From: an uncultured Planctomycetia bacterium | GTDB taxonomy: Bacteria > Omnitrophota > Gorgyraeia > 2-02-FULL-51-18 | Length of the DNA: 53,590 nucleotides | Direction of reading: 5' to 3' | Assembly (NCBI GenBank): GCA_964374005.1 | Contig: CAYJXB010000002.1 | Coordinates: 1 to 53,590, forward strand | Shown here: positions 1 through 53,590 of the stretch, in pieces | Layout of the letters: each line of letters starts with the position of its first letter | Position numbering within the stretch: the first letter of the stretch is position 1 | The notes under the pieces: model-generated | The model's input: only the letters and a program-made list of their open reading frames with translations | What the model was told of the DNA's origin: nothing | Databases searched by the model: none | Position numbers and translations under genes: made by a program

Positions 1-17
1 AGGCATTCCTTGACAAC

Positions 18-419
18 ATGTTTTCCAAGATGTCACAAGAATCTGAAACGAAGGCCGTCCTTATCACTGGCGGTTATCACGCGCCGAATCTCAAGAGTCT
101 CTTGAAGTCCAAGAAAATTTCCTACGTCTCGATCCGCCCGCAGGTATTTCATGAAACCAACCAGAAGCGATACGAAAAACTGCTTTTGAACCAACAAATT
201 GATCCGACACTCGTGAACCGCTATATCGCCAATGTTGGCAAATTGCAGTCACATAGCACAGCCAACATGCTTAGACCTTGGATGGGTAAAGATATGCCAT
301 TTTTGGCGGCAATCGCCGGGGAGTTTGGCGCGCCGTTGAGTGTGTTGGGAGTCCGGAGTTCGGAGTTCGGATTGCCAAAAATCTCCCCACTCCCAACTCC
401 AAGCTCCGAACTCACACCG
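18..419 (+). other. Module 0: C-terminal end of an unidentified domain cut by the window edge; weak resemblance to the GxxH...LLxxxGYxV C-terminus of TraB/GumN/Tiki-type putative proteases
   Basis: KAVLITGGYHAPNLKSLLKSKKISYVSIRP resembles the second GxxH motif region of that superfamily. This rests on motif memory only. Confidence 0.2.
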
Positions 420-3400
420 GGAGCGCGGCTGGCGGGGAAAGAGGACATCTGGATATCAGGGGATCAGCGATTAGGAGATCGGGGTATTGGGGTATCAGGG
501 ACATCAACTCAACAACTCACCGACTCAACAGCTCAACAATCTTTGGGTGCGCGGCTGGCAAATGACTTAAAAGCCATCAACCTATCGGGCAGACCTTTCT
601 GGTTATCGGCCGAAGAGGGATCAAAATTAGTTACAACACTTTTGGCCGAACTGCCTGCAAATCAGCGCGAGGCCGATATCCTGAGGCCTGTGCAGCAATA
701 CGCAAAAGGAGGATTTAATCCTTCCGACGTACCTCCGACCACCTTGCGGTTATCCGGCCATCTGATAGAATTTAGAAATCGTTCCGCTGGTACTTGGGAA
801 AAACTTCACGTCGATCCGGCGGATATTTTTCTTATCGATGTGGACGGCGAAATAGTGATTTTTCCTGGATTAAAGAATAAACTGTCAACCGAACTTTCGC
901 CCGAAGTTCTTCAAGGTCAGGTTGCTTATGCCGAAGTCAATCCTTTGGATAGGGATAAAGCGGCCCTGCTCCAACAGCTTGATCAGGCCGAAAGTTTTTC
1001 GAGAAAACCGGTCATCGGCGGAAATCTGAAGCTGGAATTTGAATCCCCGATTCAGCACGAACAGCTGATTCACGAAATCGCAGGGAGCCTGGAGGCGCTT
1101 AAAAACCAACGGCCAAACCTTGATCTGGGCAGTATAGACGTCTTCATCGCGCCGCAAGATGCGCATTTGGAAGCGTTGGCCAGAGCGATACAGCTTCTTG
1201 AGTTGAGGGGAGAGATCCGCAGAGGGCTTATCAAGCTTGGCGCTCAAAACGTCTCGCACGGAGAAAAAGGCGCGCATACGAGCGGCCTGCCTACGGCCCA
1301 AACGCTTAAGAATTTAGGAGTTGAATACGTCATCGTGGGTCATTCGGAGGCCCGCGAAGAGCTTCGTGAGACGGATCAAGAGATCAACCAAAAAATTAAA
1401 AATTTGATCGCTATCGGCGGATTGAAACCGGTGCTGGCGGTTGGAGAAAGCGCCGGACAAAGGCAAGCCGGTCAGACGGAGGGATTCGTCCGCATGCAAG
1501 TGTTAAGAGGTCTGGACGGATTAACGGCCGATCAAATTTTGACATCAGGTTTGGTGATTGCCTATGAGCCCATCTGGGCAATTGGTCCAAAAGCTATTGG
1601 AGCCGCCTCTCCAGAAGAGGCCAATCGTATCCAAAAGATTATCCGCCAGGCCCTTTTGGAGCAATTCGGATTAGAGGTGGCTTCCAAGACGCGAATTCAA
1701 TACGGCGGCAGTGTGAAACCTGAAAATGTGGCCTCTTTTGAACAAGAATTAAATATAGACGGCGGTTTGATTGGCGGCGCGGCCAAAAAAGGCGACACCT
1801 TTGTCCCGATCCTGTCCGCTTTTGCGGCCTCCGGCGCGCGGCTGGCGACGGCCATTTCCGCTGAGAAACGTGAAAAAATAGCCTCCATTAATCGGTTTTT
1901 GAATCAACCGCGCTTTAACAGAATCAAAGCAAATCGTCTCTGGACCGCCGATGATTTATACGAAGTCATGGTCGAAGAAGGCGTTTTTGAAGCGCCTAAA
2001 CTGCAGAATATTCTTGCGGACAAACTTTATAACGCGGCAGCGGAAGCTCAGCGCACCCGCAGTTTTGTCGCGACGGGCGGCGTAATGGACGGACCCAATG
2101 CGGCTGCCATGGCAGAAGCGGGCGCGAAAATCCTCTATTTCAGCGGCTGGCAGATGTCCCATCACTACGGTGAACCGGATCTGGCCAAATACCCTCTCGA
2201 TACCGTGCCGAAAAGAATCGCAGAAATTTATAAATTTTTACAAAATAAAGACACCAACCAAAAAGTGGTTTTCCGCCAGAGGATCAAAGCGATCGAGAAA
2301 ATATTCGATGAGCTCTTCCGAGAGATCAGAGCAAAGTCTCCGGCTGAATTAAATCAGGCCAAAGCGGCATGGGTGGCAAGATTCGTGTCCGCGGCCACTG
2401 AGAACGGAAAATCCAAATGGATTTACGTCAATGCTACGCGTGAAAATCCAAATCTTTATATTGGCGCTATTTTTGAAAAAATAGTCGAAGAGGCCATTGC
2501 GCAAAAAAGCTCCACTTCTCAGCAAAAAAGGGACGCGTTGCGCGAAGCTTCTTATTTTGCGCTCAAGGCCCAGCTTGTGGATTACCTCATCCCCATATTC
2601 GCGGATGGCGACACAGGACATCAGTCCGTCAAAGAAATGGTCAGGCTCTTTGTCGCCGCCAATTCCGCGAGCATCCATATGGAAGACCAGGTGCAGGGCG
2701 AGAAAAAATGCGGCCACATGTCCGGTAAAGTGCTTGTATCCATTTCCGAACACATGAAGCGTTTGGTTGAGGCCAGAAAAGAAGCGGACAAACTCGGTTC
2801 CAATCTCGTCATCATCGCCCGCACGGACGCGGAGGCGGCCAAGCTACTTCAAAGCAATGACGATATTCGTGACCATTATTTCATTCTTGGAACGTCCACC
2901 AAAAATCTTCCTAAATTAAAATACATCATTCAGCTGGCGAGACGCGATTTCAGCGACAGTCAGATCCGTTTGGACGAACTGGCTGGGCAGCACCCGGATC
3001 TGGTGGCCGCCATCCGCAAGGTTTGGACGCTTCGCGGCGTGATCACGGGCCGGCGCGTGGAACCGAACCAGCTTTTCTCCAATGAAGCGGGTTATACTTT
3101 GGACGCGGAAGAAATTTGGAATAGCCGCGAATCTATTGAATTTGGCGAAGACCGTTTAACCATGGACACGGTGCTCGATACCACTTATGACGATAGCACG
3201 GTCGCGTCTTTGTCCGTTCAAGAAATTTTAAATCTAAAACCCGCCGATATCGAAGACGAAATAGCCGCCATGCGCGCGCTTTCCGATCTTTGGAATTCCA
3301 AGGCCCAATTAAAGACATTTGCTCAAACCGTCGCGGACGCTATTCAGGACGAAGCTAAACGTAAGCAATGGCTGGCACTCACGAACCCTCTCAATGAAAG

Positions 3401-6400
3401 CACAGAGACCCAGAAGGTGCCGCGCTCCATCGAGGAGCTGAGGGAAGCCGCTAAGGCTGAATTCGGCGTCGAGGTCGATTGGGATTGGGAACCGGCCAGA
3501 ACTTTCGAAGGCTATTACCAGATTGATAAAAAACTGGGCGTCGTCAATTCTTCCGTTCGTATGCGCGAATTTTTAAAAATAGCCGATATCGGCTGGATGG
3601 AGCAGGACGGCCCTAATAAAAAACATTCCGCTGAATTGTCGGCGAATGTGAAAGCGGTTCCTCAGGGCAAAGACGCATTTCTATCTTTAAATCTCTCGCC
3701 TTCGTTTGACTGGAGCAATCCTGAAAAATGGAAAGATTCTTTAACGGAGGAGCAGATAGCAAACATCAAAGCCGCCAAAGCGCTTAAAGGTTTCAATTGG
3801 AATAAACAGGATACTTGGAGGAAATATTCCAAGGATATTCTTTTCTTCCTCGACATGCTGGAAAATTTTAGCCCCGAAATGGGCAAGCTCGGTTATCAGA
3901 TCCAGTTTGTCACCATTTTTCAAGACCATAATTCCACGCTCAACACTTATAGAGTCGGCATGGACCTTGTATCACGCGGCGCGGCTGGATATGTGCGCAA
4001 TGTGCAACAGGAAGAGCAGAGACTGGATTCAAGATTTGAAAGACATCAGACCGCGGCTGGCGTTCCTCGGGTTGACGGCGAAGATAGGTTGTCCAATCGC
4101 GGCGCTTCCGACTTAAGCGCTGGCGGAAAAGATTCTACGGAACATGGATTTGCGGCTTTGGGCATCCAACTGGGCGAGGAGGCTGGTTTGGGCGCATTCA
4201 CCGGCGAGGAGGTTCTTTTCTCGGCGGAGAATGGAGTTGCTTTTATTACCCTTAACAGGCCAACGTCCGGGAACGCGCTCACACTGGAGATGGTGCGTCA
4301 ATTGCGCACTTATCTAGCACAAGTTAAAACCGATCCTAACATTAAGGCGGTCGTGTTGAAAGGTGTTGGGACAAATTTCAGCACAGGGGATGATATCAAA
4401 TCGGTGGTGCGTGCGATCCACGAGGGGAAGATAGGCTTTGTTGATAGATTTTATGAGGAACAATACGCACTGTTACAGGAGATAATGGATCTATCAAGGG
4501 CGAAAGCAGTGATCTCGTTTGTGAACGGGTGGGTCATTAGCAGTGCCTTAGGTTTAGTAAGCTCGGGCAATTTTATTGTGGCGGATGAAACAACCAAGTT
4601 TGCGGCTTTGGATACCGGTTTGGGGCTGCCTCTCGGAAACGCGAACCCTTACCACATGCGCTTGAGAGTGCGCACACCAGCAGCGCGGTATTACGGCCTG
4701 ACGGGAGATAGTTTTAATGTGGCGGAGTCTAATGCTTTAGGTTTTGAAAACATTTTTTATTCACCGGCCACAAACCTCGCCGAGTTGGAGAGCGACATTA
4801 AAAAATTGGTGAGCGAGCTGAGTCGCAGGGGATTTGATGCGGATGATATTCTCCGTGAATTGGGTGTGATTTTGAAGCAGAGAACTGGTGAAGTCGATAG
4901 GACTTCACCAAAGTTGGAAGGCATCAACAAGTATTTTGGCAGTGATAAGGCGACTCTTCTGGAGATTGTTCAGTCTCTCGAGGCCCAGAGAAACACGGAT
5001 CCTTTCGCGGAGCAGACGTTAAAGATTTTGCAACTACGTTCACCTATTGCTCTTCAAGTGACGTTAAGTCTTATCGATGAGGTCACGAGTTTTAAAGACG
5101 CGTTAGACCATCAGTTGAAGGCCGTAAAATATTTGGCTACTCAAAATCCAGATTATGCTGAGGGGGTACAAGCGATTCTAGGGTTTGACGTATCGGCAGG
5201 TACAAAAACCGAGAAAAGAGAGCCTCGTTTTACAGGTGAGATGGGCAAGGTCGACGTGGCTGAATTAACCAAGGCTTTTGGAATTAGCGTCGGCGCGCGG
5301 CTGGCGGAGATTTCTTTCCGTGAGGATGACAAAGTCGGCAATGTCGAGGGCGCTTATAAAGACATTTATACGCCGGAAACCCTAAGCGTATTGAAGAAGC
5401 TCGCGCCGTTGACGGCAGAGCAAAATGATTTGATGAAAAAGCGTTACAACCGCCGCGAAGATCGTGCCGCCAATAAAAAAGATATCACGTTCCTCAATCC
5501 CAACAGTTACATTCCCGGGACCAAAATTTATGTTCGTGACGCGCGCAAAGGCAATTTTGAAGGCGCCTCCATCCCGCAGGATTTACAAAGGCAATGGATC
5601 CAGGGAACGGGACCTGCGGCAAGACCGAGGGAAACTCTCGAGAGAAGCCTCCGTAATATTGCTTACGCGCTTTTATCAGGAGCCGACGGTTGGATGTTTG
5701 ACGGAGAGGACGCATTGGGACAGGTCGACACGATGTCCCTGGACAATATCCGCAATCTCACGCTGGCCATTCATAAAGATCCCATATTTATGAAAGTCGC
5801 TGAAAATTTAGCCCAAGAACTCGTTCGCGACGGATTCCAACCTGCCGGTTTTGATTGGAAAAAGCAGCTGGATTTCACGACAAAGCTTTACCGCACGCGC
5901 GGGCTTCATTTGAACGACCGCCACACGATAGTCACCATTGACGGGAAAGAATACGCGATGTCGGCCACGATCGTAGACATGGTGCTTTACATCGTGAATA
6001 ACTATGAGCGTCTTTTGGATGAAGGATCTACGCCGACTTTTTATCTTCCCAAGCTCCAGACGGCCGAAGAGGCCGCGTTTATGGCCAAGATCATGGATGC
6101 GTTGGAGGATTCATTGATTTACAAGGACAAACCGCTCGAACGCGGTACGATCAAGGCTTTTGTGCTCGTCGAACAGCTTGAAGAATCTTTCCAGCTCATG
6201 GAGATAAGAGCCGCTTTAGGCAAACACTTTGTCGGTTTCAACACCGGCCGCTGGGATTATATCAACAGCGTCTCCGATGCCAAGGCATGGGATGAAAAAT
6301 TCATCAACCCGAACATTGAAGAAATCACGATGACTTACGGTTACATGGGTAACTATGAAGACCGTGTACGCCGCGCTTCTTATACGCCCGACCGTAATGG

Positions 6401-9400
6401 CAACACTGTTCACTGGATCGGCGGCATGGAGCCCAATATTCCTGTCGGATCGAAAGAGGGAGTAGAAGCCGCGATGAAAAAAGCGGTGGCTGGCGGACAG
6501 CGCGAATTTAACGCCGGCGCCGGCGGCAAGTGGGTGGCTTCACCCAAAATGGTGCCTATTGTCCGACCTATTTGGGAAAAAGGTTTCGCCGGACAAACCA
6601 ACGCCGACGGAACGCCCAAAGTAAATAATTTGGAAATGAAAGTCAAACCGCTTACGTACGCCGCAAAAGATGCCACGGGACTCACAAAGCTTCCCGAGGC
6701 TCCGAGAACCATCCGGGGCGCCCGCAATCTTCTCAGCGTCGGTTTGCAGTATGGCAACGCTTTTGAAAGAGGTTTTGCGGCCGCGGCATTGAAACCCGCC
6801 GACTTTTTCGGAAATGACTCCATCTTATATCTTATGGAAGACGCGGCTACCGGTGAAATCCGTCTCAGCATCCTTCACGAGTGGGTGCATAAAAAGGCCG
6901 TTATCACTGAAGATGATTCTGAACTAGGCGTCAAAGCGGGAGATGTGTTTACTGACGAACTCTTTAAGAAACTCTTGGAACAAGAGTATCAAAAATTGTT
7001 AAGCGCGGACAATAAAGACGTGCACGATGATTCCAAGACGACAACGCTTCCGATCGCCCGTCAAATCGTTGAAACTTATGTACTCGATCCGGTGAAGTTT
7101 GCGTGGTACATCGACTTGTTGAACATCGTTCTCAATGTTTCTAACCTCGATGAAGCTACCCGCAGAATCAACCTTTATACGGACACTTGGAAAACCACCG
7201 GCAAACGTATCACGCATAACCTTGATTTTGCCCTCGCCGGCGCGCGGCTGGCGGCGGAAAAAGTGGCCGCACGAGAGAAGTTTGTGATATCTGAGAAAAG
7301 GTTAACGCTAAAAGCTGTCTTAAGACAGATAACCATGCGGGAGCCGTTAACGGTTGAGGTCGAACGTGGCACAACGGTTATACTCAGTAAGGCTGTCACG
7401 GCTTTGGGTCCAAACGAAACAGCGCTTCTTTTAAATAGGGACGATGTGGTGATGGTCAATGGCGAACACCCCACCGTGTCGTTAGAAGGCCGCCAGCAGG
7501 AACTTATCGGGAAATATTCGTCAACGTTGTCAAAACCGTTGAGCCAAACCGACGCCAAATTGGTGCGGCAAATGTTGCGTGATTATGATTACCGTTCAAG
7601 GGGCGTTGGCGCACCTTCGCCGGCTGTTTGGTTCCGTTGGGGGATCGTGTGGGGTCAGATGGCTCTGGACCGCGCGGCAAAATCAGGCGTTAAAAAACGC
7701 ACTGTCGTTCTGGCAAACGACGGAAGGATCGTTGATCCGGAAATTATCGAGGCCTTGGCGGCCGGCTTGGCCTATGCGGGGCTGGATGTAATTTATACTT
7801 CGGCAAAACATATGGATACAGCCACATCCTATTCTTGGTCGGTCAAGCAATTCAATCCTTTAGCTTCGATTTTTATTACTTCCAGTCACGTTGTCGCGGA
7901 AATGGGAGAAAAAATTCAAGGCGGTAAAATCAGCATTTCTGATATCGAAGGCCGTTTGTCCAGCTTGAGTACGCGTGAAATAAAAGACGAATCTTATAAA
8001 TCCTACGGCAAAATTACTCCGGGTACGTCTTCTGCAAGCACGGTTAGTGGAGAAATTGTCGAAGCGGATATTAGAGAAAATGTGATTCGGAACAATGTTT
8101 TGATCGGCCATGCTTTTTCAAAACCAGGGGCTCTCGCTCAATTGGATGAAGCATACAGGAGGGCTCCGGACGACATTCTTACGGTTATCAAAAAATGGGA
8201 GGATGCAATTCCGGCCGGTTCCCTGCCTTTGGACGGCATGGCGATCGTTGTTGACGGCAGGCATACGGAAAGCGGGTCCCTGGGGGTCGAATCCTTAAGG
8301 CGACTTGGCGCCAACGCCATCGGTTTAAATACGGATGTTTACGCGCTTGGCGGCGAGCATGGAGCAGACCCTTCGGCGAGGGAAAATTTATCAGATCTCA
8401 TGAAAAGAATGCATGACGAACGTGTCCTTATCGGCCTATCTTTTGACCTCGACGGGGATAGGGGAGCGATCGTGGTACGTTTTGAAATTACGCAAGCGGA
8501 GTTTGATAAACTGACCGACGATGAAAAAGAAAAATGTTTATTGACGGATGGAAGGATAAGCCGTTTTTTGATTCTTCCGCCGGATAATCTCGAAGCGGCT
8601 CTGATCCGTCCTCTTCTTGAACAGGGCGGATATAGAGACCTGGCCGAGAAAACCGGTGGAAAGAAGCTCGCGTTTGTGCGGGATGTTCTCTCCTCGGATA
8701 TGGTTGACGTCATCGCCAAACAAAACGGAGCGGAATCTTTCTTGACGGACTCCGGTTATGTTTTTCTTAAAGAAAAGGCGCGTGAATTGGAGAAACAAGG
8801 TTATCTAGTCGTGATGTTAGGCGAAAGATCCGGGCATACCTGGACTCGCGTTACCGGCGATTATGAAAATCCTATTGCGGTGGCGATCCAATTCGCGGTC
8901 ATGGCCCGGCAATACCAGACGGCCCATCCGGAGTCGGTGAACCCTTTTATGGATTTTTTTAAGGCCAATACCGTCCCGTTCAAACAATCTCTCCGTTTTC
9001 AGCCTGAGATCTCGATGAGTCTCTTAAGGAAGCTGTCCGGAGTAGACGATTGGCGATTTGAGCTAAACCCGGATGGAAAGACGCTTGAGACCAAACCCAC
9101 GCAAGTGGTGATTGCCGGAGCAAGAAATAGAGTCATAAGGAGTCTGATAAGCTATTTTAGACCTGGAAAAACTTTTGGAGATTTGACGATAGACGAATTG
9201 GTTTATCAAAAACCGAGTACCAGCCCCGATAAAATGTATCGCTTTGTCGAAGTTCGCTTTAAGACGGCAGACGGACTGCCTGCCGGTAAATTCGTGATGC
9301 GCGCCTCATCCAATGACCCTACATTTGTCGCCTCTTATGAAACACCCGCGCGAAAGGGAGAAACACTTGAGTCGCCTTCCGTCCACGACCGGTATATTTC

Positions 9401-12400
9401 CATCGGTGGTATCGTCATGCAATATCTTAGGAGAAAAGGTTTTACGGATGTGCTTGACAGTAAAGACGGCAACACTCAAATTGAGGCGGCGTCCTTAAAA
9501 GCTTATCTCAATTTTTTAGATGCTTTCGGCGCGCGGGCCGTGGAACTGACACCGCTTCTTGGGCTTCCCGCTGTTTTTGACCCGTCGACTCTTGCGGTCA
9601 CCTACGGTGATGGTGTTGGTTTTCTCAAAGCGTGGCAAAAGACAATCGGCGGGAATGTGATGTCGGGGGACGCGTTGTGGAAGAGTCTGAAATTAGCAGT
9701 CGGCTATGTTGATGAAGAAGGAAATGTTGGTCGACAGCCGGACCTTTCGCAATTTTATAGCCCGGAAAAGATCCTCTATCATGGGCATCAAGGCGCTTAC
9801 TGGAATGATAAAAAACTACGGACACTGTTGCAAGAAAACAAATTACGGCCTGATGTTACGGTCCTACCCGCAGGTTTCATCGGGGAGGAATATATCCGGA
9901 CTGAGGGGCATCATCATCTTTCAGGCCTGCCCGAAGTTTACGAGACCGTGTACGGGAGGAACGGCTACCTGCTTTTCAAGACGGTCTCCGAAGATTCCGA
10001 AGATATTGCAGATGTCATGTTTATCTTTGCCGAAGAAGGGGACCACGTCCTCTTTCCACCGGGTTATCAGCATATTAGCATTAATATCGGCGCGACGCCA
10101 TTTGTGATGACGGACTGGGTGAGTACGGAAGCACGCCCTGACTTTGAATATATCAAACGCCACCACGGTGCGCCCTATTGGGTGGTGAAAGGGCCGGATG
10201 GTCAACCCCGCTTCGTGCGGAACCCGCGCTATAAAGGAAAGGTCCCCGAAATCCGGTTGCTTCGACCTGCCGAGGAGATCCCCGAGTTCGGATTGAAGAA
10301 AGGTGTTCCGATGTTCAACCTCGTCAGGGAGGGGAAGATAGGTCTTCTTCGTTTCCTTAACGACACTAATGAATCGGGACGTTACGATGCCATTTACCAA
10401 AAGGCTTTTGTGCCGACTCAAACCCGCTCCGAATCTGGCGCGCGGCTCTCCACAGAGAAGGAGAGCCTGGCGCAGCCCGCCTTAACTTTGGCGGGCGCGC
10501 GGCTGGCGAGTTTTGACGATAAGCTTGAACGAGCTTTGCAAAACTCAAATAGGGAACGCGTCGATGAGCTCGTCCAAAATGATCTACTCAAGGGCAAACA
10601 ATTCCGTCGGTCAATCGGAACAAATGACGCTCGATTTACAACCGGACAAATAGAGCTCCTCGATCTAGCCATCGAAGCGGCATCCGGCGCCCGTCTCGCC
10701 CATCAAGCCGTCATCGCAACCCCCGCAAATCCCGCCGCGTCTCTTAACCAGGACCAGCAAAAACGTCTTTCTCAGCTCGCAGGCCATGAGGTCTCAAGAG
10801 CCTTTATCGAATCCCGTGTTTTTACCTTTTCATTAAGTGACTTTGACCTTTACGCCGAGACACCCAAGAATAAAGAAGATCAGCAGAAGGACGCTATTGC
10901 TAACTTTGTGAAAGGCGCCTGGTCCGCCGGCCGTGAATCTAGGGAGCTTGAAGGCGTGACCCCAGACGAACAAAAGACGGCTGAAAACGATCTCAGGGAT
11001 TCTTTGTCTTTACTTCAAAAAGCCGCTCAACATCTCCCTACCGGCAGTCTGAACCATGTCCGATTTGCTTTTGTTCTTGAGTCCGCGACTCCTAATTCCG
11101 AGGAGGTTAAATTCCTGACCGAGGTTCTGGGGTATCCTCCCCAAACCCACTCTTACTATGGCGAGGCGTCTCCTGAGCTTTACAAAGATGACACAGGTTC
11201 TGTGGTCGCCACCGCCGGCACCTTCCCTTATACAAAGGACGGTCAAGAAGTCAAAGAGCCCCAAACAATCTATCTAAGTGTCGCCTACCTCAAACGCTTG
11301 GCCCAGCTGATTCACCAAGACCAGCCAAGTGCGCAAGAAGTAATAAATCGAGTATCCCATGAGGTAGCCACTTTAAATTGGAACTTATCCGCTGAAGGCG
11401 GTCTTGAAGCCCGAGGCAATGAAGCCATTGAATCCAAAGTAAAAGCGCTCTATCAAAAATCCAAAGACGACCAGAGAGCCAAATGGATTGATCGTGACCA
11501 TAACCGGACCACCGAGCTTTTTGTCAGTGTCGATCTGTCAAAAGTTCTTGGACCGGTCACCCAGATCCCTGAATCGCTGGTTAAGAAAGCCGAGACACTT
11601 CTGGATCAACTCAAGAAACAAGGCGTGATTAAAGACCATTTTATCACGCGCATCGGAAACTACCTTCTCTTGGATATCTCTCATAATGACGGAGCCAAGA
11701 GTCAAAGGATCTCGAGCCTATTAGACGCTGTTTTATTTGGCGCTTTAGATGAGACGGTAAACCAAAGAGGACTTGCCCCTGTTCCGTCAGAGGCTACCCA
11801 GCTTCGCGCACTCCTGAATTGGAAGGAAGGGGAGGTCCGCTATAGCAAGCGGCCCTCACAGCCGACACTTCGCCAGGTCATTGTGGGCGGCGCTGAAAAA
11901 TCCTCGGATGGGATTTTATTTGACCTTTATGCCAGTCCCAATATTACAACCCAACAAGCCATTGAAGGCACACACGGGACTTACTTTGTAGCCCAGAATA
12001 CCGAAGCCAGACAAAAGGGTTTGGGCTTCACCTTGCCCGGGGGCAACAATAACAGGGGCCTGTTCCATCTTCTGGCCGTGTTAAAAACCGCCATGCATAC
12101 GGTGAAGGCCATCTTTGTCGGCAAAACCTCAAGGTTCCCCGTCGATGAACCCGTTGCCCAGGCCATCTCTCTGGGGGATCTTCAAGTTATTTTTTACCAT
12201 TCCCAAGCAGGCGCCGAAGCCGTGGGAGGGATCTCTGGCCCCGGAACCGCTCCGCGGATTATCGAAGGGACCCATGGAAGAAGGCTCTCTCTTAAACCCG
12301 TGACCCTGAAAGAGGCGGTGAATCTTACCCCTGAGAAGCTAAGAGGCGAGTTTGCCGGTTATGCCCCTACCATTATATGGGGAACCCAAGTCTTCGATAA

Positions 12401-15400
12401 AAACCCGCGCCGGACCGGTCAGTTCGATGAAATCGTCGATGTGATCGAGGAAAGCGCCGAATTCAGCGTCAGGGGGGACCTGGATTATATCCGGGATGAG
12501 TTCGCCAAGCTCTTGAACGAACAAGGTTTTTCACAGCCGGCCTTGACGACTGAAAAAGCCAATAGCCAAGCCGGGAAAGCCTTTGATGAATTTAAGGCCC
12601 GGCCCGTCAAGAGACCTAAGCAGATCGAATCCAAAGAGGGAAGACTGACAAGTTCTATTTTTAAGGCTGACATCGGGTCCGCCCTGGGACATACCAAGCC
12701 GCTGTCGGTTTACATGGCCGTGGCAAGGGCTATTCTTGAAAAAGCCAAACGGGACGGTCTGATTAAAGATTATCTGGTGAAACGTAAATCCGTTGATCGG
12801 GAAGCGACCGATGAAAAGAATGGTGTGATCGAATTCCGTGTCGGGGATGATATCGAACTTCAGATCATTCACGACCGGCCTATTCAGGACAAAGAGATCC
12901 ATGGCCTGGCCTGGCGCGCCTTCTGGGCGGCCGGTTGGACGGTCATCGCGGATGATGTCTTGGAGCGCACCCCCTACGGGCTTCTTCAGGACCTTCCCAA
13001 TGCCAAGGATTTAGATTCTTTTGAAGAGGCTAAGATCGATCCTGCGACCTTCGAGATCATGAAGGAAAATTTAAAAGCATTATCCCTTGAGAACCCAAGA
13101 GCTATCGATGAGGATGAGCTCAAAGCCCTTGAGGAAAAATTCCACTCTGAATGGGAAGCGCAGGCTTCCGGTAAGCGCGTGTCAAAGAAAAAGGCCAGCG
13201 CCGCCTTCACCTTTACGGGCAATGTCAAAGGCTCAGGGATTGGTTCGGCGGAAGGTTATGTCGACCCAGGCAACTGGACCGTTTTTGCGTTTGATAAGGC
13301 CTCGCCGGGTGCTTTCAGCGTGCCCTTTATGAAGGCCGCCGAACAGGCCCTGAAAGACGGTGTTTACACCAATCTTCTTTTTGAAGTCGAGAAAGTCCGT
13401 CCTGAATATCAAAATGAAAAAGAGGTCCCGCAGGAACCGATCATTCTTGATTATGCCAATCTCGAGGAAAGAAAACTGATCGAGCGAATGCTTGGCGCCG
13501 TGAATGAATTCCAGATAAAGGCTATCCGTACCGTCGATGCCAACGGCCGTGTCAATCTTGTCGCCTCCAACTCAACCGACAGGCTCTATCAGGTCACTTC
13601 CGGCATATACGCCGGCAAAGATGACCCCGCCGGCATTATGGATACCAAGTTCGCCGAATATACCGTGCGGTGGATGCAGAACAATCTCTTTATCACTGAA
13701 GGCGACGAACGCGGTTCCCACTGGGCGTTTGTGTTACCGGTGGCGATGGACAAATCCTCACCCGGCACTCATTCAATCCCCACGGTGGTCGCCGTGAGCT
13801 TTACGGTGACACCCCATGGCAAGATAGAAAATGTCATTGACGTATTTGAGAACAACAAATTCGATGACATCCGCGCCAAAGCCGCTTATTTTAACTGGGC
13901 CTTTATCCGATCCGTCGGAAACATCGGCCCTAGAGGTGACGCAAGCTCCGTGGAATATACTTATCCCCTGTGGCTTAATATCAATAAGATCACCGCGGAC
14001 AATTCTCCTTACAAGGTTACGATTCCAATACGGGAAGCTGAGACACAACCTTCGGCATTACCGACCGCAACAACGGAAGCAAAGCCAATAACAGATTGGG
14101 AGAATAACATTCTGGCAATTCTTAAGGTTGAGGGCATTCATAATATTGAGGAAATACGTAAGGCAGTTCGCCAGGCTACACATCTTTATAGTAATCATAG
14201 AAACGATCTAACAAATCAGCAAAAAAAAGATTTAAAAGAGGCGATAGATAAACTGCGCAGACAAGTAGAAGGCGCGCGGCTGGCGCAGGAAGAGACAATG
14301 CAGCGTCTCGGTTTCAAACTAGCCGAGGGAGAGCAGAACAGAATCGCTTACAATCCGGATTTTACGCCGCTAGTGCTTAATGCCGATGTATGGATTCAGC
14401 CGCATGCGGTCACATCATTAAATGAGAATTCTATCATTCAAGGTAAAAGAGCGGATGAGGTCGCTAAAGCCGCTAACGACAATATCTCTACTTCGCTTAC
14501 CCAAACGGGCATTCAACAAGCAATACAGAGTTCAAACGAGCTTTGGCAGACTATCGGGAAGAAACTTATAAGCAATGAGTCCGTTATTTTCTTGCGAAGC
14601 CCTCAAAAGCGCTCGAAGGAAACGGCAGCACAATTTGTTGAGGTGGCTCGCACTCACGGAATCACCATCGATAATTCTTCCGACGAGAACGTTTCAAATA
14701 AAGCAGCGTATCAAGTCAAAATCGATGAAAATTTATTCGAGTTGGAGGTTGGCGCGCTCGAATCCAAATCCAGAGCTCAGCTCGAAGAAATCGAAGAATT
14801 GAGGACGGTTTCTAAACGTCAGAAAGAAAGAGACGCGTTTATGAAACCGCCCGCAGGTCAAAATTTACCGGAAGGCCAGAGTTTTATCGAGTTTGCCGAT
14901 CAAGTCGATCGTTTTTTGCAGCACATCAATAAAGAATATGCCGGAAAAACAGTCGTTGTCCTTGGCGCAAGCGCTGTTTGGACAGGCACAGCAAGAACAC
15001 TTCTCAGAACAAGACAGGCCAGGGAATTGTTCAATAAAAATTCATATGTGGATTGGAACGATAGAACGCTTGCACCACACAATAACCGTGAAAATCTGAT
15101 TCACCTGAATGAGGAGATTGCACCGACCGGCGCGCGGCTTGGAGAACGGCTAGAAGCTAGAGGCCGTCAGCTAGTGGCAAAAGAAATCCCTTCAGCCATT
15201 AGCCAACAGCCATTAGCCAATAGCCAACTAGGTGCGCGGCTGGCGAATTTGAGCGCGGATCTGGAGCATCTAAATAGAGGCGATGAATTCGTTCTTCAAT
15301 ATCGTGATAAGGATAAAAATTTACAAAGCATTCACGGTGTTGTTGACTTTGTTTCCATCGGCATAATAGTGACGGGTGATATTCTAGTCGTTTTAGGCAA

Positions 15401-18400
15401 GGGGGTTCTTACCGATAAAGTGGTGAACATAACCTATTTTCCCATAAAGCAGGGCAAAGTATTAAGCGAATCCACGAATATAGAGACGGATTTTAACAGC
15501 ATTGTTCGCGTCAACGCTCCGCCGGCATACGGGAAAAACACCGGCGCGCGGCTGGCGGTGACCAAGTCTTCTAAGGACCAGAGTAATATTTTGATGATTC
15601 CGGCCAAAAAAATTCTGACCGATTTGAGCGCGGATCAATTGTATGAATTAGCCGTCCAGGGCGAGAAGTTACGAGCGGCACAATTCGAAGATGAAATTAG
15701 AACCGACCCGACCGTTGCTGCGATGGCGAATACAAAGGGGAAACCTCTTGCGGATCTTAAGATCGCGCAGTTTAGAGCCGCTTTGCAGGATAATTTTAAA
15801 ACGGCCTATGGCAGCACGATTTACTATAGCAATATCACAAACCGCAGCGCTAAAAAGACATCCCATTATGAAATTGACGGGTTCACGGTAGGCACGGATC
15901 AAATCGCGGCCGATCCGAAGTTCGCACAGAAACTGCTTGCGGCCGTGGAAGATCATTTAAGGAGTCGTGATTTGATCCAAGTGGACCGGAGCGTGGGGCA
16001 GGACCCGTCCGATTCAAGGCATTTCCGGCTTATAGTGGACAGCAAGTATGGCCGTTTGGCGCATGAGCTAACGGCTCTGCATTTTCCCGCCGCGCCCGGT
16101 GCTTCTTCGGCGACGCCGGATATTTTAACGATTGATCTGCCCGATTTTGATTTATCCCAATACGGTTTAGCCGATCAAAAAGAGCCTTACATTTTAAGAA
16201 TTCCCAGCCGCGGGATAAATCTGGTGCTCGGGACGGATTATTTTGGTGAAATTAAAAAATCTGCTCTAACGTCCAACGGTTATCTGGCTAAAGAGGCAGG
16301 CAATCTGGCGCTTCACGCCGGAAGCAAGATCGTGCAAGTCTTGGATGCAAAAACGGGGAAAATCGTCACCAAGCGGGTCATCGCCTCCGGTCTTTCCGGA
16401 ACGGGCAAGACAACGACGCTTGTCGGTACGCAGGGTTTAAGCGGCGACGAATCTTCGACCATGTTTCAGGATGATTTTATCGAATTGCGTATTGAGCGCA
16501 GCGCCGCCGGGAAAATTACCGGGGTGAAAGTCAAAGGATTGGAAGCGGGCGTTTACTATAAGACCGAACGCCTTGATCCGAACAAAGAACCAGAATTATT
16601 TAAGGCCGCCAAACACCCGAGCACGATTTTGTCGAATGTATGGATGAACCAGGCCAAGGACGGTTTGGTGCCAGATTATGACAATACCGATATTACGGGC
16701 AATGGCCGCGGTGTGGTGAGCCGCGCACAAATCACGGATCATCCTTCCGTGGATATGGACGGTTTGGATATCGTCGTTTGGTTGACGCGCCGCGAGACGA
16801 TCGTGCCGGCTATGGCCAAATTAAACCCCGACCTGGCGGCGGCTTTGTTTTTGCTCGGCGAATCCGTTATCACTTCAGCGGCTGACCCGACACGGGCCGG
16901 GGAATCCGTGCGTGAGGCCGGATTTAGCCCGTTTATTGTCGGGTCCGTTTCGGCTGAAGCCAATTTATTGTTGGAAATTTTTGAAGCGCTTCCTCAGATC
17001 GAAGTGGTGTTGGCAAATACCGGCAAAGTCGGGGCGACTTACGGCGAAGGCGCCAAGCCGGGCGCGAAAATTGATGTGCCGGATTCCGCCGCGCTTTTTA
17101 AAGCGCTCTTTCGCGGGAATATTGCGACACGCCCTGATCCGGATTGGGGATATGAAGTCGCTTACGAAGTGCCGGATTATGATATTTCCAGACTTGACCC
17201 GGGCGTTCACTACACTCCGGATGGAATAGCGGCTCTGACCGCAAAACTCCGCGCAGAACGCGTTCAGTGGCTTCAAAGATTTCCCGGGCTAAACCCAAAA
17301 ATCATAGATGCTATTCAAAACCCCAACGCCGGCGCGCGGCTTGGAGAACGGCTAGAAGCTAGAGGCCGTCAGCTAGTGGCAAAAGAAATCCCTTCAGCCA
17401 TTAGCCAACAGCCATTAGCCAATAGCCAACTAGGTGCGCGGCTGGCGGATGTTAATGCCTTAAAACAGGAGATCAAAAGGGCGGCGTCCAATTTATTAGC
17501 CATGGTTAGTGACAAATCTTTTGAAGAGCGTGTTTCTCATTCCAGCATTTCTTCGGGCGATATCGCCAAATTCTTGGACATAACTAAGCAGTTGGAAACG
17601 GTTCTAAAGCAGTTCCTGGATGAGCGGGATCCGCGTTTCTATGAAAATTATGATGCTCTTGTAGACGATGTCGATCAAGTATTCCGGGATAAGACGAATA
17701 TCATTTTTGACTATGCTTTTCAGGAAGGTGCGGAAGATTTTATGGTTGCGATAGGACCTTTCTACCAAGCTTTCATCGAACTGGTTAATTCTTTGAACGC
17801 GTTGAAACTTTCAAGAGGCGCGCGGTTGGCGAGTGAGCAAGGGCAGGTGGATTTGCTTAACGAGGTCAAAGACTATCTTAATTCTCCCGAAGGTATTACT
17901 CGACGGGAGAAAGGAGATACGCGAATCATTTATCTCAAATCAGTGCTTAAGGGTACCGTCAATAAACCCCAAGGCCAGTGGCTTACGGACGAACAAATAA
18001 GGGGTATAAAGACCCATTTGCGGGATTTAAAGCAGATAGCTTATACCGATCCGCTGGTTCTTAAAAAATGGGCGAAAGGAAAAATCAATGCAAATATTCC
18101 GGCAGAGAACATCGCCGAGGCGTTGTTCGAACGAATCGCGCGCGTTCTCGAATATCAAAAGACCGGACATGATGCGACGGTGTGGATGCGCACGGCGGCA
18201 CCCGCCACGACGGAAACAATCCTCGCTATACGGGATGCAGCTAAACAAAAGGAAGCGGCTCTCCGGTTCATTCAAATGATCTTGCCCGTTGCGCCGGAAA
18301 AAGTCGATGCCTATCAAGCAAGAGCCATCACTGAACTGGCGGTTCAATTAAGACTCACGGACACAGTCGTCATTGATTCTCTCCGTATGATTATCGAAGC

Positions 18401-20930
18401 TGACAAGAAACGCGAACGTCCATTTTCAAATCCCCAGATTTTAAGAAATGCTCAGAAAGCCTTATCGCCTAGCCAAGAGGGCGCGCGGCTGGCGTTGGTT
18501 TTGACCCGCAAAGAAGGCCAATCTATTCTGATCGGTGACAACATCAGGGTAAAAGTGGAACGAATTAACCGGACCGGCCGTGATAAATTTATTGTACTTT
18601 TGGGCACCGTGGCTCCTAAAAATGTGGCGGTAAACAGGCAGGAGATCTATGATGCCAAGATCAGGGATAACACTCCGCTTGTGAAACCTGAAGACCGACA
18701 CCGTACGGAAGGTACGCATCCGGTTTATGCGCGCAAAGAGGGTGAATCCATCGTGATCGGCGGCCCCGAAAATAAAATTACGATTAAAGCGACAAATATA
18801 GTATACGATCGGCTAAGTCTTGTGATTGAAGCACCCAAGTCCGTCCGTATTTTGCGCGCGGAACTCCGCGGCGCGCGGTTGGCGGCTAACGATCGCGTTC
18901 GCCAGATACAGGAAAGATTGGTCGAGATTGAGACAAAACTTAGAGAATTAAGCAAACAGGAAAGATATTTAGAAAAGCAGCCTGTGCTTAAACCGAACAC
19001 GATCGGCGTCGAAATTGGCAAACTCAATAAAGAAAAGAGGGTATTAACAGAAGAACTCGGACGATTGCAATCTTCAACGGATGGCGCGCGGCTAGCGTTG
19101 GTGTTAGGGACAAAAGAAGGTGACACCATTGAAATTTTTGATAAAAATAAGGACAATCCGCTTTACACACTTAGAATTCAGAAATACTTGCCTGGTAAGG
19201 GAAGCGAAAGATCCCATGTCCTTCTTGAGGTCGAAGATCGAAAGTCCAAGCAATTCTCTTCGCTGGTTCTTTTTCTAAGAGGATATGAACCTGGAAGCGA
19301 GCAGTATGTCACAACGTTGGACAGCCAAAAACAAATAAGCCTTTTCTTCTCCGGATTAGCCGAAGGCAGGACTAACCAACCTATCAAACTCGCTTTCACG
19401 GCCCCGAGAGACATCTTAATTTACAGAAGCAAGCTAATCTCCGGTGCGCGGCTGGCGAATGAAGAGATCCCTACCGCAGAAAGGTTAGCTGCCGCAAAAG
19501 AGTTATACGAACGTATTCTCGAACTGATTACTTCTCCTCTACTGCAACCGCGGAAAGAACAATTGACCGACGGGATCAAAGAATTAGAAGAGACGATCCG
19601 CGCCTTAGGCGTTGCGCGCAACAAATTGACTCCACAAGATAAGGGAGTGGGCTTTGATGCCGACATTTTAAAGCAAATAGAAAGTTTAGAAGAACTATTA
19701 CAGGAAGTAAGATTAAAAGAATCCGGCCCCCGGCCCTACGGGCCGATAGGCCCGGAGGGCGCTCGACTCGTAGCAGCGCCGAAGGAAACGCGTTTCCCGC
19801 AAGAGCTATTGGACAGTGTGAAAAGGCCTCTAGTTTTTCGCGATAATTCCTTAAACGCGTTATTGAACCGCGAGCGTGATAATGCAGTCAGTAATGTCTC
19901 TGAATTTGGTCCAGAAGTCGTTGAGTCCCCTGAGCTAAAGGCCTTTGCCCTGGAGCTTTTTGTTGCAAGGACGCGGGACATTCGTTCGAGCAAGCTTTTC
20001 GCGCTCGCCTCATTCGTTTTTGAACCGGTTGTCGTCAAAGAAGGAGAGAAAGAAGTCTATTACTTGAAAGTCAGGAACCAAGAAGGACAGGGCAATAAGA
20101 TTAAGATACTGTCGTCCACTCAGCTTGCAAAAGAGGTAAGGTCGGAACTCACGAAGCTCCGCGCAACAGAAGTTCATGCTGAGAATGTTCAACAGGGCCT
20201 GGTCCAGGCGATCACCATCGCGGATCACGAGATTCGCCAGGCCGTTTTTTCAAATCTTTCGGATGTTTCAAGCCCTGTGACCTATGAACTGCCATTAAGC
20301 ATTTTCTCCGGATTTCAGTCAAAAGACGCTTCTCAGTTTGAAGTTCACGCCGAATACCTTGTTCTGCGAGCCCTGGCTTTCCTGAAACAAAGGGAAAATC
20401 GCCAAAGCCATTTGTATCTAAGCGGTTTAGAGGTCCTCACGCAAGCTCAGCAAACATTTTTCCGTGAAGCGGTTCAAAAATATCGGGCCGAGAATCTGAT
20501 CTTGTTCGGGACGGCGAAAGGCGATGTGATCGTGCAATTCGTGGACGCAGATACCCATCGTGAGGAGCTAAATCTGGATGTTTTCCGGAAAGTTTATATT
20601 CCCATTAACCGTATCCAAACAGAGGAATTGGCCGACTGGGCGGGCCGTTTCTACATCAGCGGCGGGCTCGCACATTTCTTTTCTTCGGGTGGTCAGCTGG
20701 ATTTCAAGGGCTACGATAAGACAAAGATCAGTCGGGTGCTGGATGTTTACAATTCCAGATCCTACGAGGCGATCTCAGACAGCGAGAAATTTGTCCAAGT
20801 CCTATCCGGACAAGAAAAGAAAGTAGCCGTCCTGAGGCGGTTTGTGCTGGGTAAAATTTACAAGATTCCGTTTGATAATATATTCCTGGCTTTCAGCACC
20901 ATGAAACGCATGCTAAGTCAAGCCGCTTAA
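18..20930 (+). CDS. Giant multi-enzyme fusion ORF (at least 6970 aa; central-carbon polyprotein-like), probably 5-prime incomplete in this window
   Basis: No in-frame stop for 6970 codons. The frame is also open from nt 3 to the ATG at 18, so the gene may start upstream. The translation contains, in order, TPI, isocitrate lyase, enoyl-CoA hydratase-like, malate synthase, PMM/PGM-like, cupin PGI, FBP aldolase/phosphatase x2, histidine phosphatase, ATP-PEPCK and CsrA-like modules. Twenty-one G-A-R-L-A-type pentapeptides separate the modules. Stop TAA 20928-20930 is followed by a hairpin terminator. Confidence 0.9.
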   Translation: MFSKMSQESETKAVLITGGYHAPNLKSLLKSKKISYVSIRPQVFHETNQKRYEKLLLNQQIDPTLVNRYIANVGKLQSHSTANMLRPWMGKDMPFLAAIAGEFGAPLSVLGVRSSEFGLPKISPLPTPSSELTPGARLAGKEDIWISGDQRLGDRGIGVSGTSTQQLTDSTAQQSLGARLANDLKAINLSGRPFWLSAEEGSKLVTTLLAELPANQREADILRPVQQYAKGGFNPSDVPPTTLRLSGHLIEFRNRSAGTWEKLHVDPADIFLIDVDGEIVIFPGLKNKLSTELSPEVLQGQVAYAEVNPLDRDKAALLQQLDQAESFSRKPVIGGNLKLEFESPIQHEQLIHEIAGSLEALKNQRPNLDLGSIDVFIAPQDAHLEALARAIQLLELRGEIRRGLIKLGAQNVSHGEKGAHTSGLPTAQTLKNLGVEYVIVGHSEAREELRETDQEINQKIKNLIAIGGLKPVLAVGESAGQRQAGQTEGFVRMQVLRGLDGLTADQILTSGLVIAYEPIWAIGPKAIGAASPEEANRIQKIIRQALLEQFGLEVASKTRIQYGGSVKPENVASFEQELNIDGGLIGGAAKKGDTFVPILSAFAASGARLATAISAEKREKIASINRFLNQPRFNRIKANRLWTADDLYEVMVEEGVFEAPKLQNILADKLYNAAAEAQRTRSFVATGGVMDGPNAAAMAEAGAKILYFSGWQMSHHYGEPDLAKYPLDTVPKRIAEIYKFLQNKDTNQKVVFRQRIKAIEKIFDELFREIRAKSPAELNQAKAAWVARFVSAATENGKSKWIYVNATRENPNLYIGAIFEKIVEEAIAQKSSTSQQKRDALREASYFALKAQLVDYLIPIFADGDTGHQSVKEMVRLFVAANSASIHMEDQVQGEKKCGHMSGKVLVSISEHMKRLVEARKEADKLGSNLVIIARTDAEAAKLLQSNDDIRDHYFILGTSTKNLPKLKYIIQLARRDFSDSQIRLDELAGQHPDLVAAIRKVWTLRGVITGRRVEPNQLFSNEAGYTLDAEEIWNSRESIEFGEDRLTMDTVLDTTYDDSTVASLSVQEILNLKPADIEDEIAAMRALSDLWNSKAQLKTFAQTVADAIQDEAKRKQWLALTNPLNESTETQKVPRSIEELREAAKAEFGVEVDWDWEPARTFEGYYQIDKKLGVVNSSVRMREFLKIADIGWMEQDGPNKKHSAELSANVKAVPQGKDAFLSLNLSPSFDWSNPEKWKDSLTEEQIANIKAAKALKGFNWNKQDTWRKYSKDILFFLDMLENFSPEMGKLGYQIQFVTIFQDHNSTLNTYRVGMDLVSRGAAGYVRNVQQEEQRLDSRFERHQTAAGVPRVDGEDRLSNRGASDLSAGGKDSTEHGFAALGIQLGEEAGLGAFTGEEVLFSAENGVAFITLNRPTSGNALTLEMVRQLRTYLAQVKTDPNIKAVVLKGVGTNFSTGDDIKSVVRAIHEGKIGFVDRFYEEQYALLQEIMDLSRAKAVISFVNGWVISSALGLVSSGNFIVADETTKFAALDTGLGLPLGNANPYHMRLRVRTPAARYYGLTGDSFNVAESNALGFENIFYSPATNLAELESDIKKLVSELSRRGFDADDILRELGVILKQRTGEVDRTSPKLEGINKYFGSDKATLLEIVQSLEAQRNTDPFAEQTLKILQLRSPIALQVTLSLIDEVTSFKDALDHQLKAVKYLATQNPDYAEGVQAILGFDVSAGTKTEKREPRFTGEMGKVDVAELTKAFGISVGARLAEISFREDDKVGNVEGAYKDIYTPETLSVLKKLAPLTAEQNDLMKKRYNRREDRAANKKDITFLNPNSYIPGTKIYVRDARKGNFEGASIPQDLQRQWIQGTGPAARPRETLERSLRNIAYALLSGADGWMFDGEDALGQVDTMSLDNIRNLTLAIHKDPIFMKVAENLAQELVRDGFQPAGFDWKKQLDFTTKLYRTRGLHLNDRHTIVTIDGKEYAMSATIVDMVLYIVNNYERLLDEGSTPTFYLPKLQTAEEAAFMAKIMDALEDSLIYKDKPLERGTIKAFVLVEQLEESFQLMEIRAALGKHFVGFNTGRWDYINSVSDAKAWDEKFINPNIEEITMTYGYMGNYEDRVRRASYTPDRNGNTVHWIGGMEPNIPVGSKEGVEAAMKKAVAGGQREFNAGAGGKWVASPKMVPIVRPIWEKGFAGQTNADGTPKVNNLEMKVKPLTYAAKDATGLTKLPEAPRTIRGARNLLSVGLQYGNAFERGFAAAALKPADFFGNDSILYLMEDAATGEIRLSILHEWVHKKAVITEDDSELGVKAGDVFTDELFKKLLEQEYQKLLSADNKDVHDDSKTTTLPIARQIVETYVLDPVKFAWYIDLLNIVLNVSNLDEATRRINLYTDTWKTTGKRITHNLDFALAGARLAAEKVAAREKFVISEKRLTLKAVLRQITMREPLTVEVERGTTVILSKAVTALGPNETALLLNRDDVVMVNGEHPTVSLEGRQQELIGKYSSTLSKPLSQTDAKLVRQMLRDYDYRSRGVGAPSPAVWFRWGIVWGQMALDRAAKSGVKKRTVVLANDGRIVDPEIIEALAAGLAYAGLDVIYTSAKHMDTATSYSWSVKQFNPLASIFITSSHVVAEMGEKIQGGKISISDIEGRLSSLSTREIKDESYKSYGKITPGTSSASTVSGEIVEADIRENVIRNNVLIGHAFSKPGALAQLDEAYRRAPDDILTVIKKWEDAIPAGSLPLDGMAIVVDGRHTESGSLGVESLRRLGANAIGLNTDVYALGGEHGADPSARENLSDLMKRMHDERVLIGLSFDLDGDRGAIVVRFEITQAEFDKLTDDEKEKCLLTDGRISRFLILPPDNLEAALIRPLLEQGGYRDLAEKTGGKKLAFVRDVLSSDMVDVIAKQNGAESFLTDSGYVFLKEKARELEKQGYLVVMLGERSGHTWTRVTGDYENPIAVAIQFAVMARQYQTAHPESVNPFMDFFKANTVPFKQSLRFQPEISMSLLRKLSGVDDWRFELNPDGKTLETKPTQVVIAGARNRVIRSLISYFRPGKTFGDLTIDELVYQKPSTSPDKMYRFVEVRFKTADGLPAGKFVMRASSNDPTFVASYETPARKGETLESPSVHDRYISIGGIVMQYLRRKGFTDVLDSKDGNTQIEAASLKAYLNFLDAFGARAVELTPLLGLPAVFDPSTLAVTYGDGVGFLKAWQKTIGGNVMSGDALWKSLKLAVGYVDEEGNVGRQPDLSQFYSPEKILYHGHQGAYWNDKKLRTLLQENKLRPDVTVLPAGFIGEEYIRTEGHHHLSGLPEVYETVYGRNGYLLFKTVSEDSEDIADVMFIFAEEGDHVLFPPGYQHISINIGATPFVMTDWVSTEARPDFEYIKRHHGAPYWVVKGPDGQPRFVRNPRYKGKVPEIRLLRPAEEIPEFGLKKGVPMFNLVREGKIGLLRFLNDTNESGRYDAIYQKAFVPTQTRSESGARLSTEKESLAQPALTLAGARLASFDDKLERALQNSNRERVDELVQNDLLKGKQFRRSIGTNDARFTTGQIELLDLAIEAASGARLAHQAVIATPANPAASLNQDQQKRLSQLAGHEVSRAFIESRVFTFSLSDFDLYAETPKNKEDQQKDAIANFVKGAWSAGRESRELEGVTPDEQKTAENDLRDSLSLLQKAAQHLPTGSLNHVRFAFVLESATPNSEEVKFLTEVLGYPPQTHSYYGEASPELYKDDTGSVVATAGTFPYTKDGQEVKEPQTIYLSVAYLKRLAQLIHQDQPSAQEVINRVSHEVATLNWNLSAEGGLEARGNEAIESKVKALYQKSKDDQRAKWIDRDHNRTTELFVSVDLSKVLGPVTQIPESLVKKAETLLDQLKKQGVIKDHFITRIGNYLLLDISHNDGAKSQRISSLLDAVLFGALDETVNQRGLAPVPSEATQLRALLNWKEGEVRYSKRPSQPTLRQVIVGGAEKSSDGILFDLYASPNITTQQAIEGTHGTYFVAQNTEARQKGLGFTLPGGNNNRGLFHLLAVLKTAMHTVKAIFVGKTSRFPVDEPVAQAISLGDLQVIFYHSQAGAEAVGGISGPGTAPRIIEGTHGRRLSLKPVTLKEAVNLTPEKLRGEFAGYAPTIIWGTQVFDKNPRRTGQFDEIVDVIEESAEFSVRGDLDYIRDEFAKLLNEQGFSQPALTTEKANSQAGKAFDEFKARPVKRPKQIESKEGRLTSSIFKADIGSALGHTKPLSVYMAVARAILEKAKRDGLIKDYLVKRKSVDREATDEKNGVIEFRVGDDIELQIIHDRPIQDKEIHGLAWRAFWAAGWTVIADDVLERTPYGLLQDLPNAKDLDSFEEAKIDPATFEIMKENLKALSLENPRAIDEDELKALEEKFHSEWEAQASGKRVSKKKASAAFTFTGNVKGSGIGSAEGYVDPGNWTVFAFDKASPGAFSVPFMKAAEQALKDGVYTNLLFEVEKVRPEYQNEKEVPQEPIILDYANLEERKLIERMLGAVNEFQIKAIRTVDANGRVNLVASNSTDRLYQVTSGIYAGKDDPAGIMDTKFAEYTVRWMQNNLFITEGDERGSHWAFVLPVAMDKSSPGTHSIPTVVAVSFTVTPHGKIENVIDVFENNKFDDIRAKAAYFNWAFIRSVGNIGPRGDASSVEYTYPLWLNINKITADNSPYKVTIPIREAETQPSALPTATTEAKPITDWENNILAILKVEGIHNIEEIRKAVRQATHLYSNHRNDLTNQQKKDLKEAIDKLRRQVEGARLAQEETMQRLGFKLAEGEQNRIAYNPDFTPLVLNADVWIQPHAVTSLNENSIIQGKRADEVAKAANDNISTSLTQTGIQQAIQSSNELWQTIGKKLISNESVIFLRSPQKRSKETAAQFVEVARTHGITIDNSSDENVSNKAAYQVKIDENLFELEVGALESKSRAQLEEIEELRTVSKRQKERDAFMKPPAGQNLPEGQSFIEFADQVDRFLQHINKEYAGKTVVVLGASAVWTGTARTLLRTRQARELFNKNSYVDWNDRTLAPHNNRENLIHLNEEIAPTGARLGERLEARGRQLVAKEIPSAISQQPLANSQLGARLANLSADLEHLNRGDEFVLQYRDKDKNLQSIHGVVDFVSIGIIVTGDILVVLGKGVLTDKVVNITYFPIKQGKVLSESTNIETDFNSIVRVNAPPAYGKNTGARLAVTKSSKDQSNILMIPAKKILTDLSADQLYELAVQGEKLRAAQFEDEIRTDPTVAAMANTKGKPLADLKIAQFRAALQDNFKTAYGSTIYYSNITNRSAKKTSHYEIDGFTVGTDQIAADPKFAQKLLAAVEDHLRSRDLIQVDRSVGQDPSDSRHFRLIVDSKYGRLAHELTALHFPAAPGASSATPDILTIDLPDFDLSQYGLADQKEPYILRIPSRGINLVLGTDYFGEIKKSALTSNGYLAKEAGNLALHAGSKIVQVLDAKTGKIVTKRVIASGLSGTGKTTTLVGTQGLSGDESSTMFQDDFIELRIERSAAGKITGVKVKGLEAGVYYKTERLDPNKEPELFKAAKHPSTILSNVWMNQAKDGLVPDYDNTDITGNGRGVVSRAQITDHPSVDMDGLDIVVWLTRRETIVPAMAKLNPDLAAALFLLGESVITSAADPTRAGESVREAGFSPFIVGSVSAEANLLLEIFEALPQIEVVLANTGKVGATYGEGAKPGAKIDVPDSAALFKALFRGNIATRPDPDWGYEVAYEVPDYDISRLDPGVHYTPDGIAALTAKLRAERVQWLQRFPGLNPKIIDAIQNPNAGARLGERLEARGRQLVAKEIPSAISQQPLANSQLGARLADVNALKQEIKRAASNLLAMVSDKSFEERVSHSSISSGDIAKFLDITKQLETVLKQFLDERDPRFYENYDALVDDVDQVFRDKTNIIFDYAFQEGAEDFMVAIGPFYQAFIELVNSLNALKLSRGARLASEQGQVDLLNEVKDYLNSPEGITRREKGDTRIIYLKSVLKGTVNKPQGQWLTDEQIRGIKTHLRDLKQIAYTDPLVLKKWAKGKINANIPAENIAEALFERIARVLEYQKTGHDATVWMRTAAPATTETILAIRDAAKQKEAALRFIQMILPVAPEKVDAYQARAITELAVQLRLTDTVVIDSLRMIIEADKKRERPFSNPQILRNAQKALSPSQEGARLALVLTRKEGQSILIGDNIRVKVERINRTGRDKFIVLLGTVAPKNVAVNRQEIYDAKIRDNTPLVKPEDRHRTEGTHPVYARKEGESIVIGGPENKITIKATNIVYDRLSLVIEAPKSVRILRAELRGARLAANDRVRQIQERLVEIETKLRELSKQERYLEKQPVLKPNTIGVEIGKLNKEKRVLTEELGRLQSSTDGARLALVLGTKEGDTIEIFDKNKDNPLYTLRIQKYLPGKGSERSHVLLEVEDRKSKQFSSLVLFLRGYEPGSEQYVTTLDSQKQISLFFSGLAEGRTNQPIKLAFTAPRDILIYRSKLISGARLANEEIPTAERLAAAKELYERILELITSPLLQPRKEQLTDGIKELEETIRALGVARNKLTPQDKGVGFDADILKQIESLEELLQEVRLKESGPRPYGPIGPEGARLVAAPKETRFPQELLDSVKRPLVFRDNSLNALLNRERDNAVSNVSEFGPEVVESPELKAFALELFVARTRDIRSSKLFALASFVFEPVVVKEGEKEVYYLKVRNQEGQGNKIKILSSTQLAKEVRSELTKLRATEVHAENVQQGLVQAITIADHEIRQAVFSNLSDVSSPVTYELPLSIFSGFQSKDASQFEVHAEYLVLRALAFLKQRENRQSHLYLSGLEVLTQAQQTFFREAVQKYRAENLILFGTAKGDVIVQFVDADTHREELNLDVFRKVYIPINRIQTEELADWAGRFYISGGLAHFFSSGGQLDFKGYDKTKISRVLDVYNSRSYEAISDSEKFVQVLSGQEKKVAVLRRFVLGKIYKIPFDNIFLAFSTMKRMLSQAA
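1008..1832 (+). other. Triosephosphate isomerase module (preceded by an unassigned extension of about 150 aa, 561..1007)
   Basis: GGNLKLE (cf. NWK), GAQN, VGHSEAR (cf. GHSERR), AYEPIWAIG, YGGSV, GGLIGGAA. The catalytic N/K/H/E positions are retained. Confidence 0.8.
1848..4151 (+). other. Isocitrate lyase module (long form, about 770 aa)
   Basis: YFSGWQ, FADGDTGH, HMEDQ, KKCGHMSGK (ICL signature K-[KR]-C-G-H), IIARTDA, and the C-terminal HQ..AG...STEHGF. It begins directly after a GARLA junction. Confidence 0.85.
4206..5291 (+). other. Enoyl-CoA hydratase / 3-hydroxyisobutyryl-CoA hydrolase-like (crotonase fold) module
   Basis: EEVLFSAENGVAFITLNRPTSGNAL, AVVLKGVGTNFSTGDDI, and a long ECH_2-like C-terminal extension. 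Confidence 0.7.
5307..7238 (+). other. Malate synthase (A-type) module
   Basis: WMFDGEDALGQ, RGLHLNDRH, YLPKLQTAEEA, IKAFVLVEQLE, GFNTGRWDYINS, GGMEPNIP, GKWVASPKM, MEDAATGEIRLS. Confidence 0.85.
7579..9527 (+). other. Phosphomannomutase/phosphoglucomutase-like module (preceded by an unassigned extension of about 108 aa, 7254..7578)
   Basis: YDYRSRG (cf. YDIRG), VVLANDGR, ITSSH phosphoserine loop (cf. TASHNP), SFDLDGDRGAIV metal loop, GERSGH. Confidence 0.65.
9543..10436 (+). other. Cupin-type (archaeal-type) glucose-6-phosphate isomerase module
   Basis: TEGHHHLSGLPEVYETVYGRNG and PPGYQHISINIG match the cPGI motifs T-x-G-H-x-H...E-x-Y and PP-x3-H-x3-N. Confidence 0.7.
11508..12530 (+). other. 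Degenerate FBP aldolase/phosphatase-like module (probable pseudo-enzyme copy)
   Basis: It is collinear with the next module (LFVSVDLSKVLG vs IFKADIGSALGH; ITRIGNYLLLDISH vs RVGDDIELQIIH). The K and D of the KADIGS motif are replaced. Confidence 0.45.
12645..14030 (+). other. Fructose-1,6-bisphosphate aldolase/phosphatase (class V FBPase) module with insertions
   Basis: IFKADIGSALGH, VGDDIELQIIH, TGNVKGSGIG, YAGKDDPAGI, GDERGSHWAFVLPV. Confidence 0.75.
14286..15128 (+). other. Histidine-phosphatase (phosphoglycerate-mutase superfamily) module with atypical catalytic motifs
   Basis: WIQPHAVTSLN (cf. RHGET), LTQTGIQQA, SPQKRSKETA (cf. SPLxRAxxTA). The Arg of RHG and the distal His (VLGASAVW vs SHG) are not conserved. 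Confidence 0.5.
15129..15245 (+). repeat. 117-bp perfect direct repeat, copy 1 (GARLG - 29-aa spacer - GARLA)
   Basis: Base-for-base identical to 17331..17447, read directly from the sequence. Confidence 0.95.
15558..17330 (+). other. ATP-dependent phosphoenolpyruvate carboxykinase module
   Basis: LGTDYFGEIKK, LHAGSK, SGLSGTGKTTT (kinase-1a loop), FQDDF, GVYYKT, ITGNGRGVV. Confidence 0.8.
17331..17447 (+). repeat. 117-bp perfect direct repeat, copy 2
   Basis: Identical to 15129..15245. The two copies bracket the 99-aa unknown module plus the PEPCK module. The offset of 2202 nt is a multiple of 3. Confidence 0.95.
18495..18869 (+). other. Tandem CsrA-like (carbon storage regulator) RNA-binding module
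   Basis: LVLTRKEGQSILIGDNIRVKV...APKNVAVNRQEIY (cf. CsrA MLILTRKVGESI...APKEVSVHREEIY), then a second copy ARKEGESIVIG...LVIEAPKSVRILRAEL. The first copy begins exactly at the GARLA junction. Confidence 0.75.
19098..19442 (+). other. Second, more diverged CsrA-like module (apparently also two half-copies)
   Basis: LVLGTKEGDTIEIF directly after GARLA; C-terminal IKLAFTAPRDILIYRSKL (cf. IGIEAPKEVSVHREEI). Confidence 0.5.
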
Positions 20931-20956
20931 TCTGATACTTTCTTAATCTTAACTAA

Positions 20957-20985
20957 GGGCGGGCCAAAAGCCCGCCCTTTTCCTT
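20957..20985 (+). terminator. Rho-independent terminator of the giant ORF
   Basis: GGGCGGGC-caaaa-GCCCGCCC followed by TTTTCCTTTT, 27 nt after the stop codon. Confidence 0.75.
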
Positions 20986-21001
20986 TTGTCCTCCCATTGA
21001 G

Positions 21002-21052
21002 GGGTCAGAGGGGTCAGACCCCTCAAATGCAGGGGTCTGACCCCTCTGACCC
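21002..21052. repeat. 22-bp perfect inverted repeat built from GGGGTCAGACCCC-type units
   Basis: gggtcagaggggtcagacccct - caaatgc - aggggtctgacccctctgaccc. A related unit is at 43073..43085. Confidence 0.85.
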
Positions 21053-21072
21053 TTACACCTTTTATAAGGCAC

Positions 21073-21101
21073 TTGACAAATGACCAGTGTCGTAATACAC
21101 T
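21073..21101 (+). promoter_or_regulatory. Sigma70-like promoter for the vapBC-like pair
   Basis: TTGACA (21073-78), 17-nt spacer, TACACT (21096-101), about 47 nt upstream of the ATG. Confidence 0.5.
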
Positions 21102-21147
21102 TATAGTATCAATATGTAAAAAGTAATACAATTTAGTGAGGTGAGTC

Positions 21148-21363
21148 ATGTCACAGGTGTTGGTTTCTACTAAATATCAGGTGGTGATCCCAAAAGAAGT
21201 CCGGCGAGAGCTGAACATTAAATCCGGGCAGAAGATGAGTTGTATTGCGATTAACGGCATCATTCATCTAGTGCCAGTAAGACCGATTTCTGAGATGAGA
21301 GGTTTTATTCCGAAAATCTCCCTCGAAGGGCTTCGCGAGAAAAAAGACAGGGATATTTCATGA
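21148..21363 (+). CDS. vapB: AbrB/MazE/SpoVT-family antitoxin (VapB-like)
   Basis: STKYQVVIPKEVRRELNIKSGQK swapped-hairpin motif; 71 aa; followed by a PIN gene. Confidence 0.75.
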   Translation: MSQVLVSTKYQVVIPKEVRRELNIKSGQKMSCIAINGIIHLVPVRPISEMRGFIPKISLEGLREKKDRDIS

Positions 21364-21433
21364 CCCCACCACTCTTTTGCAACGATTTTGAAAAAATCGG
21401 TCCGCATTCGCGGACCAAAGGAGTGGTGGGGTG
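21361..21433. repeat. CCCCACCAC/GTGGTGGGG junction element, copy A
   Basis: TGA-CCCCACCACTC ... internal hairpin ggtccgc-attc-gcggacc (21399-21416) ... GAGTGGTGGGG-TG. It fills the whole vapB-vapC gap. Its last G is the first base of the vapC GTG. Confidence 0.85.
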
Positions 21434-21808
21434 ATTGTGGTCGATTCCTCCGGCTGGATGCATTACTTTATGAATGGTGATCTAGCGGAAGCGTACTCCG
21501 GCTATATCAACAAGCCGGAAAACATTGCGACGCCCACGATTATTTCGTATGAAGTCTACAAGAAGATCAAGACAGAATTTAGTGAAGAAGAGGCCTATAT
21601 GGCAATGGCACAGATGCAGAAGACAAAGCTCGTTCCGTTGTCAGAATCTTTAGCCTATCATGCGGCGGATATATCTATCGAGCATAAATTGCCGATGGCT
21701 GATGCTATTATTTATTCAACAGCCGCTTATCTCAATGCCACGCTTGTGACGAGCGACGCCGATTTTAAAGGCCTTCCTAAAGTTACTTTTATTTCCGAGA
21801 AAGAATAA
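21431..21808 (+). CDS. vapC: PIN-domain ribonuclease toxin (VapC-like)
   Basis: MIVVDSSGW..., ADAIIYSTA, LVTSDADF acidic PIN motifs; GTG start. Confidence 0.8.
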   Translation: MIVVDSSGWMHYFMNGDLAEAYSGYINKPENIATPTIISYEVYKKIKTEFSEEEAYMAMAQMQKTKLVPLSESLAYHAADISIEHKLPMADAIIYSTAAYLNATLVTSDADFKGLPKVTFISEKE

Positions 21809-21902
21809 ATCTTCGCCAACGGTTAGTCTTCCCACCTTTTGCCAAAACTGGTAGAATAGGAATAGACGGCATTTGAAATCCTGATGAAAAATGGAGGCAT
21901 TC

Positions 21903-22490
21903 ATGCGCTATAAGTTTATTCTCTTTAGTCTACTGGGAATTTTAGTCTTTGGTCATACCGCGCAAGCGGCCACCTACAAGGTGGATCCGGACCATAGCAC
22001 CGTCTCGTTCAAGATCAGGCATCTTTTTTCGAACGTTCAGGGCACATTCAATAAATTTGAGGGAACGATTGATTATGAGCCTGGGAAGCCCGACACCTGG
22101 AAAACCAGCGGCACGATTGACGCGGCGAGCATCAATACCAATGTCGAGCAAAGGGACAAGCACCTCCGCTCGGCTGATTTTTTTGACGTCGAGAAATATC
22201 CGACCATTATTTTTAAAAGCGGCGCCGTGAAAGAGGCCACTGCCACGAGCGCGAAGATCGAGGGCGTTTTCACGATGCACGGCGTCGAAAAACCAGTCGT
22301 TCTTGATGTCGCGATTCACGGCGTCGGTAAAGATCCTTGGGGCAATGTGCGGGCGGGTTTCACCGCAACGACAAAGATCAACCGTAAAGAGTTTGGTCTC
22401 AATTGGAATGAAGTGCTTGAAACCGGACAACTTTTGGTGGGTGAGGAAGTGATGATCACCCTCGAGGCTGAGGGGATACTACAACCATAA
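21903..22490 (+). CDS. YceI-family periplasmic (polyisoprenoid-binding) protein
   Basis: Signal peptide, YKVDPDHSTVSFKIRHL, NVQGTFNKFEG, RDKHLRSADFFDVEKYP. The ATG at 21903 has GGAGG 5 nt upstream. The ORF track starts at 21891. Confidence 0.8.
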   Translation: MRYKFILFSLLGILVFGHTAQAATYKVDPDHSTVSFKIRHLFSNVQGTFNKFEGTIDYEPGKPDTWKTSGTIDAASINTNVEQRDKHLRSADFFDVEKYPTIIFKSGAVKEATATSAKIEGVFTMHGVEKPVVLDVAIHGVGKDPWGNVRAGFTATTKINRKEFGLNWNEVLETGQLLVGEEVMITLEAEGILQP

Positions 22491-22566
22491 CAAAGTTGAG
22501 TCGGTGAGTCGGACTCTATCAACTCAACAAACGGTTGAGGAAACGCGCCGCCTCTCTCCGAGTGGT

Positions 22567-23433
22567 TTACCCGGTGGGCCGCGGACGGGCTTTTTTCCAA
22601 AGAGGCCGGGGAATTATTGACGAGATAATCGGAAAGATAGATTTCCTGTTACGATGAGGCAGGATCCCGCGTTTTGAATTTCGAATAAATTCCACCAGAT
22701 GCGCTATTTCTTTAGAATGGCATTTTTGAATGATCGCCTCGAGTGCCTGCGCGGTGTTTAATCCGGATAGATAGAGAAGCTTATAAGCGTTTTTGATTTC
22801 CCGTTTCACGAACTCCGTGAATCCCGCCCGTCTTAACCCGACGAGGTTCATCGAGCCGATCAATTCCTCACTGTCATCCACGAGCATGTAGGGCGGCACA
22901 TCTTTTGTGATGCTTGCCATCCCTCCGATCATCGCAAAACTCCCGATACGGCAATATTGATGCACGCCGCTTCCTCCGGATAAGACACAGTCGTTTTCTA
23001 ATACCACATGCCCTCCTAACAGGACGGCATTGGTGACCGTAACGCGGTTTTGTATTTCACAATCATGCCCGACATGGGAAAACGCCATGAAATAGTTGCC
23101 ATCGCCGATCCGAGTGTAAGTGCCGGCCGTGGCGCCGCGATGAACCGTGGCGTACTCTCTAAATATGTTGTTGTCCCCGATTTTTAAAAAACTTTCCACA
23201 TTTCCGGATCCTCGATGCTGCGCTTCATGGCCTATCACCGCGCCCATGTGGATGTAATTATTTTTTCCGATCACTGTGCCTTTTCCAATATGGGCATGGT
23301 GAAGGATCGTGGTGTTGTCGCCGATGATGACGCCTTCTTCAATCGTGGCGTAGGCGCCAATCTTGACACGATCGCCAATTTGGCTTTGAGCATGGATTAA
23401 AGCCGTGGGGTGAAAATCATGGTTTTGACTCAT
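22567..23433 (-). CDS. lpxA: UDP-N-acetylglucosamine O-acyltransferase
   Basis: Hexapeptide-repeat left-handed beta-helix, HPTALIH..., GHDCEI, GGMASITKDVPPY, LVGLRRAGF. Start taken at MSQNH; the ORF track extends to 23475. Confidence 0.8.
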   Translation of the reverse strand: MSQNHDFHPTALIHAQSQIGDRVKIGAYATIEEGVIIGDNTTILHHAHIGKGTVIGKNNYIHMGAVIGHEAQHRGSGNVESFLKIGDNNIFREYATVHRGATAGTYTRIGDGNYFMAFSHVGHDCEIQNRVTVTNAVLLGGHVVLENDCVLSGGSGVHQYCRIGSFAMIGGMASITKDVPPYMLVDDSEELIGSMNLVGLRRAGFTEFVKREIKNAYKLLYLSGLNTAQALEAIIQKCHSKEIAHLVEFIRNSKRGILPHRNRKSIFPIISSIIPRPLWKKARPRPTG

Positions 23434-23464
23434 AGCGTTTATATTATAGCTCAAAGCCCTCTTC

Positions 23465-23493
23465 TTGACAACCACAGGGTGTCCGAGTATACT
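23465..23493 (+). promoter_or_regulatory. Sigma70-like promoter
   Basis: TTGACA (23465-70), 17-nt spacer, TATACT (23488-93), reading toward the 23612 gene. Confidence 0.5.
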
Positions 23494-23611
23494 TTCCCAG
23501 TATATTCGAAAAACACCGTGGGGTGTTTTTAAATTTTTGATGGTTTAAATACTAATTTACATGTAACTCAGTAGTCAAAATCGGTAAAAAATATAAAAGG
23601 AAGGAAGCACA

Positions 23612-24067
23612 ATGAAGTATTCTAAAGTCGGTTTAGTGGTATTTTTGAGTTTGGCGCTGTCGGTCGCGGGGTGCGCAAAGAAAACGACGGATGAGGTGAG
23701 TCTTTCGGAAACGGGATTTGATTCGGTCGACAAAACCGAAGAATTGGCGCAGCTTCCTCAGGCCAATACGTCGAATCAGCAACAGGCCATTGAAATACTG
23801 CCCATAGAAACTTCTCCCGTCACACGGGGAGTGCCTGCAAGCACCAGTTTATCGACTGAGGTATTATCCCATAGCCAGCAGATTCAGACCGCGCTTAAAG
23901 CGGCCGGCTTTTACAGCGGCAACATTGACGGGAAAATAGGCCCCGCTTCGCGCAAAGCCATTCAGGATTTTCAGCAGAGCAACGGGCTTAAAGTAGACGG
24001 CAAGGTAGGCCCGAAGACTTGGGCTCTTTTGGAAAAATATTTGACGACGGAATCCTCAGGAAATTAA
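23612..24067 (+). CDS. Lipoprotein with C-terminal peptidoglycan-binding (PG_binding_1) domain
   Basis: Lipobox LSVAGC; IQTALKAAGFYSGNIDGKIGPASRKAIQDFQ...VDGKVGPKTW. Confidence 0.75.
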   Translation: MKYSKVGLVVFLSLALSVAGCAKKTTDEVSLSETGFDSVDKTEELAQLPQANTSNQQQAIEILPIETSPVTRGVPASTSLSTEVLSHSQQIQTALKAAGFYSGNIDGKIGPASRKAIQDFQQSNGLKVDGKVGPKTWALLEKYLTTESSGN

Positions 24068-24131
24068 CCAGTTTACCCGGCATTTTTTAACCTCGTTTTT
24101 TGTTCTTATACTTGCCTCGTCGTGCGCCCAT

Positions 24132-24163
24132 GCCGGCCACGAGGCCGGCCGGCCTTTGGCCGG
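24132..24163. repeat. 33-nt GC-rich palindromic element, copy 1 (in frame in sodC)
   Basis: gccggccacgaggccggccggcctttggccgg; reads AGHEAGRPLAG between the lipobox and the mature SodC domain. Confidence 0.9.
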
Positions 24164-24617
24164 TAGCGGAGTGGCAGTCATCAAAGGCACCGAAGCCAAT
24201 TCCTCTATCAGCGGGAAGGTGACGTTTCAAGAGACTGCGGAAGGACTCATAATTCACGCGGAGTTTCAAAATGCTCCTCCCGGCAAACACGGGTTTCATA
24301 TTCACGAGAACGGCGATTGCGGCGACAGCGGCAAAGCGGCCGGCGGCCATTACAATCCGGAAGGGGTGCCTCATGGGCTTCTTCTGAAGGATGGCCTCTC
24401 ACACGCGCATGCCGGCGACCTTGGGAATATTGACATCGCGGCCGACGGCAGCGGAAAACTTGACGCGGTGATTCCCGGTCTTACCTTGCAAGGCGGAAAA
24501 TACAAACTCTTCGGAAGGTCCGTGATTCTTCACGAGAAAGAAGATGATTTCGGACAACCGACCGGAAACGCCGGCGGAAGAATCGGTTGCGGGATCATTA
24601 CCGATGAGATAAAATGA
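24156..24617 (+). CDS. sodC: Cu/Zn superoxide dismutase; true start probably upstream of the ORF-track start
   Basis: GFHIHENGDCG, HYNPEG, HAGDLGNI, GGRIGCGII. The frame is open back to 24009 and encodes a lipoprotein-like signal FFVLILASSC. Confidence 0.8.
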   Translation: MAGSGVAVIKGTEANSSISGKVTFQETAEGLIIHAEFQNAPPGKHGFHIHENGDCGDSGKAAGGHYNPEGVPHGLLLKDGLSHAHAGDLGNIDIAADGSGKLDAVIPGLTLQGGKYKLFGRSVILHEKEDDFGQPTGNAGGRIGCGIITDEIK

Positions 24618-24648
24618 ACCGTTTATACGTAACTCAGTAGGGGGATTC

Positions 24649-25038
24649 ATGCCGGCGCCCAAGAAGACCCGTGTGCTTTTTTTGGATGATGAGATGGAAT
24701 TTTTAGAGCTGGTGTCCGACCGCATGAGGCGGAAGGGCTATCAGGTGGCGACAAGAACCGATATTGATTCGGCGCTGGATCTGGTGCGTTCCCGCGAGGT
24801 CCATATGGTTTTTCTGGATTTTAAAATGCCGGTAGTGAATGGCTTGGAAGTTTTGACGAAAATCAGGGAGTGCGACAAGAACATCCCGGTGGTGATTGTT
24901 ACCGGCTATCCGGACGAAGCGATTGGCTCTGAATTTAAAGATTTGAATATTTCAGGTCTCTTTGCCAAGACTTCGAGCCTCGAGAATTTGGAGAGGGCGG
25001 TTGAAGTCGCCGTCAGAAATCTAAAGGGAAACAAGTAG
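24649..25038 (+). CDS. Single-domain response regulator (CheY-like receiver)
   Basis: RVLFLDDE, VFLDFKMPVVNG, PVVIVTGY; SD GGGGGA upstream. Confidence 0.8.
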   Translation: MPAPKKTRVLFLDDEMEFLELVSDRMRRKGYQVATRTDIDSALDLVRSREVHMVFLDFKMPVVNGLEVLTKIRECDKNIPVVIVTGYPDEAIGSEFKDLNISGLFAKTSSLENLERAVEVAVRNLKGNK

Positions 25039-25048
25039 AGCGTCCGGA

Positions 25049-26182
25049 ATGAGGCGTTTTCTGGCCTTCTCCTCTATGCTGTTTCTCGTCGTTTTGTTTT
25101 GCGGTGCCGTCGAGAAGGAAGATTTTGTCACGATCGGGCTTGTCGCTCCCTTGACGGGAGACCAGGCCTATGTGGGCACGGGCGTCATGTATGGGGCCCA
25201 GATGGCGGTCGAAGACGCGAATATCAAGGGCCTCGTTTTTGGAAACACGCGGCTTAAATTCACCGCCCTGGACGACCAGCACAATCCCACGCAGGCTGTG
25301 CTTGCTGCCAACAAGCTCGCCGCTGATCCGAATGTCATGGGAGTGGTCGGCCATTTCAACTCAAGCTGCACAAAAGCCGCCTCGTCCATTTATCACGAAA
25401 CACGCCTTGTGCAAATCACACCCGCCTCCACCAATCCCGATATTTCCCGCCAGGGTTTTGACACTTTTTTTCGCGTTTGCGCTACCGACGATGTCCAAGC
25501 GCCTGCCGGCGCCGATTTTGTCTGGAAAGAGTTGAAGGTGAAAAAAATCGTGATCGTGGACGATAAAACGACCTATGGCAAGGGGCTCGCGGACGAGTTT
25601 GAGAAGAGGTTTAGAAAGCTGGGAGGCGCTGTTTTGAGTCACGACGGAATCACACAAGGCGAAAAGGATTTTACGCCGCTTCTCACGAAGATTAAATCCT
25701 TGGGGCCTGAGCTTGTGTATTTCGGAGGCATCTACCCGGAGCTTTCGCTATTGATCAAGCAGTCGAGAAAAGTGGGGCTCGAGGTACCGTGGATGGGGGG
25801 CGACGGGATCTTTGATGTAACGCTCATCAAACTCGCGACACCCGAGCTCGCCGAAGGCACTTACGCGACGATGCTCGGCGTGGATCCGCATTCGCTACCG
25901 CAGGCGCAAGGATTCGTCACCAGGTTTGAGGCCAGGTATGGGGAAATAGGTTCGTTTTCCGCCTATGGCTATGACGCGGCGAATGTCCTGATCGAGGCGA
26001 TCCGCCGCGCCGGCAGAAAAGATAGGGAAGCGGTCCTGCGTGAAGTCAGGAATACCAAGGATTTTCAAGGGATGCTCGGCGTGATCAACTTTGACGAAAA
26101 GGGCGACGCGGTCGGAAGAAGCATCGGCATCTTCAAGGTGGAGAAAGGAAAATTTAAATTTTTGGAAGAATACAAACCGTGA
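25049..26182 (+). CDS. livK: Branched-chain amino acid ABC transporter substrate-binding protein
   Basis: Signal peptide; Leu/Ile/Val-binding family pattern (IGLVAPLTGDQA, VVGHFNSS, YFGGIYPE); followed by livHMGF. Confidence 0.8.
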   Translation: MRRFLAFSSMLFLVVLFCGAVEKEDFVTIGLVAPLTGDQAYVGTGVMYGAQMAVEDANIKGLVFGNTRLKFTALDDQHNPTQAVLAANKLAADPNVMGVVGHFNSSCTKAASSIYHETRLVQITPASTNPDISRQGFDTFFRVCATDDVQAPAGADFVWKELKVKKIVIVDDKTTYGKGLADEFEKRFRKLGGAVLSHDGITQGEKDFTPLLTKIKSLGPELVYFGGIYPELSLLIKQSRKVGLEVPWMGGDGIFDVTLIKLATPELAEGTYATMLGVDPHSLPQAQGFVTRFEARYGEIGSFSAYGYDAANVLIEAIRRAGRKDREAVLREVRNTKDFQGMLGVINFDEKGDAVGRSIGIFKVEKGKFKFLEEYKP

Positions 26183-26199
26183 TCAGGGATGGGAGATGA

Positions 26200-27123
26200 A
26201 TGGATCTAAGCGATCATTTTCAACTTTTCTTTCAACAACTCCTGAACGGTCTCACAATCGGCATGGTGTACGCGCTGATTGCGCTAGGGTACACGATGGT
26301 CTACGGAGTCATCCAGCTCATCAATTTCGCCCACGGGGAAGTTTTTATGGTGGGCGCGTACCTGGCGCTGACCGTGATCTGGATATTCGCGTCTTTATTT
26401 CCGGGGGCCCCGTTCTGGCTGGTTTTAATTTCGCTCATTCTTTTTTCAATGCTGGGATCCGCATTCCTGGGCGCCGCGATAGAAAAAATAGCTTATCGGC
26501 CTTTGCGTGGCTCTCCAAAACTCACGGCGCTCATCACGTCAATCGGCATGTCTTTTTTCCTTCAAAACGCGGTGATGCTGATCTACGGGATAAAAGAGCA
26601 GAGTGTGCCTGAGATCATTCCTCCCTTGCGCTGGCATGCCGGCAACCTGTCCTTTTCGCTGATTCAACTGATCATTTTCGCCACGTCGCTTGGATTCATG
26701 TTTTTTCTTTCCTGGTTTATCAAACATACCCGAACAGGCAAAGCGATGAGGGCCTGCGCTCAAGATCCGGAGGCCACGCAGCTCGTGGGCATTCCGGTCA
26801 ATCAGATTATCCGGGCCACGTTTGTCTTGGGTTCAATGCTGGCGGCTGTCGGAGGGGCCCTCTTCGGGATGTATTACGGAAGCATCAACTTTCATGACGG
26901 TTATTTGGCGGGCTTGAAGGCGTTCACGGCCGCGGTATTCGGCGGTATCGGGAGCGTTCCAGGCGCCATGATCGGCGGGATCCTATTGGGCGTCTTTGAA
27001 GGGTTGGGCGCCGGCTACATTTCTTCTGAATGGAAGGATGTTTTCGCTTTTCTTCTTTTAGGCGCGGTGCTGATATTCAAACCATCAGGGATATTAGGTG
27101 AACATCTCCCGGATAAAGTCTAA
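26200..27123 (+). CDS. livH: Branched-chain amino acid ABC permease
   Basis: QQLLNGLTIGMVYALIALGYTMVYG, INFAHGE. Confidence 0.8.
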   Translation: MDLSDHFQLFFQQLLNGLTIGMVYALIALGYTMVYGVIQLINFAHGEVFMVGAYLALTVIWIFASLFPGAPFWLVLISLILFSMLGSAFLGAAIEKIAYRPLRGSPKLTALITSIGMSFFLQNAVMLIYGIKEQSVPEIIPPLRWHAGNLSFSLIQLIIFATSLGFMFFLSWFIKHTRTGKAMRACAQDPEATQLVGIPVNQIIRATFVLGSMLAAVGGALFGMYYGSINFHDGYLAGLKAFTAAVFGGIGSVPGAMIGGILLGVFEGLGAGYISSEWKDVFAFLLLGAVLIFKPSGILGEHLPDKV

Positions 27124-28123
27124 TCATCCCTTTTCTTTCCAAGTCGCTTTATTTTTATTACCGTTCGCTTTGCTTCCTGTTTTGGATAAAAATACCTATC
27201 ACATTGATCTTCTGACGAATGTGGGCATCTACGTGCTTTTGGCCATGGGGCTGAACGTGGTGGTGGGTTTTACCGGCCTTTTGAATCTCGGATACGCGGC
27301 GTTTTTCGCGCTTGGCGCTTACGCCTACGCGCTTCTCAATCTTCATCTTGGCTGTCCTTTTTGGATCGGGCTGCCGGTCGCGGGGGTGGTGTCTATGATC
27401 TTCGGGCTTGTCATCGGACTTCCTTCGATCCGCGTGCGCGGCGATTATCTTGCGATCACGACCCTGGGTTTCGGAGAGATCGTCCGAATCTCGCTTAATA
27501 ATTTGGATGCGTGGACCGGCGGCCCCAACGGAATCTTGGGGATTGACCGACCGCGGCTTTGGCTTCCCGCCTTCGAGGGGGGATTTCATTGGAAGCTCTG
27601 GAGTTTTTCCGTGAATCCGACGCCTTATTTTTATCTGGTTCTCGCGTTGGTGGCCGTCACGGCCACTCTTTTATTTCGAATGAGCGATTCAAAAATGGGG
27701 AGGGCGCTTGTCGCGATTCGCGAAGACGAGCTCGCGGCCTCCTGCATGGGCATTCCGACGCTAAAGATCAAACTGGTTGCCTTTGGCCTCAGTTCTTTTA
27801 TCGCGGGCATGACCGGTGCGGTGTTTGCTTCGAAGCAGACCATTGTGACACCGGATAGCTTTGATTTCGTGCTTTCAGTGCTGATCCTGGCCATGGTGGT
27901 CTTAGGGGGGATGGGGAATATCTGGGGTTCGGCGCTAGGAGCGCTTGTCCTGGGGACGCTGCCGGAATTGTTGAGGGGTTTCGCCGCTTACCGGATGCTG
28001 CTTTTCGGTCTTCTCATGATTTTGATGATGATCTTTCGTCCCCAAGGGATTCTCGGAGGGCAGTTGATCCGCCGCGAGCTCGCATCCAGACAGAAAGAGG
28101 CGGACAATGACCCCACCACCTGA
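27098..28123 (+). CDS. livM: Branched-chain amino acid ABC permease (start uncertain)
   Basis: GLNVVVGFTGLLNLGYAAFFALGAY, LAITTLGFGEI. The last 4 codons lie inside junction element copy B. Confidence 0.75.
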   Translation: MNISRIKSNHPFSFQVALFLLPFALLPVLDKNTYHIDLLTNVGIYVLLAMGLNVVVGFTGLLNLGYAAFFALGAYAYALLNLHLGCPFWIGLPVAGVVSMIFGLVIGLPSIRVRGDYLAITTLGFGEIVRISLNNLDAWTGGPNGILGIDRPRLWLPAFEGGFHWKLWSFSVNPTPYFYLVLALVAVTATLLFRMSDSKMGRALVAIREDELAASCMGIPTLKIKLVAFGLSSFIAGMTGAVFASKQTIVTPDSFDFVLSVLILAMVVLGGMGNIWGSALGALVLGTLPELLRGFAAYRMLLFGLLMILMMIFRPQGILGGQLIRRELASRQKEADNDPTT

Positions 28124-28190
28124 TTTGTCCGCCACAGGCGGACGACATGAAATGTCCGATCCTTTGGATCGAAAATCAGGTGGTGGGGTG
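28108..28190. repeat. CCCCACCAC/GTGGTGGGG junction element, copy B (inverted relative to A and C)
   Basis: TGA-CCCCACCACCTGATTT ... gtccgcc-aca-ggcggac ... AAATCAGGTGGTGGGG-TG. 16-bp terminal stem. The livM stop at 28121-23 lies in the 5-prime arm, and the livG GTG at 28188 is at the tip of the 3-prime arm. Confidence 0.85.
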
Positions 28191-28949
28191 AATCTGCTTG
28201 AGGTAAAGTCCATTTCAAAAAATTTTGGCGGAGTGACCGCTCTAAAAGATATCAGCGTGGGGGTGAACGATCGGGAGATCGTGGGCTTGATCGGCCCCAA
28301 CGGCGCTGGCAAAACGTCTTTTTTTAATTGCGTCACGGGCCTGGTACCGATCGATCGAGGGGAGATTCTCTTTTGTGGGCATCTGCGGTTGAACGGTTTG
28401 CCGCCCCATCGGATCCTTGAAGCGGGCGTTGCGCGGACATTTCAAAATTTGAGGATCTTCAAACACATGACGCTGTTGGAGAATGTCGCGGTCGGGTTTC
28501 ACGCGCGCACCCGCTCTGGACTTTGGGACGCTTTTTTGAAGACACGGTGTCTGAGGATCGAGGAGAAAAAGATTTTCACCGGCAGCATGGAGTTTTTGGC
28601 GTTTGTGGGGCTTGAGAAACATGGAAACGACACCGCCGCTTTTCTACCCTATGGCCTTCAAAAGCGCCTCGAGATCGCGCGGGCGCTGGCCTCCGGTCCG
28701 AAACTGCTTTTGCTGGATGAGCCGGTCGCCGGCATGAATCCTCAAGAGAAAAATGAGATCATCGCGCTCGTGCGCAAGATCCGCGAGAAAGGCATCGCCG
28801 TTTTATTGATCGAACATGACATGAAAGTGGTCATGCCCTTGTCGGACCGCGTGATCGTGATGGACGAGGGAGCCAAGATCGGGGAGGGGCTTCCCGATGA
28901 CATTCAGAATAACCCCCGCGTCATTCAGGCATATCTGGGGGAGGGTTAA
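28188..28949 (+). CDS. livG: Branched-chain amino acid ABC transporter ATP-binding protein
   Basis: VNLLEVKSISKNFGGVTAL, GPNGAGKTS Walker A, LPYGLQKRLEIARAL, LLLDEP. The ORF-track start at 28107 adds 27 residues that are encoded by the repeat element. Confidence 0.8.
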   Translation: MNLLEVKSISKNFGGVTALKDISVGVNDREIVGLIGPNGAGKTSFFNCVTGLVPIDRGEILFCGHLRLNGLPPHRILEAGVARTFQNLRIFKHMTLLENVAVGFHARTRSGLWDAFLKTRCLRIEEKKIFTGSMEFLAFVGLEKHGNDTAAFLPYGLQKRLEIARALASGPKLLLLDEPVAGMNPQEKNEIIALVRKIREKGIAVLLIEHDMKVVMPLSDRVIVMDEGAKIGEGLPDDIQNNPRVIQAYLGEG

Positions 28950-28951
28950 GG

Positions 28952-29671
28952 GTGATGCTCGAGCTAAAACATATTTATACCCGTTACGGCAAGGTGGAGT
29001 GTCTCAAAGGGATCACTTTTTCGGTGAACGAAGGAGAAATCGTGGCGCTTCTTGGGGCGAATGGAGCCGGAAAGACCACGGTGCTCAAAACCATTTCGGG
29101 ATTGATCCATCCTGTCGCCGGCGAGATTTTATTTCAGGGAAAACTCATCTCTTCCTTTTCGCCGGAAGAAATCGTGCGCCTGGGGATTTGTCATGTGCCT
29201 GAAGGCAGAAAGATATTTCAGCAGCTCAATGTGCTTGAAAATCTGGAGCTCGGGGCTTTTATCCAGGAAGACAAGAAATCAATCGAAGAGGATTTGGAGA
29301 GCGTTTTTCGGGTGTTTCCGATGTTAAAGAGGCGGCAGCGCCAAAAGGCGGGCACGCTGTCGGGAGGCGAACAGCAGATGCTGGCGATCGGCCGTGGCCT
29401 GATGTCGCGGCCATCCGTGCTGCTCCTCGATGAACCGTCGCTGGGGCTTGCGCCGATGTTGGTATCCACGATTTTTAAGATCATCGAGAAGATCCATGAA
29501 CAAGGCAAGACCATTCTTTTGGTGGAACAGAACGCCCGCATGGCGCTTAAAATAGCCAAAAGGGCCTATGTTCTGGAAACCGGCCAGCTGGTATTAGAAG
29601 GAAGCGCTGAAGAGATCCGCTCGAGTAAGGCGATTCAAAGCGCCTATCTCGGAGGGGGCTACCAAAGCTAG
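28952..29671 (+). CDS. livF: Branched-chain amino acid ABC transporter ATP-binding protein
   Basis: GANGAGKTT, LSGGEQQMLAIGR, LLLDEPS. Confidence 0.85.
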   Translation: MMLELKHIYTRYGKVECLKGITFSVNEGEIVALLGANGAGKTTVLKTISGLIHPVAGEILFQGKLISSFSPEEIVRLGICHVPEGRKIFQQLNVLENLELGAFIQEDKKSIEEDLESVFRVFPMLKRRQRQKAGTLSGGEQQMLAIGRGLMSRPSVLLLDEPSLGLAPMLVSTIFKIIEKIHEQGKTILLVEQNARMALKIAKRAYVLETGQLVLEGSAEEIRSSKAIQSAYLGGGYQS

Positions 29672-29672
29672 T

Positions 29673-29909
29673 TCAGGTGGCGCTTTTTTTAAGGACGAAA
29701 CAGAGCTTCCCGGTTTTGTCGATCGTGATATCCAAAAGCTTTTCCTGAAGCGCCTTTTTGTGCTTGGCGCACAGGAGCACCGGAAACATCTCGTCAGGCA
29801 TCGGGACGACATTCGTCACCGTTTCGACCTCGACCGATTCGCTTGCGCCGCAAACCGAACACACCCTTTCAAGCATAACCCCTCCCGGCCTTTCTGCGAC
29901 TTTGCTCAT
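29673..29909 (-). CDS. Hypothetical small protein with CxxC
   Basis: 78-aa ORF with no recognisable RBS, convergent with livF. Confidence 0.35.
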   Translation of the reverse strand: MSKVAERPGGVMLERVCSVCGASESVEVETVTNVVPMPDEMFPVLLCAKHKKALQEKLLDITIDKTGKLCFVLKKSAT

Positions 29910-29973
29910 TTATTTTAACACAAACGAATTTTATCTCATCGCTTAAAGTTTTTTATGATAAAATATCAAAGTC

Positions 29974-30237
29974 ATGCATAAGAAACTGCGATGGGCTGTC
30001 CTGTTTTCGGCGCTCGCGTGGATCGGGTTTGTGTTCACCCTTTGCGCGTATGGTTCGGAATCCGCTGCCTCTGGCCACCGAGGCACGAATATCACGATTG
30101 ATACCAACGATCTGGATCCGATTTCGTTGAATGAGAAAACCGAAGCGAAGGAGAAAAAGCCGGTTATTTATCAAGACGGTCGCATGTCTTTCGATTTTAA
30201 CGAAAACTCCGAACCCAATATCAATACGCGTTTTTGA
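29974..30237 (+). CDS. Hypothetical secreted small protein
   Basis: N-terminal signal-like segment; its stop overlaps the next start (TGATG). Confidence 0.45.
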   Translation: MHKKLRWAVLFSALAWIGFVFTLCAYGSESAASGHRGTNITIDTNDLDPISLNEKTEAKEKKPVIYQDGRMSFDFNENSEPNINTRF

Positions 30238-31055
30238 TGATTTGGATTAGTTTATTTTTAGCCGTTGTTTTACTCGTCGATGCACCGGCATCCGTTTTTG
30301 CACAAGACCCAAGGGCGCCGATTTTGAGCGCCAAGTCCGCGATCGTGGTCAATCCCGATAACGGGCGAATTCTTTACAGTAAAAACCCGCACATGAGGCT
30401 TCCTCCCGCCTCTACGGCGAAAGTCATGACGGCTGTTCTTGCTTTGGAAAATCTGCCTTTAAATAAAAAGATCATCATCAGCTCTCGCGCCACGCGCGTT
30501 GCGCCGAGCAAAGTGAACCTGACCGAGAAGGCGCGCTACAAAGTCAGCGATTTACTAGTCGCGATGCTTGTCGCATCATCCAATGACGCGGCGGTTTCCC
30601 TTGCGGAAGCGGTCGCGGGGAGTGAGGGTGCGTTTGTGGATCTCATGAACGCGAAAGCCAAGTCTCTTGGCATGAACGATACGTATTTTGTCAATGCGAC
30701 CGGGCTCACGGAAAAACGTCACCGTCAATATTCGACGGTAACTGACCTGACTCGGCTCATGCGTCATGCGGTCAAAGACAAAAGCATTGACCGGATTCTT
30801 GGAATTCAGACGGCGACCATCCGCGGAAGCGACGGAAAACCAATTTTTATCAAAAGCCATAACAAAATGTTGTGGCGCGCGCCTCGATTCGTGAAGGGCA
30901 AAACCGGTTGGACCTTCGCCTCCCGCCATACCTTTGTCGGCACGGATTACGCCGCCGATAAACAAATCGTGTTCGCTCTCCTTAGCTCGAAAGAGCCGTG
31001 GCTGGATATCAAACGGCTCGCCGCCTTTGGGCTTCTGATGAAGCATCGCCGCTAG
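30237..31055 (+). CDS. D-alanyl-D-alanine carboxypeptidase (peptidase S11, PBP5-like)
   Basis: ASTAK (SxxK), SSND (SxN), KTGWT (KTG), signal peptide. Confidence 0.8.
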   Translation: MIWISLFLAVVLLVDAPASVFAQDPRAPILSAKSAIVVNPDNGRILYSKNPHMRLPPASTAKVMTAVLALENLPLNKKIIISSRATRVAPSKVNLTEKARYKVSDLLVAMLVASSNDAAVSLAEAVAGSEGAFVDLMNAKAKSLGMNDTYFVNATGLTEKRHRQYSTVTDLTRLMRHAVKDKSIDRILGIQTATIRGSDGKPIFIKSHNKMLWRAPRFVKGKTGWTFASRHTFVGTDYAADKQIVFALLSSKEPWLDIKRLAAFGLLMKHRR

Positions 31056-31649
31056 GTGATTTACCTCGCCTCGACCTCCCCGCGGCGCAAGGCGATTTTA
31101 AAAGGGTCCGGTATTCGGTTTCGTGCGGTGAAGCCGGATTACAACGAGGAGAAACCGGCAGGAAACCTTTCACCGTCCATGGTCGTCAAAAAACATGCGC
31201 TCGCGAAGGCGATATCCGTTGCGAAAAAAGTTAGCAGGGGGATCGTGATCGGCGCCGATACGGTCGTCTATTTTCGCGGAAAAATCATCGGCAAGCCCAA
31301 AAACCTTAAAGAGGCCGTCGGGATTCTAGGGGCGCTCGCAGGGCGCTGGCATCTTGTTTATACCGGCGTGGCTCTGCTCAAAATAAGCGGTGACGCGGTA
31401 AGAAAAAGAATCGTTTTTCACGAAAAAACCAGGGTCCATCTGAAACGCATGAACCGGAAGGCCCTCCGCGGGTATTTCAAGAAGATCCATCCCTTGGACA
31501 AGGCGGGCGCCTACGCCATTCAATCGAAGCGGGCCGGCCACGAGGCCGGCCGGCCTTTGGCCGGCATCGTGCAGGAGATCCGGGGCTCTTATTCGAACGC
31601 CATGGGGTTGCCGGTCGAAAAATTATGTGATAGACTTAAAAAATTATGA
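31056..31649 (+). CDS. maf: Maf-family nucleoside-triphosphate pyrophosphatase
   Basis: IYLASTSPRR, GADTVV, DKAGAYAIQ ... GSYSNAMGLP. It carries palindromic element copy 2. Confidence 0.85.
   Translation: MIYLASTSPRRKAILKGSGIRFRAVKPDYNEEKPAGNLSPSMVVKKHALAKAISVAKKVSRGIVIGADTVVYFRGKIIGKPKNLKEAVGILGALAGRWHLVYTGVALLKISGDAVRKRIVFHEKTRVHLKRMNRKALRGYFKKIHPLDKAGAYAIQSKRAGHEAGRPLAGIVQEIRGSYSNAMGLPVEKLCDRLKKL
31533..31565. repeat. 33-nt GC-rich palindromic element, copy 2 (in frame in maf)
   Basis: gccggccacgaggccggccggcctttggccggc = AGHEAGRPLAG. Confidence 0.9.
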
Positions 31650-31918
31650 ATCTCTTTAGAGGGGAGGGCATTGACCTTGGCTTTGTTGACATAAAAAGCC
31701 AAATAATAATATTGGCACTGTCCATTTTCTTGTTTATATTCACCGGCATTTCATCAATAAAATCAAAAAGATTGTATAACCCAAGTGGAAATGTGCCACA
31801 GGGTGATGAAGTCGTGCAAGGGAAATGGGCTCTCATTTGGGGTTGGATTTTCATTATTTTAGGGATTCTTTTAGGAATCGGATTAATTGACACCCTTTGG
31901 CAAAGGATCAACCGGTGA
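31646..31918 (+). CDS. Hypothetical small membrane protein (2 TM)
   Basis: ATGA overlap with the maf stop; two hydrophobic segments. Confidence 0.45.
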   Translation: MNLFRGEGIDLGFVDIKSQIIILALSIFLFIFTGISSIKSKRLYNPSGNVPQGDEVVQGKWALIWGWIFIILGILLGIGLIDTLWQRINR

Positions 31919-31990
31919 ATCCTTTGGCCTGGGTCGTCATTCGTTATTCTTAACGGTTTTTCTTCAAGCGTAAATTCAAGCGTACCGGTA

Positions 31991-32027
31991 TTGACAGATT
32001 ATGTACAATCATGTACACTTATGTACA
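31991..32027 (+). promoter_or_regulatory. Promoter with three phased ATGTACA operator-like repeats
   Basis: TTGACA (31991-96), 17-nt spacer, TACACT (32014-19). ATGTACA at 32001, 32011 and 32021 (10-bp phasing). AAGGAGG RBS, then ATG at 32043. Confidence 0.55.
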
Positions 32028-32042
32028 TAAGGAGGATAACCC

Positions 32043-32276
32043 ATGACAAAGACAACATTCACTGAGCTTAGAAAGCACGCCAAGACCTATTTTGATTCGG
32101 TTGAACGGGGGGCGACCATCCAAGTTTTAAGGCATGGTAAGGTGATAGCTGAGATTACCCCTCCGCATGAAAGCGCGGAAAATAAAACATGGAAAAAACC
32201 AGGACTTAAACTTAAAATTTTAGGTGTCTCGGGGAGCAAGGTTATTATCAAGGAACGCGGAGAATCTCGCTTTTGA
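32043..32276 (+). CDS. Phd/YefM-family antitoxin
   Basis: TFTELRKHAKTYFDSVERGATIQVLRHGKVIAEI; 4-nt overlap with the PIN gene. Confidence 0.7.
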   Translation: MTKTTFTELRKHAKTYFDSVERGATIQVLRHGKVIAEITPPHESAENKTWKKPGLKLKILGVSGSKVIIKERGESRF

Positions 32277-32686
32277 AATTCTACTTTGATTCCTCCGCGC
32301 TCCTAAAAAGGTACATCGCCGAAAAAGGAAGCGATCTCATTGACGGTCTTTTTCTTGAAGCGGATTCCGTGGTGGTAAGCAGCATTTGTTTACTGGAGAT
32401 CATATCTGCCCTCTCGCGGCTTCGTAGAGAAAAAAAACTGAACGCCCACCAATACAACCAATGCAAGAGGGCCGCACTAGAGGACTTCGCGGCATTTGAA
32501 GTGTGTCAATTGTCGTCCGAAGTGTTGAGAACAACCATTCATATTTTGGAACACAGCGAATTGCGAGCGGCAGATGCCCTGCACGTGGCATCTGCGATCA
32601 ATGCCAAAGTATCCCGATTTGTTTCAAGCGATGCCAAGCAGATCATCACGGCCAAAGAATTCAATTTGACGGTGGATTCGGTCTGA
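32273..32686 (+). CDS. vapC: PIN-domain toxin (VapC-like)
   Basis: MKFYFDSSALLKRY, LRAADALHVASA, FVSSD. Confidence 0.75.
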   Translation: MKFYFDSSALLKRYIAEKGSDLIDGLFLEADSVVVSSICLLEIISALSRLRREKKLNAHQYNQCKRAALEDFAAFEVCQLSSEVLRTTIHILEHSELRAADALHVASAINAKVSRFVSSDAKQIITAKEFNLTVDSV

Positions 32687-32711
32687 CACCAATATTTGGA
32701 GGTCTAACGAG

Positions 32712-33188
32712 GTGAGCGACAAAATTCCAATGACTCGTGAGGGTTATGACAAGCTGGTAAAGGAGCTTGAGTATTTGAAAACCAGCAAGCGCCGGGCGAT
32801 CGCGGAGGACATCGCAAAGGCCAGGGCATTCGGAGACTTGAAAGAAAACGCGGAATATGACGCGGCTAAAAATAACCAGGCGCATAATGAGAGGAAGATT
32901 GCCGACATCGAGCAGCGGCTTGAGCGGGTGCAGATCATTGACGAGACGAAAATCCCGAAAGACCAGGTGTTTATCGGCGCAACCGTGAAGCTTAAAGATC
33001 TTGGCACGAATGAAGAACTCAACTATTCGATCGTCCCTCAGGATGAGGCCGATTTTGACCAGGGGAAAATCTCAGTGACCTCTCCGATCGCGAAAGGGCT
33101 TCTTGGTTTAAAGGTGGGTGATACCGCTCAGATCAAAATTCCCGCCGGCACCCTTAAGTACAAAGTGCTGAAGATATCCCGCCAATAA
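32712..33188 (+). CDS. greA: Transcription elongation factor GreA
   Basis: MTREGYDKLVKELEYLK, GDLKENAEYDAAK, SVTSPIAKGLLG. Confidence 0.9.
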   Translation: MSDKIPMTREGYDKLVKELEYLKTSKRRAIAEDIAKARAFGDLKENAEYDAAKNNQAHNERKIADIEQRLERVQIIDETKIPKDQVFIGATVKLKDLGTNEELNYSIVPQDEADFDQGKISVTSPIAKGLLGLKVGDTAQIKIPAGTLKYKVLKISRQ

Positions 33189-33320
33189 ATAACCAATAAC
33201 CAAGCACCAATTTCCAAATAATAACCAATCCCCAATTACCAATAGCCAAACACGTGTTTGGAGCTTGAAATTTGAGTGTTGGAATTTATTTGGATCTTGT
33301 GATTTGGTTATTGGTTATTT
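33187..33320. repeat. 134-nt imperfect hairpin made of two inverted CCAA-rich units
   Basis: aaataaccaataaccaa (33187-203) pairs perfectly with ttggttattggttattt (33304-320). The centre is aaacacgtgttt. The right arm is the reverse complement of the unit seen at 46874 and 53451. Confidence 0.85.
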
Positions 33321-33418
33321 ATTAGAGGGATATTTTGAAATCTAAGATCAGTCTTCAAATTCCGCGGCCCCGCGCGCAAGGGACGGGAGTGATTTTTGCG
33401 GCTTTGTACAAATTAGAT

Positions 33419-33447
33419 TTGACATACATACCAAAATAAGATATATA
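33419..33447 (+). promoter_or_regulatory. Sigma70-like promoter for the Rrf2 operon
   Basis: TTGACA (33419-24), 17-nt spacer, TATATA (33442-47). Confidence 0.5.
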
Positions 33448-33482
33448 TATCCGAAATAGCATTCTTGAGCTTGGGGGTGGGT

Positions 33483-33962
33483 ATGATTTACTCGAAAACG
33501 TGCGAATATGCGATAAGGGCGCTTAGCTGTTTTGCCGGTCATAGTGAAAAAAAATGGGTGTCGGTCGAGGAGGTAAGTAGGGAAGCGGGAGTTCCTTGCC
33601 CGTATGTGGCGAAGATCTTTCAGTGCCTTGTCCAAGAAAAAATATTGAATTCGCACCGCGGGCCCGGCGGCGGGTACTCGCTTATGATAGACCCTTCCAA
33701 AATCACGCTTATAAAGGTGATTCAGGCTCTGGATGATCTGGAAAAATCCCCTTTTTCAAACTGTATTATGGGACTGCATCAGTGCGGCGATGGGAATCCT
33801 TGTCCTTTGCACCACACATGGATGAAAGCCAAGGATAAGATGCTAAAAAAGTTATCCAGCTGTTCTATTTCAGATGTGGCAGGGTTGGTGGATAAATTTG
33901 AAAGTAGTAAATGCGACCGAATCACGCTTTCCGAAAGCATGAGGGCAATATTCACGACCTAG
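33483..33962 (+). CDS. Rrf2-family (IscR/NsrR-like) transcriptional regulator
   Basis: MIYSKTCEYAIRAL, GPGGGYSL, Cys cluster C-x6-C-x5-C. Start taken at the ATG at 33483. Confidence 0.8.
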   Translation: MIYSKTCEYAIRALSCFAGHSEKKWVSVEEVSREAGVPCPYVAKIFQCLVQEKILNSHRGPGGGYSLMIDPSKITLIKVIQALDDLEKSPFSNCIMGLHQCGDGNPCPLHHTWMKAKDKMLKKLSSCSISDVAGLVDKFESSKCDRITLSESMRAIFTT

Positions 33963-35041
33963 ATTTTGAGCAAACCCCATTTATTGTTATTTGGGAGATG
34001 ACCCGCTCTTGCGCGTTAAAATGCGTTCACTGCCGCGCCGAAGCCGTCGGACAAAGAAGTCCGGATGAATTGAACGAAAAAGAAGCCTTTGAGCTTTTGT
34101 GTGAGGTACGGCGCTTCGGAAACCCTCTCATGGTTTTGACCGGAGGGGATCCGATGCGCAGGCCCGAGGTATTCAATATCGTGAGATACGGAACCGGTCT
34201 CGGGCTGCGGATGGCCGTGACTCCCAGCGCGACGGACGAGATGACCCGCGAAAAAGTGGGGAAGTTAAAGGAAGCGGGTGTCGCGCGGCTGGCAGTGAGT
34301 CTTGATGGGTCAATGCCCGAAATTCATGATGCCCTCAGGAAAGTGGAGGGTTCTTATCAGTGGACGCTTGATATTATCCGGTGGGCCAATGAGATAGAGC
34401 TTCCGGTACAGATCAACACAACTATCACAAGGCTTAATATCGAGGACGTTGACGCCCTTTGCTCGCTGATGGAATCTTTGAAGATCGTTCTTTGGTCCGT
34501 TTTCTTTTTGGTTCCTGTAGGGCGAGGAAAACTTGAAGACGAAATCCGCGGCTCGGAGTACGAACTCGTATTCAACAAAATGGTTGATCTTTCCAGAAGG
34601 TGTTCTTTTGATATCAAATCCACCGAAGCGCCCCATTACCGGCGGGTTGTTATCCAAAGAAACAAAAAAGCCCACGAGCTCCATCAAAACCTCTTTGGCG
34701 ATGGCATAGGCAGATCGACTCAAGGAGTAAACGACGGAAAAGGTTTTTTATTCATTTCTCACACGGGCGAGATTTATCCTAGCGGATTTCTTCCTGTGTC
34801 CGCAGGGAACGTCCGGAAGGATTCTTTGACGGATGTTTATCGGGAATCGTCCCTTTTCAAAAGGTTGCGAGATTATTCCCAATTGAAAGGAAAGTGCGGC
34901 GTTTGCGAATATCGGACGGTCTGCGGCGGCTCGCGTGCCCGCGCATGGAGCGTTTCGGGGGATTACATGCAGTCCGACCCTTTTTGTGTTTATGTTCCAA
35001 AGGGCTATGAGATAGACGAAAAAGAGAGAAGATTCTGGTGA
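33911..35041 (+). CDS. Radical SAM / SPASM-domain protein (AhbD/NirJ-like)
   Basis: CALKCVHC (CxxxCxxC), LTGGDP, SLDG, C-terminal Cys cluster CGVCEYRTVCGG. Confidence 0.7.
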   Translation: MRPNHAFRKHEGNIHDLDFEQTPFIVIWEMTRSCALKCVHCRAEAVGQRSPDELNEKEAFELLCEVRRFGNPLMVLTGGDPMRRPEVFNIVRYGTGLGLRMAVTPSATDEMTREKVGKLKEAGVARLAVSLDGSMPEIHDALRKVEGSYQWTLDIIRWANEIELPVQINTTITRLNIEDVDALCSLMESLKIVLWSVFFLVPVGRGKLEDEIRGSEYELVFNKMVDLSRRCSFDIKSTEAPHYRRVVIQRNKKAHELHQNLFGDGIGRSTQGVNDGKGFLFISHTGEIYPSGFLPVSAGNVRKDSLTDVYRESSLFKRLRDYSQLKGKCGVCEYRTVCGGSRARAWSVSGDYMQSDPFCVYVPKGYEIDEKERRFW

Positions 35042-36480
35042 AGCGCGTAGCGATCATAGGGGGAGGTGTTTCGGGTCTCGCCTGCGCTTTTCGACTGACA
35101 GAGTTAAAACGGAAAAATAAAAATGATTTTGAAATTTTTGTTTTTGAAGCGAAATCGCAAGCGGGAGGAACAATTGCGACTGAAAAAAGAGACGGTTTTA
35201 TTTTTGAAAAGGGACCCGATTCCTTTATTTCCGAAGATCCAGACGCTTTGAATTTCTGCAGGCGGCTGGGGATCGGTCCCAAGGTGATAAATACACAGGA
35301 GCAAAGCAGAAAAATATCGGTTGTAAGGCGTGGCAGCCTTATTGTCCTTCCTGAAGGATTTTATTTAGTAGCTCCCGGGAATCTGCGCTCATTCATTAAG
35401 ACGCCTCTTTTCTCTTTGCCTGGCAAAGTGAGGATGATTTCGGAAATTTTCATGCCGGGAAAACAGTCGCCTCAAGATGAGAGCGTGGGCGTGTTTATAA
35501 GAAGGCGGTTTGGCAGAGAGGCTTTGGAGAGAGTGGGGCAACCCATGATCGGTGGCATTTACTCGGGAGATCCCGAGAGATTAAGCGCCTGCGAAACAAT
35601 GCCGATCTTCAAGAGCTTTGAGCGTCAATACGGGAGCGTGATCCGAGGGCTGATGGCAAAGAGAAGGCGGCGGGAAGGCGCTTTTGAAGAAGCCAACGGC
35701 CCACGGCTTAGTTTGTTTTTGTCTTTTGAAGAGGGGATGGAAACATTGATTCGCGCCATGGTTTCCGGTCTGGAGCCCGGGACCTTAATGCTGGGGCAGG
35801 AGGCGACGGAACTGGCTTATGATCGGGAGAGGCCGGGCTGGCGGGTTATCACCAAAAACGGGAAGGAATGCACCGCGGATGTGGTGTGTTCGTCGATTTC
35901 CGCCAGCAACATGTGCTTGCTTTTAAAAGAAACGGCTTCGGATCTTGCCAGGAAATTGAACGAAGTGTCTTATCACTCAGTTGCGACTATTAACTTCGCC
36001 TACCGGGAGGAAGATATTGCCGACCCGCTTGCCGGTTCCGGGTTTGTCGTGCCTTCCACGGAACGAAAATCGCTCACCGCCTGCACGTTTAGCAACAGAA
36101 AGTTTAAAAACAGGGCGCCGCAGGGGCATGTGGTTTTGCGCGCGTTCGTGGGCGGGGCGTTTGGAAAGAAATATTATGAGATGGAGGATAAGGAACTTAC
36201 AGAAAAAGTTCAGAGCGACTTGGCGTCTTTATTGGGAATTAAAAAAAACCCTCTTTTTTGGTCGCTTGCCCGTTTTCCACGTCGCATGGCCCAGTATCGG
36301 GTAGGGCATAAGCTCCTCATTTCGGAAATTGAATGCGAGCTAAGCCGTTACAAAGGCCTCTTTTTGACAGGGTGCGCCTACCGTGGGTCGGGTGTTCCGA
36401 ATGCCATAAAAGACGGACAGGCGCAGGCAGAACGGATCTACGAGGAACTTAACGAGGAGTTCTCCGATGGCAGGGGTTGA
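35038..36480 (+). CDS. hemY: Protoporphyrinogen/coproporphyrinogen III oxidase (HemY/CgoX family, FAD)
   Basis: VAIIGGGVSGLA dinucleotide fold, family-like length and C-terminal GCAYRGSGVP. Confidence 0.75.
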   Translation: MKRVAIIGGGVSGLACAFRLTELKRKNKNDFEIFVFEAKSQAGGTIATEKRDGFIFEKGPDSFISEDPDALNFCRRLGIGPKVINTQEQSRKISVVRRGSLIVLPEGFYLVAPGNLRSFIKTPLFSLPGKVRMISEIFMPGKQSPQDESVGVFIRRRFGREALERVGQPMIGGIYSGDPERLSACETMPIFKSFERQYGSVIRGLMAKRRRREGAFEEANGPRLSLFLSFEEGMETLIRAMVSGLEPGTLMLGQEATELAYDRERPGWRVITKNGKECTADVVCSSISASNMCLLLKETASDLARKLNEVSYHSVATINFAYREEDIADPLAGSGFVVPSTERKSLTACTFSNRKFKNRAPQGHVVLRAFVGGAFGKKYYEMEDKELTEKVQSDLASLLGIKKNPLFWSLARFPRRMAQYRVGHKLLISEIECELSRYKGLFLTGCAYRGSGVPNAIKDGQAQAERIYEELNEEFSDGRG

Positions 36481-36516
36481 ATCGTGAACGAGGATACCTC
36501 AAGGAGGAATATTTAG

Positions 36517-37596
36517 ATGCAGATCGGTACGAAAATGATAAAAGAAAATAACTGGCCTATCATTGCTTTCTTTGCGGTCACGGCGGCGGGGGCGCTTGTG
36601 GGGGCGCCCTTGGTTGTTCACCGCTTTGGGATTTCTCTCTCGGAAATCTTGCTTTTTTTGTTTTTCGTCGCGGCCACGGGCATGAGCATCACGGTGGGTT
36701 ATCACCGGTTTTATTCTCACCGGACGTTTCAAGCCAACCCTCTCGTCGAGTTCCTTATCTTATTTTTCGGAGCGGCGGCCTTTGAGCAATCCGTCCTGGA
36801 CTGGTCATCGCAGCATCGGGATCATCATCGGTATGTTGATACCGAAAGGGACCCCTACAGCATCAAAAAAGGTTTTTGGTACGCCCATATCGGGTGGATG
36901 ACTTTGTGGAAACAACAGCCTGACTACAATAATGTTAAGGATCTTTTGAAAAACAAGCTCGTGATGCACCAGCACAATTATTACGTGGCGTGGGCCGTGA
37001 CCGCGGGGATTCTTTTTCCTCTCTTTTTGGGGTTTTTAAGCGGCCATGCGCTTGGCGCGCTTGTTTTTTCGGTTTGCGTTCGTCTGACCCTTGTTTATCA
37101 CGCCACTTTCTGCATCAACTCCGTCTGTCATGTATTTGGGAAGGCCACCTATGATATCGATGCGACGGCCAAAGACAATTGGTTGACTGCTTTTTTGACC
37201 AACGGGGAAGGGTATCATAATTTTCACCATCGATTTCCGTCGGACTACCGGAATGGCGTCCGCTGGTGTCAATGGGATCCGAGCAAGTGGATGGTTGCCT
37301 TGCTTGAAAAGACGGGGTTTGCGACGGGTTTGAAGCGGACGCCGGTCTTTCAGATATTGCGCGCCCGCCTCGCGGCGCAAAACGCTCTTGCCTCGCGGTC
37401 TCTCGGCTGGGGCAGGGCATGTTGTCCGCGTGCCACAAGAATACTCGAATGGAATTACCGTCTCCTCGAGAAGAAACTGCAGGAGTGGGAGGCGACGTCA
37501 CTTGAGTTGGAACGAAAAGCGCGCCTGGCGTTTGAAACCCGCTATCGCCGTTGGGATAGGTGGACAAGCCGGCTTTTAGCGTCCGCCGCCATTTGA
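36517..37596 (+). CDS. Acyl-CoA (delta-9-type) fatty acid desaturase
   Basis: Three His boxes HRFYSH, HRDHHRY, HNFHHRF. Confidence 0.85.
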   Translation: MQIGTKMIKENNWPIIAFFAVTAAGALVGAPLVVHRFGISLSEILLFLFFVAATGMSITVGYHRFYSHRTFQANPLVEFLILFFGAAAFEQSVLDWSSQHRDHHRYVDTERDPYSIKKGFWYAHIGWMTLWKQQPDYNNVKDLLKNKLVMHQHNYYVAWAVTAGILFPLFLGFLSGHALGALVFSVCVRLTLVYHATFCINSVCHVFGKATYDIDATAKDNWLTAFLTNGEGYHNFHHRFPSDYRNGVRWCQWDPSKWMVALLEKTGFATGLKRTPVFQILRARLAAQNALASRSLGWGRACCPRATRILEWNYRLLEKKLQEWEATSLELERKARLAFETRYRRWDRWTSRLLASAAI

Positions 37597-37621
37597 CGCG
37601 CCCGACTGGAAGGAAAATTCA

Positions 37622-38329
37622 ATGAACTGGTCCGTTTTTCCGGAAGACGTGTCGGTGTTTGGTCATAAAGTTGACGATCTTTTTTATCTGGCGTTTTGGT
37701 TGACGGCGGTCACTTTTGTTTTGGTGGTGGGGATTTTGGGTTATTTTATCTGGCGCTATCGCTCGAAAAACGCCCCTAAGCCGTATTATACGCATGGAAA
37801 AAGCTTTGGTGCGACGATGCTGACCGTGGGTCTAGCGATCGTGGTTTTTATCGTGATTGATATCAATTTGGCTGTCCATGACCATTTTGCCTGGGAAGAT
37901 TTCTTGGGAAAGCCGGCTTCGCCGGATGCCTTGCGTGTCGAGATTATGCCGGAACAATTCGTGTGGAATATTCGCTACGCGGGTGCCGACGGGAAATTTG
38001 GCACGGCCGATGATGTTGCCAATATAAATGAGTTGCATGTGCCGGTTGGCCGTGACGTCGTCGTGGCGCTCAAGTCCAAGGACGTAATTCATAGTTTTTC
38101 CCTGCCGAATTTTCGAGTTAAGCAAGACGCCGTTCCGGGAATGGTGACCTATCTAAAATTCAAAGCGGCAAAAAAAGGCTCATTTGATATTGCCTGCGCC
38201 GAACATTGCGGGTTGGCTCATTATCGTATGAGAGGAATGTTGACCGTCGAGTCGCCGGAAGTGTTCCAGTCGTGGCTTTCCGGCCAGCCGCTTCAAGGCC
38301 CAGACAACAATTGGGGATGGGTATGGTAG
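37622..38329 (+). CDS. coxB: Cytochrome c oxidase subunit II
   Basis: Two N-terminal TM segments; CuA site HSFSLP...CAEHCGLAHYRM. Confidence 0.85.
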   Translation: MNWSVFPEDVSVFGHKVDDLFYLAFWLTAVTFVLVVGILGYFIWRYRSKNAPKPYYTHGKSFGATMLTVGLAIVVFIVIDINLAVHDHFAWEDFLGKPASPDALRVEIMPEQFVWNIRYAGADGKFGTADDVANINELHVPVGRDVVVALKSKDVIHSFSLPNFRVKQDAVPGMVTYLKFKAAKKGSFDIACAEHCGLAHYRMRGMLTVESPEVFQSWLSGQPLQGPDNNWGWVW

Positions 38330-40590
38330 CATCATTTATCCGCAAGTACGTTTTCTCAACAAATCACAAAGTCATTGCTATTCAATACCTGATCACAGGC
38401 CTTCTTTTTATGGTAGTCGGCGGCGCCATGGCCTACATGATCCGCATGCAACTGGCGTATCCTTGGCAGCCGATTCCGATCCTTGGGCAAATTTTTTTGA
38501 GGGAAACAGGCGGGGTGCTGGCGCCGGAGACCTATGCACAGCTTTTTACGATGCATGGCGGCATCATGGTATTTTTCGCGGTGACCCCGATTTTGTTAGG
38601 GGCATTGGGCAATTATACAATTCCGCTTGAAATCGGCGCATCCGATATGGCGTTTACACGAATGAATATGTTGTCCTACTGGTTTTTGATCGCAGGCTCA
38701 GTCTTGGTTCTCCTTTCTTATTTGGTGCCCGGCGGAGCGGCCGGCACCGGCTGGACGCTTTACCCGCCGCTTTCATCGAGCTTAAAGATAAGTCCCGGTT
38801 GGGGAATAGATCTTTTTATCCTTGGCCTGGCGATGGATGCTGTCTCGATTTTGATGGGTGGAATCAATTACATCACGACCGTCATGCGTTGCCGAGCCCA
38901 GGGCATGAAGTGGGACCGTCTTCCCCTGACGACTTGGGGGCTCGTGTTTACATCGATTTTGAATACGCTTTGGCTGCCGCTAGTGGTTGCGGCGCTTGTC
39001 ATGGTGTTAGGGGACCGGCGGTTGGGTACGGCGTTTTTTGTGGCCGGGCCGTTGGCGCCTCACGAAGGGGGCCAAGTCCTGCTTTTTCAACATCTTTTTT
39101 GGGGGTTCGGTCATCCGGAAGTCTATATTCTCATTATGCCGGTATGGGGCATCGTGGCGGACTTACTTTCGGTGTTCTCGCGCAAGCCCGTGTTTGGTTA
39201 CCGCGCGACCGTCATTGCGATGAGTACGATTGCGATCTTAAGCGGCGTTGTTTGGGGCCATCATCTGTTTACCAGCGGGATGAACCCGCTTATCGGAAAA
39301 GTCTTTATGTTTCTAACGATTGCGGTGAGCGTGCCGACAGCGGTGCTTTTTCTGAATTGGCTGGGCACGCTGTGGAGGGGCTCGATCCGCTTTGAGGTGC
39401 CAATGCTCTTTACGCTCGGGATTGTGTTTGTCTTTGCGATCGGGGGGTTGACGGGACTTTTCCATGCGGTGCAGACCCTCGACATCTACATTCATGACAC
39501 TTACTTTGTTGTCGGCCATTTTCATTACACGCTAGCAGCCAGTGTTCTTTTCGGAGTTTTTGCGTTCGTTTATTTCTGGTTTCCGAAAATATTCGGCCGG
39601 TGGATGAATAATTCCTTGGGCAAAATTCATTTTTGGCTGACTTTTCTTATCGTGGACGTGCTTTTTTTTACGATGATGTATGTCGGTATCAACGGCCATC
39701 TGCGCCGCCTCGCTGATGCGACCACTTACGACTATCTGAAACCCATGCAGCCGCTGAATGTTTTCATGGGATATCTGACAATCGGTTTAGTATTGGCGCA
39801 GTTTCTCTTCGTCATTAATTTTTTTATTTCGCTTCTGGCAGGCCGTAAAACAGGGAATAATCCTTGGGATGCGGCGGGTCTTGCCTGGACTATCTCGTCA
39901 CCGCCACCCGAACACAATTTTCTAAAAGCGCCGGTGGTTTACACCGGCCCCCACGAATATGGAATCGTCGGCATCGCCGGACGGGACTATCGTGCGCAAG
40001 ATGAGCCGGGACAAAACTCATCGATCGCTCCTCTCAACAATGATTGGGTCACGACCCCGAAGCTAGGTATGTGGGTTTTTCTTATTTCCGAAATCATGCT
40101 TTTTACGGGCCTCATCGGAAGCTATCTCGTGCTTCGGCTTGGCAGCGCGGCTTGGCCCAACCCATCGGAGATTTTGACTATTCCGCTTTTAGGTTTAAAT
40201 ACCTTCGTTCTAATTTGCTCCAGCTTGACGCTGGCGCTTGGCGTGGACGCGGCTAAAAGCGGCAAGTCGTCTCTTGTCAGAAAATATGTGCTGTTCACGG
40301 CACTCTTAGGCCTTGCGTTTCTGTGTATCAAGGGTTTTGACTATGTTCATCTTTGGCACAAGGGTTTCACGATTTCGGCGAATCTTTTTGGCTCATGCTA
40401 TTATTTACTGACCGGATTTCACGCATTGCATGTGCTTTCGGGCGTTGTACTTTTGTTTACTCTCTGGATAGGCGCTAGAAATGACGATTATGTCTTCGCG
40501 CATGCGGAGCGTTTCGAATCCAGCGGGCTTTATTGGCATTTTATTGACATCGTGTGGGTGATTTTATTCGCGATCCTTTGTCTCTTATGA
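38323..40590 (+). CDS. coxA: Cytochrome c oxidase subunit I fused to a subunit III-like domain
   Basis: FWGFGHPEVYILI and WGHHLFTSG (subunit I); C-terminal WVFLISEIMLFTGL...GFHALHVLSGV (subunit III). The ORF-track start at 38206 overlaps coxB, so the start is taken at MVASF. Confidence 0.85.
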   Translation: MVASFIRKYVFSTNHKVIAIQYLITGLLFMVVGGAMAYMIRMQLAYPWQPIPILGQIFLRETGGVLAPETYAQLFTMHGGIMVFFAVTPILLGALGNYTIPLEIGASDMAFTRMNMLSYWFLIAGSVLVLLSYLVPGGAAGTGWTLYPPLSSSLKISPGWGIDLFILGLAMDAVSILMGGINYITTVMRCRAQGMKWDRLPLTTWGLVFTSILNTLWLPLVVAALVMVLGDRRLGTAFFVAGPLAPHEGGQVLLFQHLFWGFGHPEVYILIMPVWGIVADLLSVFSRKPVFGYRATVIAMSTIAILSGVVWGHHLFTSGMNPLIGKVFMFLTIAVSVPTAVLFLNWLGTLWRGSIRFEVPMLFTLGIVFVFAIGGLTGLFHAVQTLDIYIHDTYFVVGHFHYTLAASVLFGVFAFVYFWFPKIFGRWMNNSLGKIHFWLTFLIVDVLFFTMMYVGINGHLRRLADATTYDYLKPMQPLNVFMGYLTIGLVLAQFLFVINFFISLLAGRKTGNNPWDAAGLAWTISSPPPEHNFLKAPVVYTGPHEYGIVGIAGRDYRAQDEPGQNSSIAPLNNDWVTTPKLGMWVFLISEIMLFTGLIGSYLVLRLGSAAWPNPSEILTIPLLGLNTFVLICSSLTLALGVDAAKSGKSSLVRKYVLFTALLGLAFLCIKGFDYVHLWHKGFTISANLFGSCYYLLTGFHALHVLSGVVLLFTLWIGARNDDYVFAHAERFESSGLYWHFIDIVWVILFAILCLL

Positions 40591-40886
40591 AAAATCTTTC
40601 TTCGACTTCGCATACGAAACAATATCTGGTTGCTTTTGGATGGCTCGTGGCGCTGACCGTCTTTGAAATCGCCGTCGCGTCGATGCATTTTCCCCGGGCA
40701 GTGTTGGCGATTCTTTTGGTTGGTTCGTCGCTTGGGAAAGCAATGCTGATCGGCCTTTATTTCATGCATCTTAAATTTGAAAGCCGACTTATGTGGGTTC
40801 TTCCGGGCGTACCCGTTGTTTTTGCGATCTTGTTCGTATTCGGAATTTTCCCGGATATTGTTTATCATGCGATTCATCGGTTCTAG
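40587..40886 (+). CDS. Cytochrome c oxidase subunit IV family small membrane protein
   Basis: ATGA overlap with the preceding stop; LIGLYFMHLKFE motif; 3 TM segments. Confidence 0.65.
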   Translation: MKNLSSTSHTKQYLVAFGWLVALTVFEIAVASMHFPRAVLAILLVGSSLGKAMLIGLYFMHLKFESRLMWVLPGVPVVFAILFVFGIFPDIVYHAIHRF

Positions 40887-41139
40887 CCGCGCGGCGAAGA
40901 TAATCGTCGTCGTATTTTTACTTATCACACATAGGACCTCAAGCGCTTGGGCAGGCTTGTGTCCGATGTGTCGTCAAGCGCTCGAGCAAAGCAATCAAAA
41001 CGGTCTTCTCAGGGGTTTTTATCTCAGTATTCTTCTTATCGCCGGAATGCCACTCCTGATTTTTTTGCTTCTAGGGCTTTATTTTCTTTTTACTTCAACT
41101 AGAAAAACAGCGCATGGAAATTCACAAGACTCCGTTTGA
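40867..41139 (+). CDS. Hypothetical membrane protein with CPMC motif
   Basis: Signal-like N-terminus, CPMC, C-terminal TM segment. Start at MRFIGSS. Confidence 0.4.
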   Translation: MRFIGSSRAAKIIVVVFLLITHRTSSAWAGLCPMCRQALEQSNQNGLLRGFYLSILLIAGMPLLIFLLLGLYFLFTSTRKTAHGNSQDSV

Positions 41140-41208
41140 GACAACGCAGGAATTTCTGTACTGCCTGTTCAAGCGGAATTGAAGTATGCCGTGGTTCGTC
41201 GAGAGAGG

Positions 41209-41664
41209 TCAGTCCAAAAATGGCTCTACCCATTTCCTAAAAAGTTTAAGTCCATCCGCAGGCACAACAATTGGAAAATCGACCAATGACTCCACGCCAG
41301 GAAGCATGAAGTCCCGCGTGTTCCATGTGACAAACGCCGAAACCTTAGCCAAATGAGCGGCACACAGTATCGTGGCATCGCCTTTGCGAAGCTTTTGTAA
41401 GAACGGTTTTGTCTGCTCGGCTGTCGGATTGGGGGCGATTTCGGGGCCGAGGTCCTTCCAAAGCTTTCGACTCACGTGAATCAGATCAGGAAATTTTGTG
41501 GCAAGAACTCTATCAGATTCGGTTATCACTTCTTCTGACGCTACCATCGTAACGGCTTCTGCTTCCACCAAACGCGCAAGTTCTCCTGCGGCGCCTTCCG
41601 GAGAAAGAAGCGCCGCAATATAAACGCTAGTATCAAAAAAGAGCCGGTATCTCGGAACAGGCAT
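41209..41664 (-). CDS. PIN-domain toxin
   Basis: YRLFFDTSVYIAAL, paired with an upstream AbrB-type antitoxin gene. Confidence 0.7.
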   Translation of the reverse strand: MPVPRYRLFFDTSVYIAALLSPEGAAGELARLVEAEAVTMVASEEVITESDRVLATKFPDLIHVSRKLWKDLGPEIAPNPTAEQTKPFLQKLRKGDATILCAAHLAKVSAFVTWNTRDFMLPGVESLVDFPIVVPADGLKLFRKWVEPFLD

Positions 41665-41687
41665 TTATGGTTCGGCTTTGCTCACCA

Positions 41688-41930
41688 CTAGAAATCTTTG
41701 TGTCGGATTTTTTTTAAATCCTTCAAAAGGTCATCCAGGGTTATTCCCTTTTCCTTGGCCGCTTCCGAAAACTTCGCCGAGATGGATTCAAAAGTAGATA
41801 CCTTCGGGGTCAGAAGAATCCCATTGCCCACTTTAGTGACAGATAACACGGCATTTTTAGATAAATGCAACGACTCTCGAATATCCGATGGGATAGTGAC
41901 CTGTCCTTTTTCTCTCATTCTTGTAACCAT
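41688..41930 (-). CDS. AbrB/MazE/SpoVT-family antitoxin
   Basis: EKGQVTIPSDIRESLHLSKN. Confidence 0.7.
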   Translation of the reverse strand: MVTRMREKGQVTIPSDIRESLHLSKNAVLSVTKVGNGILLTPKVSTFESISAKFSEAAKEKGITLDDLLKDLKKIRHKDF

Positions 41931-42075
41931 AAATTCCCTCCTATTTTCCTACTAGTTCCAACTTTCCTACTAAAGGATACCATATAGAGCGAGGTTTTTC
42001 AAGTACCAAGAAAAATGCCCAGGCAGGCGTGCCTCCGCAGGAATAATCCTTGTTGACTTGGATGTGATCGGGCAA

Positions 42076-43050
42076 TCAGACCGGAACTACGGCAAAATCC
42101 TCGATGAGCTTTCTCATCTCCGCGGCCGAATCGCAGCGATTGACAGCGCCCCTGAGTTCGGCGACACCGGGCAGGTTTTTGAAGTACCAGCAGGCGATGC
42201 GGCGCATATGAAGAACAGCCATCCGCCCGTCGCGGTATTTTAGCTCCAGTTCAAAATGTCTCAACACGGCTTTTTTCTTTTCCTCGATTGAGGGTTCGGG
42301 AAGGGCCGCCCCGTTTTCCAACGCGTTTTGTATATTTTTAAAAATCCAGGGATTTCCCAAGCCCCCACGGCCGATCATGATCCCATCACAACCGGTGATT
42401 TGGCGCATCCGCAGCGCGTCTTCGGCGCTCATGACGTCACCATTTCCCAAGACAGGTATTTTGACCGCTTGTTTCACCTTTCGGATGGCCTGATAATCTG
42501 CGCTTCCCGAATAACCCTGGACTCTGGTGCGCCCGTGAACCGTAACGGCGTCCACGCCGCACTCTTCGGCGATTTTGGCGATCATGACCGCTTCGTCGCC
42601 GGACGGGTCTTCCACCCCTAGGCGCATTTTGACCGTGACCGGGATTTTTTTGACGGCATGGATGACCGCTTTAAAGATTTTGCGCGCGTCGTCAGGGCGG
42701 GCCAAGAGAGCTGAACCCGCGCCTTGACCGGCGACTTTCGGCACCGGGCATCCTAGATTCAAATCAAGCAGGTCGTAACCCAGATTTTCCACGATCGCGG
42801 CCGCTTCTCCCATCGCCTCGGGCCGGCAGCCCACGAGCTGTGCTCCGAGCGGTTTGTCTTCCGGAACGGTTTTCATCAGCTCTTCAGCGCCATGGTTTCC
42901 GCGGATCAGGGATTCGGCCGCGACCATTTCCAGAAAGCAAAACTCCATTCCATAGGCGCGCGAAATAAGGCGATACGCCAGATCGGTACAGCCCGCCATC
43001 GGGGACTGGACGATGTTGGATTTCAATTCTAAGTTTTTCAGTTTCAACAT
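42076..43050 (-). CDS. dusB: tRNA-dihydrouridine synthase
   Basis: SPMAGCTDLAYR, DLNLGCPVPKV, HGRTR. Confidence 0.85.
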   Translation of the reverse strand: MLKLKNLELKSNIVQSPMAGCTDLAYRLISRAYGMEFCFLEMVAAESLIRGNHGAEELMKTVPEDKPLGAQLVGCRPEAMGEAAAIVENLGYDLLDLNLGCPVPKVAGQGAGSALLARPDDARKIFKAVIHAVKKIPVTVKMRLGVEDPSGDEAVMIAKIAEECGVDAVTVHGRTRVQGYSGSADYQAIRKVKQAVKIPVLGNGDVMSAEDALRMRQITGCDGIMIGRGGLGNPWIFKNIQNALENGAALPEPSIEEKKKAVLRHFELELKYRDGRMAVLHMRRIACWYFKNLPGVAELRGAVNRCDSAAEMRKLIEDFAVVPV

Positions 43051-43072
43051 GCCGTCTATTTTAGCATGAGTC

Positions 43073-43085
43073 GGGGTCAGACCCC
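43073..43085. repeat. GGGGTCAGACCCC palindrome unit
   Basis: Shares ggggtcagacccctc with 21010-21024. Confidence 0.7.
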
Positions 43086-43124
43086 TCTAATTTTTTATTC
43101 TATTAACTAAACAGGTAAAACGGC

Positions 43125-43152
43125 TTGACTTGGGCCGCTGATATGATATACT
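43125..43152 (+). promoter_or_regulatory. Sigma70-like promoter for typA
   Basis: TTGACT (43125-30), 16-nt spacer, TATACT (43147-52). Confidence 0.5.
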
Positions 43153-43217
43153 CCCTCAAACCCTCGTTTGTGCGAGAATCCGCCGGACGGGGGTTTTCGA
43201 TTTTTTAAACAAAATTT

Positions 43218-45038
43218 ATGAGCCTACAAAAAAACATCAGAAACATCGCGATCATCGCGCACGTGGACCACGGCAAAACGACCTTGGTCGATGCGATCCT
43301 TCGTCAGACGCACGCGCATCGAAATATCACCGAGATGGGCCAGTGTATCATGGACTCGATGGACCTTGAGCGCGAGCGCGGCATCACGATCCGCGCCAAG
43401 AACGCGAGCGTGGTTTACAAGGACGTGAAAATCAATATCGTGGATACGCCCGGGCACGCGGATTTCGGCGGGGAGGTCGAAAGAACCTTACGCATGGTGG
43501 ACGGCGTGCTTTTGGTCGTGGACGCCAAAGATGGCCCGATGCCCCAGACGCGATTTGTGTTGCGCAAGGCGCTCGAGCTCGGGCACCGCGCAGTCGTCGT
43601 AATCAACAAAGTGGACCGGCCGGACTCTCAGATCGAGGAGGTCGTGAACCGGACCTTCGATCTTTTTTGCGAATTGAACGCCAAAAACCGCCAGCTTGAT
43701 TTTCCGATCGTTTACACTTCGGCGGTGCAGGGTACCGCGACATTAGACATGAAGCATCCCTCCGACAATATTTATCCGCTTTTAGACACGATACTTGAAA
43801 AGGTCTCTCCGCCCGATGTGAATCCGGAAGCCCCGCTTCAGATTCTGGTGTTGGCGCTTCTGCAAGATTCTTACAAGGGAACAATGGGGATCGGGAAGAT
43901 CATCGCCGGCTCGATCGAGAAAGGACAAATGGCGGCGCTGATCCGCAGAGACGGCCAACAGATCAATTCCAAGGTGACGAGTATTTTAACGTATGAGGGT
44001 CTTGAACGCGTCGAAGCAGAGAGCGCCGTCGCGGGAGAGATCGTGGCCGTGGCGGGATTTGAAAACATAGGCATCGGAGAAACGATCACCGATCCGAATA
44101 CACCAAAACCGCTTCCGACTTTAACGATCGATGAGCCGACGGTGCAGATGACGTTTGGCGTGAATACCAGCTCTTTCGCGGGACGCGAAGGGAAATACGT
44201 CACGTCGCGCGTGATCCGCGACCGGTTATTTAAGGAGCTTGAAACCAACGTTTCAATGCGCGTGACCGAGACGGATAGCCCAGACACATTCCTTGTCGCC
44301 GGCCGGGGGGAGCTGCACCTGGCGATTCTGATCGAAACGATGCGGCGCGAGGCCTTTGAGCTGCAGGTATCGCAGCCGGAAGTGATCCTTCACGAAAAAA
44401 ACGGCGTGAAGCAGGAACCTTTCGAATTTTTGATCGTGGACGTGCCGGCAGACTATCAGGGCGCCGTGATCGAGGAGATCGGAAAGCGTAAAGGGATTTT
44501 GAAAAACATGTTGCAGAACCCGACCGGAGAACTTCACTTGGAGTATCAAATCCCGACGCGCGGCGTGATTGGCTTAAAAGGCGCGCTGATGACCAAGACG
44601 CGCGGCACGGCGATTGTCCACCACGTGTTTGACGAATACAAACCGATGCTCGAGGAAATGCTCGGCATGGCTCCGCACGGCTCTTTGATCGCGAGCGAGT
44701 CCGGCAAATCAAACGGCTACGGGCTTTCGAACGCTCAGGAACGAGGGGATCTTTTTATCGGCCCGGGCGTGGACGTTTATCAAGGAATGATCATCGGGGA
44801 AAATTCGAAAGGCGAGGATTTGGACTTAAGCCCCTGCAAAACGAAAAAATTGACGAACATGCGGTCCAGCGGCTCCGACGATGCGATTGTGCTGACGCCT
44901 CCGCGCGAGATGAATTTGGAGCTCGCGATCGAATACATCGGGCCGGATGAGCTTGTGGAAGTGACACCGAGGAATGTCCGGCTCCGGAAAAGAGTGCTTG
45001 ATCCTCTGGCCAGGAAACGTTTGAAAAGGCAAACGTAG
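43218..45038 (+). CDS. typA: Translational GTPase TypA/BipA
   Basis: [28 protein letters not shown]-like domain order. Confidence 0.9.
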
Positions 45039-45109
45039 AAATGGTTAAGTCGTCACCGGCTTCCTCACCCTTGCCAAATTACTTAACCCAAATGTGTTAG
45101 AGGTTATCT

Positions 45110-45913
45110 ATGTCTAAAAAAGAACGTCTCCAAGTCATTTTGGCGCGTTTTGGCCTCGCGAGCCGCCGCGGCGTGGTTTCCTTGATCGAGGGAGGCAAAG
45201 TGGCCGTGAATGGCGAAGTCGTGCTCGAGAAAGGTTTCCGGGCCGACGCGGTATCCGATAAGATCACGGTAAACGGCGAGCCACTCCCTTCGGGTGCTTC
45301 TCCCGAAAAAAGATATTTCATATTCAATAAACCCAAAGGCGTCATGACGACGATGCAGGACCCTCACGCGGAGCGGATCGTCGCGGATTTTTTTAAAGAT
45401 GTCTCCGTTCGGCTTTTTCCCGTTGGGAGACTGGATCGGGACACGACAGGGCTTCTTCTCATGACCAATGATGGTGAACTGGCCTTCCGGCTCACTCATC
45501 CTAAATTCGAAATCGCAAGAAAGTACAAGGCGAGGATAGAAGGGATCATTGCTGATGAGAAAATAAAGCGCCTCGAAAAAGGAATTGTGCTGGAAGAAGG
45601 AAGGACGGCTCCCTGCAAAATAGAAATTGAGGCAACCCTGCCTGCCGGACAGGCAGGGTTGGCTGCCAGTAAAAAGGAACTCCCGCAGACCATCCTTTAC
45701 GTGACGCTTCATGAGGGAAAGAAAAGACAGATCCGCCGGATTTTTGAAAAGATCGGCCATCGCGTGCTGGAACTGGAGCGCTTAAACTACGGGCCGCTTG
45801 CTTTAGGGGACCTTAAGCGCGGCGATAAAAGAGAACTGAGCGCCAACGAAGTGCGGCAGCTTGAAAAAGCGACAAGATCCCACGGCGTTTCTGGGGAAAC
45901 GCCTTTGGGATAA
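45110..45913 (+). CDS. rluB: Pseudouridine synthase, RsuA/RluB family
   Basis: S4 domain N-terminus, PVGRLDRDTTGLLL, EGKKRQIRR. Confidence 0.85.
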   Translation: MSKKERLQVILARFGLASRRGVVSLIEGGKVAVNGEVVLEKGFRADAVSDKITVNGEPLPSGASPEKRYFIFNKPKGVMTTMQDPHAERIVADFFKDVSVRLFPVGRLDRDTTGLLLMTNDGELAFRLTHPKFEIARKYKARIEGIIADEKIKRLEKGIVLEEGRTAPCKIEIEATLPAGQAGLAASKKELPQTILYVTLHEGKKRQIRRIFEKIGHRVLELERLNYGPLALGDLKRGDKRELSANEVRQLEKATRSHGVSGETPLG

Positions 45914-46272
45914 ATTCGCGCGGCTGACTTGACGTCGCTTTCAGCTCCGTAAGTCAGGCGCTCATTTAATCCATTCCCAATCGGCCTAATCTTCCTGAGA
46001 TTCTCGCCTGTTTGTACATCCAGTTGAAAAATAACCCGCCTTGTTTTTTCACCGGCCGAGAGAGCGCCGGTCAGCCCGAAGACCATCACCTCTCCGGAGC
46101 TGGGGGCCAGAAGCCCGAGCAGGATGTGGATCGCGGTTGTTTTCCCGGCGCCGTTCGGGCCCAGGAGCCCAAGAATTTCGCCGCTGTTTAAACTGAGAGA
46201 AAGGTTATCCAGCGCTTTTGTCTCCGGATAAACTTTGCATAAATTTTTTGTTTCAATGAGAGGCGCGGGCAT
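45914..46272 (-). pseudogene. Truncated ABC-transporter ATP-binding gene remnant
   Basis: Only the N-terminal ~110 aa look ABC-like (KNLCKVY, GPNGAGKTT Walker A). There is no LSGGQ or Walker B. The open frame (45787..46272) runs into the rluB 3-prime end. Confidence 0.55.
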
Positions 46273-46394
46273 GTTCCAAAAGATTTTCCCATAAAAATCA
46301 TAAAGCGTCTATCGGAAAGAAAATCCTGAATTTTTGTTTGCACTATCTCGATGAGCTAGTATAATCATTTGAATAATTAAGGAGGCGGTAAAAA

Positions 46395-46868
46395 GTGACA
46401 CATCGAAGTCATTACTATGTCTCATTGTTTCTTACGGGTGTTTTGTTTCTTTCCGGCTGCGCCACCACGCGGGCAAAACGTGACGCCACAACGGATCTTC
46501 AGAGTCAGGTCACAGAGCTTCAAAGCCAACTGCAGGGCAAAGATCAGGAAATTCAAGAGCTACAAGCGCGGCTTGAGAGCTATGAGCGCGCGATTCAAAG
46601 CACCCCCACCTACGCCGGCCACAAGGCCGGCCGGCCTTTGGCCGGCAGCAATATTTCAACGTCTTCACTGATCCGAGTTTCCGGCGTCTCCGTGAAAGAT
46701 CTTCAACAGGCGCTTGTGCGCGCGGGGCTTGACCCGGGACCGGTGGACGGGCGAATGGGCAAGAGGACAAAAGCGGCTATCAAGGAATTTCAGCGAAGCC
46801 ACCATTTACGCGTTGACGGGATTGTTGGAGAAAAAACCTGGAGTTTATTAAGTCACAAATCCCAATGA
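46395..46868 (+). CDS. Lipoprotein with coiled-coil and peptidoglycan-binding domain
   Basis: AAGGAGG RBS, GTG start, lipobox FLSGC, LQQALVRAGLDPGPVDGRMG...VDGIVGEKTW. Confidence 0.75.
   Translation: MTHRSHYYVSLFLTGVLFLSGCATTRAKRDATTDLQSQVTELQSQLQGKDQEIQELQARLESYERAIQSTPTYAGHKAGRPLAGSNISTSSLIRVSGVSVKDLQQALVRAGLDPGPVDGRMGKRTKAAIKEFQRSHHLRVDGIVGEKTWSLLSHKSQ
46614..46646. repeat. 33-nt GC-rich palindromic element, copy 3 (in frame)
   Basis: gccggccacaaggccggccggcctttggccggc = AGHKAGRPLAG. Confidence 0.9.
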
Positions 46869-46873
46869 TAAAG

Positions 46874-47007
46874 GAATAACCAATGACCAAATTACAAGGT
46901 CCAAATAAGTTCCAATACCCAAATTACAAGCTCCAAACTAGTGTTTGGTTCTTGGGTTTTGGTTTTTGGTGCTTATTTGGAAATTGGTGCTCGGGATTTG
47001 TGATTTA
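46874..47007. repeat. CCAA-rich unit plus inverted TTGG-rich partner (imperfect hairpin)
   Basis: The left arm gaataaccaatgaccaaattacaaggtccaaataag... closely matches 53451..53514. The centre is ccaaac-tag-tgtttgg. It fills the gap between the stop at 46868 and the mgtE ATG at 47014. Confidence 0.8.
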
Positions 47008-47013
47008 ACTTCA

Positions 47014-48393
47014 ATGGAACAACAGTTACACCCTATCGCGCTCTTAGTCCCTGAGATTCGGGAATTGCTTCGTGAGAAGAATTATACTCTCCTGAAGCAG
47101 GTCTTGAGAGAGTGCAGTCCCTTAGAGTTCACCGATTTCTGGAGAAAATTCGACGAGGAGGAGCGCCTTCAAATCTTCAAGTTATTGCCGGCGGTGGCCG
47201 CGCTGAGATTGTTCGAGATCCTCGACATCGAGGACCAGCGTTTCCTTTTGGCGAAACTGAACGAGGAAAATGTCACGCCTCTCCTTGACAACATGCATTC
47301 GCCGGATCTGGCCAAGCTTTTTCACAAAATGTCGCCGCGCATGGTGAAGAAAATGACGAGTCTGATCAAGCGGCAAGAGGCCCTTTCTCACATTGATCTT
47401 TTGATGCAGTATCCTGAACACACCGCGGGCAGTTTGATGCATCTGGAATTCATCAAGCTCACGCCGAAGCTCACGGCCAAGCAGGCGCTCGCGCTTGCGC
47501 AGGCCATCACGAGGCCCACCCAAAAAGCGCATCTTCTTTATTCTTTTTTCATTGTCGATGACAATGGCAAAGTATTGGGTAGTTTGAACCTCCAAGATCT
47601 GGTCAGCGCGCCGGAAGATGAGAAACTCTCCGAAATGATGACCTCGGTGGAAGGCATCAAAATCAAGCCAGAGACGGACCAGGAAGAGGTGGCCAAACTG
47701 TTCTCGAAATATCATCTGAACGCGGCGCCGGTCGTGGATGACGAAGGCCGCTTGATCGGCATTTTAACTTTGGATGATATTCTGTCGGTTGTCCGTCAGG
47801 AAGCGACTGAGGATATCGCGAAGATGGTGGGAACCAAAGCGGTGGACTTGAGGGAACGCTCTGTTTTCAGGATCATGCAATTTCGAATGCCTTGGCTTGT
47901 GGTAACGCTGTTTGCGGGAATTGTCATTTCCTTTATCATTCGTCATTACGAACCTATCTTGAACAAAGTCATCGCTCTTGTATCTTTTACGCCCATCATC
48001 GCGGGGATGGGCGGGAATGTGGGATCTCAATCCGCGACGATCGTTGTGCGAAGCATCGCGCTGGGCCAAATCAATGGCCACCAGAAAATGAAGACGATCT
48101 TTCGCGAAATGCGCGTGGGGTTATTTATGGGTTTGATTTATGGAGTGATCTTGGGAGCCATCGGTTACCTCATTTATGGCGCTCAACATCACGCACAGTT
48201 TTCTTTGGTCGTCGCAGTCGGCATGTGTACTTCGATGACTGTCGCTGCGACCATGGGGGCCATTGGGCCGATTCTTTTCGATCGGGTCGGGATTGATCCC
48301 GCGACAGCTACCGGGCCGCTGATCACGACCCTTACCGATGTTATCACCGTTCTAACCTACCTCAGTTTCGCGACCTTTCTGTTAGGCCCGTAG
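47014..48393 (+). CDS. mgtE: Magnesium transporter MgtE
   Basis: MgtE N domain, two CBS-like segments, GMGGNVGSQS TM domain. The ORF-track start at 46945 lies inside the repeat. Confidence 0.85.
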   Translation: MEQQLHPIALLVPEIRELLREKNYTLLKQVLRECSPLEFTDFWRKFDEEERLQIFKLLPAVAALRLFEILDIEDQRFLLAKLNEENVTPLLDNMHSPDLAKLFHKMSPRMVKKMTSLIKRQEALSHIDLLMQYPEHTAGSLMHLEFIKLTPKLTAKQALALAQAITRPTQKAHLLYSFFIVDDNGKVLGSLNLQDLVSAPEDEKLSEMMTSVEGIKIKPETDQEEVAKLFSKYHLNAAPVVDDEGRLIGILTLDDILSVVRQEATEDIAKMVGTKAVDLRERSVFRIMQFRMPWLVVTLFAGIVISFIIRHYEPILNKVIALVSFTPIIAGMGGNVGSQSATIVVRSIALGQINGHQKMKTIFREMRVGLFMGLIYGVILGAIGYLIYGAQHHAQFSLVVAVGMCTSMTVAATMGAIGPILFDRVGIDPATATGPLITTLTDVITVLTYLSFATFLLGP

Positions 48394-48397
48394 GAAA

Positions 48398-49081
48398 TTG
48401 GAAGCATTGAAGCGCGTGATCTTGTGCTCGTTGATTTTTTTTACGGCGGCCAATGCCTTCGCCGGCCATAAGGCCGGCCGGCCTTTGGCCGGCGGCATCG
48501 AATACGCGAAAGTCTTGGACGCGACCGGCACCGCGGAGATTTATTCCGCTCCCGGTTCTGAATGGCGCCCAATCCTTAAGGACTCTTTCTTGGAGAATGG
48601 AAACGTGGTACGGACGGGCCTGGGAAGCGAGATACACTTGGTGTTGGACTCCAATCTTGGAAGTGCGGCGAGGATCGGAGGAAACTCCCGCGCGCGGTTT
48701 TTGACCGTTCGGCCTTTCGAGATCGTCTTGGAGCAAGGCGTTTTTTTTATTTTCAATGACAGAACGACCGCGGATTCCGAGCCGCCGCTGATCATCCAGA
48801 CAAAAGATGTTTCGATAGCTCTGAAGTTCGGTGGATGTCAGGTCATTTCCTCGAATGGGGGATTGTTGATAAAAGTTTTCGCCGATCATGCAGAAGTTTC
48901 AATCAGGGCGTCCGACAATCAAAAAACCGTCTCCCAAACGGTCCGCGAGGGATTCAAGTGTTTCGTCAGCCGTTCCACAAGCCGCCTGTCATTAAAACGG
49001 ATGACCTATCGTGATTACGACGATTGGCAGGTTTGGATCCAGAAAATGGCCGGGGTTAAAGATGTCCTCATGGACGAATAA
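48398..49081 (+). CDS. Secreted FecR-domain-like protein
   Basis: Signal peptide ending ANAFA. GNVVRTGLGSEIHLVLDSNLGSAARIGGNS resembles the FecR fold pattern. Confidence 0.5.
   Translation: MEALKRVILCSLIFFTAANAFAGHKAGRPLAGGIEYAKVLDATGTAEIYSAPGSEWRPILKDSFLENGNVVRTGLGSEIHLVLDSNLGSAARIGGNSRARFLTVRPFEIVLEQGVFFIFNDRTTADSEPPLIIQTKDVSIALKFGGCQVISSNGGLLIKVFADHAEVSIRASDNQKTVSQTVREGFKCFVSRSTSRLSLKRMTYRDYDDWQVWIQKMAGVKDVLMDE
48461..48493. repeat. 33-nt GC-rich palindromic element, copy 4 (in frame)
   Basis: gccggccataaggccggccggcctttggccggc = AGHKAGRPLAG, directly after the signal peptide. Confidence 0.9.
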
Positions 49082-50558
49082 AAACTCCGCCGTTTTATTC
49101 TTGGCGACGGTGTTGCTTTCCTCATTTTTGTTCTTTTTTAAACTGGGGGACAGAAGCTTCCGAAATCCGGACGAGGGGCGGTATGCCGCGATTGCCAAGG
49201 AAATGGTCCTTCGAAATGACTGGGTCGAACCGCGGCTCTACGGGATAGATTATCTCAAGAAACCTATTCTTTTTTACTGGCTCCTGGCGATCTCGTTCAA
49301 GATTTTTGGATTCAGCGAGTTTGCCGCCCGTTTGGTACCAGCCTTGTTTGGCATCTTGGGTGTCTGCATGACTTTTTTTTTCGCAAAAAGAGTCTTTGAC
49401 GCCAACGTCGCTTTTTACGCGGCGCTTATTTTAACCACCAATTTTTGGTATCTTCAAGTAGGACGCTATTTGTTGATCGATATGCTTTTTTCATTTTTGG
49501 CGGTCGCGGCGCTCTATTCGTTCTATCTTGCGAGAATCGAAGGCCGCCATCGCAAGACGTATAATCTTTTATTTTATGCCTCTGTTTCTCTCGCTTTTCT
49601 TACCAAAGGGGTGATCGGCATCGCCATTCCGGGAGTGGCCGTTGTTTTGTACATGATCACTCACCGGCAATTTGTAAAGCTTCTGTCTGAAATGGACCTG
49701 GCGGCGGGCGCCTTGATTTTTGCATTGATCGTTCTCCCATGGTTCGTTCTGATTTCTTTAAAAGAGCCTGAATTTATCCGTATATTCTTTTTTCACGAAC
49801 ACTGGACGCGCTTTGTCTCCAGTCAATTTGAGCATCAGGAGGGATGGTATTATTATTTTCTTGCCGTCCCTGTTTTGCTGCTGCCGTGGACGCTATTCGT
49901 GGTGCCGCTCACCCGTTCTTTTTCCGTCGTTAAGGACAAAGCCGCCCGTGTGCCGCACGTATTTTTACTCGGGTCTGCGTTAGGTCTCGTTATTTTTTTC
50001 TCGCTCTCCAGATCAAAATTGCCGACTTACATTCTTCCGTGCATTCCGCTCTTTTCGGTTTTTTTGGGGTATGCCTTGGCCCAGTCAAGCGCAAAGAAAT
50101 TGTTTTATGCCCTGATTACGGCCATGGTTCTCATTTCGATTCCGATCGCTTATCTCATGGAAAAATTCAATCGAAATTACACGACGAAACCTTTTGCGCA
50201 AACGCTGCGCCCTTTGTTGAAAGCCGATGATCCCGTGTTTATTTACGATCATCCGGGACCTTTTTATGATTTTCGCTTCTACTTGGATCATCCGGTCAAA
50301 TTGATAGGCCTCGAAGGGGAATTCAGATATCTGGATGAGAACCTCAATGCCCGGCTGGCGAAGGATGAAAAAGAGTCCTGGATCACGCGCGAAGAGTTTT
50401 ATGAAATGCTGAAGCAGGGAAAGAAATTATATTGTCTGATCCGACGCTCTGATTTTTCGGAGATGGATCCGGAGATCCTTAAACAAACGCTTATCTTGAG
50501 CCAGGATGAGCGTAAGATACTCTTTTCCAGCGGTGGAAAAAAGGAGGTGGTGGGGTGA
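49062..50558 (+). CDS. ArnT/PMT-like membrane glycosyltransferase (GT39/GT83 type)
   Basis: RNPDEGRYAAIAKEM, KPILFYWL, about 11 TM segments. Start taken at MSSWTNK. Confidence 0.7.
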   Translation: MSSWTNKNSAVLFLATVLLSSFLFFFKLGDRSFRNPDEGRYAAIAKEMVLRNDWVEPRLYGIDYLKKPILFYWLLAISFKIFGFSEFAARLVPALFGILGVCMTFFFAKRVFDANVAFYAALILTTNFWYLQVGRYLLIDMLFSFLAVAALYSFYLARIEGRHRKTYNLLFYASVSLAFLTKGVIGIAIPGVAVVLYMITHRQFVKLLSEMDLAAGALIFALIVLPWFVLISLKEPEFIRIFFFHEHWTRFVSSQFEHQEGWYYYFLAVPVLLLPWTLFVVPLTRSFSVVKDKAARVPHVFLLGSALGLVIFFSLSRSKLPTYILPCIPLFSVFLGYALAQSSAKKLFYALITAMVLISIPIAYLMEKFNRNYTTKPFAQTLRPLLKADDPVFIYDHPGPFYDFRFYLDHPVKLIGLEGEFRYLDENLNARLAKDEKESWITREEFYEMLKQGKKLYCLIRRSDFSEMDPEILKQTLILSQDERKILFSSGGKKEVVG

Positions 50559-50630
50559 CCCCACCACCTGTTTTCTACGATTGCTCCAAGCAATCGGTCC
50601 GCTTTGCGGACAAAACAAGTGGTGGGGTGA
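50547..50630. repeat. CCCCACCAC/GTGGTGGGG junction element, copy C, flanked by 12-nt direct repeats
   Basis: GTGGTGGGGTGA (50547-558) - CCCCACCACCTGTTTT ... ggtccgc-ttt-gcggac ... AAAACAA - GTGGTGGGGTGA (50619-630). Confidence 0.85.
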
Positions 50631-51556
50631 TCGCGACCATCACGCTCAACCCGTCGATTGACCAGCACATCGTCGTCGAGGGTCTCCGCAAGGATGACGC
50701 CAACCGCGCCCGGTCTATTTTCCGCTATCCGGGCGGCAAGGGGATCAATGTCTCCAAGGTGGTCAGAGAATTGGAAGGCAAGACGCATGCCTACGCGCTG
50801 GTCGGAGGTTTCCCGGGCGAACTCTTGGAGCAGCTTGTCCGGCGTCTGGATATCCCGTTTTCTCCGACGCCTGTCCATCAAGACACGCGAATTAATATGA
50901 TCATTACGGATCTGAAAGATCATACCCAGACCCGGATCAGCGCCCCCGGGCCTCGGGTACCGGAGCGCGATGTCCACCATTTTTTGAAACAGTTGCTTGG
51001 CGTGCGTCCCAAACCGTTTCTATGGGCGCTCGGAGGCAGCCTCTCGGCGAGAATGAAACCATCCACGTATCGGCTCTTTATCGCCGAGCTTCAGAAAAAC
51101 GGCGTGCCTTGTATTCTGGATACCGACAATGAGGCATTGACATCGGGGATCAAGGCCAGGCCTTTTATGATCAAGCCCAATGAGTATGAGATAGAACGTT
51201 TGATCGGGCATTCTTTAAAAACGACGCAGGGTTATTTTAAGGCCGCGCGATCGCTGGTAGGGCGGGGGGTGCGAATCGTGGTCGTCTCGCTTGGGAAAAA
51301 AGGCGCTTTGTTCGTCACGGAGAACGACAGTTTCCATGTCTTGACTCCCGATGTTCCCGTGACAAGCAAGGTGGGGGCCGGGGATTCTCTGATCGGCGGT
51401 TTCGCGCTGGGGCTTTATCGAAAGATGGGTTTAAGGGAAGCCGCCCGTTTTGGCGTCGCCGCCAGCACATCCGCCGTGATGAGAGAGGCCCCGCGGCTTT
51501 GTTCGCGCAAAGACATCCCTCATTTGCTGCCCCGGGTTCGCCTTCGCTCTTTGTAG
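50627..51556 (+). CDS. PfkB-family 1-phosphofructokinase/hexose kinase
   Basis: VIATITLNPSID, GGKGINVS, GAGDSLIGGF. The ORF-track start at 50555 adds 24 repeat-encoded residues. Confidence 0.8.
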   Translation: MIATITLNPSIDQHIVVEGLRKDDANRARSIFRYPGGKGINVSKVVRELEGKTHAYALVGGFPGELLEQLVRRLDIPFSPTPVHQDTRINMIITDLKDHTQTRISAPGPRVPERDVHHFLKQLLGVRPKPFLWALGGSLSARMKPSTYRLFIAELQKNGVPCILDTDNEALTSGIKARPFMIKPNEYEIERLIGHSLKTTQGYFKAARSLVGRGVRIVVVSLGKKGALFVTENDSFHVLTPDVPVTSKVGAGDSLIGGFALGLYRKMGLREAARFGVAASTSAVMREAPRLCSRKDIPHLLPRVRLRSL

Positions 51557-51605
51557 AAAAGAAAAAAAGTCTGTGCTAGAATAGTAACAAGAGGAGGGTT
51601 TTATC

Positions 51606-52148
51606 ATGCAGGTTGAAAATAGCGTTTCGAGTTTACAAGTAGGTCAGAAAGCCCCCGATTTTACGGGTCAGGCACTCTTGGCCGACGGCAGTTTCAAGGA
51701 CGTCAAGCTTTCCGATTATAAAGGAAGGTGGGTCGTATTGTTTTTCTATCCTCTGGATTTCACGTTTGTTTGCCCCACGGAAATCAAGAGCTTTGACAAG
51801 CACTACGCGGCGTTCAAAAAATTGGGCGCGGAAGTCATTGCCGTCAGCACGGACAGTGTTTATTCGCACAAGGCGTGGGTCGACAGCCAACTGGGAAAAA
51901 TACAGTTCCCCATGCTGGCGGATACCAACCACACGGTTTCCCGAAGCTTTAACGTACTGTTGGCCGATAAAGGTATCGCGCTTCGAGGCACGTTCATCAT
52001 TGATCCCAATGGCCTATTGAAATCGGCAGTCGTCAACGACCTTCCGGTGGGAAGAAGCGTCGAGGAAACTTTGCGTACTCTTCAAGCCCTCCAGACAGGC
52101 AAATTGACAGGCTGCGAGTGGAAGCCCGGCGAGAAGACACTGAACTAA
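51606..52148 (+). CDS. Typical 2-Cys peroxiredoxin (AhpC/Prx1 family)
   Basis: FYPLDFTFVCPTEI; resolving Cys in TGCEWKPGE. Confidence 0.9.
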   Translation: MQVENSVSSLQVGQKAPDFTGQALLADGSFKDVKLSDYKGRWVVLFFYPLDFTFVCPTEIKSFDKHYAAFKKLGAEVIAVSTDSVYSHKAWVDSQLGKIQFPMLADTNHTVSRSFNVLLADKGIALRGTFIIDPNGLLKSAVVNDLPVGRSVEETLRTLQALQTGKLTGCEWKPGEKTLN

Positions 52149-52151
52149 GCC

Positions 52152-53462
52152 TTGTCCAAAAAAGAATACTCCCTTCAGATCATCCGTACCCTTCGGAAAG
52201 AAGGGCACCAGGCCTATTTTGTGGGCGGATGCGTCAGAGATCTTCTGCTTAAAAAAAATCCCAAAGATTTTGATATTGCGACCGACGCTATCCCAAAACA
52301 GGTCGCGTCGATATTCCCAAAAACGATTCCGGTGGGGGCTCAATTCGGCGTCATGCTGGTCGTCGAAGGAGGCCAGACCTTCGAGGTGGCGACTTTCCGT
52401 GCCGATAAAGGATACCGGGACGGGCGCCATCCGGTCGGGGTACGGTTTACTGACGCGAAAGAAGACGCGCTGCGCCGCGATTTCACCGTCAATGGGCTTT
52501 TTTTTGATCCTATCACGCGGCAGGTCATGGACTGGGTGGAAGGCAAAAAGGACCTGAAGAAAAGAATCATCCGCGCGATCGGCGATCCCAAGAAGCGCTT
52601 TATGGAAGATAAGCTGCGCATGCTGCGCGCGGTCCGGTTTGCGAGCGTGTTGGGATTCAGGATCGAGCCGAAAACATTTTTAGCGATCAAGAAACTTTCC
52701 AAAAATATCCGCCAGGTCAGTCAAGAGCGCGTGAGGGATGAGCTCGTCAAGATGTTCACGGGTCCACACCCGGCCACGGCGCTTGAGCTTTTGGATAAAT
52801 CCGGGCTTTTGCCGGAAGTTTTGCCTGAGGTGGAAAAGATGAAGGGCGTTCAGCAGCCGAAGGCCTTTCATCCGGAAGGGGATGTGTTCATTCATACGAA
52901 GCTTTTGATGAAACAGCTTGAAAACGCGTCACCGGTACTGGCGTTTGGTTGCCTGTTGCATGATGTCGGGAAGCCCGCGACGTACCGGCGGTCGGACCGC
53001 ATCCGGTTTAACGGCCATGACCACGTCGGCGCCAAGATCACCGAAAAGGTTCTGGAGCGCCTCCGTTTTTCGAATGAGCTTAAAAATCAGATCGTGGCCT
53101 GCGTGGAAGGCCATATGCGCTTTAAGGACGTTCGATCCATGCGAGAAAGCACGCTCAAGAAATTCATGCAGCGCCAGACTTTCGAGACCGAGCTTGAGCA
53201 GCATCGAATTGATTGTTTGGCGAGCCACGGGGACCTCACGAACTGGCGATTTCTCAAAAAAAAGGCCCGCCAGTTCACCAAGGAAGACATTAGACCTACG
53301 CCATTGATCAATGGAAAGGATTTATTGGGGCTCGGGTTTGCGGAAGGCCCGTTGATCGGGAAGATTTTGAGAGCGGCGGAAGAAGCTCAATTGGAAAGAA
53401 AGGTCGCCACAAAAGAAGAAGCGTTAGAGTGGGTGAAGAGGGAATTTAAAAATAACCAATGA
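52152..53462 (+). CDS. cca: CCA-adding tRNA nucleotidyltransferase with HD domain
   Basis: GGCVRDLLL, DFDIAT, RDFTVNG, HD motif LLHDVGK. TTG start. Confidence 0.8.
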   Translation: MSKKEYSLQIIRTLRKEGHQAYFVGGCVRDLLLKKNPKDFDIATDAIPKQVASIFPKTIPVGAQFGVMLVVEGGQTFEVATFRADKGYRDGRHPVGVRFTDAKEDALRRDFTVNGLFFDPITRQVMDWVEGKKDLKKRIIRAIGDPKKRFMEDKLRMLRAVRFASVLGFRIEPKTFLAIKKLSKNIRQVSQERVRDELVKMFTGPHPATALELLDKSGLLPEVLPEVEKMKGVQQPKAFHPEGDVFIHTKLLMKQLENASPVLAFGCLLHDVGKPATYRRSDRIRFNGHDHVGAKITEKVLERLRFSNELKNQIVACVEGHMRFKDVRSMRESTLKKFMQRQTFETELEQHRIDCLASHGDLTNWRFLKKKARQFTKEDIRPTPLINGKDLLGLGFAEGPLIGKILRAAEEAQLERKVATKEEALEWVKREFKNNQ

Positions 53463-53514
53463 CCAAATCACAAGATCCAAATAAATTCCAATATCCAAAT
53501 TCGAAATTCCAAAG
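53451..53514. repeat. CCAA-rich unit, single copy (contains the cca stop codon)
   Basis: aataaccaatgaccaaatcacaagatccaaataaattccaatatccaaatt..., close to 46875.. and to the reverse complement of 33255-33303. Confidence 0.8.
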
Positions 53515-53590
53515 CCTAAAATAGTGATAGTTATTTTTGATAAAAATTAGTTGAAATTTTATAAAAGAATATGGTAGAGTGATGGGCATA

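What the first reader, a model, noticed from the sequence alone, without database searches (positions are those of the whole stretch)
18..20930. One 20.9-kb ORF chains a near-complete gluconeogenesis/glyoxylate enzyme set into a single polypeptide
The sequence shows a stop-free frame of 6970 codons. The translation reads as a series of full-length enzymes with their catalytic signatures mostly intact: TPI (GNLK, GHSEAR, AYEPIWAIG), isocitrate lyase (KKCGHMSGK), a crotonase-fold protein, malate synthase A (GRWDY, MEDAATGEIR), PMM/PGM-like, cupin PGI (GHHH..EVY, PPGYQH), FBP aldolase/phosphatase (KADIGS), a PGAM-superfamily phosphatase and ATP-PEPCK (GLSGTGKTT). These enzymes together run C2/C4 to PEP to triose-P to FBP to F6P to G6P to G1P. 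Known giant bacterial ORFs are adhesins, RTX proteins or NRPS/PKS, and none of those motifs is present here. I do not know of a described fusion of unrelated soluble central-metabolism enzymes on this scale. The missing steps (enolase, PGK, GAPDH) could lie in the unseen 5-prime part, because the frame is open at the window edge.
Basis: partly seen in the sequence, partly recalled or inferred. Interest (0 to 1): 0.95.

Follow-up and report, generated by a model that had tools for sequence, protein, structure and literature searches.

The report
Cysteine-free enzyme polyprotein with cut-site motifs
The 20.9-kb gene is real and does string intact sugar-building enzymes together, but it belongs to a large, apparently undescribed Omnitrophota family of export-signalled, almost cysteine-free carrier proteins whose swappable enzyme cassettes are separated by a conserved five-residue motif that looks like a protease cut site.

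Summary

- Multi-enzyme giant proteins of Omnitrophota are already described in two preprints.
- The unseen 5' part is not more enzymes. It is about 496 aa of a conserved head domain with a Sec-type leader.
- The chain is probably not one working polypeptide.

- **Junction motif.** G-A-R-[L/M]-[A/S] occurs 20 times at module junctions (0.26 expected; 0 in the window's other 20 genes).
- **Cysteine purge.** There are 2 Cys in 6975 aa against 0.97% in neighbouring genes. One of the two is the catalytic Cys of isocitrate lyase.
- **Tail.** A conserved 300-aa tail ends in -QAA.
- **Codon bias.** The motif prefers GGC-GCG-CGG beyond what the peptide requires.

All four features recur across a large head-bearing family (6709 representative clusters). 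It is essentially restricted to Omnitrophota, with 5-6 copies in several genomes. Cargo differs almost completely between members.

A syntenic ortholog (flanking genes 82-94% identical) shares only the head and one PEPCK cassette. The homology of that cassette starts and stops exactly at the motif.

Best reading: an exported, protease-processed cassette polyprotein, analogous to MARTX toxins but not a member of that family. Cleavage, the protease and the destination are inferred, not shown.

The parts
3..419 (+). C-terminal ~139 aa of the conserved ~530-aa head domain (...KAVLITGGYHAPNL...). About 496 aa, including the Sec-type leader, lie upstream of the window.
   Evidence: 73% identical to P0004 residues 497-612 and 58% to P0001. 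The head family has 6709 representative clusters.
420..434 (+). First of 20 junction motifs, G-A-R-L-[A/G/S/V], 15 nt each. Starts at nt 420, 546, 1833, 5292, 7239, 10437, 10494, 10686, 14271, 15129, 15231, 15543, 17331, 17433, 17817, 18480, 18870, 19083, 19443 and 19758. A degenerate GARAV copy sits at 9528.
   Evidence: 20 observed against 0.26 expected, max 3 in 1000 shuffles. 0 in the 20 other genes. Codons GGC 15/20, GCG 18/20, CGG 18/20 against backgrounds of 0.39, 0.29 and 0.13.
561..1832 (+). Cassette: unknown 149-aa segment plus triosephosphate isomerase (Pfam match at aa 336-606).
   Evidence: PF00121, E 1.8e-57, full-length profile match. NxK, GHSEAR and AYEPIWAIG are visible in the translation.
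1848..5291 (+). Cassette: long-form isocitrate lyase (about aa 616-1385, catalytic KKCGH) joined without a motif to an ECH_2 crotonase / 3-hydroxyisobutyryl-CoA-hydrolase-like domain (aa 1400-1763).
   Evidence: Cys903 is one of only two Cys in the ORF.
5307..7238 (+). Cassette: malate synthase A.
   Evidence: PF01274 and PF20659. 3cux E 2.8e-40 with GRWDY and MEDAAT aligned. A 52%-identical cassette in P0151 starts at a motif in both proteins.
7254..9527 (+). Cassette: phosphoglucomutase/phosphomannomutase-like, with insertions. Holds the second Cys (C2845).
   Evidence: PGM_PMM I, II and III.
9543..10436 (+). Cupin-type glucose-6-phosphate isomerase.
   Evidence: PF06560, E 4.4e-23.
10701..14270 (+). 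One motif-bounded unit: unknown N-terminal part, a degenerate FBPase_3 copy (aa ~3831-4200), then an intact FBP aldolase/phosphatase (aa ~4201-4756, KADIGS).
   Evidence: The same double unit is motif-bounded in the ortholog P0004, aa 2156-3160.
14286..15128 (+). Histidine-phosphatase-superfamily module, divergent. Activity is doubtful.
   Evidence: PF00300, E 7.8e-10. No PDB sequence match.
15127..15248 (+). 122-nt direct repeat, copy 1. It encodes the linker GARLGERLEARGRQLVAKEIPSAISQQPLANSQLGARLA. Copy 2 is at 17329-17450, 99% identical. Together they flank [unknown 99-aa module + PEPCK].
15543..17339 (+). PEPCK cassette including its 5' motif (ATP-dependent PEP carboxykinase, aa 5186-5776).
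   Evidence: PF01293, E 6e-52. 1j3b E 1.8e-20. 90.7% nt and 93% aa identical to L002/P0004, where it sits at a different position. Homology starts at GGCGCGCGGCTGGCG and ends in the next GGCGCGCGG.
18495..18869 (+). CsrA-like module 1. Module 2 is at 19098-19442.
   Evidence: PF02599, E 5e-25, two stretches. The residue after GARLA aligns with residue 2 of RsmE 2jpp.
19773..20930 (+). Tail unit. It starts at the last junction motif. Its last ~300 aa are the conserved family tail, ending ...MKRMLSQAA-stop.
   Evidence: A tail profile hits the C-termini of 78 long family members. 88 of 104 long members end in [AS]A. Model pLDDT is 75 with no significant fold match.

Best explanation
The ORF is the 3' 93% of a gene of about 7,470 aa. 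It belongs to a large multigene family, essentially restricted to Omnitrophota, of head-cargo-tail carrier proteins.

**Architecture**
- A Sec-type leader and a conserved 530-aa head come first.
- A variable string of self-contained cargo cassettes follows. Here these are enzymes of the glyoxylate shunt and of gluconeogenesis up to glucose-1-phosphate, CsrA regulators and several unknown modules.
- A conserved 300-aa tail ending in -[A/S]A closes the protein.
- Cassettes are separated by the pentapeptide G-A-R-[L/M]-[A/S] in otherwise unconserved linkers.

**Inferred mechanism**
- The protein is exported in an unfolded state. This would explain why almost every cysteine has been purged except the catalytic one.
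- An endopeptidase cuts it at the junction motif, most simply L|A or A|x. This releases the cassettes as separate proteins, as in a viral polyprotein or a MARTX toxin.
- New cassette combinations arise by recombination at the motif, whose DNA is unusually uniform (GGCGCGCGG...).

**Shown:** the architecture, the motif statistics, the cysteine purge, the family distribution, and the cassette breakpoints at the motif.

**Inferred:** cleavage, export, the identity of the protease, and where the cargo acts.
For: **Motif**
- It occurs 20 times in the window ORF against 0.26 expected, and 0 times in the other 20 genes.
- Family-wide, GARM, GARL, ARMA and ARLA are the most over-represented 4-mers in cargo. 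There are 514 GARL in 151 proteins and no flank conservation.
- GSRL and GTRL variants occur, and the orthologous PEPCK boundary in P0040 keeps the site.
- Median spacing is 308 aa.
- The one motif inside a structure model lies in a region with pLDDT below 50.
- The Ala of GARLA sits where Met1 of free CsrA would be.

**Export**
- 107 of 115 complete N-termini have a K/R n-region, a hydrophobic core and a S[FY]A|A c-region.
- Cys is 0.03% here against 0.97% in the neighbouring genes, P about 1e-26.
- Cys is 0-0.5% in 150 relatives and 0.119% over 167,628 aa in 68 independent loci.
- The surviving Cys903 is the ICL catalytic residue.

**Carrier architecture**
- The head is found in 6709 representative clusters, at the N-terminus of proteins up to 6899 aa.
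- The tail is found in at least 78 long members, and the C-terminal -[AS]A is conserved.
- Cargo is almost entirely different between members.

**Cassette exchange**
- The syntenic ortholog L002 has flanking genes 82-94% identical. It shares only the head and the PEPCK cassette at the DNA level. The breakpoints lie inside the motif.
- 122-nt linker repeats flank the PEPCK region.
- Shared blocks start within 5 aa of a motif in 35% of cases against 2.3% at random.
Against: - No protease domain was found in the ORF, the head or the tail by Pfam, NCBIfam, PHROGs, PADLOC or PDB sequence and fold searches.
- No proteomic evidence for cleavage is available.
- The cargo needs ATP, acetyl-CoA, NAD and mRNA. 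An ordinary periplasmic or extracellular location would make it useless.
- The genes sit among housekeeping genes, with no conserved secretion or protease neighbour.
- 14 of 112 long family members lack the strict motif.
- The ICL-crotonase and PGM-PGI junctions lack a good motif.
- The codon-level bias of the motif is not needed for a protease site and remains unexplained.
- The leader was judged by simple rules, not by a trained predictor.
Confidence: 0.55

Rival explanations
1. It is a housekeeping polyprotein for the cell's own metabolism. The cassettes are released, or act, in the producer's cytoplasm. They supply the upper gluconeogenesis, glyoxylate and sugar-nucleotide steps that appear to be 'missing' as stand-alone genes in Omnitrophota. 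The head only tethers or regulates.
For: - The cargo forms a coherent pathway with catalytic residues kept, including the only functionally required Cys.
- Other members carry UDP-glucose dehydrogenase, UDPGP, epimerases, 6PGL-type, AceK and adenylate kinase.
- The 2026 preprint finds GAPDH, PGK and enolase in 176 of 176 genomes. It finds GPI in only 67 of 176 and ICL and aceB in 0 of 176 by KO calling. These are exactly the kinds of steps carried here.
- The loci lie among housekeeping genes.
Against: - A Sec-like leader with K/R on its N-terminal side predicts the cargo outside the cytoplasm.
- A cytoplasmic role gives no reason for a 30-fold cysteine purge.
- Near-complete cargo replacement between genomes with 82-94% identical flanking proteins is not how housekeeping pathways evolve.
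Confidence: 0.25
2. It is an uncleaved membrane- or surface-anchored mega-enzyme (metabolon). The motif is only a hinge or docking element, and the chain works as one polypeptide.
For: - It is a single ORF with consecutive pathway steps.
- No protease was identified.
- West-Roberts et al. consider both cleaved and uncleaved states open.
Against: - A hinge does not need an invariant G-A-R-[LM]-A with unconserved flanks.
- Module order does not follow the pathway and is reshuffled between orthologs.
- The parent enzymes are obligate oligomers of different symmetry: TIM dimer, ICL tetramer, FBP aldolase/phosphatase octamer, and a strand-swapped CsrA dimer whose N-terminus is at the motif (for the last point; the oligomeric states are from established knowledge).
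Confidence: 0.12
3. The motif acts mainly at the nucleic-acid level. It could be a recombination or cassette-junction site, or an mRNA or translation signal such as a rare-codon pause at domain boundaries. On this view the peptide is a by-product.
For: - Codon choice is far from background. CGG is used 18/20 against 0.13, P 3e-14.
- The same bias appears in the ortholog, in an unrelated metagenome locus with 7 exact 15-mers, and over 68 loci: GGC 0.63 vs 0.34, GCG 0.62 vs 0.34, CGG 0.50 vs 0.18.
- Cassette homology breaks inside GGCGCGCGG.
- The degenerate GARAV site keeps the 9-nt core.
Against: - The peptide is conserved where the codons are not, for example AGA, AGG, TTG and ATG in L001, L003 and L005.
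- L/M and A/S/T substitutions are conservative at protein level.
- No Rfam family matches the window.
- The motif is always in frame and on the coding strand.
- The two levels are not exclusive.
Confidence: 0.08

Closest known systems
Omnitrophota giant multi-enzyme proteins: 'Archaeovorins' (West-Roberts et al. 2023, bioRxiv 10.1101/2023.11.21.568195) and 'multi-enzyme metabolic clusters' (Nielsen & Lui 2026, bioRxiv 10.64898/2026.06.07.730766)
   Same: - Same phylum.
- Very long ORFs tiled with TPI, GPI, FBPase, PGM/PMM, aldolase and regulatory domains.
- Predicted to be extracytoplasmic.
- Cleavage is suspected.
   Different: - Those studies treat proteins of at least 10-30 kaa with many TM helices, C39/S8 peptidase or SecA domains.
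- They state that cleavage points are unknown.
- The second paper does not contain the words cleavage, motif, linker or polyprotein.
- The present family is 1.5-7.5 kaa and has one leader and no other TM segment.
- It has a defined head and tail, a junction motif, a cysteine purge and demonstrable cassette exchange.
- It also carries ICL and malate synthase, which the 2026 study found in 0 of 176 genomes.
MARTX toxins (multifunctional autoprocessing RTX toxins of Vibrio and relatives)
   Same: - Conserved N- and C-terminal regions flank a variable, recombination-shuffled set of modular effector domains.
- The effectors are released by cleavage after Leu in inter-domain linkers.
- They are very long secreted proteins (PMC5218395).
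   Different: - No RTX or glycine-rich repeats (0 GGxGxD).
- No cysteine protease domain; the ORF has 2 Cys in all.
- A Sec-type N-terminal leader instead of a type I signal.
- The cargo is central-metabolism enzymes and CsrA rather than cytotoxic effectors.
- No sequence or fold similarity of head or tail.
Viral and retroelement polyproteins
   Same: One ORF encodes several complete proteins, separated by a short, repeated protease recognition sequence in unconserved linkers.
   Different: - The gene is chromosomal and bacterial, and lies among housekeeping genes.
- No recognisable protease module.
- The cargo is metabolic.
- There are multiple paralogous polyproteins per genome.
Polymorphic toxin / Rhs / CdiA-type cassette systems (PMC3482391)
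   Same: A conserved delivery part with recombination-exchanged variable cassettes, and several paralogs per genome.
   Different: - Those systems exchange a single C-terminal toxin tip with a cognate immunity gene.
- Here many internal cassettes are exchanged, no immunity genes are seen, and the cargo is enzymes and regulators.

Membership tests
MARTX toxin | N- and C-terminal glycine-rich / RTX repeat regions | tested here: not met
   0 GGxGxD in 6975 aa. No repeat Pfam hits.
MARTX toxin | Internal cysteine protease domain (CPD, Peptidase C80) | tested here: not met
   No Pfam hit. There are only 2 Cys, one in the ICL active site and one in a PGM insertion.
MARTX toxin | Variable effector modules between conserved ends, released at Leu-containing linkers | tested here: inconclusive
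   The architecture and a Leu/Met-containing junction motif are present. Cleavage was not testable.
Omnitrophota giant multi-enzyme proteins (class 1 of Nielsen & Lui 2026) | Omnitrophota origin | tested here: met
   All named relatives are Candidatus Omnitrophica/Omnitrophota MAGs. The window's own genome was not identified.
Omnitrophota giant multi-enzyme proteins (class 1 of Nielsen & Lui 2026) | Many distinct enzyme Pfams tiling one polypeptide, with none dominating | tested here: met
   At least 10 distinct enzyme or regulator families.
Omnitrophota giant multi-enzyme proteins (class 1 of Nielsen & Lui 2026) | Length of at least 10,000 aa (catalogue threshold) and multiple TM helices | tested here: not met
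   About 7,470 aa by homology to P0004. No TM-like segment apart from the leader, plus one weak candidate at aa 5113-5131.
TIKI / TraB / ChaN / erythromycin-esterase superfamily (candidate identity of the head) | Sequence or fold match to the superfamily | tested here: not met
   The idea rests only on a recalled motif pattern (DAH...E...R...GGxH; conserved residues). No Pfam or NCBIfam hit at E<=1. No PDB profile hit. No Foldseek hit.
Type I secretion (RTX adhesin/toxin) substrate | C-terminal uncleaved signal, RTX repeats, adjacent ABC/MFP genes, no N-terminal leader | tested here: not met
   A conserved C-terminus exists. But there are no RTX repeats and no adjacent transporter genes, and a Sec-type leader is present.
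Functional enzymes (each module a member of its enzyme family) | Full-length profile match and catalytic motifs | tested here: met
   Met for TIM, ICL, malate synthase, PGM, cupin PGI, FBP aldolase/phosphatase, PEPCK and CsrA. Doubtful for His_Phos_1. Not met for the upstream FBPase_3 copy.

The most novel reading that the evidence does not exclude
These are effector polyproteins of host-dependent nanobacteria. The chain is exported through Sec and beyond, delivered into the cytoplasm of a prey or host cell, and cut at GAR[LM]A there or on the way. Intact gluconeogenic, glyoxylate and sugar-nucleotide enzymes and CsrA/AceK-type regulators then rewire the victim's carbon flux towards sugar phosphates that the parasite can harvest. 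This would be the cellular equivalent of phage auxiliary metabolic genes. The uniform GGCGCGCGG core would serve as the recombination joint of an in-frame cassette-exchange system that diversifies the payload.
Probability: 0.2. Interest if true: 0.95.

Novelty: new variant of a known kind. Interest (0 to 1): 0.8.

Why it matters
Two groups have asked whether Omnitrophota giant proteins are cut into pieces. One of them stated that no cleavage points were known. This family offers a concrete, testable candidate: a five-residue junction motif with hundreds of instances.

- The motif lets one split these proteins computationally into their units for structure prediction and annotation.
- It gives mass spectrometrists exact neo-termini to look for.
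- The near-total cysteine purge combined with a Sec leader on ATP-, CoA- and RNA-dependent cargo poses a sharp localisation paradox. Its resolution would tell how these uncultured nanobacteria interact with hosts.
- The motif-bounded cassette exchange between close genomes would be a new way of building bacterial genes in frame.
- Pathway surveys that call glyoxylate or upper-glycolysis steps 'absent' in this phylum may be missing enzymes hidden inside such carriers.

Tried and rejected
**Searches that failed or found nothing**
- Whole-ORF and 5000-aa homology searches failed on a length limit and a time-out.
- The C-terminal 1200 aa found nothing by word-seeded search.
- An exact look-up of the neighbouring YceI gene found no contig.
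- P0002's contig had no retrievable DNA.
- None of the 79 species-representative loci is the window's genome. The true 5' end of this particular gene was therefore not recovered.

**Head as a TIKI/ChaN-like metalloprotease**
- There is no support from Pfam, NCBIfam, a PDB profile search or Foldseek.
- Weak hits to alpha-pore-forming toxins, Tc toxins and SMC/Rad50 (E 0.02-1) reflect the long helical insert. I do not rely on them.

**Other negatives**
- The tail has only generic Rossmann-like hits at E>=0.05.
- PHROGs and PADLOC scans of head, tail and unknown modules were negative.
- Rfam and tRNA scans of the window were negative.

**Readings considered and rejected**
- 2A-like ribosome skipping or an arrest peptide: there is no conserved upstream peptide.
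- Internal translation starts: there is no consistent start codon or SD after the motif.
- Autoproteolysis by N-O/N-S shift: the motif has no Ser, Thr or Cys.
- Signal peptidase I site: Arg at -3.
- Assembly chimera: rejected because of the syntenic independent assembly and the uniform motif, Cys and codon properties along the ORF.
Full report
**1. The observation**

The + strand, frame 3, is free of stop codons from nt 3 to the stop at 20928-20930. That is 6975 codons. The next-longest open stretch in the window is 2400 nt.

- triosephosphate isomerase
- isocitrate lyase
- an ECH_2 crotonase
- malate synthase
- phosphoglucomutase/phosphomannomutase domains I-III
- cupin-type glucose-6-phosphate isomerase
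- FBPase_3, the bifunctional FBP aldolase/phosphatase
- a histidine-phosphatase-superfamily domain
- ATP-dependent PEP carboxykinase

Comparison with solved structures agrees for ICL, the crotonase (closest to 3-hydroxyisobutyryl-CoA hydrolases), malate synthase A, FBP aldolase/phosphatase, PEPCK and CsrA.

- The histidine-phosphatase module has no PDB sequence match.
- aa 3831-4200 is a degenerate extra FBPase_3 copy.
- The PEPCK module is divergent.

The rest of the window is ordinary Gram-negative chromosome: YceI, LpxA, a Liv-type ABC transporter, DacA, Maf, cytochrome oxidase, Dus, TypA, MgtE and the CCA-adding enzyme.

**2.

*The junction motif.* The peptide G-A-R-L-[A/G/S/V] occurs 20 times in the ORF. 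A composition-preserving shuffle gives 0.26 on average and at most 3 in 1000 trials. G[AST]R[LM] does not occur once in the other 20 genes of the window, which total 7475 aa. The copies sit at module boundaries:
- TIM ends 5 residues before one.
- ICL, malate synthase, PGM, the FBP unit, the phosphatase module, PEPCK, both CsrA modules and the tail each begin right after one.
- For CsrA, the residue after GARLA aligns with residue 2 of the free protein RsmE. The Ala of the motif therefore occupies the position of the initiator Met.

*The cysteine purge.* The ORF has 2 cysteines in 6975 residues (0.03%). The other genes of the window have 72 in 7455 (0.97%), giving P about 1e-26. One of the two is the catalytic Cys of the ICL KKCGH motif. 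Cysteine has been removed everywhere except where catalysis requires it. This also argues that the ICL module is under selection for activity.

*The motif's DNA.* Codon choice within the motif departs strongly from the ORF's own usage. Seven copies are the exact 15-mer GGCGCGCGGCTGGCG, all in frame on the coding strand.

| Codon | In the motif | ORF background | P |
|---|---|---|---|
| GGC (Gly) | 15/20 | 0.39 | 1e-3 |
| GCG (Ala) | 18/20 | 0.29 | 2e-8 |
| CGG (Arg) | 18/20 | 0.13 | 3e-14 |
| CTG (Leu) | 12/20 | 0.16 | 1e-5 |

**3. The family**

*The head.* The first 139 residues of the window ORF match the end of an N-terminal domain found in a partial protein of a Candidatus Omnitrophica MAG (P0001). 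I searched that 567-aa head against 1.84 billion representative proteins.
- It matched 6709 clusters at E<=1e-3 and 1201 at E<=1e-30.
- In the best 150, the domain sits at the N-terminus of proteins of 400 to 6899 aa.

*Shared features.* These relatives share the window's peculiarities.
- They contain 514 GARL motifs, up to 22 per protein.
- Cys content is 0-0.5%.
- The most over-represented 4-mers in their cargo are GARM, GARL, ARMA and ARLA.
- The consensus is [S/A]-G-A-R-[L/M]-[A>S>T], with no information in the flanks.
- Some members use GSRL or GTRL, and 14 of 112 long members have no strict motif.

*The tail.* A 290-position profile built from the window's C-terminus hits the C-termini of 78 long members. 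88 of 104 long members end in -[A/S]A, typically ...LP(P)I...(G)AR[LM]A..M..QAA.

*The leader.* 107 of 115 complete N-termini have a Sec-type leader: K/R, a 12-residue hydrophobic core, then ...S[F/Y]A|A or ...AFA|N.

*Distribution.* A scan of species-representative genomes found 128 head-encoding stretches; the best 80 were kept, giving 79 distinct loci.
- Nearly all are in Omnitrophota MAGs.
- Some third-party-assembly MAGs carry the label 'uncultured Planctomycetia'.
- Several genomes carry 5-6 copies.
- Over 68 of these independent loci (167,628 aa), Cys is 0.119% and there are 294 motif sites.
- The motif codons are again biased: GGC 0.63 vs 0.34, GCG 0.62 vs 0.34, CGG 0.50 vs 0.18.
- The bias is strong in an unrelated JGI metagenome locus, which has 7 exact copies of the window's 15-mer. 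It is weaker in two others.
- It is not absolute. Other sites use AGA, AGG, TTG or ATG, so the peptide is the more conserved level.

*Unknown folds.* Head and tail gave confident models (pLDDT 82 and 75). Neither has a significant match in the PDB, in BFVD, or in Pfam, NCBIfam, PHROGs or PADLOC.

**4. Variable cargo and cassette exchange**

The window's modules are almost all absent from the other 150 family representatives. Pfam-recognisable cargo elsewhere has a similar theme:
- adenylate kinase, PEPCK, FBP aldolase/phosphatase and CsrA
- UDP-glucose dehydrogenase, UDPGP and NAD-epimerases
- aldose epimerase and 6PGL/glucosamine-isomerase type
- AceK, receiver and FHA domains
- HAD, HEAT, a protein kinase and a PLP enzyme

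Much of the cargo is unannotatable.

The most informative relative is L002, an ENA contig that is syntenic with the window: giant gene, YceI, LpxA, Liv transporter, DacA.
- Flanking orthologs are 82-94% identical in protein and 82-89% in DNA.
- Its giant gene is 4731 aa.
- At the DNA level it shares only the end of the head and one 1.8-kb block, the PEPCK cassette (90.7% nt, 93% aa).
- That cassette sits at aa 1468 in L002 and at aa 5181 of the window translation.
- In the nucleotide alignment, similarity begins exactly at GGCGCGCGGCTGGCG and ends inside the next GGCGCGCGG. The sequence on both sides is unrelated.
- Even the tail is only 24% identical.
- The ortholog's own 17 motifs use GGCGCGCGG in 15 cases.

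Further evidence:
- In the window, two 99%-identical 122-nt repeats encode a double-motif linker and flank [an unknown 99-aa module + PEPCK]. This is the footprint expected from recombination between linkers.
- Across the family, shared cargo blocks start within 5 residues of a motif in 35% of cases against 2.3% for random positions (n = 26 boundaries).

**5. How it most likely works**

*Shown:*
- a head-cargo-tail architecture
- a specific junction pentapeptide in unconserved, and where modelled disordered, linkers
- a family-wide cysteine purge
- a Sec-like leader
- cassette turnover with breakpoints at the motif

*Inferred:*
- The motif is an endopeptidase recognition site that releases the cassettes. 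The CsrA alignment favours a cut at L|A or just after the Ala.
- The chain is exported unfolded.
- The uniform DNA of the motif promotes, or records, in-frame recombination between paralogs. Alternatively, its rare GCG-CGG codons pause translation at domain boundaries.

*Open:* the protease is not identified. The head has an invariant set of polar residues (D, H, N, Q, E, E, R, GGxH), which suggests an enzyme. My recollection-based idea that it is TIKI/ChaN-like failed every test I could run.

*The main tension:* the cargo needs cytoplasmic cofactors and RNA, yet the signals point outside the cell. Three resolutions are possible:
- The topology inference is wrong and the polyprotein serves the cell's own metabolism. 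This rival draws support from the 2026 survey, in which upper-pathway and glyoxylate enzymes look 'absent' as stand-alone genes.
- The chain acts uncleaved at the envelope.
- The cargo ends up in another cell's cytoplasm. This would fit the predatory or episymbiotic lifestyle proposed for this phylum.

**6. Comparison with what is known**

Those papers deal with proteins of at least 10-30 kaa with many TM helices. One says cleavage points are unknown. The other never mentions cleavage, motifs or linkers. Full-text searches for Omnitrophota with polyprotein, cleavage-site or processing terms found nothing else.

*MARTX toxins.* This is the closest mechanistic analogue. MARTX toxins have conserved ends and recombination-shuffled central effectors that are released by cleavage after Leu in the linkers (PMC5218395). 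Membership fails on RTX repeats, on the cysteine protease domain and on secretion type.

*Classification.* I therefore file this as a new variant of a known kind. It is a member of the Omnitrophota multi-enzyme giant-protein phenomenon that reveals a defined carrier family, a candidate cleavage and recombination motif, and a cysteine purge.

**7. Verdict**

| Question | Verdict / score |
|---|---|
| Observation | confirmed |
| Best explanation (exported, motif-processed cassette polyprotein) | about 0.55 |
| Interest | 0.8 |

The architecture, the motif statistics and the cassette exchange are solid. Cleavage, export and destination remain to be shown. Interest is high because the finding gives a directly testable answer to an open question about these proteins and raises a sharp localisation paradox.

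Noticed in passing
window 37622-40590: COX2, followed by a single ORF that fuses COX1 and COX3 domains (794 aa). This is an aerobic terminal oxidase in an Omnitrophota-like genome. The 2026 complete-genome survey reports none in 176 genomes.
   Followed up: no
window 9528-9542: The PGM/cupin-PGI junction reads GARAV. The peptide is degenerate, but the DNA keeps the 9-nt core GGCGCGCGG.
   Followed up: partly
window ~4157-4200 (aa ~1385-1400): The isocitrate lyase and the ECH_2 crotonase are joined without any junction motif. They are probably a single two-domain cassette.
   Followed up: no
window 11493-12602 (aa 3831-4200): A degenerate second FBPase_3 copy lies directly upstream of the intact one; KADIGS is replaced by VSVDLSK. 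The same double unit is motif-bounded in the ortholog P0004.
   Followed up: partly
window 15127-15248 and 17329-17450: A 122-nt direct repeat, 99% identical, encodes a double-motif linker and flanks a 2.1-kb segment (unknown module + PEPCK). It looks like a recombination footprint.
   Followed up: partly
window 15336-15392 (aa 5113-5131): The only strongly hydrophobic stretch in the ORF (VVDFVSIGIIVTGDILVVL, KD 2.3) lies inside an unannotated 99-aa cassette.
   Followed up: no
L002 16613-18702: The syntenic relative carries BufA1 and MbnB/HvfC (bufferin-type RiPP) genes between YceI and LpxA. The window lacks them.
   Followed up: no
window 33911-37596: A cluster of a radical SAM/SPASM protein, a flavin amine oxidase and a fatty-acid-desaturase-family protein on the + strand.
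   Followed up: no
L004 21013-23079: A 688-aa protein with a weak Reprolysin_3 (zinc metalloprotease) hit lies directly downstream of one family member. It is not conserved at the other loci examined.
   Followed up: no
family proteins P0003-P0151, extreme C-termini: Many tails carry a last (G)AR[LM]A about 10 residues before the C-terminal -QAA/-RSA. Cleavage after GARLA would itself create ...ARLA-COOH ends that resemble the native C-terminus.
   Followed up: no

Follow-up and report, generated by a model that had tools for sequence, protein, structure and literature searches.

A recurrent GARLA pentapeptide at the module boundaries of a giant metabolic open reading frame: putative recognition or cleavage sites of a processed polyprotein

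A pentapeptide, GARLA, recurs at the boundaries of the enzyme and regulator modules encoded by a giant open reading frame (ORF) at the start of the window analysed here (the whole 53,590-nucleotide stretch of DNA), and we consider it, on balance, to mark sites at which a processed metabolic polyprotein is recognised or cleaved. The visible ORF encodes 6970 amino acids (window 1..20930, + strand; stop codon 20928-20930) and is longer than 6970 aa, being truncated at its 5' end, because nucleotides 1-17 contain no in-frame stop. A Pfam scan identified TIM, ICL, ECH, MS, PGM, GPI, FBPase_3, His_Phos, PEPCK and two CsrA modules. The gene content is that of gluconeogenesis and the glyoxylate shunt (about a dozen enzymes of sugar metabolism), together with CsrA regulators. 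The first ~60 visible residues form the tail of a ~500-aa N-terminal domain (hereafter referred to as the N-domain). What remains of it, about 450 aa together with (in relatives) a signal peptide, is encoded before the window starts. The features of the ORF are as follows:

3..203, + strand: C-terminal end of the conserved N-domain (AFLDNMFSKM...VLITGGYH...SY...P...Y), including the invariant GG(Y/F)H histidine
420..434, + strand: motif 1, GARLA
546..560, + strand: motif 2, GARLA, directly before a ~145-aa module
996..1829, + strand: TIM (triosephosphate isomerase) module, catalytic K/H/E motifs GGNLK, GHSE and YEPIWAIG intact
1833..1847, + strand: motif 3, GARLA, at the TIM end and ICL start
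1848..5180, + strand: isocitrate lyase and enoyl-CoA hydratase/isomerase-family (ECH_2) enzymes, one segment with no motif between them
5292..5306, + strand: motif 4, GARLA, at the malate synthase start
5307..7238, + strand: malate synthase module
7239..7253, + strand: motif 5, GARLA
7668..8912, + strand: phosphoglucomutase/phosphomannomutase module
9528..9542, + strand: motif 6, variant GARAV
9825..10193, + strand: cupin-type glucose-6-phosphate isomerase module
10437..10508, + strand: motifs 7 (GARLS, 10437-10451) and 8 (GARLA, 10494-10508), with a 14-aa spacer between them
10686..10700, + strand: motif 9, GARLA, with divergent codons (GGC GCC CGT CTC GCC)
12645..13961, + strand: fructose-1,6-bisphosphate aldolase/phosphatase (FBPase_3) module
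14271..14285, + strand: motif 10, GARLA
14493..15008, + strand: histidine-phosphatase (phosphoglycerate-mutase-like) module
15127..15248, + strand: 122-nt direct repeat, left copy, holding motifs 11 (GARLG, 15129) and 12 (GARLA, 15231)
15543..15557, + strand: motif 13, GARLA
15792..17183, + strand: ATP-dependent PEP carboxykinase module
17329..17450, + strand: 122-nt direct repeat, right copy, holding motifs 14 (GARLG, 17331) and 15 (GARLA, 17433)
17817..17831, + strand: motif 16, GARLA
18480..18494, + strand: motif 17, GARLA, with LVLTRK (CsrA start) right after it
18495..18869, + strand: CsrA-like module 1, which by eye resembles a tandem of two CsrA-like halves
18870..18884, + strand: motif 18, GARLA
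19083..19097, + strand: motif 19, GARLA, with LVLGTK (CsrA start) right after it
19098..19442, + strand: CsrA-like module 2
19443..19457, + strand: motif 20, GARLA
19758..19772, + strand: motif 21, GARLV, with divergent codons (GGC GCT CGA CTC GTA)
19773..20927, + strand: C-terminal 385-aa region, ending in ...KRMLSQAA

The ORF (18..20930) contains 21 in-frame copies of GAR[LA]x, the first at 420 and the last at 19758-19772. Sixteen are exact GARLA, and the others are GARAV, GARLS, GARLG (twice) and GARLV. This count and these coordinates are exactly those of the first-pass annotation, which had also judged the peptide too frequent to be due to chance; amino-acid composition predicts 0.026 occurrences of GARLA and 0.28 of GARL. 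At the nucleotide level, the 15-mer GGCGCGCGGCTGGCG occurs 15 times in the ORF with no more than two mismatches (0.25 expected from shuffles), always on the + strand and in frame. The peptide is absent from the other reading frames of the ORF region and from every coding frame of the window's other 32 kb. The residues flanking it are not conserved, as had been noted previously, and only G-A-R-L is fixed. Chance, low complexity and assembly artefact were rejected as explanations on the basis of the unrelated flanks, the restriction to one frame and the recurrence of the junction motif in independent assemblies (JGI, ENA, NCBI and Logan). The motif core also recurs out of frame over 11 nt (4052-4062) within the conserved C-terminus of ICL, which was taken as a coincidence. 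A full-text literature search for "GARLA" returned only surnames and unrelated matches, the motif being undescribed in the accessible literature.

All 21 copies lie outside the domains defined by Pfam or homology, which span 51% of its sequence (P = 3e-7). ICL and each of the two CsrA modules begin directly after a copy, and residue 10 of the malate synthase structure PDB 3cux aligns 10 aa past the copy at aa 1759. The end of TIM lies 0-5 aa ahead of the copy at aa 606 and that of PEPCK, by extrapolation, falls at the copy at aa 5772. The initial proposal that the motif occupies native termini is mostly borne out, as by these starts (CsrA twice, ICL and malate synthase) and ends (TIM and PEPCK). 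The starts of PEPCK and PGI, like those of PGM, TIM and FBPase, are separated from the preceding copy by an extra N-terminal stretch of 50-840 aa. The two enzymes of the ICL-ECH segment have no motif separating them.

Pfam and NCBIfam provided nothing usable for several unassigned parts of the ORF: the N-terminal fragment, the ~145-aa module (DLKxxNLSxxxxWLSxEEGxKL) directly after motif 2, segments 12, 15, 16 and 20, the first 650 aa of the FBPase segment and the C-terminal 385 aa. The ~145-aa module, for which the AF2 model has a pLDDT of 43, occurs at least four times in the relative P0006. No matches were obtained in a homologue search with the C-terminal 1200 aa of the ORF or in a scan of the genome collection with the CsrA region, and no whole-gene orthologue was found. 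BLAST and phmmer detected no similarity between the C-terminal region and the C-termini of relatives; an Ala or Ala-Ala C-terminus is frequent in the family of giant proteins with this N-domain.

Relatives have the same or other junction peptides, which are clade-specific. GAR[LM]x is present 14 times in P0006 (plus one GSRLA), GARL[A/T] four times in P0003, (A/G)ARL(A/S/T) about 20 times in P0113 and G(A/S)RL(A/S) about 16 times in P0131, and P0012 contains 16 copies of RSELR, plus one QSELR and one RSELQ. Further junction peptides, found among other relatives, are RSE(L/V/A)R, DxAMM, xRTSP, AGFGA, GASLG and R(A/P)ESR. Their flanks are always dissimilar and they adjoin Pfam domains; placement at boundaries also holds in P0006, P0012, P0003 and P0112, the last of which has its peptide directly before the first CsrA residue (ARTSP-LALSRK). 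Motif type tracks the phylogeny of the N-domain, with 40% identity within the GARLA group and 22% to others. In two cases (L082 and L086), two adjacent giant genes of one genome contain the same motif, which argues for a trans-acting reader. Module content and order vary widely among relatives, and a crude k-mer test detected a clear motif in no more than about 16 of the 131 large family members sampled. In an unfused version (L085), a standalone N-domain protein is encoded between separate, elongated FBA and PGK genes, the products of which each have their own signal peptide followed by SDLRA(P/S)AA.

Most relatives encode the junction peptide with free synonymous variation (the RSELR motif, for example, uses five Arg, four Ser and five Leu codons), and selection therefore acts on the peptide. 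All nine nucleotide differences in codons 1-3 of the window motifs are also synonymous, a pattern of purifying selection at the peptide level. The initial suggestion of a peptide-level signal at the junctions, most simply protease sites of a polyprotein, is supported in part and is the best supported of the readings. It has gained much strength from the clade-specific pentapeptides with varied codons, from the sharing of a motif between giant genes of one genome and from the separate enzyme genes of the unfused relative.

The N-domain was recovered in 2,084 representatives at E <= 1e-30 and in 8,481 at E <= 1e-3. In almost all cases it occupies the N-terminus, and the proteins are mostly of 1-7.4 kaa. 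Its near-invariant residues are D107-x-H109 (97% and 99%), E137 (99%), R475-D and GG(F/Y)H503 (100%). D107, H109, E137 and H503 correspond to a 2His/2Glu-type catalytic set at strand ends, with Asp rather than Glu as the first acidic residue, and H109 and E137 are separated by 28 residues, the same spacing as between H85 and E113 in Bcr135 and between H3902 and E3930 in RRSP (PMC6254334). The AF2 model of the P0017 N-domain (pLDDT 81) has strands at 88-94, 101-107, 133-136, 185-188, 494-500 and 517-523 with flanking helices, and contains the alpha/beta fold with a parallel beta-sheet core that characterises the Tiki superfamily (PMC6254334). A weak match to Pfam PF04187 ("Tiki superfamily, ChaN") was obtained for four of 24 N-domain members (best E = 3.3e-4). 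The Foldseek matches of highest probability, EreC (E = 0.34, probability 0.41) and Bcr135 (probability 0.30), were non-significant, and the N-domain profile had no match among PDB sequences. Sequence and predicted fold thus suggest a weak link between the N-domain and the Tiki/erythromycin-esterase hydrolase superfamily. The members of this superfamily, namely Tiki, TraB-PrgY, erythromycin esterase and ChaN, share with the N-domain the parallel-strand alpha/beta core (in the model) and a (D/E)xH...28 aa...E...H signature, but the N-domain core is split by a helical insertion of about 300 aa and its matches in sequence and fold are not significant. The superfamily includes site-specific endopeptidases, such as the MARTX effector RRSP (PMC6254334). 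It also holds non-proteases, with esterases and haem binders among them. Pfam detected no classified peptidase domain in the visible ORF, and none was seen beside giant genes at five loci. The first-pass statement that no protease domain is evident nevertheless has to be qualified, as the visible ORF starts inside a domain with a Tiki/Ere-type catalytic signature.

We favour a reading in which GARLA would act as a peptide-level punctuation signal, a clade-specific pentapeptide delimiting each functional module. Most likely, a dedicated endopeptidase would read this pentapeptide and cut the polyprotein into individual enzymes. The giants of relatives begin with a Sec-type signal peptide followed by the conserved Tiki/Ere-like domain, a predicted hydrolase, and the best candidate for the cutter would be this N-domain, acting in cis, or in trans if encoded on its own. 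Cleavage within the motif or directly behind it would generate near-native N-termini, such as A-LVLTRK for CsrA, as opposed to the native M-LILTRK. The motif, its location at boundaries, the purifying selection on the peptide, its clade specificity, its sharing between giant genes of one genome and the conserved catalytic-type residues of the N-domain are established; cleavage itself, its exact position and the enzyme responsible are inferred.

A signal that is read but not cut would account equally well for selection on the peptide and for a genome-specific reader. The pentapeptide would then be a short linear motif for a partner (a protein for scaffolding or docking, a factor of the chaperone or translocon type that takes charge of each module in export, or a modifying enzyme) and the giant an intact, tethered metabolic assembly. 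The failure to find a recognised protease nearby is consistent with such an assembly, as are the HrcA-GrpE-DnaJ genes directly downstream of the giants in L082 and the enzyme pairs fused without a motif, which in relatives include PEPCK-TIM in P0012 and TIM-methyltransferase in P0003. However, judging by what is established for TIM, ICL and FBP aldolase/phosphatase, several modules are obligate oligomers that differ in stoichiometry. CsrA requires a free N-terminal strand region, and the motif adjoins its first residue in two unrelated proteins. The unfused relative shows the modules working as separate polypeptides, and P0003 and P0012 each have a motif ending up 5-9 aa short of the C-terminus, which is more readily read as a site of tail removal. 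We regard an uncut signal as rather unlikely, although it is the strongest competitor of the processed polyprotein.

It is less probable still that the motif is a DNA-level feature, the joint or target of in-frame cassette recombination with the peptide as a by-product. Codon choice in the window motifs does lie far from background, with GCG in 19 of 21 copies (p = 5e-9), CGG in 19 of 21 (p = 3e-15) and CTG in 12 of 20 (p = 1e-5). The first-pass count of 19 GCG-CGG copies was correct, and the codon-usage test proposed with it establishes that the uniformity is real; that of CGG is beyond what selection on the peptide alone predicts. Third-position pairwise identity is high in the window (0.67) and in P0006 (0.62), the 122-nt direct repeat, with two motifs in each of its 99% identical copies, flanks the PEPCK cassette on both sides, and the wide variation of module content and order would also fit cassette exchange. 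Nevertheless, most relatives keep the peptide with near-random synonymous sites, and third-position identities in relatives with freely varying codons are 0.29-0.43. Every copy of the motif is in frame and has the same orientation, none occurs outside giant ORFs, and codons 1-3 differ only synonymously. No integrase, transposase or recombinase was found among the sampled neighbours in the window or the genes called at the relatives' loci, and the motif has no partner inverted repeat or attC-like structure, in contrast to what an integron-like cassette junction would display. Folding of the RNA around the motif is no better than GC content predicts (residual -0.17 kcal/mol, sd 3.4), and the same applies to DNA. 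Since relatives preserve the peptide despite synonymous change, a recombination scar, one of the origins considered initially, is unsupported as the principal cause. Separation at the RNA or translation level, by mRNA cleavage and internal initiation at CTG, TTG or ATG or by 2A-like peptide-bond skipping, is highly improbable: position 4 of the motif is Leu or Met, encoded mostly by these codons in the window and P0006, and the 15-mer is uniform as RNA in the window, but CTC, CTT, CTA and TTA are used as well, a start-like codon is missing from RSELR, xRTSP and AGFGA, neither a conserved sequence nor a Shine-Dalgarno-like element lies upstream, folding does not exceed the GC effect, and the ORF lacks the NPGP of the D(V/I)ExNPGP consensus and, its motif flanks being unconserved, the conserved ~18-aa upstream stretch expected of 2A/StopGo.

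The processed-polyprotein reading can be set against known systems. As in autoprocessing polyproteins, several modules predicted to be independently functional are encoded in one ORF, with a conserved short site at their boundaries. The polyproteins of picorna-, poty-, alpha- and nidoviruses similarly encode many proteins in one ORF, with short lineage-specific cleavage motifs at native termini that co-evolve with the cognate protease. Unlike these, the giant ORF lies on a cellular chromosome with housekeeping genes as neighbours, its payload consists of metabolic enzymes, and it has no chymotrypsin-like or papain-like protease. The analogies drawn at first with alphavirus nsP2 and double-glycine peptidases were not sustained, as Pfam found no such domains; double-glycine processing would be expected to involve a C39 domain, which the ORF lacks, and an LSxxELxxIxGG-type leader. 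The MARTX toxins of Vibrio resemble the proposed polyprotein as giant secreted chains from which effector or enzyme modules are freed by a built-in protease cutting the inter-module linkers. The MARTX cysteine protease domain cuts after Leu and before a small residue. The visible ORF, by contrast, contains no RTX/GD-rich repeats and no C80 cysteine protease domain (Pfam, whole visible ORF), carries central-metabolism enzymes and CsrA rather than toxins, and has a strict clade-specific pentapeptide, with a Tiki-like N-domain as the candidate protease. Processing of the giant ORF product is putative. In multi-cassette RiPP precursors, such as the cyanobactin precursor PatE, short recognition repeats flank the cassettes and are read by dedicated proteases; these repeats can stay conserved, including in their nucleotide sequence, between cassettes that differ. 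RiPP cassettes are peptides of 6-8 residues, whereas those of the giant ORF are whole enzymes of 100-1200 aa.

Giant ORFs are a recognised puzzle in Omnitrophota and related bacteria. In the Omnitrophota "Archaeovorins", TIM, GPI, FBPase, PGM/PMM and FBA domains lie in predicted extracellular regions (West-Roberts et al. 2023, 10.1101/2023.11.21.568195). That work proposes cleavage into smaller products, invoking C39 and S8 peptidase domains, but states that there is no information on cleavage points and asks whether the proteins are single chains or cut; it describes neither a junction motif nor an N-terminal Tiki-like domain. Archaeovorins have at least 30,000 aa, many TM helices and SecA-like domains, whereas the visible ORF has 6970+ aa, no TM segments and, in a Pfam scan, no SecA domains, and glycolytic enzyme domains are the only defining feature common to both. 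The N-domain giant family is thus smaller than, and distinct from, the Archaeovorins. For this family, the clade-specific pentapeptides would provide candidate cleavage points and a candidate enzyme, with which the choice between a single chain and a cut one would become testable, and would make it possible to divide giants in silico into modules, for annotating them and for predicting their structures. Processing, if confirmed, would constitute a cellular, chromosomal counterpart of viral polyproteins, encoding a whole pathway and its regulator.

More tentatively, and with less confidence than in processing itself, thousands of representative clusters, partly from Omnitrophota, may encode exported, self-processing polyproteins, in which a signal peptide and a Tiki-like endopeptidase lead a train of enzymes and CsrA, released at a clade-specific "cleavage code" and perhaps delivered to prey or a host to rewire carbon metabolism; in the window, the nucleotide-uniform junction might double as microhomology for cassette swapping. 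Why ATP-dependent enzymes would be exported by means of a signal peptide is a biological puzzle, which weighs against the processed-polyprotein reading. A survey of 176 complete Omnitrophota genomes reported ICL and malate synthase to be absent, and enzymes inside such giants may escape genome-based metabolic reconstructions. At the loci linked to BipA in the closest MAGs (79-85% identity; labels Planctomycetia and others), the 15-mer was absent and the surrounding +/-10 kb held no giant of the GARLA type. The nearest N-domain relative is P0138, and P0087, one of the family members of the GARLA type, carries the annotation Candidatus Omnitrophota.

The giant open reading frame (ORF) of the window has no in-frame stop within nt 1-17, so the gene continues past the left edge. 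The extent given in the first-pass annotation therefore holds for the visible 6970 codons, but not for a complete gene, the 5' part of which lies beyond that edge. The features are as follows.

18..20930, + strand: giant ORF, 6970 codons (ORF listing)
Within it, Pfam modules: triosephosphate isomerase (TIM); isocitrate lyase (ICL); an enoyl-CoA hydratase (ECH)-family domain; malate synthase; phosphoglucomutase; cupin-type glucose-6-phosphate isomerase; fructose-1,6-bisphosphate aldolase/phosphatase; histidine phosphatase; ATP-dependent PEP carboxykinase (PEPCK); and CsrA, twice

The domains identified by Pfam and homology together make up 51% of the giant protein, and no homologue was detectable for its C-terminal 1200 aa. 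Over its first ~60 residues (…AFLDNMFSKM…VLITGGYH…), the protein matches the end of a ~500-aa N-terminal domain (hereafter referred to as the N-domain), which is present in full in the relatives P0015, P0016 and P0017 and, in P0138, is nearly identical to the fragment in the window. This conserved domain continues at 1-203, where no in-frame stop precedes the first ATG, and the gene is truncated by the end of the window or contig. A similar truncation, ~90 nt from the end of its contig, affects P0006, the closest relative sharing this N-terminus; the two cuts could hint at a repeat or an assembly-breaking sequence in this region.

Translation of the ORF yielded the 21 in-frame copies of GAR[L/A]x previously reported for 420-19772, at identical coordinates, with 16 exact GARLA and five variants (GARAV, GARLS, two GARLG and GARLV). 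The expectation of far fewer than one chance occurrence was also borne out, as amino-acid composition predicts 0.026 GARLA for a protein of this size. The consensus 15-mer GGCGCGCGGCTGGCG (≤2 mismatches) occurred 15 times in the ORF, versus 0.25 in shuffles, always on the + strand and in frame; no junction peptide was found in any of the remaining five frames across the ORF region or in any coding frame of the other 32 kb of the window. Chance and assembly artefact were both rejected as sources of the motif. All 21 copies lie outside the domains (P = 3e-7), and ICL and the ECH-family domain form a single segment with no motif between them. The proposal that the motif marks native termini stood for the TIM end (0-5 aa before a copy), for the starts of malate synthase, ICL and both CsrA modules (directly after a copy) and, by extrapolation, for the PEPCK end. 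Other modules have an extra N-terminal stretch of 50-840 aa between the motif and the domain. A module of ~145 aa (DLKxxNLSxxxxWLSxEEGxKL...; 561-995) always starts right after a junction motif; there is one 5' of TIM in the window and at least four in P0006 (aa 451-1458), and AF2 gave no usable model for it.

The N-terminal third of the giant protein matched, through its TIM module, 16 large multi-enzyme fusion proteins, several annotated as Omnitrophota. These relatives have junction peptides of their own: GAR[L/M]x (14 copies, plus one GSRLA) in P0006, which shares the N-terminus of the window's giant; GARL[A/T] (four copies) in P0003; RSELR (16 copies, plus one QSELR and one RSELQ) in P0012; DxAM[M/L] (eight copies) in P0002; and SSPV in P0005. 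Pfam domains were again flanked by motifs in P0006, P0012 and P0003; in the first two of these, TIM stops 6 aa short of a motif. An exhaustive profile search recovered the N-domain in 8,481 representative proteins with E ≤ 1e-3; the count fell to 7,101 for E ≤ 1e-10 and to 2,084 for E ≤ 1e-30. Most of these proteins measure 1-7.4 kaa and carry the domain N-terminally. A crude k-mer test on sampled large members identified further junction peptides with unrelated flanks: (A/G)ARL(A/S/T) in P0113 (7416 aa; ~20 copies), G(A/S)RL(A/S) in P0131 (~16 copies), RSE(L/V/A)R in five more proteins, and R(A/P)ESR, xRTSP, AGFGA and GASLG in other members. In P0112, whose modules include glycogen synthase and transaldolase, ARTSP directly adjoins the first residue of a CsrA module. 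P0087, of the GARLA type, is annotated as Candidatus Omnitrophota. The protein nearest to the window's N-terminal fragment, P0138 (690 aa; ENA contig, 2544 nt), ends in ...PPAGRARAGA followed by a stop approximately at the expected first junction, and could represent either a frameshifted GC-rich junction sequence or a truly separate N-domain protein.

Synonymous sites of the motif are free in most relatives: RSELR is encoded with five different codons for Arg, four for Ser and five for Leu, and GARLA codons are mixed in P0003, P0064, P0087 and the second giant gene beside P0064, with third-position pairwise identities of 0.29-0.43 in relatives with mixed codons. In the window, codons 1-3 of the motif show nine nucleotide differences, every one of them synonymous. 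Together, these observations indicate that the junction peptide is under purifying selection, in agreement with the peptide-level selection suggested by the first reading of the sequence. In each of two genomes, two different adjacent giant genes share one motif. In L082 (1-9979), an acyl-CoA-metabolism giant of at least 5718 aa (3HCDH, methylmalonyl-CoA mutase, AMP-binding, HpcH/HpaI, MaoC and acyl-CoA dehydrogenase domains) with six RSELR lies directly upstream of P0012; in L086 (8233-14122), the second giant, beside P0064, carries GARL[T/S/A]. Motif type also tracks N-domain phylogeny, N-domain identity being 40% among GARLA-type proteins and 22% versus the rest. Selection on the peptide, its sharing by paired giants and this phylogenetic agreement point to a genome-encoded reader co-evolving with the motif.

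The most economical reading, and one we consider somewhat probable, is a processed polyprotein with clade-specific pentapeptides as release sites. These peptides would mark where a dedicated endopeptidase, possibly a Tiki-like N-domain, releases the modules, yielding enzymes and CsrA with near-native termini. In the unfused locus L085 (7535-13987), the standalone N-domain protein P0017 is flanked by FBA (734 aa) and PGK (762 aa), each encoded by a gene of its own, so that modules can work as separate polypeptides. Both enzymes have their own signal peptide, followed by SDLRA(P/S)AA, and a common C-terminal domain of ~200 aa; SDLRA(P/S)AA is a junction-like peptide and occupies the place expected of a pro-peptide site.

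Near-invariant N-domain residues in 148 members were IQD107-A-H109, Q115, E137-G, R475-D and GG(F/Y)H503. The first His and Glu are 28 residues apart, the same spacing as in His85/Glu113 of Bcr135 and His3902/Glu3930 of RRSP, a site-specific endopeptidase of the Tiki superfamily, the hallmarks of which are a parallel beta-sheet core and 2His/2Glu residues (PMC6254334). The AF2 model of P0017 was confident (pLDDT 81, pTM 0.68), placing the conserved residues where parallel strands end and including a helical insertion of ~300 aa. Foldseek found no significant match to the N-domain model, the highest-probability hits being the erythromycin esterase EreC and Bcr135; the N-domain sequence profile had no match in the PDB, and Pfam PF04187 (‘Tiki superfamily, ChaN’) matched weakly in four of 24 members (best E = 3e-4). 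Membership of the Tiki superfamily, which also includes non-proteases, is plausible but not secure.

A motif that is read rather than cut, as a docking, chaperone, translocation or modification site, would also involve a reader, and we regard this as rather unlikely.

A hydrophobic, signal-peptide-like start was found in 112 of the 116 large members of the listed sample, and the relatives look exported, at odds with the presence of ATP-dependent enzymes among the modules, a puzzle also raised by West-Roberts et al. (10.1101/2023.11.21.568195). The same study reported giant Omnitrophota ORFs, some with TIM, GPI, FBPase, PGM and FBA domains, and proposed their cleavage, stating that there was no information on the cleavage points. 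Neither the junction motifs nor the N-domain are mentioned there, in the 2026 complete-genome survey or in Seymour et al. 2023, and literature searches for bacterial polyproteins gave nothing relevant.

That the motif is primarily a DNA-level cassette junction appears improbable, given the free synonymous sites. Codon use at the window's motif copies is nevertheless uniform, and a codon-usage test upheld the GCG-CGG bias noted earlier: CGG in 19 of 21 copies (13% background; p = 3e-15) and GCG in 19 of 21 (29% background; p = 5e-9), with CTG in 12 of 20 (16% background). Third-position identity is high in the window (0.67) and in P0006 (0.62). Possible explanations of this uniformity are that the motif spread recently, that it was homogenised, or that it has a secondary role at the DNA level, for instance in providing microhomology when cassettes are exchanged. 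Direct repeats of 122 nt (99% identical; 15127-15248 and 17329-17450), each with two motifs, lie either side of the PEPCK cassette; they encode GARLG + 29 aa + GARLA and enclose a 104-aa module plus PEPCK. The cassette looks like a recent insertion or duplication, and homologous recombination between the repeats could lead to its loss. The neighbouring genes sampled in the window included no recombinase. Within the conserved C-terminal region of ICL, 11 nt of the motif core (CGCGGCTGGCG; 4052-4062) recur out of frame; such a copy is unexpected in 21 kb of sequence but is probably a coincidence. Separation of the modules at the RNA or translation level is very improbable, and RNA folding around the motif did not exceed the GC-content prediction.

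CsrA (carbon storage regulator) modules occur at 18495-18869 and 19098-19442 and in P0112 (aa 1658-1772). In E. coli, CsrA controls gluconeogenesis and glycogen pathways, and its polyprotein partners include enzymes of these pathways (gluconeogenesis in the window; glycogen synthase in P0112). By eye, each module resembles a tandem pair of CsrA-like halves, possibly a single-chain dimer. The C-terminus (20892-20927) has a short tail, ...(K/R)x(I/L)xxAA, frequent in the family (P0003, P0012, P0113, P0131 and others); 53 of the 116 large members of the listed sample end in Ala and 32 in Ala-Ala, and a junction motif lies 5-9 aa from the C-terminal end in P0003 and P0012. This tail may act as a signal for sorting or for protease docking that can be removed.

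The remainder of the window contains ordinary housekeeping genes (LpxA, Liv ABC transporter, DacA, Maf, cytochrome oxidase, BipA, MgtE and others), and its BipA most resembles (79-85%) that of MAGs with the label Planctomycetia and others. The listed ORF at 38206-40590 (794 aa) joins COX1 and COX3 domains, making it a fusion of cytochrome oxidase subunits I and III. The 2026 complete-genome survey reported both an aerobic terminal oxidase and ICL/malate synthase to be absent from 176 complete Omnitrophota genomes; the organism either differs from these genomes or falls outside the sampled set. Genes for a radical SAM/SPASM protein, a flavin amine oxidase-family protein and a fatty-acid desaturase-family protein follow one another at 33911-37596, and may form a small modification or lipid gene cluster.

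Follow-up and report, generated by a model that had tools for sequence, protein, structure and literature searches.

The window, by which we mean the whole 53.6-kb stretch of DNA analysed, opens within a giant modular ORF on the + strand (positions 3..20930; listed as 18..20930, 6970 aa), which comprises at least 6975 codons and whose 5' end is cut by the window edge. No in-frame stop occurs between base 3 and the ATG at position 18, and residues 9-84 share 55% identity with residues 396-470, an internal part of gene 1 of the related locus L029. The gene, of at least 21 kb, encodes a chain of about 20 complete proteins: central-carbon enzymes, two CsrA proteins and unknown modules. Pfam identified TIM, ICL plus ECH, malate synthase, PGM/PMM, cupin GPI, FBPase_3, His_Phos_1, PEPCK_ATP and two CsrA modules, and active-site motifs can be read in the translation for TIM (AYEPIWAIG, VGHSE), ICL (KKCGH) and PEPCK (GLSGTGKTT). 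The chain ends with a C-terminal domain of ~390 aa (19758..20930, + strand, ending in ...QAA), common to the relatives found except L029 gene 1. This domain, the sole widely shared module, has no conserved catalytic residue, no PDB fold match and no Pfam or NCBIfam family; its AlphaFold model has a pLDDT of 68, higher in the C-terminal half. Directly after the stop codon lies a terminator-type hairpin with a U-run, followed by a perfect palindrome with 22-nt arms (20955..21052, + strand; z -11). No such giant-gene family was found in Pfam, NCBIfam or the literature searched, and profile searches detected no protease domain in any family member or neighbour.

The module borders are occupied by a pentapeptide, GARL[A/G/S/V], which occurs 20 times in frame in the giant ORF, compared with 0-2 times in each other frame of the whole window. 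A motif search placed the junction starts at positions 420, 546, 1833, 5292, 7239, 10437, 10494, 10686, 14271, 15129, 15231, 15543, 17331, 17433, 17817, 18480, 18870, 19083, 19443 and 19758 (all + strand; the set spans 420..19772), where they separate complete enzymes, the two CsrA modules and unknown modules; a decayed copy, GARAV, is found at 9528 (+ strand) of the same ORF. The junction DNA is almost invariant (GGCGCGCGGCTGGCG, with the motif core GCGCGGCTGGC) and its codon choice is strongly biased, with CGG in 18/20 junctions (background 13%, P 3e-14) and GCG likewise in 18/20 (background 29%, P 2e-8); the 24 nt on either side carry no information. With 20 copies of this 15-nt motif, the ORF is not the otherwise non-repetitive gene that the first-pass annotation took it for. 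Across the family the consensus reads [G/A][A/S]RL[A>S,G,T,V]: all 74 junctions have R and L, and a small residue follows Leu in 74/74 (position 5: A 64, S 4, G 3, T 2, V 1). In the related locus L027 five Arg and five Leu codons are used at background frequency, i.e. the peptide is kept but the codons are not, and this codon spread indicates that the junction peptide is under selection. In three of the four lineages, one of them with a COX1 only 46% identical, the junction DNA is nonetheless fixed far beyond what the peptide needs.

As in a polyprotein, complete proteins follow one another end to end with one consensus motif per border. The A of GARLA falls on Met1 of CsrA in each of the two CsrA modules, and position 2 of the Pfam CsrA profile aligns with the residue straight after GARLA, while the ICL, malate synthase, AceK, PGM and class-I aldolase modules start within a few residues of their native N-termini. 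Because of the alignment with CsrA Met1, the near-native N-termini and the retention of the peptide without its codons in L027, the junction peptide is most likely a processing site. Cutting at this candidate site, between L and the small fifth residue, would release proteins of native size.

The relatives of the giant gene include P0111, P0112 and P0113, which possess 9-21 junctions each together with the shared C-terminal domain, and the modules of the relatives follow the same metabolic theme (ICL, malate synthase, AceK, PGM, GlpX FBPase, class-I aldolase). L026 is the orthologous locus in a congener, with the same gene order (YceI 90% and LpxA 86% identical); however, its giant gene shares with the window ORF only a coiled-coil module and the diverged C-terminal domain, and the other modules differ. 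L031, from a second strain, matches L026 at 99.5% identity downstream of nt 9570 but shows no relation to it on the upstream side, i.e. it differs in whole modules up to ~47 nt before the junction at 9617; further assemblies have their break points at 9599 and 9944, likewise close to junctions. L026 also contains a repeat of its own: nt 1-114 equal 2737-2850 exactly, with an in-frame spacing of 2736, and the identity ends at the last base of a junction motif. These comparisons lend independent comparative support to the proposal of the first-pass annotation that modules move together with their junctions, as blocks in such genes appear to have been swapped at junctions in related bacteria; the support concerns the gene family and not movement of the PEPCK block itself. 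None of the relatives found carries the set of His_Phos, 99-aa, PEPCK and X modules described below, so the comparison with related genomes that had been recommended revealed analogous variation only in the congener (L026/L031) and no presence or absence of this block.

The sole long repeat detected in the window by a repeat search contains two of these junctions in each copy. Positions 15129-15245 and 17331-17447 had been reported as identical base for base, and a self-comparison of the window agrees and extends the identity to 119 nt (15127-15245 = 17329-17447; two nt leftward, none rightward). The identity begins and ends at the outer edges of the two junction motifs of the repeat; in the 120 nt on either side there are only random matches, and the flanks are unrelated. 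A 26-nt core of the repeat has only two sites in the window with up to 3 mismatches allowed (0 expected). The copies lie on the same strand with an offset of 2202 nt (734 codons) that keeps the frame, and on translation each reads GARLG-ERLEARGRQLVAKEIPSAISQQPLANSQL-GARLA, as previously stated. Copy 1 (15127..15245, + strand) comprises GARLG (15129-15143), a palindromic spacer of 87 nt (15144-15230) and GARLA (15231-15245), and sits between the His_Phos_1 module and a 99-aa module. Copy 2 (17329..17447, + strand) comprises GARLG (17331-17345), the palindromic spacer (17346-17432) and GARLA (17433-17447), and sits directly before a module that we term X. Both copies and their order are taken from one assembly of one genome.

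The module upstream of copy 1 is a histidine phosphatase (phosphoglycerate-mutase-like, Pfam His_Phos_1; 14286..15128, + strand), bounded by the junctions at 14271 and 15129. The bracketed segment (15246-17330, 2085 nt) contains the 99-aa module and the PEPCK module that had been placed there, with one GARLA junction between them. The 99-aa module (15246..15542, + strand) has no significant Pfam match (best E 0.13), no NCBIfam family, no PDB sequence match and no homologue in a search of 5.8 billion proteins. The simple GARLA junction (15543..15557, + strand) has the sequence GGCGCGCGGCTGGCG. The PEPCK (ATP) module (15558..17330, + strand, 591 aa; Pfam PF01293, E 7e-52) carries an N-terminal extension of ~80 aa, matches the PDB structure 1j3b and retains the P-loop; its best public relatives are stand-alone PEPCKs with at most 41% identity. 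The composition of the block is ordinary (GC 0.504 vs 0.492, GC3 0.54 vs 0.52). Module X (17448..17816, + strand, 123 aa) shows 27-36% identity to a pair of modules in L029 gene 2, and its AlphaFold model (pLDDT 83) is all-helical, a predicted four-helix bundle with no specific fold match. Both module X homologues of L029 gene 2 are preceded by a double junction, which makes 3/3 with the window copy; by this comparison module X is the conserved partner of the double-junction linker.

Each copy of the repeat is thus a "double junction": GARLG, a 29-aa spacer and GARLA. The 87-nt spacer is a long near-perfect palindrome (z -8.0 on the + strand, -6.8 on the - strand) that alone folds at -38.8 kcal/mol (+ strand) and -45.7 kcal/mol (- strand), a palindromic structure of the kind found in MITE/RPE-like elements. 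The first-pass annotation made no mention of this palindrome, which opens two rival readings of the locus. The spacer flanks share GG(C/T)GCGCGGCT, direct repeats of 8-11 nt that coincide with the junction motif required by the GARL peptide, and insert and flanking repeat together are 102 nt long, which is divisible by 3. A second double junction (GARLS, 14 aa, GARLA; 10437..10508, + strand) forms two short hairpins, each of which uses part of the junction motif (fold z -3.9), and is among the most structured 120-nt windows of the ORF. Of all windows of this size in the ORF, the terminator aside, the double junctions show the strongest structure, although the one at 420/546 is unstructured (z -0.4). 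In L029 the linker at nt 11173-11292 also reads GARLG...GARLA and its spacer forms a hairpin (z -5.0 on the + strand, -7.4 on the - strand); it resembles the window spacer (z 3.5, 0/500 shuffles) with 3 compensated pairs, and both flanks of this double junction (11173/11278) carry the rarer GGCGCCCGGCT variant. The other double junction of L029, at 6835/6919, is unstructured (z 0.15). The hairpin linker has no Rfam match, and its promoter and terminator signals do not rise above chance.

Copies 1 and 2 are duplicates of a double-junction linker, and our preferred reading, which we hold with slightly more than even confidence, is that they represent the footprint of recombination in a gene for a modular polyprotein, with probable protease sites as its junctions. 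Since L029 has GARLG-hairpin-GARLA with a significantly similar spacer before a module X homologue, copy 2 (17331) probably occupies the ancestral position and copy 1 (15129) would be the recent duplicate, which may be the product of recombination that the junction motifs guided. Either short-homology template switching or gene conversion could have placed a copy of the 102-nt linker in a simple junction, or a block composed of the 99-aa module, PEPCK and the linker could have come in through one crossover inside the linker. Each route would leave exactly the observed structure and keep the frame, and copying of the linker alone and movement of the PEPCK block are equally possible. The very recent duplication or gene conversion suggested in the first-pass annotation agrees with the perfect identity, although one genome does not separate recency from ongoing conversion. 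The outcome would be a 2202-nt in-frame unit between direct homologies of 119 bp, 100% identical, in the same orientation and on one molecule. This is well above the minimum homology of ~25-30 bp for RecA-type exchange, and the expectation that this unit could be deleted or amplified by homologous recombination without breaking the ORF comes from established knowledge of the process. The 15 nt of a single junction are short for RecA-dependent exchange, which leaves the junction-guided step mechanistically loose, and the strong palindrome is not required by the recombination-footprint model. A model with protease sites alone does not explain why junction DNA is fixed beyond the need of the peptide in three of the four lineages.

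The palindrome itself could be a non-autonomous mobile element (MITE or RPE-like) inserted twice, recently and independently, into simple GARLA junctions, in which case the GG(C/T)GCGCGGCT repeats would be a target-site duplication and the PEPCK block would not be a mobile unit. Palindromic elements inserted in frame within genes, where they add a peptide, are known in Rickettsia (PMC10969869), and the spacer resembles them and intragenic MITEs as a palindrome of ~100 nt, near-perfect on both strands, that lies in frame in coding sequence and adds a peptide. It is also bordered by direct repeats, one of which brings its length to a multiple of 3. The same layout with 11 identical flanking bases recurs at 10437/10494 in the window and at 11173/11278 in L029. 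The genome evidently tolerates such inserts, as a GC-rich palindrome of 33-42 nt encodes AGH(E/K)AGRPLAG inside three unrelated ORFs of the same window, a second and clear RPE-like case. Unlike such elements, however, the spacer is known in only two copies within the 53.6 kb, both at junctions of the giant gene; in its DNA the outermost bases do not pair as inverted repeats and clear terminal inverted repeats are lacking, and the flanking "duplication", which differs at one base (C/T) between the two flanks, is a motif needed by the peptide anyway (GARL takes 11-12 nt). The homologous linker at the same place in the distant L029 speaks for an element long in residence and against two recent insertions, and on balance we regard a mobile element as unlikely. 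Alternatively, the hairpin linker could be a functional nucleic-acid element whose two copies stay identical through gene conversion or selection and not because they are recent, either an mRNA structure at module borders that serves processing or makes ribosomes pause, or a DNA hairpin serving as a structure-specific recombination site. The position and shape of the hairpin are conserved between the window and L029 while the encoded peptides do not resemble each other and the alignment of the nucleotides does not follow the codons, and the prominence of the double junctions among the structured windows and the conservation of junction DNA beyond the peptide in three lineages point the same way. 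Yet only two homologous linkers are available, which leaves the covariation (3 pairs) anecdotal, and the similarity score between them may be inflated by shared arm composition. The two unstructured double junctions and the lack of Rfam, promoter and terminator signals also speak against this reading, as does the finding of no recombinase gene in the 32 kb downstream of the giant ORF. Moreover, the two strands fold with about the same strength, which singles out neither of them and therefore no RNA, and we consider a functional element quite improbable.

Finally, the repeat (R) could have been traversed twice by the assembler, the real genomes being A-R-C, where A and C are the outer flanks, or having another loop copy number, or the bracketed block (B) could come from a co-occurring strain. 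Several observations would fit this reading: the window ORF and that of L026 run off contig ends; in L027 and L029, where two giant ORFs lie in tandem, the contig ends within the upstream one; a number of assemblies of the L026 organism stop close to junctions; and the L026 contig starts inside its 114-nt repeat. With only A, B and C attached to R, however, the sole path that uses all of them is A-R-B-R-C, and a contig with both copies implies k >119 or the use of read support. The reading frame and the junction grammar continue unchanged across the two R/B borders and the two outer ones, and the composition of B matches the rest of the gene. We find an artefact or mixture very unlikely, and the mixture version would still mean a biological presence/absence polymorphism at the repeats.

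The recombination footprint in a polyprotein gene that we favour can be compared with several known systems. The modules of the MARTX toxins (rtxA1 of Vibrio) are freed by cleavage behind a leucine in the linkers between them (PMC5218395), and module content varies between strains via recombination within the gene (Kwak et al. 2011, cited in PMC5218395). The giant ORF is likewise a single array of independent modules whose content differs between congeners and strains, with an invariant junction Leu, here followed by a small residue at a putative cleavage site. Unlike MARTX, it contains no RTX/glycine-rich repeats in a Pfam scan of the whole ORF (the N-terminus lies outside the window), no CPD (Peptidase_C80) or other protease domain in the window ORF or its relatives, and no T1SS genes downstream; instead of toxins its modules comprise CsrA and housekeeping enzymes of the glyoxylate shunt and gluconeogenesis, and the fixed pentapeptide of its junctions shows conservation at the DNA level too. 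The polyproteins of picorna-, poty- and flaviviruses similarly consist of complete proteins end to end with a short consensus at the borders and small spacer peptides between some sites, but here the gene lies on a cellular chromosome, profile searches found no cis-encoded protease, and cleavage is putative. In polymorphic toxin, Rhs and CDI loci different modules occupy the same locus in close strains, with sharp break points beside a conserved motif (PMC3482391), a pattern similar to that of our related strains; those systems, however, swap C-terminal toxin tips together with immunity genes, whereas here the variable modules are internal and metabolic and have no immunity-like partner. Integron cassettes with their attC sites share with the giant gene the array of exchangeable units that have imperfect palindromes at their borders, conserved more in structure than in sequence, and a short conserved core at the ends. 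Unlike integrons, it has no IntI among the downstream genes and no GTTRRRY core (RYYYAAC / GTTRRRY; the motif core is GCGCGGCTGGC), its units are fused in frame in one ORF, and most of its junctions are without a palindrome. MPP prefers Arg at position -2, which would fit a cut after the L of GARL. The mitochondrial tandem precursor Arg5,6, which is cut internally by MPP (PMC8734313), is similarly a metabolic multi-enzyme precursor with an internal site for a general peptidase (putative in our case), but unlike the giant ORF it has two enzymes and one site and belongs to a eukaryotic organelle.

The PEPCK module of the giant gene is bracketed by two copies of a linker, 15127-15245 and 17329-17447, that match exactly over 119 nt. 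This bears out the identity of 15129-15245 with 17331-17447 described in the first-pass annotation, and their offset of 2202 nt (734 codons) does keep the reading frame, as had been claimed. The identity ends sharply at both sides, where the flanks are unrelated, and the pair is the sole long repeat listed by a repeat search of the 53.6-kb window; its 26-nt core has no further site there, with 3 mismatches allowed. The exact match over 119 nt and the lack of other occurrences of the core in the window rule out a chance origin. In the bracketed block, a 99-aa module for which no relatives were found is separated from the PEPCK module by a simple junction at 15543, and the composition and GC3 of the block are like those of the rest of the giant gene, which rules out a foreign origin; no close relatives of the PEPCK block or of the linker were found, only stand-alone PEPCKs at ≤41% identity. 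The description of the gene as otherwise non-repetitive fails: the pentapeptide GARL[A/G/S/V], here called the junction, occurs 20 times in the frame of the ORF, vs 0-2 occurrences for each other frame across the entire window. The earlier observation stands, while its interpretation as a recent duplication or conversion is supported in part and is extended here. As an object the repeat is not unusual; its interest derives from where it sits and from the comparisons that surround it.

The repeat sits in a chain of central-carbon enzymes delimited by junctions, a family that we did not find described in the libraries searched. The ORF is listed as 18..20930 (6970 aa), but its frame is open back to base 3 and its residues 9-84 find their match inside the giant protein of a relative, which means that the window edge truncates the gene and that the full gene is longer than shown. 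Pfam identifies modules for TIM, isocitrate lyase (ICL) with an enoyl-CoA hydratase-type domain, malate synthase, PGM/PMM, cupin-type GPI, FBP aldolase/phosphatase, histidine phosphatase, ATP-PEPCK and two CsrA proteins, while about 10 other stretches have no match in Pfam or NCBIfam. The active-site motifs of TIM, ICL and PEPCK are readable in the translation. The other 32 kb of the window correspond to an ordinary bacterial chromosome (LpxA, SodC, Liv transporter, DacA, Maf, GreA, cytochrome oxidase, Dus, BipA, MgtE and the CCA enzyme); the identity of BipA to diverse phyla is only ~52-54%, and exact look-ups of three window proteins gave no match.

In a full scan with HMMER, the last 1199 residues, queried against 1.84 billion representatives, retrieved three giant relatives of 3795, 2769 and 2395 aa, all studded with [G/A][A/S]RLA and ending in a homologous domain of ~350 aa (C-terminus ...QAA, QSA or VSA); four shorter proteins also carry this C-terminal domain. 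The relatives' DNA was recovered as the loci L026 (from a congener), L027/L028 and L029 (from a distant organism, COX1 only 46% identical), and their modules follow the same metabolic theme (ICL, malate synthase, AceK, PGM, GlpX-type FBPase, class-I aldolase, HEAT repeats). The C-terminal domain, whether queried singly or as an alignment, gave no match in word-indexed protein searches, nor did its alignment in a metagenome scan; the same scan with an alignment of module X, the 123-aa module that follows the second linker copy, returned only the L029 contig. A plasmid scan revealed no homologue of the C-terminal domain, which exhibits no conserved catalytic residue and whose model has no fold match, and a literature search found no description of such bacterial polyproteins. 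These features, [GA][AS]RLA junctions and a ~350-aa C-terminal domain without known fold, define a rare protein family, which has no annotation in the libraries searched.

The junction motif lies at module borders in every place where domains could be assigned. In both CsrA modules the A of GARLA takes the place of Met1, ICL and malate synthase begin near their native N-termini after the motif, and in the relatives AceK, PGM, aldolase and a lipoprotein-type signal peptide likewise begin after it, which argues that the modules are complete proteins and that the motif marks protein borders. R and L do not vary among 74 junctions, whose position 5 is A in 64, S in 4, G in 3, T in 2 and V in 1; this agrees with cleavage between Leu and a small residue, as in the MARTX toxins, which are cut after Leu between modules (PMC5218395). 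From the anatomy of the gene, and from that only, we infer that the polyprotein may be processed; a search of Pfam and NCBIfam revealed no protease domain in the unknown modules of the window or in the relatives.

At the DNA level the junction is nearly invariant (GGCGCGCGGCTGGCG). Its Arg codon is CGG in 18/20 junctions of the window, vs 13% in the background of the same gene (P 3e-14), and its Ala codon is GCG in 18 of the 20, vs a background of 29%, while the 24 nt on either side carry no information. CGG also prevails in L026 (18/21) and L029 (21/21); with the window included, it is used in 57 of 62 junctions across three lineages vs backgrounds of 11-19%, so that the codons are frozen beyond what the peptide alone calls for. 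L027 retains the junction peptide, but its codons are at background frequency (Arg: CGT 5, CGG 2, AGG 2, CGC 2, CGA 1), which indicates that selection acts on the peptide itself. The frozen codons are not explained by a protease site alone, and this leaves room for a DNA-level role of the motif. A Chi-like, genome-wide motif is ruled out, as the full motif is confined to the giant gene; a viral scan with the junction 15-mer gave only single, chance-like matches. One junction, at 9528-9542 between the PGM and cupin-GPI modules, has decayed (GGCGCGCGGGCCGTG, read as GARAV), with the first 9 nt of the motif kept and the rest lost. Outside the giant gene (21001-53590) the sub-word CGCGGCT has 12 sites on the + strand and a single one on the - strand, with ~3.8 expected per strand, a skew that is weak after multiple testing and may be caused by codon usage.

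Each copy of the repeat is a double junction, GARLG followed by a 29-aa spacer and GARLA, and the 87-nt spacer alone forms a long imperfect palindrome with a predicted folding energy of -38.8 kcal/mol (z -8.0) on the + strand and -45.7 (z -6.8) on the - strand, equalled by 0/200 shuffles. A 120-nt sliding scan reported this linker and the double junction 10437-10508 as the most structured parts of the ORF, ahead of ~301-440 near the junction at 420; all three are outranked only by the terminator directly after the giant ORF (20955-21052), a canonical hairpin with a U-run followed by a perfect palindrome with 22-nt arms, GGGTCAGAGGGGTCAGACCCCT. An internal promoter or terminator in the linker was ruled out, since nothing scored above shuffles, and the window has no match in Rfam. 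Long imperfect palindromes, built of ~8-nt units ending in CCAA and then of TTGG units, are found directly 3' of the stop codons of GreA (33188-33320) and of the second PG_binding ORF (46843-47000); a third intergenic copy, after the CCA-adding enzyme (53451-53513), retains only the CCAA arm, as the window ends there. The 3' arm of the linker matches one of these palindromes at 15/16 nt, and this link was rejected because the score of 25 barely exceeds the highest value among shuffles (22).

Module X, a predicted four-helix bundle of generic fold, has two homologues in gene 2 of L029, each preceded by a double junction, one of which is also of the type GARLG...GARLA with a 30-aa spacer. The spacer of the latter also forms a long hairpin (z -5.0 on the + strand and -7.4 on the - strand), and its nucleotide similarity to the window spacer is significant (0/500 shuffles reach it), although the encoded peptides are dissimilar and the alignment does not follow the codons; compensation is seen in three pairs. 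The comparison of these two sequences is suggestive of a hairpin linker common to the window and L029. We infer that the linker and module X would represent an old unit, and that the copy in front of the 99-aa module would be the derived duplicate.

Comparison with related genomes, a check proposed in the first-pass annotation, revealed independent evidence for a turnover of modules at junctions, in L026 and in L031, a second assembly of the same organism. L026 is orthologous to the window (YceI 90% and LpxA 86% identical, same downstream gene order), yet a single coiled-coil module and the C-terminal domain, strongly diverged, are all that the two giant genes have in common. This domain (19758-20927 in the window, 10208-11389 in L026) is only ~22% identical, vs 86-90% for the flanking genes, which implies either replacement by a paralogue or very fast evolution. 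L026 contains an exact repeat of its own, nt 1-114 = 2737-2850, spaced 2736 nt apart and in frame; the contig starts inside the repeat, whose identity stops with the final base of a junction motif. L031 is 99.5% identical to L026 downstream of L026 nt 9570 and unrelated upstream, where its modules differ; a junction lies at 9617, ~47 nt after the break, so that whole modules are replaced at the level of strains. In two further assemblies of this organism the breaks are at 9599 and 9944, close to junctions, and in total five independent assemblies (with the contig starts L032, L033, L034 and L035 among them) are interrupted within the giant gene or 13 nt beyond it.

We regard a recent recombination event, delimited by the junction motifs of a modular polyprotein gene, as somewhat the better bet for the origin of the repeat. 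Such an event would leave an in-frame unit of 2.2 kb between direct repeats of 119 bp, and it could have proceeded either by copying of the linker alone into a simple junction or by entry of the whole block through a crossover in the linker. The linker could instead be a MITE- or RPE-like palindromic element that targets junctions, and the window does hold another palindromic insert that lies in frame in three ORFs. This GC-rich palindrome of 33-42 nt, GCCGGCCA(C/T)(G/A)AGGCCGGCCGGCCTTTGGCCGGC, is found at 24127-24168, 31528-31569, 46609-46650 and 48456-48497; three of its four copies are in frame in unrelated ORFs (Maf, a PG_binding_1 lipoprotein and ORF 48398-49081), to which they add the peptide AGH(E/K)AGRPLAG, and the fourth overlaps the predicted start of SodC. 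It thus behaves like the Rickettsia palindromic elements, the comparison for in-frame palindromic inserts (PMC10969869). Within the window the linker has its two sites inside the giant gene only, and we consider a mobile element of this kind unlikely.

A hairpin under selection, with its copies kept identical by conversion, would agree with the strong fold of the spacer and with its counterpart in L029; we find this explanation slightly less likely still. An assembly artefact or a strain mixture might be suspected where several assemblies break in or near the giant gene; we judge either to be improbable.

Beyond the recombination footprint, we speculate, with little confidence, that the junction is a dual signal: a peptide cut by a dedicated protease and, as DNA (GCGCGGCTGGC, at times with the hairpin linker), a site of programmed in-frame cassette exchange, the 119-bp repeats being the fresh scar of one exchange. 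The protease would cut a "metabolic polyprotein" into stoichiometric enzymes of the glyoxylate shunt and gluconeogenesis plus CsrA, and the bacteria would gain, lose and reorder whole enzymes within one ORF, as in an "in-frame integron". If this is true, there are free-living Gram-negative bacteria in which central carbon metabolism and its regulator CsrA are encoded as a single giant precursor of exchangeable, junction-delimited modules, a design so far tied to viruses and MARTX-type toxins. From the duplicated linker one would expect variants in the population that carry the PEPCK block in zero, one or two copies; the linker also singles out the junction motif as a recombination break point and would identify a hairpin linker kept across distant lineages.

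Several other features of the family and of the locus were observed. Each of the two CsrA modules (18480-19457) is about twice the length of CsrA, and the translation of the first reveals two CsrA-like halves, so that it may be a single-chain CsrA dimer; between the two lies a 71-aa coiled-coil module, 72% identical to a module that is duplicated in L026. In the 2769-aa relative (P0112), which also begins with a signal peptide, a lipoprotein-type signal peptide with a lipobox (...LLAAASVMVLVGCGGG) directly follows an AARLA junction in the middle of the protein (residues 1205-1250, L027 nt 8405-8540). This suggests that modules were captured as whole genes, with export possible after processing. 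The 32 kb downstream of the giant gene contain three PIN-domain genes (21431-21808, 32273-32686 and 41209-41664), one of them between the giant gene and YceI; it is missing from the orthologous locus L026, where a BufA1/MbnB (bufferin-type) pair (12138-14167) is inserted after YceI instead.

Follow-up and report, generated by a model that had tools for sequence, protein, structure and literature searches.

A tandem CsrA module bounded by a recurrent pentapeptide in a giant multi-enzyme reading frame of Candidatus Omnitrophota

Within the analysed window (the whole 53,590-nucleotide stretch of DNA), we observed that two CsrA-family domains, lying back to back at positions 18495-18869, are encoded in the same giant open reading frame as a set of carbon-flux enzymes. 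On the sequence, the best reading is that the product is a polyprotein cut at a recurrent pentapeptide, which would release gluconeogenic and glyoxylate enzymes as well as the tandem CsrA. The reading frame is unbroken from position 3 to 20930, encodes at least 6,975 aa (~7,000 residues) in 22 modules and is truncated by the contig start. Its cargo includes TPI (TIM), isocitrate lyase (ICL), ECH_2, malate synthase, PGM (PGM/PMM I-III), a cupin PGI (cupin GPI), a class V FBPase (FBPase_3), a histidine phosphatase (His_Phos_1) and PEPCK (PEPCK_ATP). The initial annotation had placed the CsrA modules in one polypeptide with such enzymes, and the single frame, which runs through both CsrA modules and from TIM to PEPCK_ATP, bears this out.

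The boundaries between modules are marked by the pentapeptide G-[A/S]-R-[L/M]-[A/S/G/V/T], here called GARLA. The giant ORF contains it 20 times; the other 30 genes lack it altogether. GARLA flanks every module, including both CsrA modules, at positions that correspond to native protein termini; 18495-18869 and 19098-19442 are the exact intervals between two separators. The motif was found again in related giant ORFs on other contigs, and its conservation extends to synonymous sites (GGCGCGCGGCTGGCG). GARLA is probably a previously undescribed cutting site. Because GARLA brackets every module at native termini, co-release by processing, which had been proposed earlier with no mention of the motif, gains support.

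The module at 18495-18869 was matched to CsrA as a whole (Pfam PF02599, E 7.9e-24) and in each of its two units. Both units exceeded the Pfam gathering score of 27 bits: unit 1 (module aa 2-54) reached 51 bits, unit 2 (module aa ~78-124) 43 bits. A phmmer search against the PDB matched RsmE/CsrA chains (2jpp, E 2.6e-6). In an alignment with 19 stand-alone CsrAs, the beta1 motif (LVLTRKEG in unit 1, VYARKEGE in unit 2), the (E)APK motif and the beta5 Arg (in VNRQEIY and ILRAEL, respectively) were kept by both units. These data confirm the two CsrA-like units with a conserved Arg described in the initial annotation, and the aligned residues indicate that both units retain the RNA-binding residues of CsrA.

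For this pair the initial annotation had also suggested a possible pseudo-dimer within one chain. We observed that 35 of the 96 matches listed in an exhaustive search (each the representative of a 50%-identity cluster) were stand-alone proteins of 115-260 aa with two CsrA units, and these align with the module over its full length. Two-unit CsrA is thus common as a stand-alone protein, and a single-chain pseudo-dimer at 18495-18869 is therefore plausible. In the structural comparison proposed by the initial annotation, AF2 confidence was moderate, and Foldseek searches against single PDB chains are blind to an intertwined dimer.

The second module (19098-19442) had been described as a more diverged CsrA pair; its resemblance to CsrA is weak and confined to its two ends, with no match in the middle. 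Its first 15 residues were 60% identical to the start of the 18495-18869 module (E 0.018), and in an hhalign comparison with a tandem-CsrA profile its last 20 residues matched beta4-beta5 of the second unit (E 3.9e-4, probability 35%). The Pfam CsrA match covered only the last 24 residues at 17.9 bits, below the gathering score; the NCBIfam score was E 0.14, and a CsrA profile made from close homologues did not match the module. Given a tandem-CsrA alignment, AF2 returned an all-beta model of nine strands (pLDDT 75.5, pTM 0.66). Overall, these data are suggestive of a weakly CsrA-like module.

We did not find a local Csr circuit of GGA sites, Csr sRNAs and a stand-alone csrA, which the initial annotation had proposed looking for: ANGGA sites showed neither clustering nor enrichment, no Rfam family was matched, and the window contained no second csrA.

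The fusion of a regulator to its own enzyme set had been called unusual, and this view is weakened by two observations. Related GARLA polyproteins carry unrelated cargo (a ClpB-like ATPase, adenylate kinase, a receiver domain and HEAT repeats). In addition, BipA assigned the uncultured organism to Candidatus Omnitrophota, and two preprints have already reported giant multi-enzyme proteins from this phylum, some with glycolytic enzyme domains. CsrA goes unmentioned in both preprints, as does any separator motif. The reported giant proteins bear TPI, GPI, FBPase, PGM and aldolase domains along with many other enzymes.

We observed two consecutive CsrA units in the module at 18495-18869 of the giant ORF, as proposed in the initial annotation. 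Unit 1 (LVLTRKEGQSILIG...VAPKNVAVNRQEIY; 18495-18656, + strand) scored 51 bits against Pfam CsrA (PF02599; profile positions 3-50 of 53), and unit 2 (VYARKEGESIVIG...IEAPKSVRILRAELR; 18726-18869, + strand) scored 43 bits (positions 5-47 of 53). Both scores were above the gathering score of 27 bits and far beyond chance (E = 7.9e-24 for the whole module). The units are separated by a linker of ~23 aa (18657-18725, + strand) that is predicted to be disordered (AF2 pLDDT < 50, module residues 50-83) and is comparable in length to the linkers of free-standing tandem CsrAs. Among PDB sequences, phmmer matched the module to RsmE/CsrA chains (2jpp, E = 2.6e-6, then 7yr6, 1vpz, 2bti and 1y00). Unit 1 showed 42-58% identity to stand-alone CsrAs in a search of 5.8 billion proteins. 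The two units share 42% identity, and the closest matches of unit 1 are single-domain CsrAs.

Alignment with 19 stand-alone CsrAs showed that both units keep the beta1 signature (LVLTRKEG and VYARKEGE), the (E)APK motif and, as first noticed by eye, the beta5 Arg (VNRQEIY and ILRAEL). Conservation extended over the RNA-binding-residue positions of beta1 (L2, L4, R6, R7) and beta5 (R44, E46, I47). The roles of the CsrA RNA-binding residues have been described, and the beta5 Arg is critical for binding of GGA RNA (PMC7652899). The NCBIfam csrA equivalog (TIGR00202 / NF002469) has a cut-off of 70.1 bits, which was not reached by the whole module (68.4 bits) or by the single units (44 and 33 bits). 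Because this threshold was missed, the two units are divergent members of the CsrA family by sequence and not demonstrably iso-functional CsrA. Unit 2 stops directly after beta5, so that it lacks a C-terminal helix.

CsrA is active only as an intertwined dimer. For this reason the two units most likely fold as a single-chain pseudo-dimer, in which each of two RNA-binding faces would combine the beta1 strand of one unit with the beta5 strand of its partner. AF2 modelled the module with strands only, at moderate confidence (pLDDT 61, pTM 0.55). Foldseek comparison of this model, and of the model of the second CsrA-like module (19098-19442), with PDB chains gave no significant match (RsmN 4kji, E = 0.6-2). 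A CsrA chain in the PDB represents one half of an intertwined dimer, which Foldseek on single chains cannot recognise, and the missing match was therefore expected and carries no information either way. The moderate AF2 confidence, the sub-equivalog score and the missing helix of unit 2 count against a CsrA pseudo-dimer.

Two CsrA units in one chain are common outside the giant ORF. An exhaustive HMMER search of 1.84 billion representatives with the last 1,037 residues of the giant protein returned, besides giant proteins, many small CsrAs. Free-standing proteins with two CsrA domains (115-260 aa) made up 35 of the 96 matches listed, each of which represents a cluster at 50% identity, and one protein had four units. 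Many bacteria encode such tandems as proteins of ~130-170 aa. They align end to end with the module at 18495-18869 (27-41% identity over the whole module) and share its unit-linker-unit layout and similar linker length. They differ in being independent genes with a Met start (for example P0024, P0030 and P0035), whereas the module is embedded in the giant ORF. Unit identity was higher within than between free-standing proteins (57% versus 45%), which points to repeated origins through internal duplication. Since so many of the matches are free-standing two-unit proteins, a single-chain CsrA is plausible. Our literature search found no description of a free-standing tandem or single-chain CsrA. 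In P0025, a giant relative with two tandem-CsrA modules, the beta5 Arg is missing from one of the two units in each tandem. The widespread single-chain tandems would thus allow asymmetric RNA-binding faces, which are impossible for a homodimer.

The module at 19098-19442 (115 aa, + strand) had been read as a more diverged pair of CsrA units. It proved only weakly CsrA-like, with matches at both ends and none in the middle, and is not established as CsrA. The module scored 17.9 bits against Pfam CsrA, below the cut-off of 27, over its last 24 residues only. It did not match a CsrA profile built from close homologues, was not significant against NCBIfam csrA alone (E = 0.14), and a search with 19083-19457 found no homologue. 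Its start (LVLGTKEGDTIEI) resembles beta1-beta2, and over the first 15 residues (LVLGTKEGDTIEIFD) it shares 60% identity (E = 0.018) with the beginning of the tandem at 18495, in the same register directly after a separator. Its last 20 residues (PIKLAFTAPRDILIYRSKL) align with beta4-beta5 in the second unit of the tandem-CsrA profile (hhalign E = 3.9e-4, probability 35%). With the tandem-CsrA alignment as input, AF2 gave an all-beta model of nine strands at moderate confidence (pLDDT 75.5, pTM 0.66). The Arg is kept only in the second half (ILIYRSKL). These partial matches are suggestive, and the module is most likely a second, degenerate tandem with at most one binding face. A decayed second tandem fits the pattern in P0025, which likewise has two tandem-CsrA modules.

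Both modules lie in one reading frame with enzymes of carbon metabolism, in agreement with the initial annotation. The giant ORF (3-20930, + strand; stop codon at 20928-20930) is already open at the first codon of the contig, contains at least 6,975 codons and is truncated at its 5' end; the window comprises the entire contig (53,590 bp). It consists of 22 modules set apart by GARLA-type motifs. Its first 100 aa, which begin upstream of an ATG at 18, are 46% identical to P0025 aa 467-562 (E = 1e-23). On the basis of this homology, ~470 N-terminal codons, including a signal-peptide-like start, were probably lost at the contig edge, which suggests a full-length protein of ~7,500 aa. The contig begins inside a conserved N-terminal domain (3-419; 599-2500 at L002, the P0025 locus). 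In P0025 this domain follows the signal-peptide-like segment, and it is a candidate anchor or processing domain. It had no Pfam or PDB match.

Nine further enzyme families were assigned by Pfam in this single ORF, glycolytic and gluconeogenic ones among them, all on the + strand. The module at 561-1832 contains a triosephosphate isomerase (TPI) domain (1008-1820; TIM, 194.6 bits, profile positions 1-244 of 245) with catalytic K, H and E motifs readable in the translation (AYEPIWAIG, GHSE). The next module (1848-5291) carries isocitrate lyase (ICL, 291.6 bits; KKCGH motif read in the translation) and an enoyl-CoA hydratase/hydrolase-like domain (ECH_2, 163.6 bits; 3-hydroxyisobutyryl-CoA hydrolase-like), with no separator between the two. 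It is followed by malate synthase (5307-7238; MS_TIM-barrel, 145 bits; MS_C, 31.6 bits), phosphoglucomutase/phosphomannomutase (7254-9527; PGM_PMM_I, II and III) and a cupin-type glucose-6-phosphate isomerase (9543-10436; GPI, 85 bits). The module at 10701-14270 matched FBPase_3, the class V fructose-1,6-bisphosphatase family (153 bits); ~650 aa ahead of this domain (10701-12650) belong to no recognisable family. A histidine-phosphatase (PGAM-like) module (14286-15128; His_Phos_1, 31 bits) and an ATP-dependent PEP carboxykinase (PEPCK) module (15558-17330; PEPCK_ATP, 176.7 bits, profile positions 22-463 of 465; GLSGTGKTT motif read in the translation) complete the enzyme set.

Around the CsrA modules, a 66-aa module (18885-19082, + strand) appeared coiled-coil-like by eye. 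Counting the separators on either side, it shares 80% identity with a module that occurs twice in P0022, a giant relative on locus L001. A genome-collection scan with an alignment of this module gave 166 pattern matches, none of which was confirmed. A charged-residue-rich module of 100 aa (19458-19757, + strand; translation and Pfam scan) precedes a conserved C-terminal domain (19773-20927, + strand). This domain (~250-385 aa) is common to P0022, the giant relative P0023 and several short proteins, and thus occurs on giant polyproteins and short proteins alike. It always forms the extreme C-terminus, ending in SA or AA (window, P0022, P0023, P0026, P0044, P0046 and P0047), and its alignment diverged too strongly to support a locus search. 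One short protein has a histidine-kinase-like region (by eye), then GARLA, then the C-terminal domain. No Pfam or PDB match was found for 19773-20927, and further modules without an assignable family lie at 561-1007, 15246-15542 and 17448-18479. Pfam and PDB searches of the N-terminal, C-terminal and internal family-less modules gave no protease and no assignable fold. An intrinsic terminator, a hairpin with a T-tract, lies 25 nt past the stop codon (20955-20979, + strand), and it is single and strong.

The reading of the CsrA units as a regulator fused to its own regulon overstated the specificity of the arrangement; giant genes collect many kinds of cytosolic proteins. The further components of a Csr circuit looked for in the window were not found. 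Rfam returned no family and no Csr sRNA. ANGGA and GGA counts and clusters were not enriched over synonymous-codon shuffles. A CsrA profile detected no further csrA in the six-frame translation, and there was no FliW among the window ORFs scanned. A long REP-like palindrome (gaggggtcagaggggtcagacccctc ... aggggtctgacccctctgaccc; 20998-21055) lies just 3' of the terminator. Between the giant ORF and yceI, a MazE/AbrB-type antitoxin is paired with a PIN-domain toxin (21148-21808); the pair is missing at the corresponding position of the syntenic locus L001.

The modules are bounded by a pentapeptide, GARLA or a close variant (G-[A/S]-R-[L/M]-[A/S/G/V/T]), with 20 in-frame copies in the giant ORF and one GARAV. 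Motif scans placed GARLA on the + strand at 18480-18494 (GGCGCGCGGCTGGCG), immediately 5' of CsrA unit 1, and at 18870-18884, 19083-19097 (GGCGCGCGGCTAGCG) and 19443-19457, and the variant GARLV at 19758-19772. Further separators on the same strand start at 420, 546, 1833, 5292, 7239, 10437, 10494, 10686, 14271, 15129, 15231, 15543, 17331, 17433 and 17817, and GARAV starts at 9528. The 20 copies in 6,975 aa compare with 0.026 expected from composition, and none occurred in 30 neighbouring genes (9,139 aa). The module borders given in the initial annotation fall at separators. Separators coincide with the ends of known proteins. CsrA unit 1 begins one residue after GARLA, where free CsrAs have the initiator Met, and the TIM profile ends 5 aa before a separator. 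At L001, a class I aldolase (profile positions 2-332 of 349) fills the interval between two separators. Many modules between separators correspond to one complete protein. A genome scan for GARLA followed directly by LVLTRK gave six chance matches only, in unrelated phyla, and literature searches gave nothing relevant on GARLA or on a bacterial polyprotein with CsrA.

The same punctuation was observed in relatives. The HMMER search with the last 1,037 residues returned three other giant proteins, P0022 (3,795 aa), P0023 (2,769 aa) and P0025 (3,270 aa), all punctuated by GARLA, GSRLA, GARLV or GARMA. L001 is syntenic with the window (giant ORF, YceI, LpxA and a branched-chain amino-acid ABC transporter), and the cargo of P0022 differs from that of the window (HEAT repeats, GlpX-type FBPase and class I aldolase). 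P0023 carries AceK and PGM. P0025 is followed by a further gene called at 8,426 aa (L002 10512-20411, also at L003 and L004) with ClpB-like AAA+ and GHMP-kinase domains and sparser GARLA-type motifs. Both P0025 and P0023 begin with signal-peptide-like hydrophobic segments, and neither had a peptidase Pfam match. A metagenome scan for separator pairs 125-135 aa apart added four more probable GARLA polyproteins (L005, L008, L012 and L015), whose ORFs carry TIM, adenylate kinase, 2H phosphodiesterase and receiver domains. The rest were GC-rich or out-of-frame chance matches, and the scan gave no tandem CsrA. The motif delimits modules in six other giant ORFs on other contigs. The GCGCGC core of the motif had raised the question of a synthetic construct; this was ruled out, since independent environmental contigs carry the motif with drift. 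The source organism is a Candidatus Omnitrophota bacterium. The window BipA shares 83-84% identity with its counterparts in named Candidatus Omnitrophica MAGs, with other matches up to 93-94%. An exact-sequence look-up of the neighbours YceI and BipA gave nothing on record.

Across 92 separator sites in seven ORFs, position 1 was always G (92) and position 3 always R (92). Position 2 was A (81) or S (11), position 4 was L (89) or M (3), and position 5 was A (75), S (5), G (4), V (4) or T (4). The residue at position -1 was small (A, S or T) and the remaining flanks were not conserved. A short motif thus recurs at the borders of complete functional modules, at 20 sites in the window and 92 over the seven ORFs, as expected of a polyprotein.

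Double-glycine C39 peptidases accept G-[A/S] as a signature. Both G-[A/S] and Leu followed by a small residue are classic P2-P1 or P1-P1' signatures, and MARTX effectors are released by a cut after Leu (CPD). We propose, with a probability of roughly 55%, that the giant ORF encodes a GARLA-punctuated polyprotein that is processed at the separators and releases the tandem CsrA together with the gluconeogenic and glyoxylate enzymes. GARLA would be an endoproteolytic processing site, cut either after Gly-Ala/Ser, as by C39 cysteine peptidases of the double-glycine type, or after Leu/Met. A single transcript, translated once, would then yield the enzymes and a putative RNA-binding regulator in fixed stoichiometry, the latter as a tandem CsrA of ~14 kDa. 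Several observations argue for processing. The motif is short and strict, sits at native protein borders and tolerates only conservative changes. The same motif and architecture occur in independent contigs, and the tandem-CsrA modules of P0025 end at separators. The single strong terminator after the giant ORF fits one transcript. In addition, post-translational cleavage of Omnitrophota giants by C39/S8 domains has already been proposed in preprint form (West-Roberts et al. 2023).

The missing cognate protease counts against processing. We observed no protease domain in the 6,975 aa, in the N-terminal 634 aa of P0025 or beside any locus, and the only peptidase family in neighbouring genes was an unrelated PBP5-type S11. 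The absence of GGA enrichment, of a Csr sRNA and of FliW in the window also weighs against this explanation. The initial annotation had offered either co-release or a structural and RNA-tethering role. Separators at native termini, which bracket both CsrA modules, favour co-release.

In the structural reading, the protein stays in one piece. We regard as unlikely such a scaffold or metabolon, perhaps anchored N-terminally, that keeps gluconeogenic and glyoxylate enzymes together for channelling. The same holds for its corollary, in which GARLA serves as a structural hinge or docking peptide and the CsrA modules tether RNA to the assembly (for example the mRNA of the giant protein or a regulatory RNA). 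That no protease was found speaks for an intact protein. The separator also continues directly from beta5, where free CsrAs have a helix (RAELRGARLA versus HREEIYxxI), and need not be an exposed loop, and most long proteins of Omnitrophota have been read as intact and membrane-anchored (Nielsen & Lui 2026). Against this, the separators coincide with native termini of complete proteins, and beta1 at the CsrA N-terminus must pair in the dimer core, yet starts exactly after the separator. Flexible linkers are unlike a strictly conserved motif of five residues, and the 6,975 aa contained no convincing transmembrane segment.

The separator is conserved at the level of DNA as well. Its consensus is GGCGCGCGGCTGGCG (15 nt; GGC GCG CGG CTG GCG). 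With up to three mismatches, this motif had 25 matches in the whole window, compared to a mean of 2.5 in shuffles. Twenty of these matches lay on the + strand within the giant ORF, 19 of them at separators, and all copies were direct and in frame. The Arg codon was CGG at 77 of the 92 separators, compared to a background of 11-33% for these ORFs (P as low as 1e-14 in a single ORF). Conservation at synonymous sites was seen in all seven giant ORFs, including those of the window, L001, L002, L005, L012 and L015. This bias counts against processing as a full account, because selection on a peptide site alone does not explain it. A 122-nt direct repeat (copy 1, 15127-15248; copy 2, 17329-17450; both + strand, 99% identical) encodes a mini-module of 29 aa that is flanked by separators at both ends. 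Its copies bracket a block of a 99-aa module and PEPCK, like a cassette with duplicated junctions. Some giant-ORF modules are common to the window and L001 (80% identity), most of the content differs, and L001 has a duplicated module.

The repeat and the differing module content of the syntenic ORFs keep alive the idea of a cassette junction or of an RNA or translation signal. GGCGCGCGGCTGGCG (GARLA) could be the punctuation of Omnitrophota giant genes at two levels, a DNA cassette junction for in-frame gain, loss and duplication of whole modules and a protein processing site at once, a reading that we judge improbable. If it were true, giant genes would amount to operons that lack intergenic regions and include a post-transcriptional regulator of their own in the form of a single-chain CsrA. 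It is slightly less probable still that the separator acts mainly at the nucleic-acid level, with GGCGCGCGGCTGGCG as an in-frame recombination or cassette-exchange site or as a signal for mRNA processing or ribosome pausing. By the same slender odds, the CsrA tandem would be a captured cassette. Such a role would account for module gain, loss and duplication and is compatible with proteolytic processing. The synonymous conservation, the direct in-frame copies, the bracketing repeat and the module exchange between the window and L001 are all in keeping with it. However, 15 nt is short for homologous recombination and there is no recombinase nearby. The substitutions (A/S at position 2, L/M at position 4, small residues at position 5) are exactly those of a peptide recognition site, and the third codon positions of orthologous separators do drift.

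Processing could also accompany export. By analogy with MARTX and PCAT-type systems, the protein might be an effector polyprotein that is secreted through its N-terminal signal, with cutting at GARLA either in the course of delivery or afterwards, which we consider a long shot. With no better prospects, the enzymes and CsrA would rewire carbon metabolism and translation in a bacterial host or prey and so supply sugar to a parasite. The acceptance of G-[A/S] by C39 and the cut after Leu in MARTX are established knowledge and would suit this scheme, as would the signal-peptide-like hydrophobic starts of P0025 and P0023. Both preprints describe Omnitrophota as host-dependent or predatory, with giants that carry signal peptides and C39 domains (West-Roberts et al. 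2023; Nielsen & Lui 2026). However, the enzymes need cytosolic substrates (ATP, acetyl-CoA and PEP), neither the window nor the loci showed a secretion system or a C39 domain, the N-terminus of the window protein itself is missing, and the scheme is entirely inferential. That the giant ORF is an artefact, either a chimeric assembly or a decaying pseudogene array that is still open, is extremely improbable: the contig is metagenomic and neither protein search returned the giant protein of the window, but 6,975 stop-free codons are impossible by chance, the catalytic motifs are intact, the syntenic contig L001 and five other contigs independently show the same architecture, and a 15-nt repeat is shorter than typical assembly k-mers.

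The proposed polyprotein with its tandem CsrA can be compared with further known systems. Its units resemble the CsrA/RsmA family (PF02599; 1Y00, 2JPP and 1VPZ) in matching the profile above threshold and in keeping the beta1 motif (L-x-L-T/A-R-K-x-G-E/Q), APK and the beta5 Arg. They differ from that family, a homodimer of ~60-75-aa subunits, in having two units in one chain and in sitting inside a protein of ~7,000 aa. The second unit also lacks the C-terminal helix, the score stays under the NCBIfam equivalog cut-off, and no FliW or Csr sRNA partner was seen in the window. To encode an RNA-binding global regulator in one polypeptide with gluconeogenic and glyoxylate enzymes would couple regulator and enzyme dosage in an unusual way.

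Viral polyproteins, C39 double-glycine leaders and MARTX share with this region a short motif, strictly conserved, that marks where complete modules begin and end; in alphaviruses, nsP2 cuts after G-A/G in the viral polyprotein. Here, in contrast, no protease was found, the cargo is housekeeping metabolism plus an RNA regulator, and the motif is conserved at synonymous sites. We know of no case of synonymous-site conservation of a cleavage motif in viral polyproteins, C39 or MARTX systems, and it hints at an additional mechanism at the nucleic-acid level that current models do not explain.

A further comparison is with the giant proteins of the same phylum, in which one very long ORF is likewise tiled with TPI, GPI, FBPase, PGM and aldolase-type domains and cleavage into products is also suspected. 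Omnitrophota giants ("Archaeovorins") have been reported to contain TPI, GPI, FBPase, PGM and aldolase domains, and their cleavage by C39/S8 peptidase domains was proposed, with the cleavage points stated as absent information (West-Roberts et al. 2023; 10.1101/2023.11.21.568195). "Multi-enzyme metabolic clusters" have since been described as one architectural class (Nielsen & Lui 2026; 10.64898/2026.06.07.730766). The fusion of glycolytic and gluconeogenic enzymes in one giant protein is thus already known. The published giants are probably longer (at least 10,000 aa in Nielsen & Lui and at least 30,000 aa in West-Roberts et al., compared to 6,975 aa present and ~7,500 aa estimated here). They are also rich in transmembrane segments, adhesion repeats and C39/S8 and SecA domains, which the part seen in the window lacks. 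CsrA, PF02599, isocitrate lyase and the term polyprotein occur in the text of neither preprint, and neither describes a separator or cleavage motif. Malate synthase and PEPCK, looked for by Pfam accession in the 2026 preprint only, are absent there. The CsrA modules and the separator therefore appear to be new. The main value of the region lies in the separator, through which giant-protein processing becomes open to direct tests. At native borders it provides a concrete, testable cleavage map where both preprints leave undefined whether and where products are cut, and it allows giant proteins to be split in silico for structure and function prediction. Overall, the region is best filed as a GARLA-punctuated variant of the Omnitrophota multi-enzyme giant proteins with single-chain CsrA modules.
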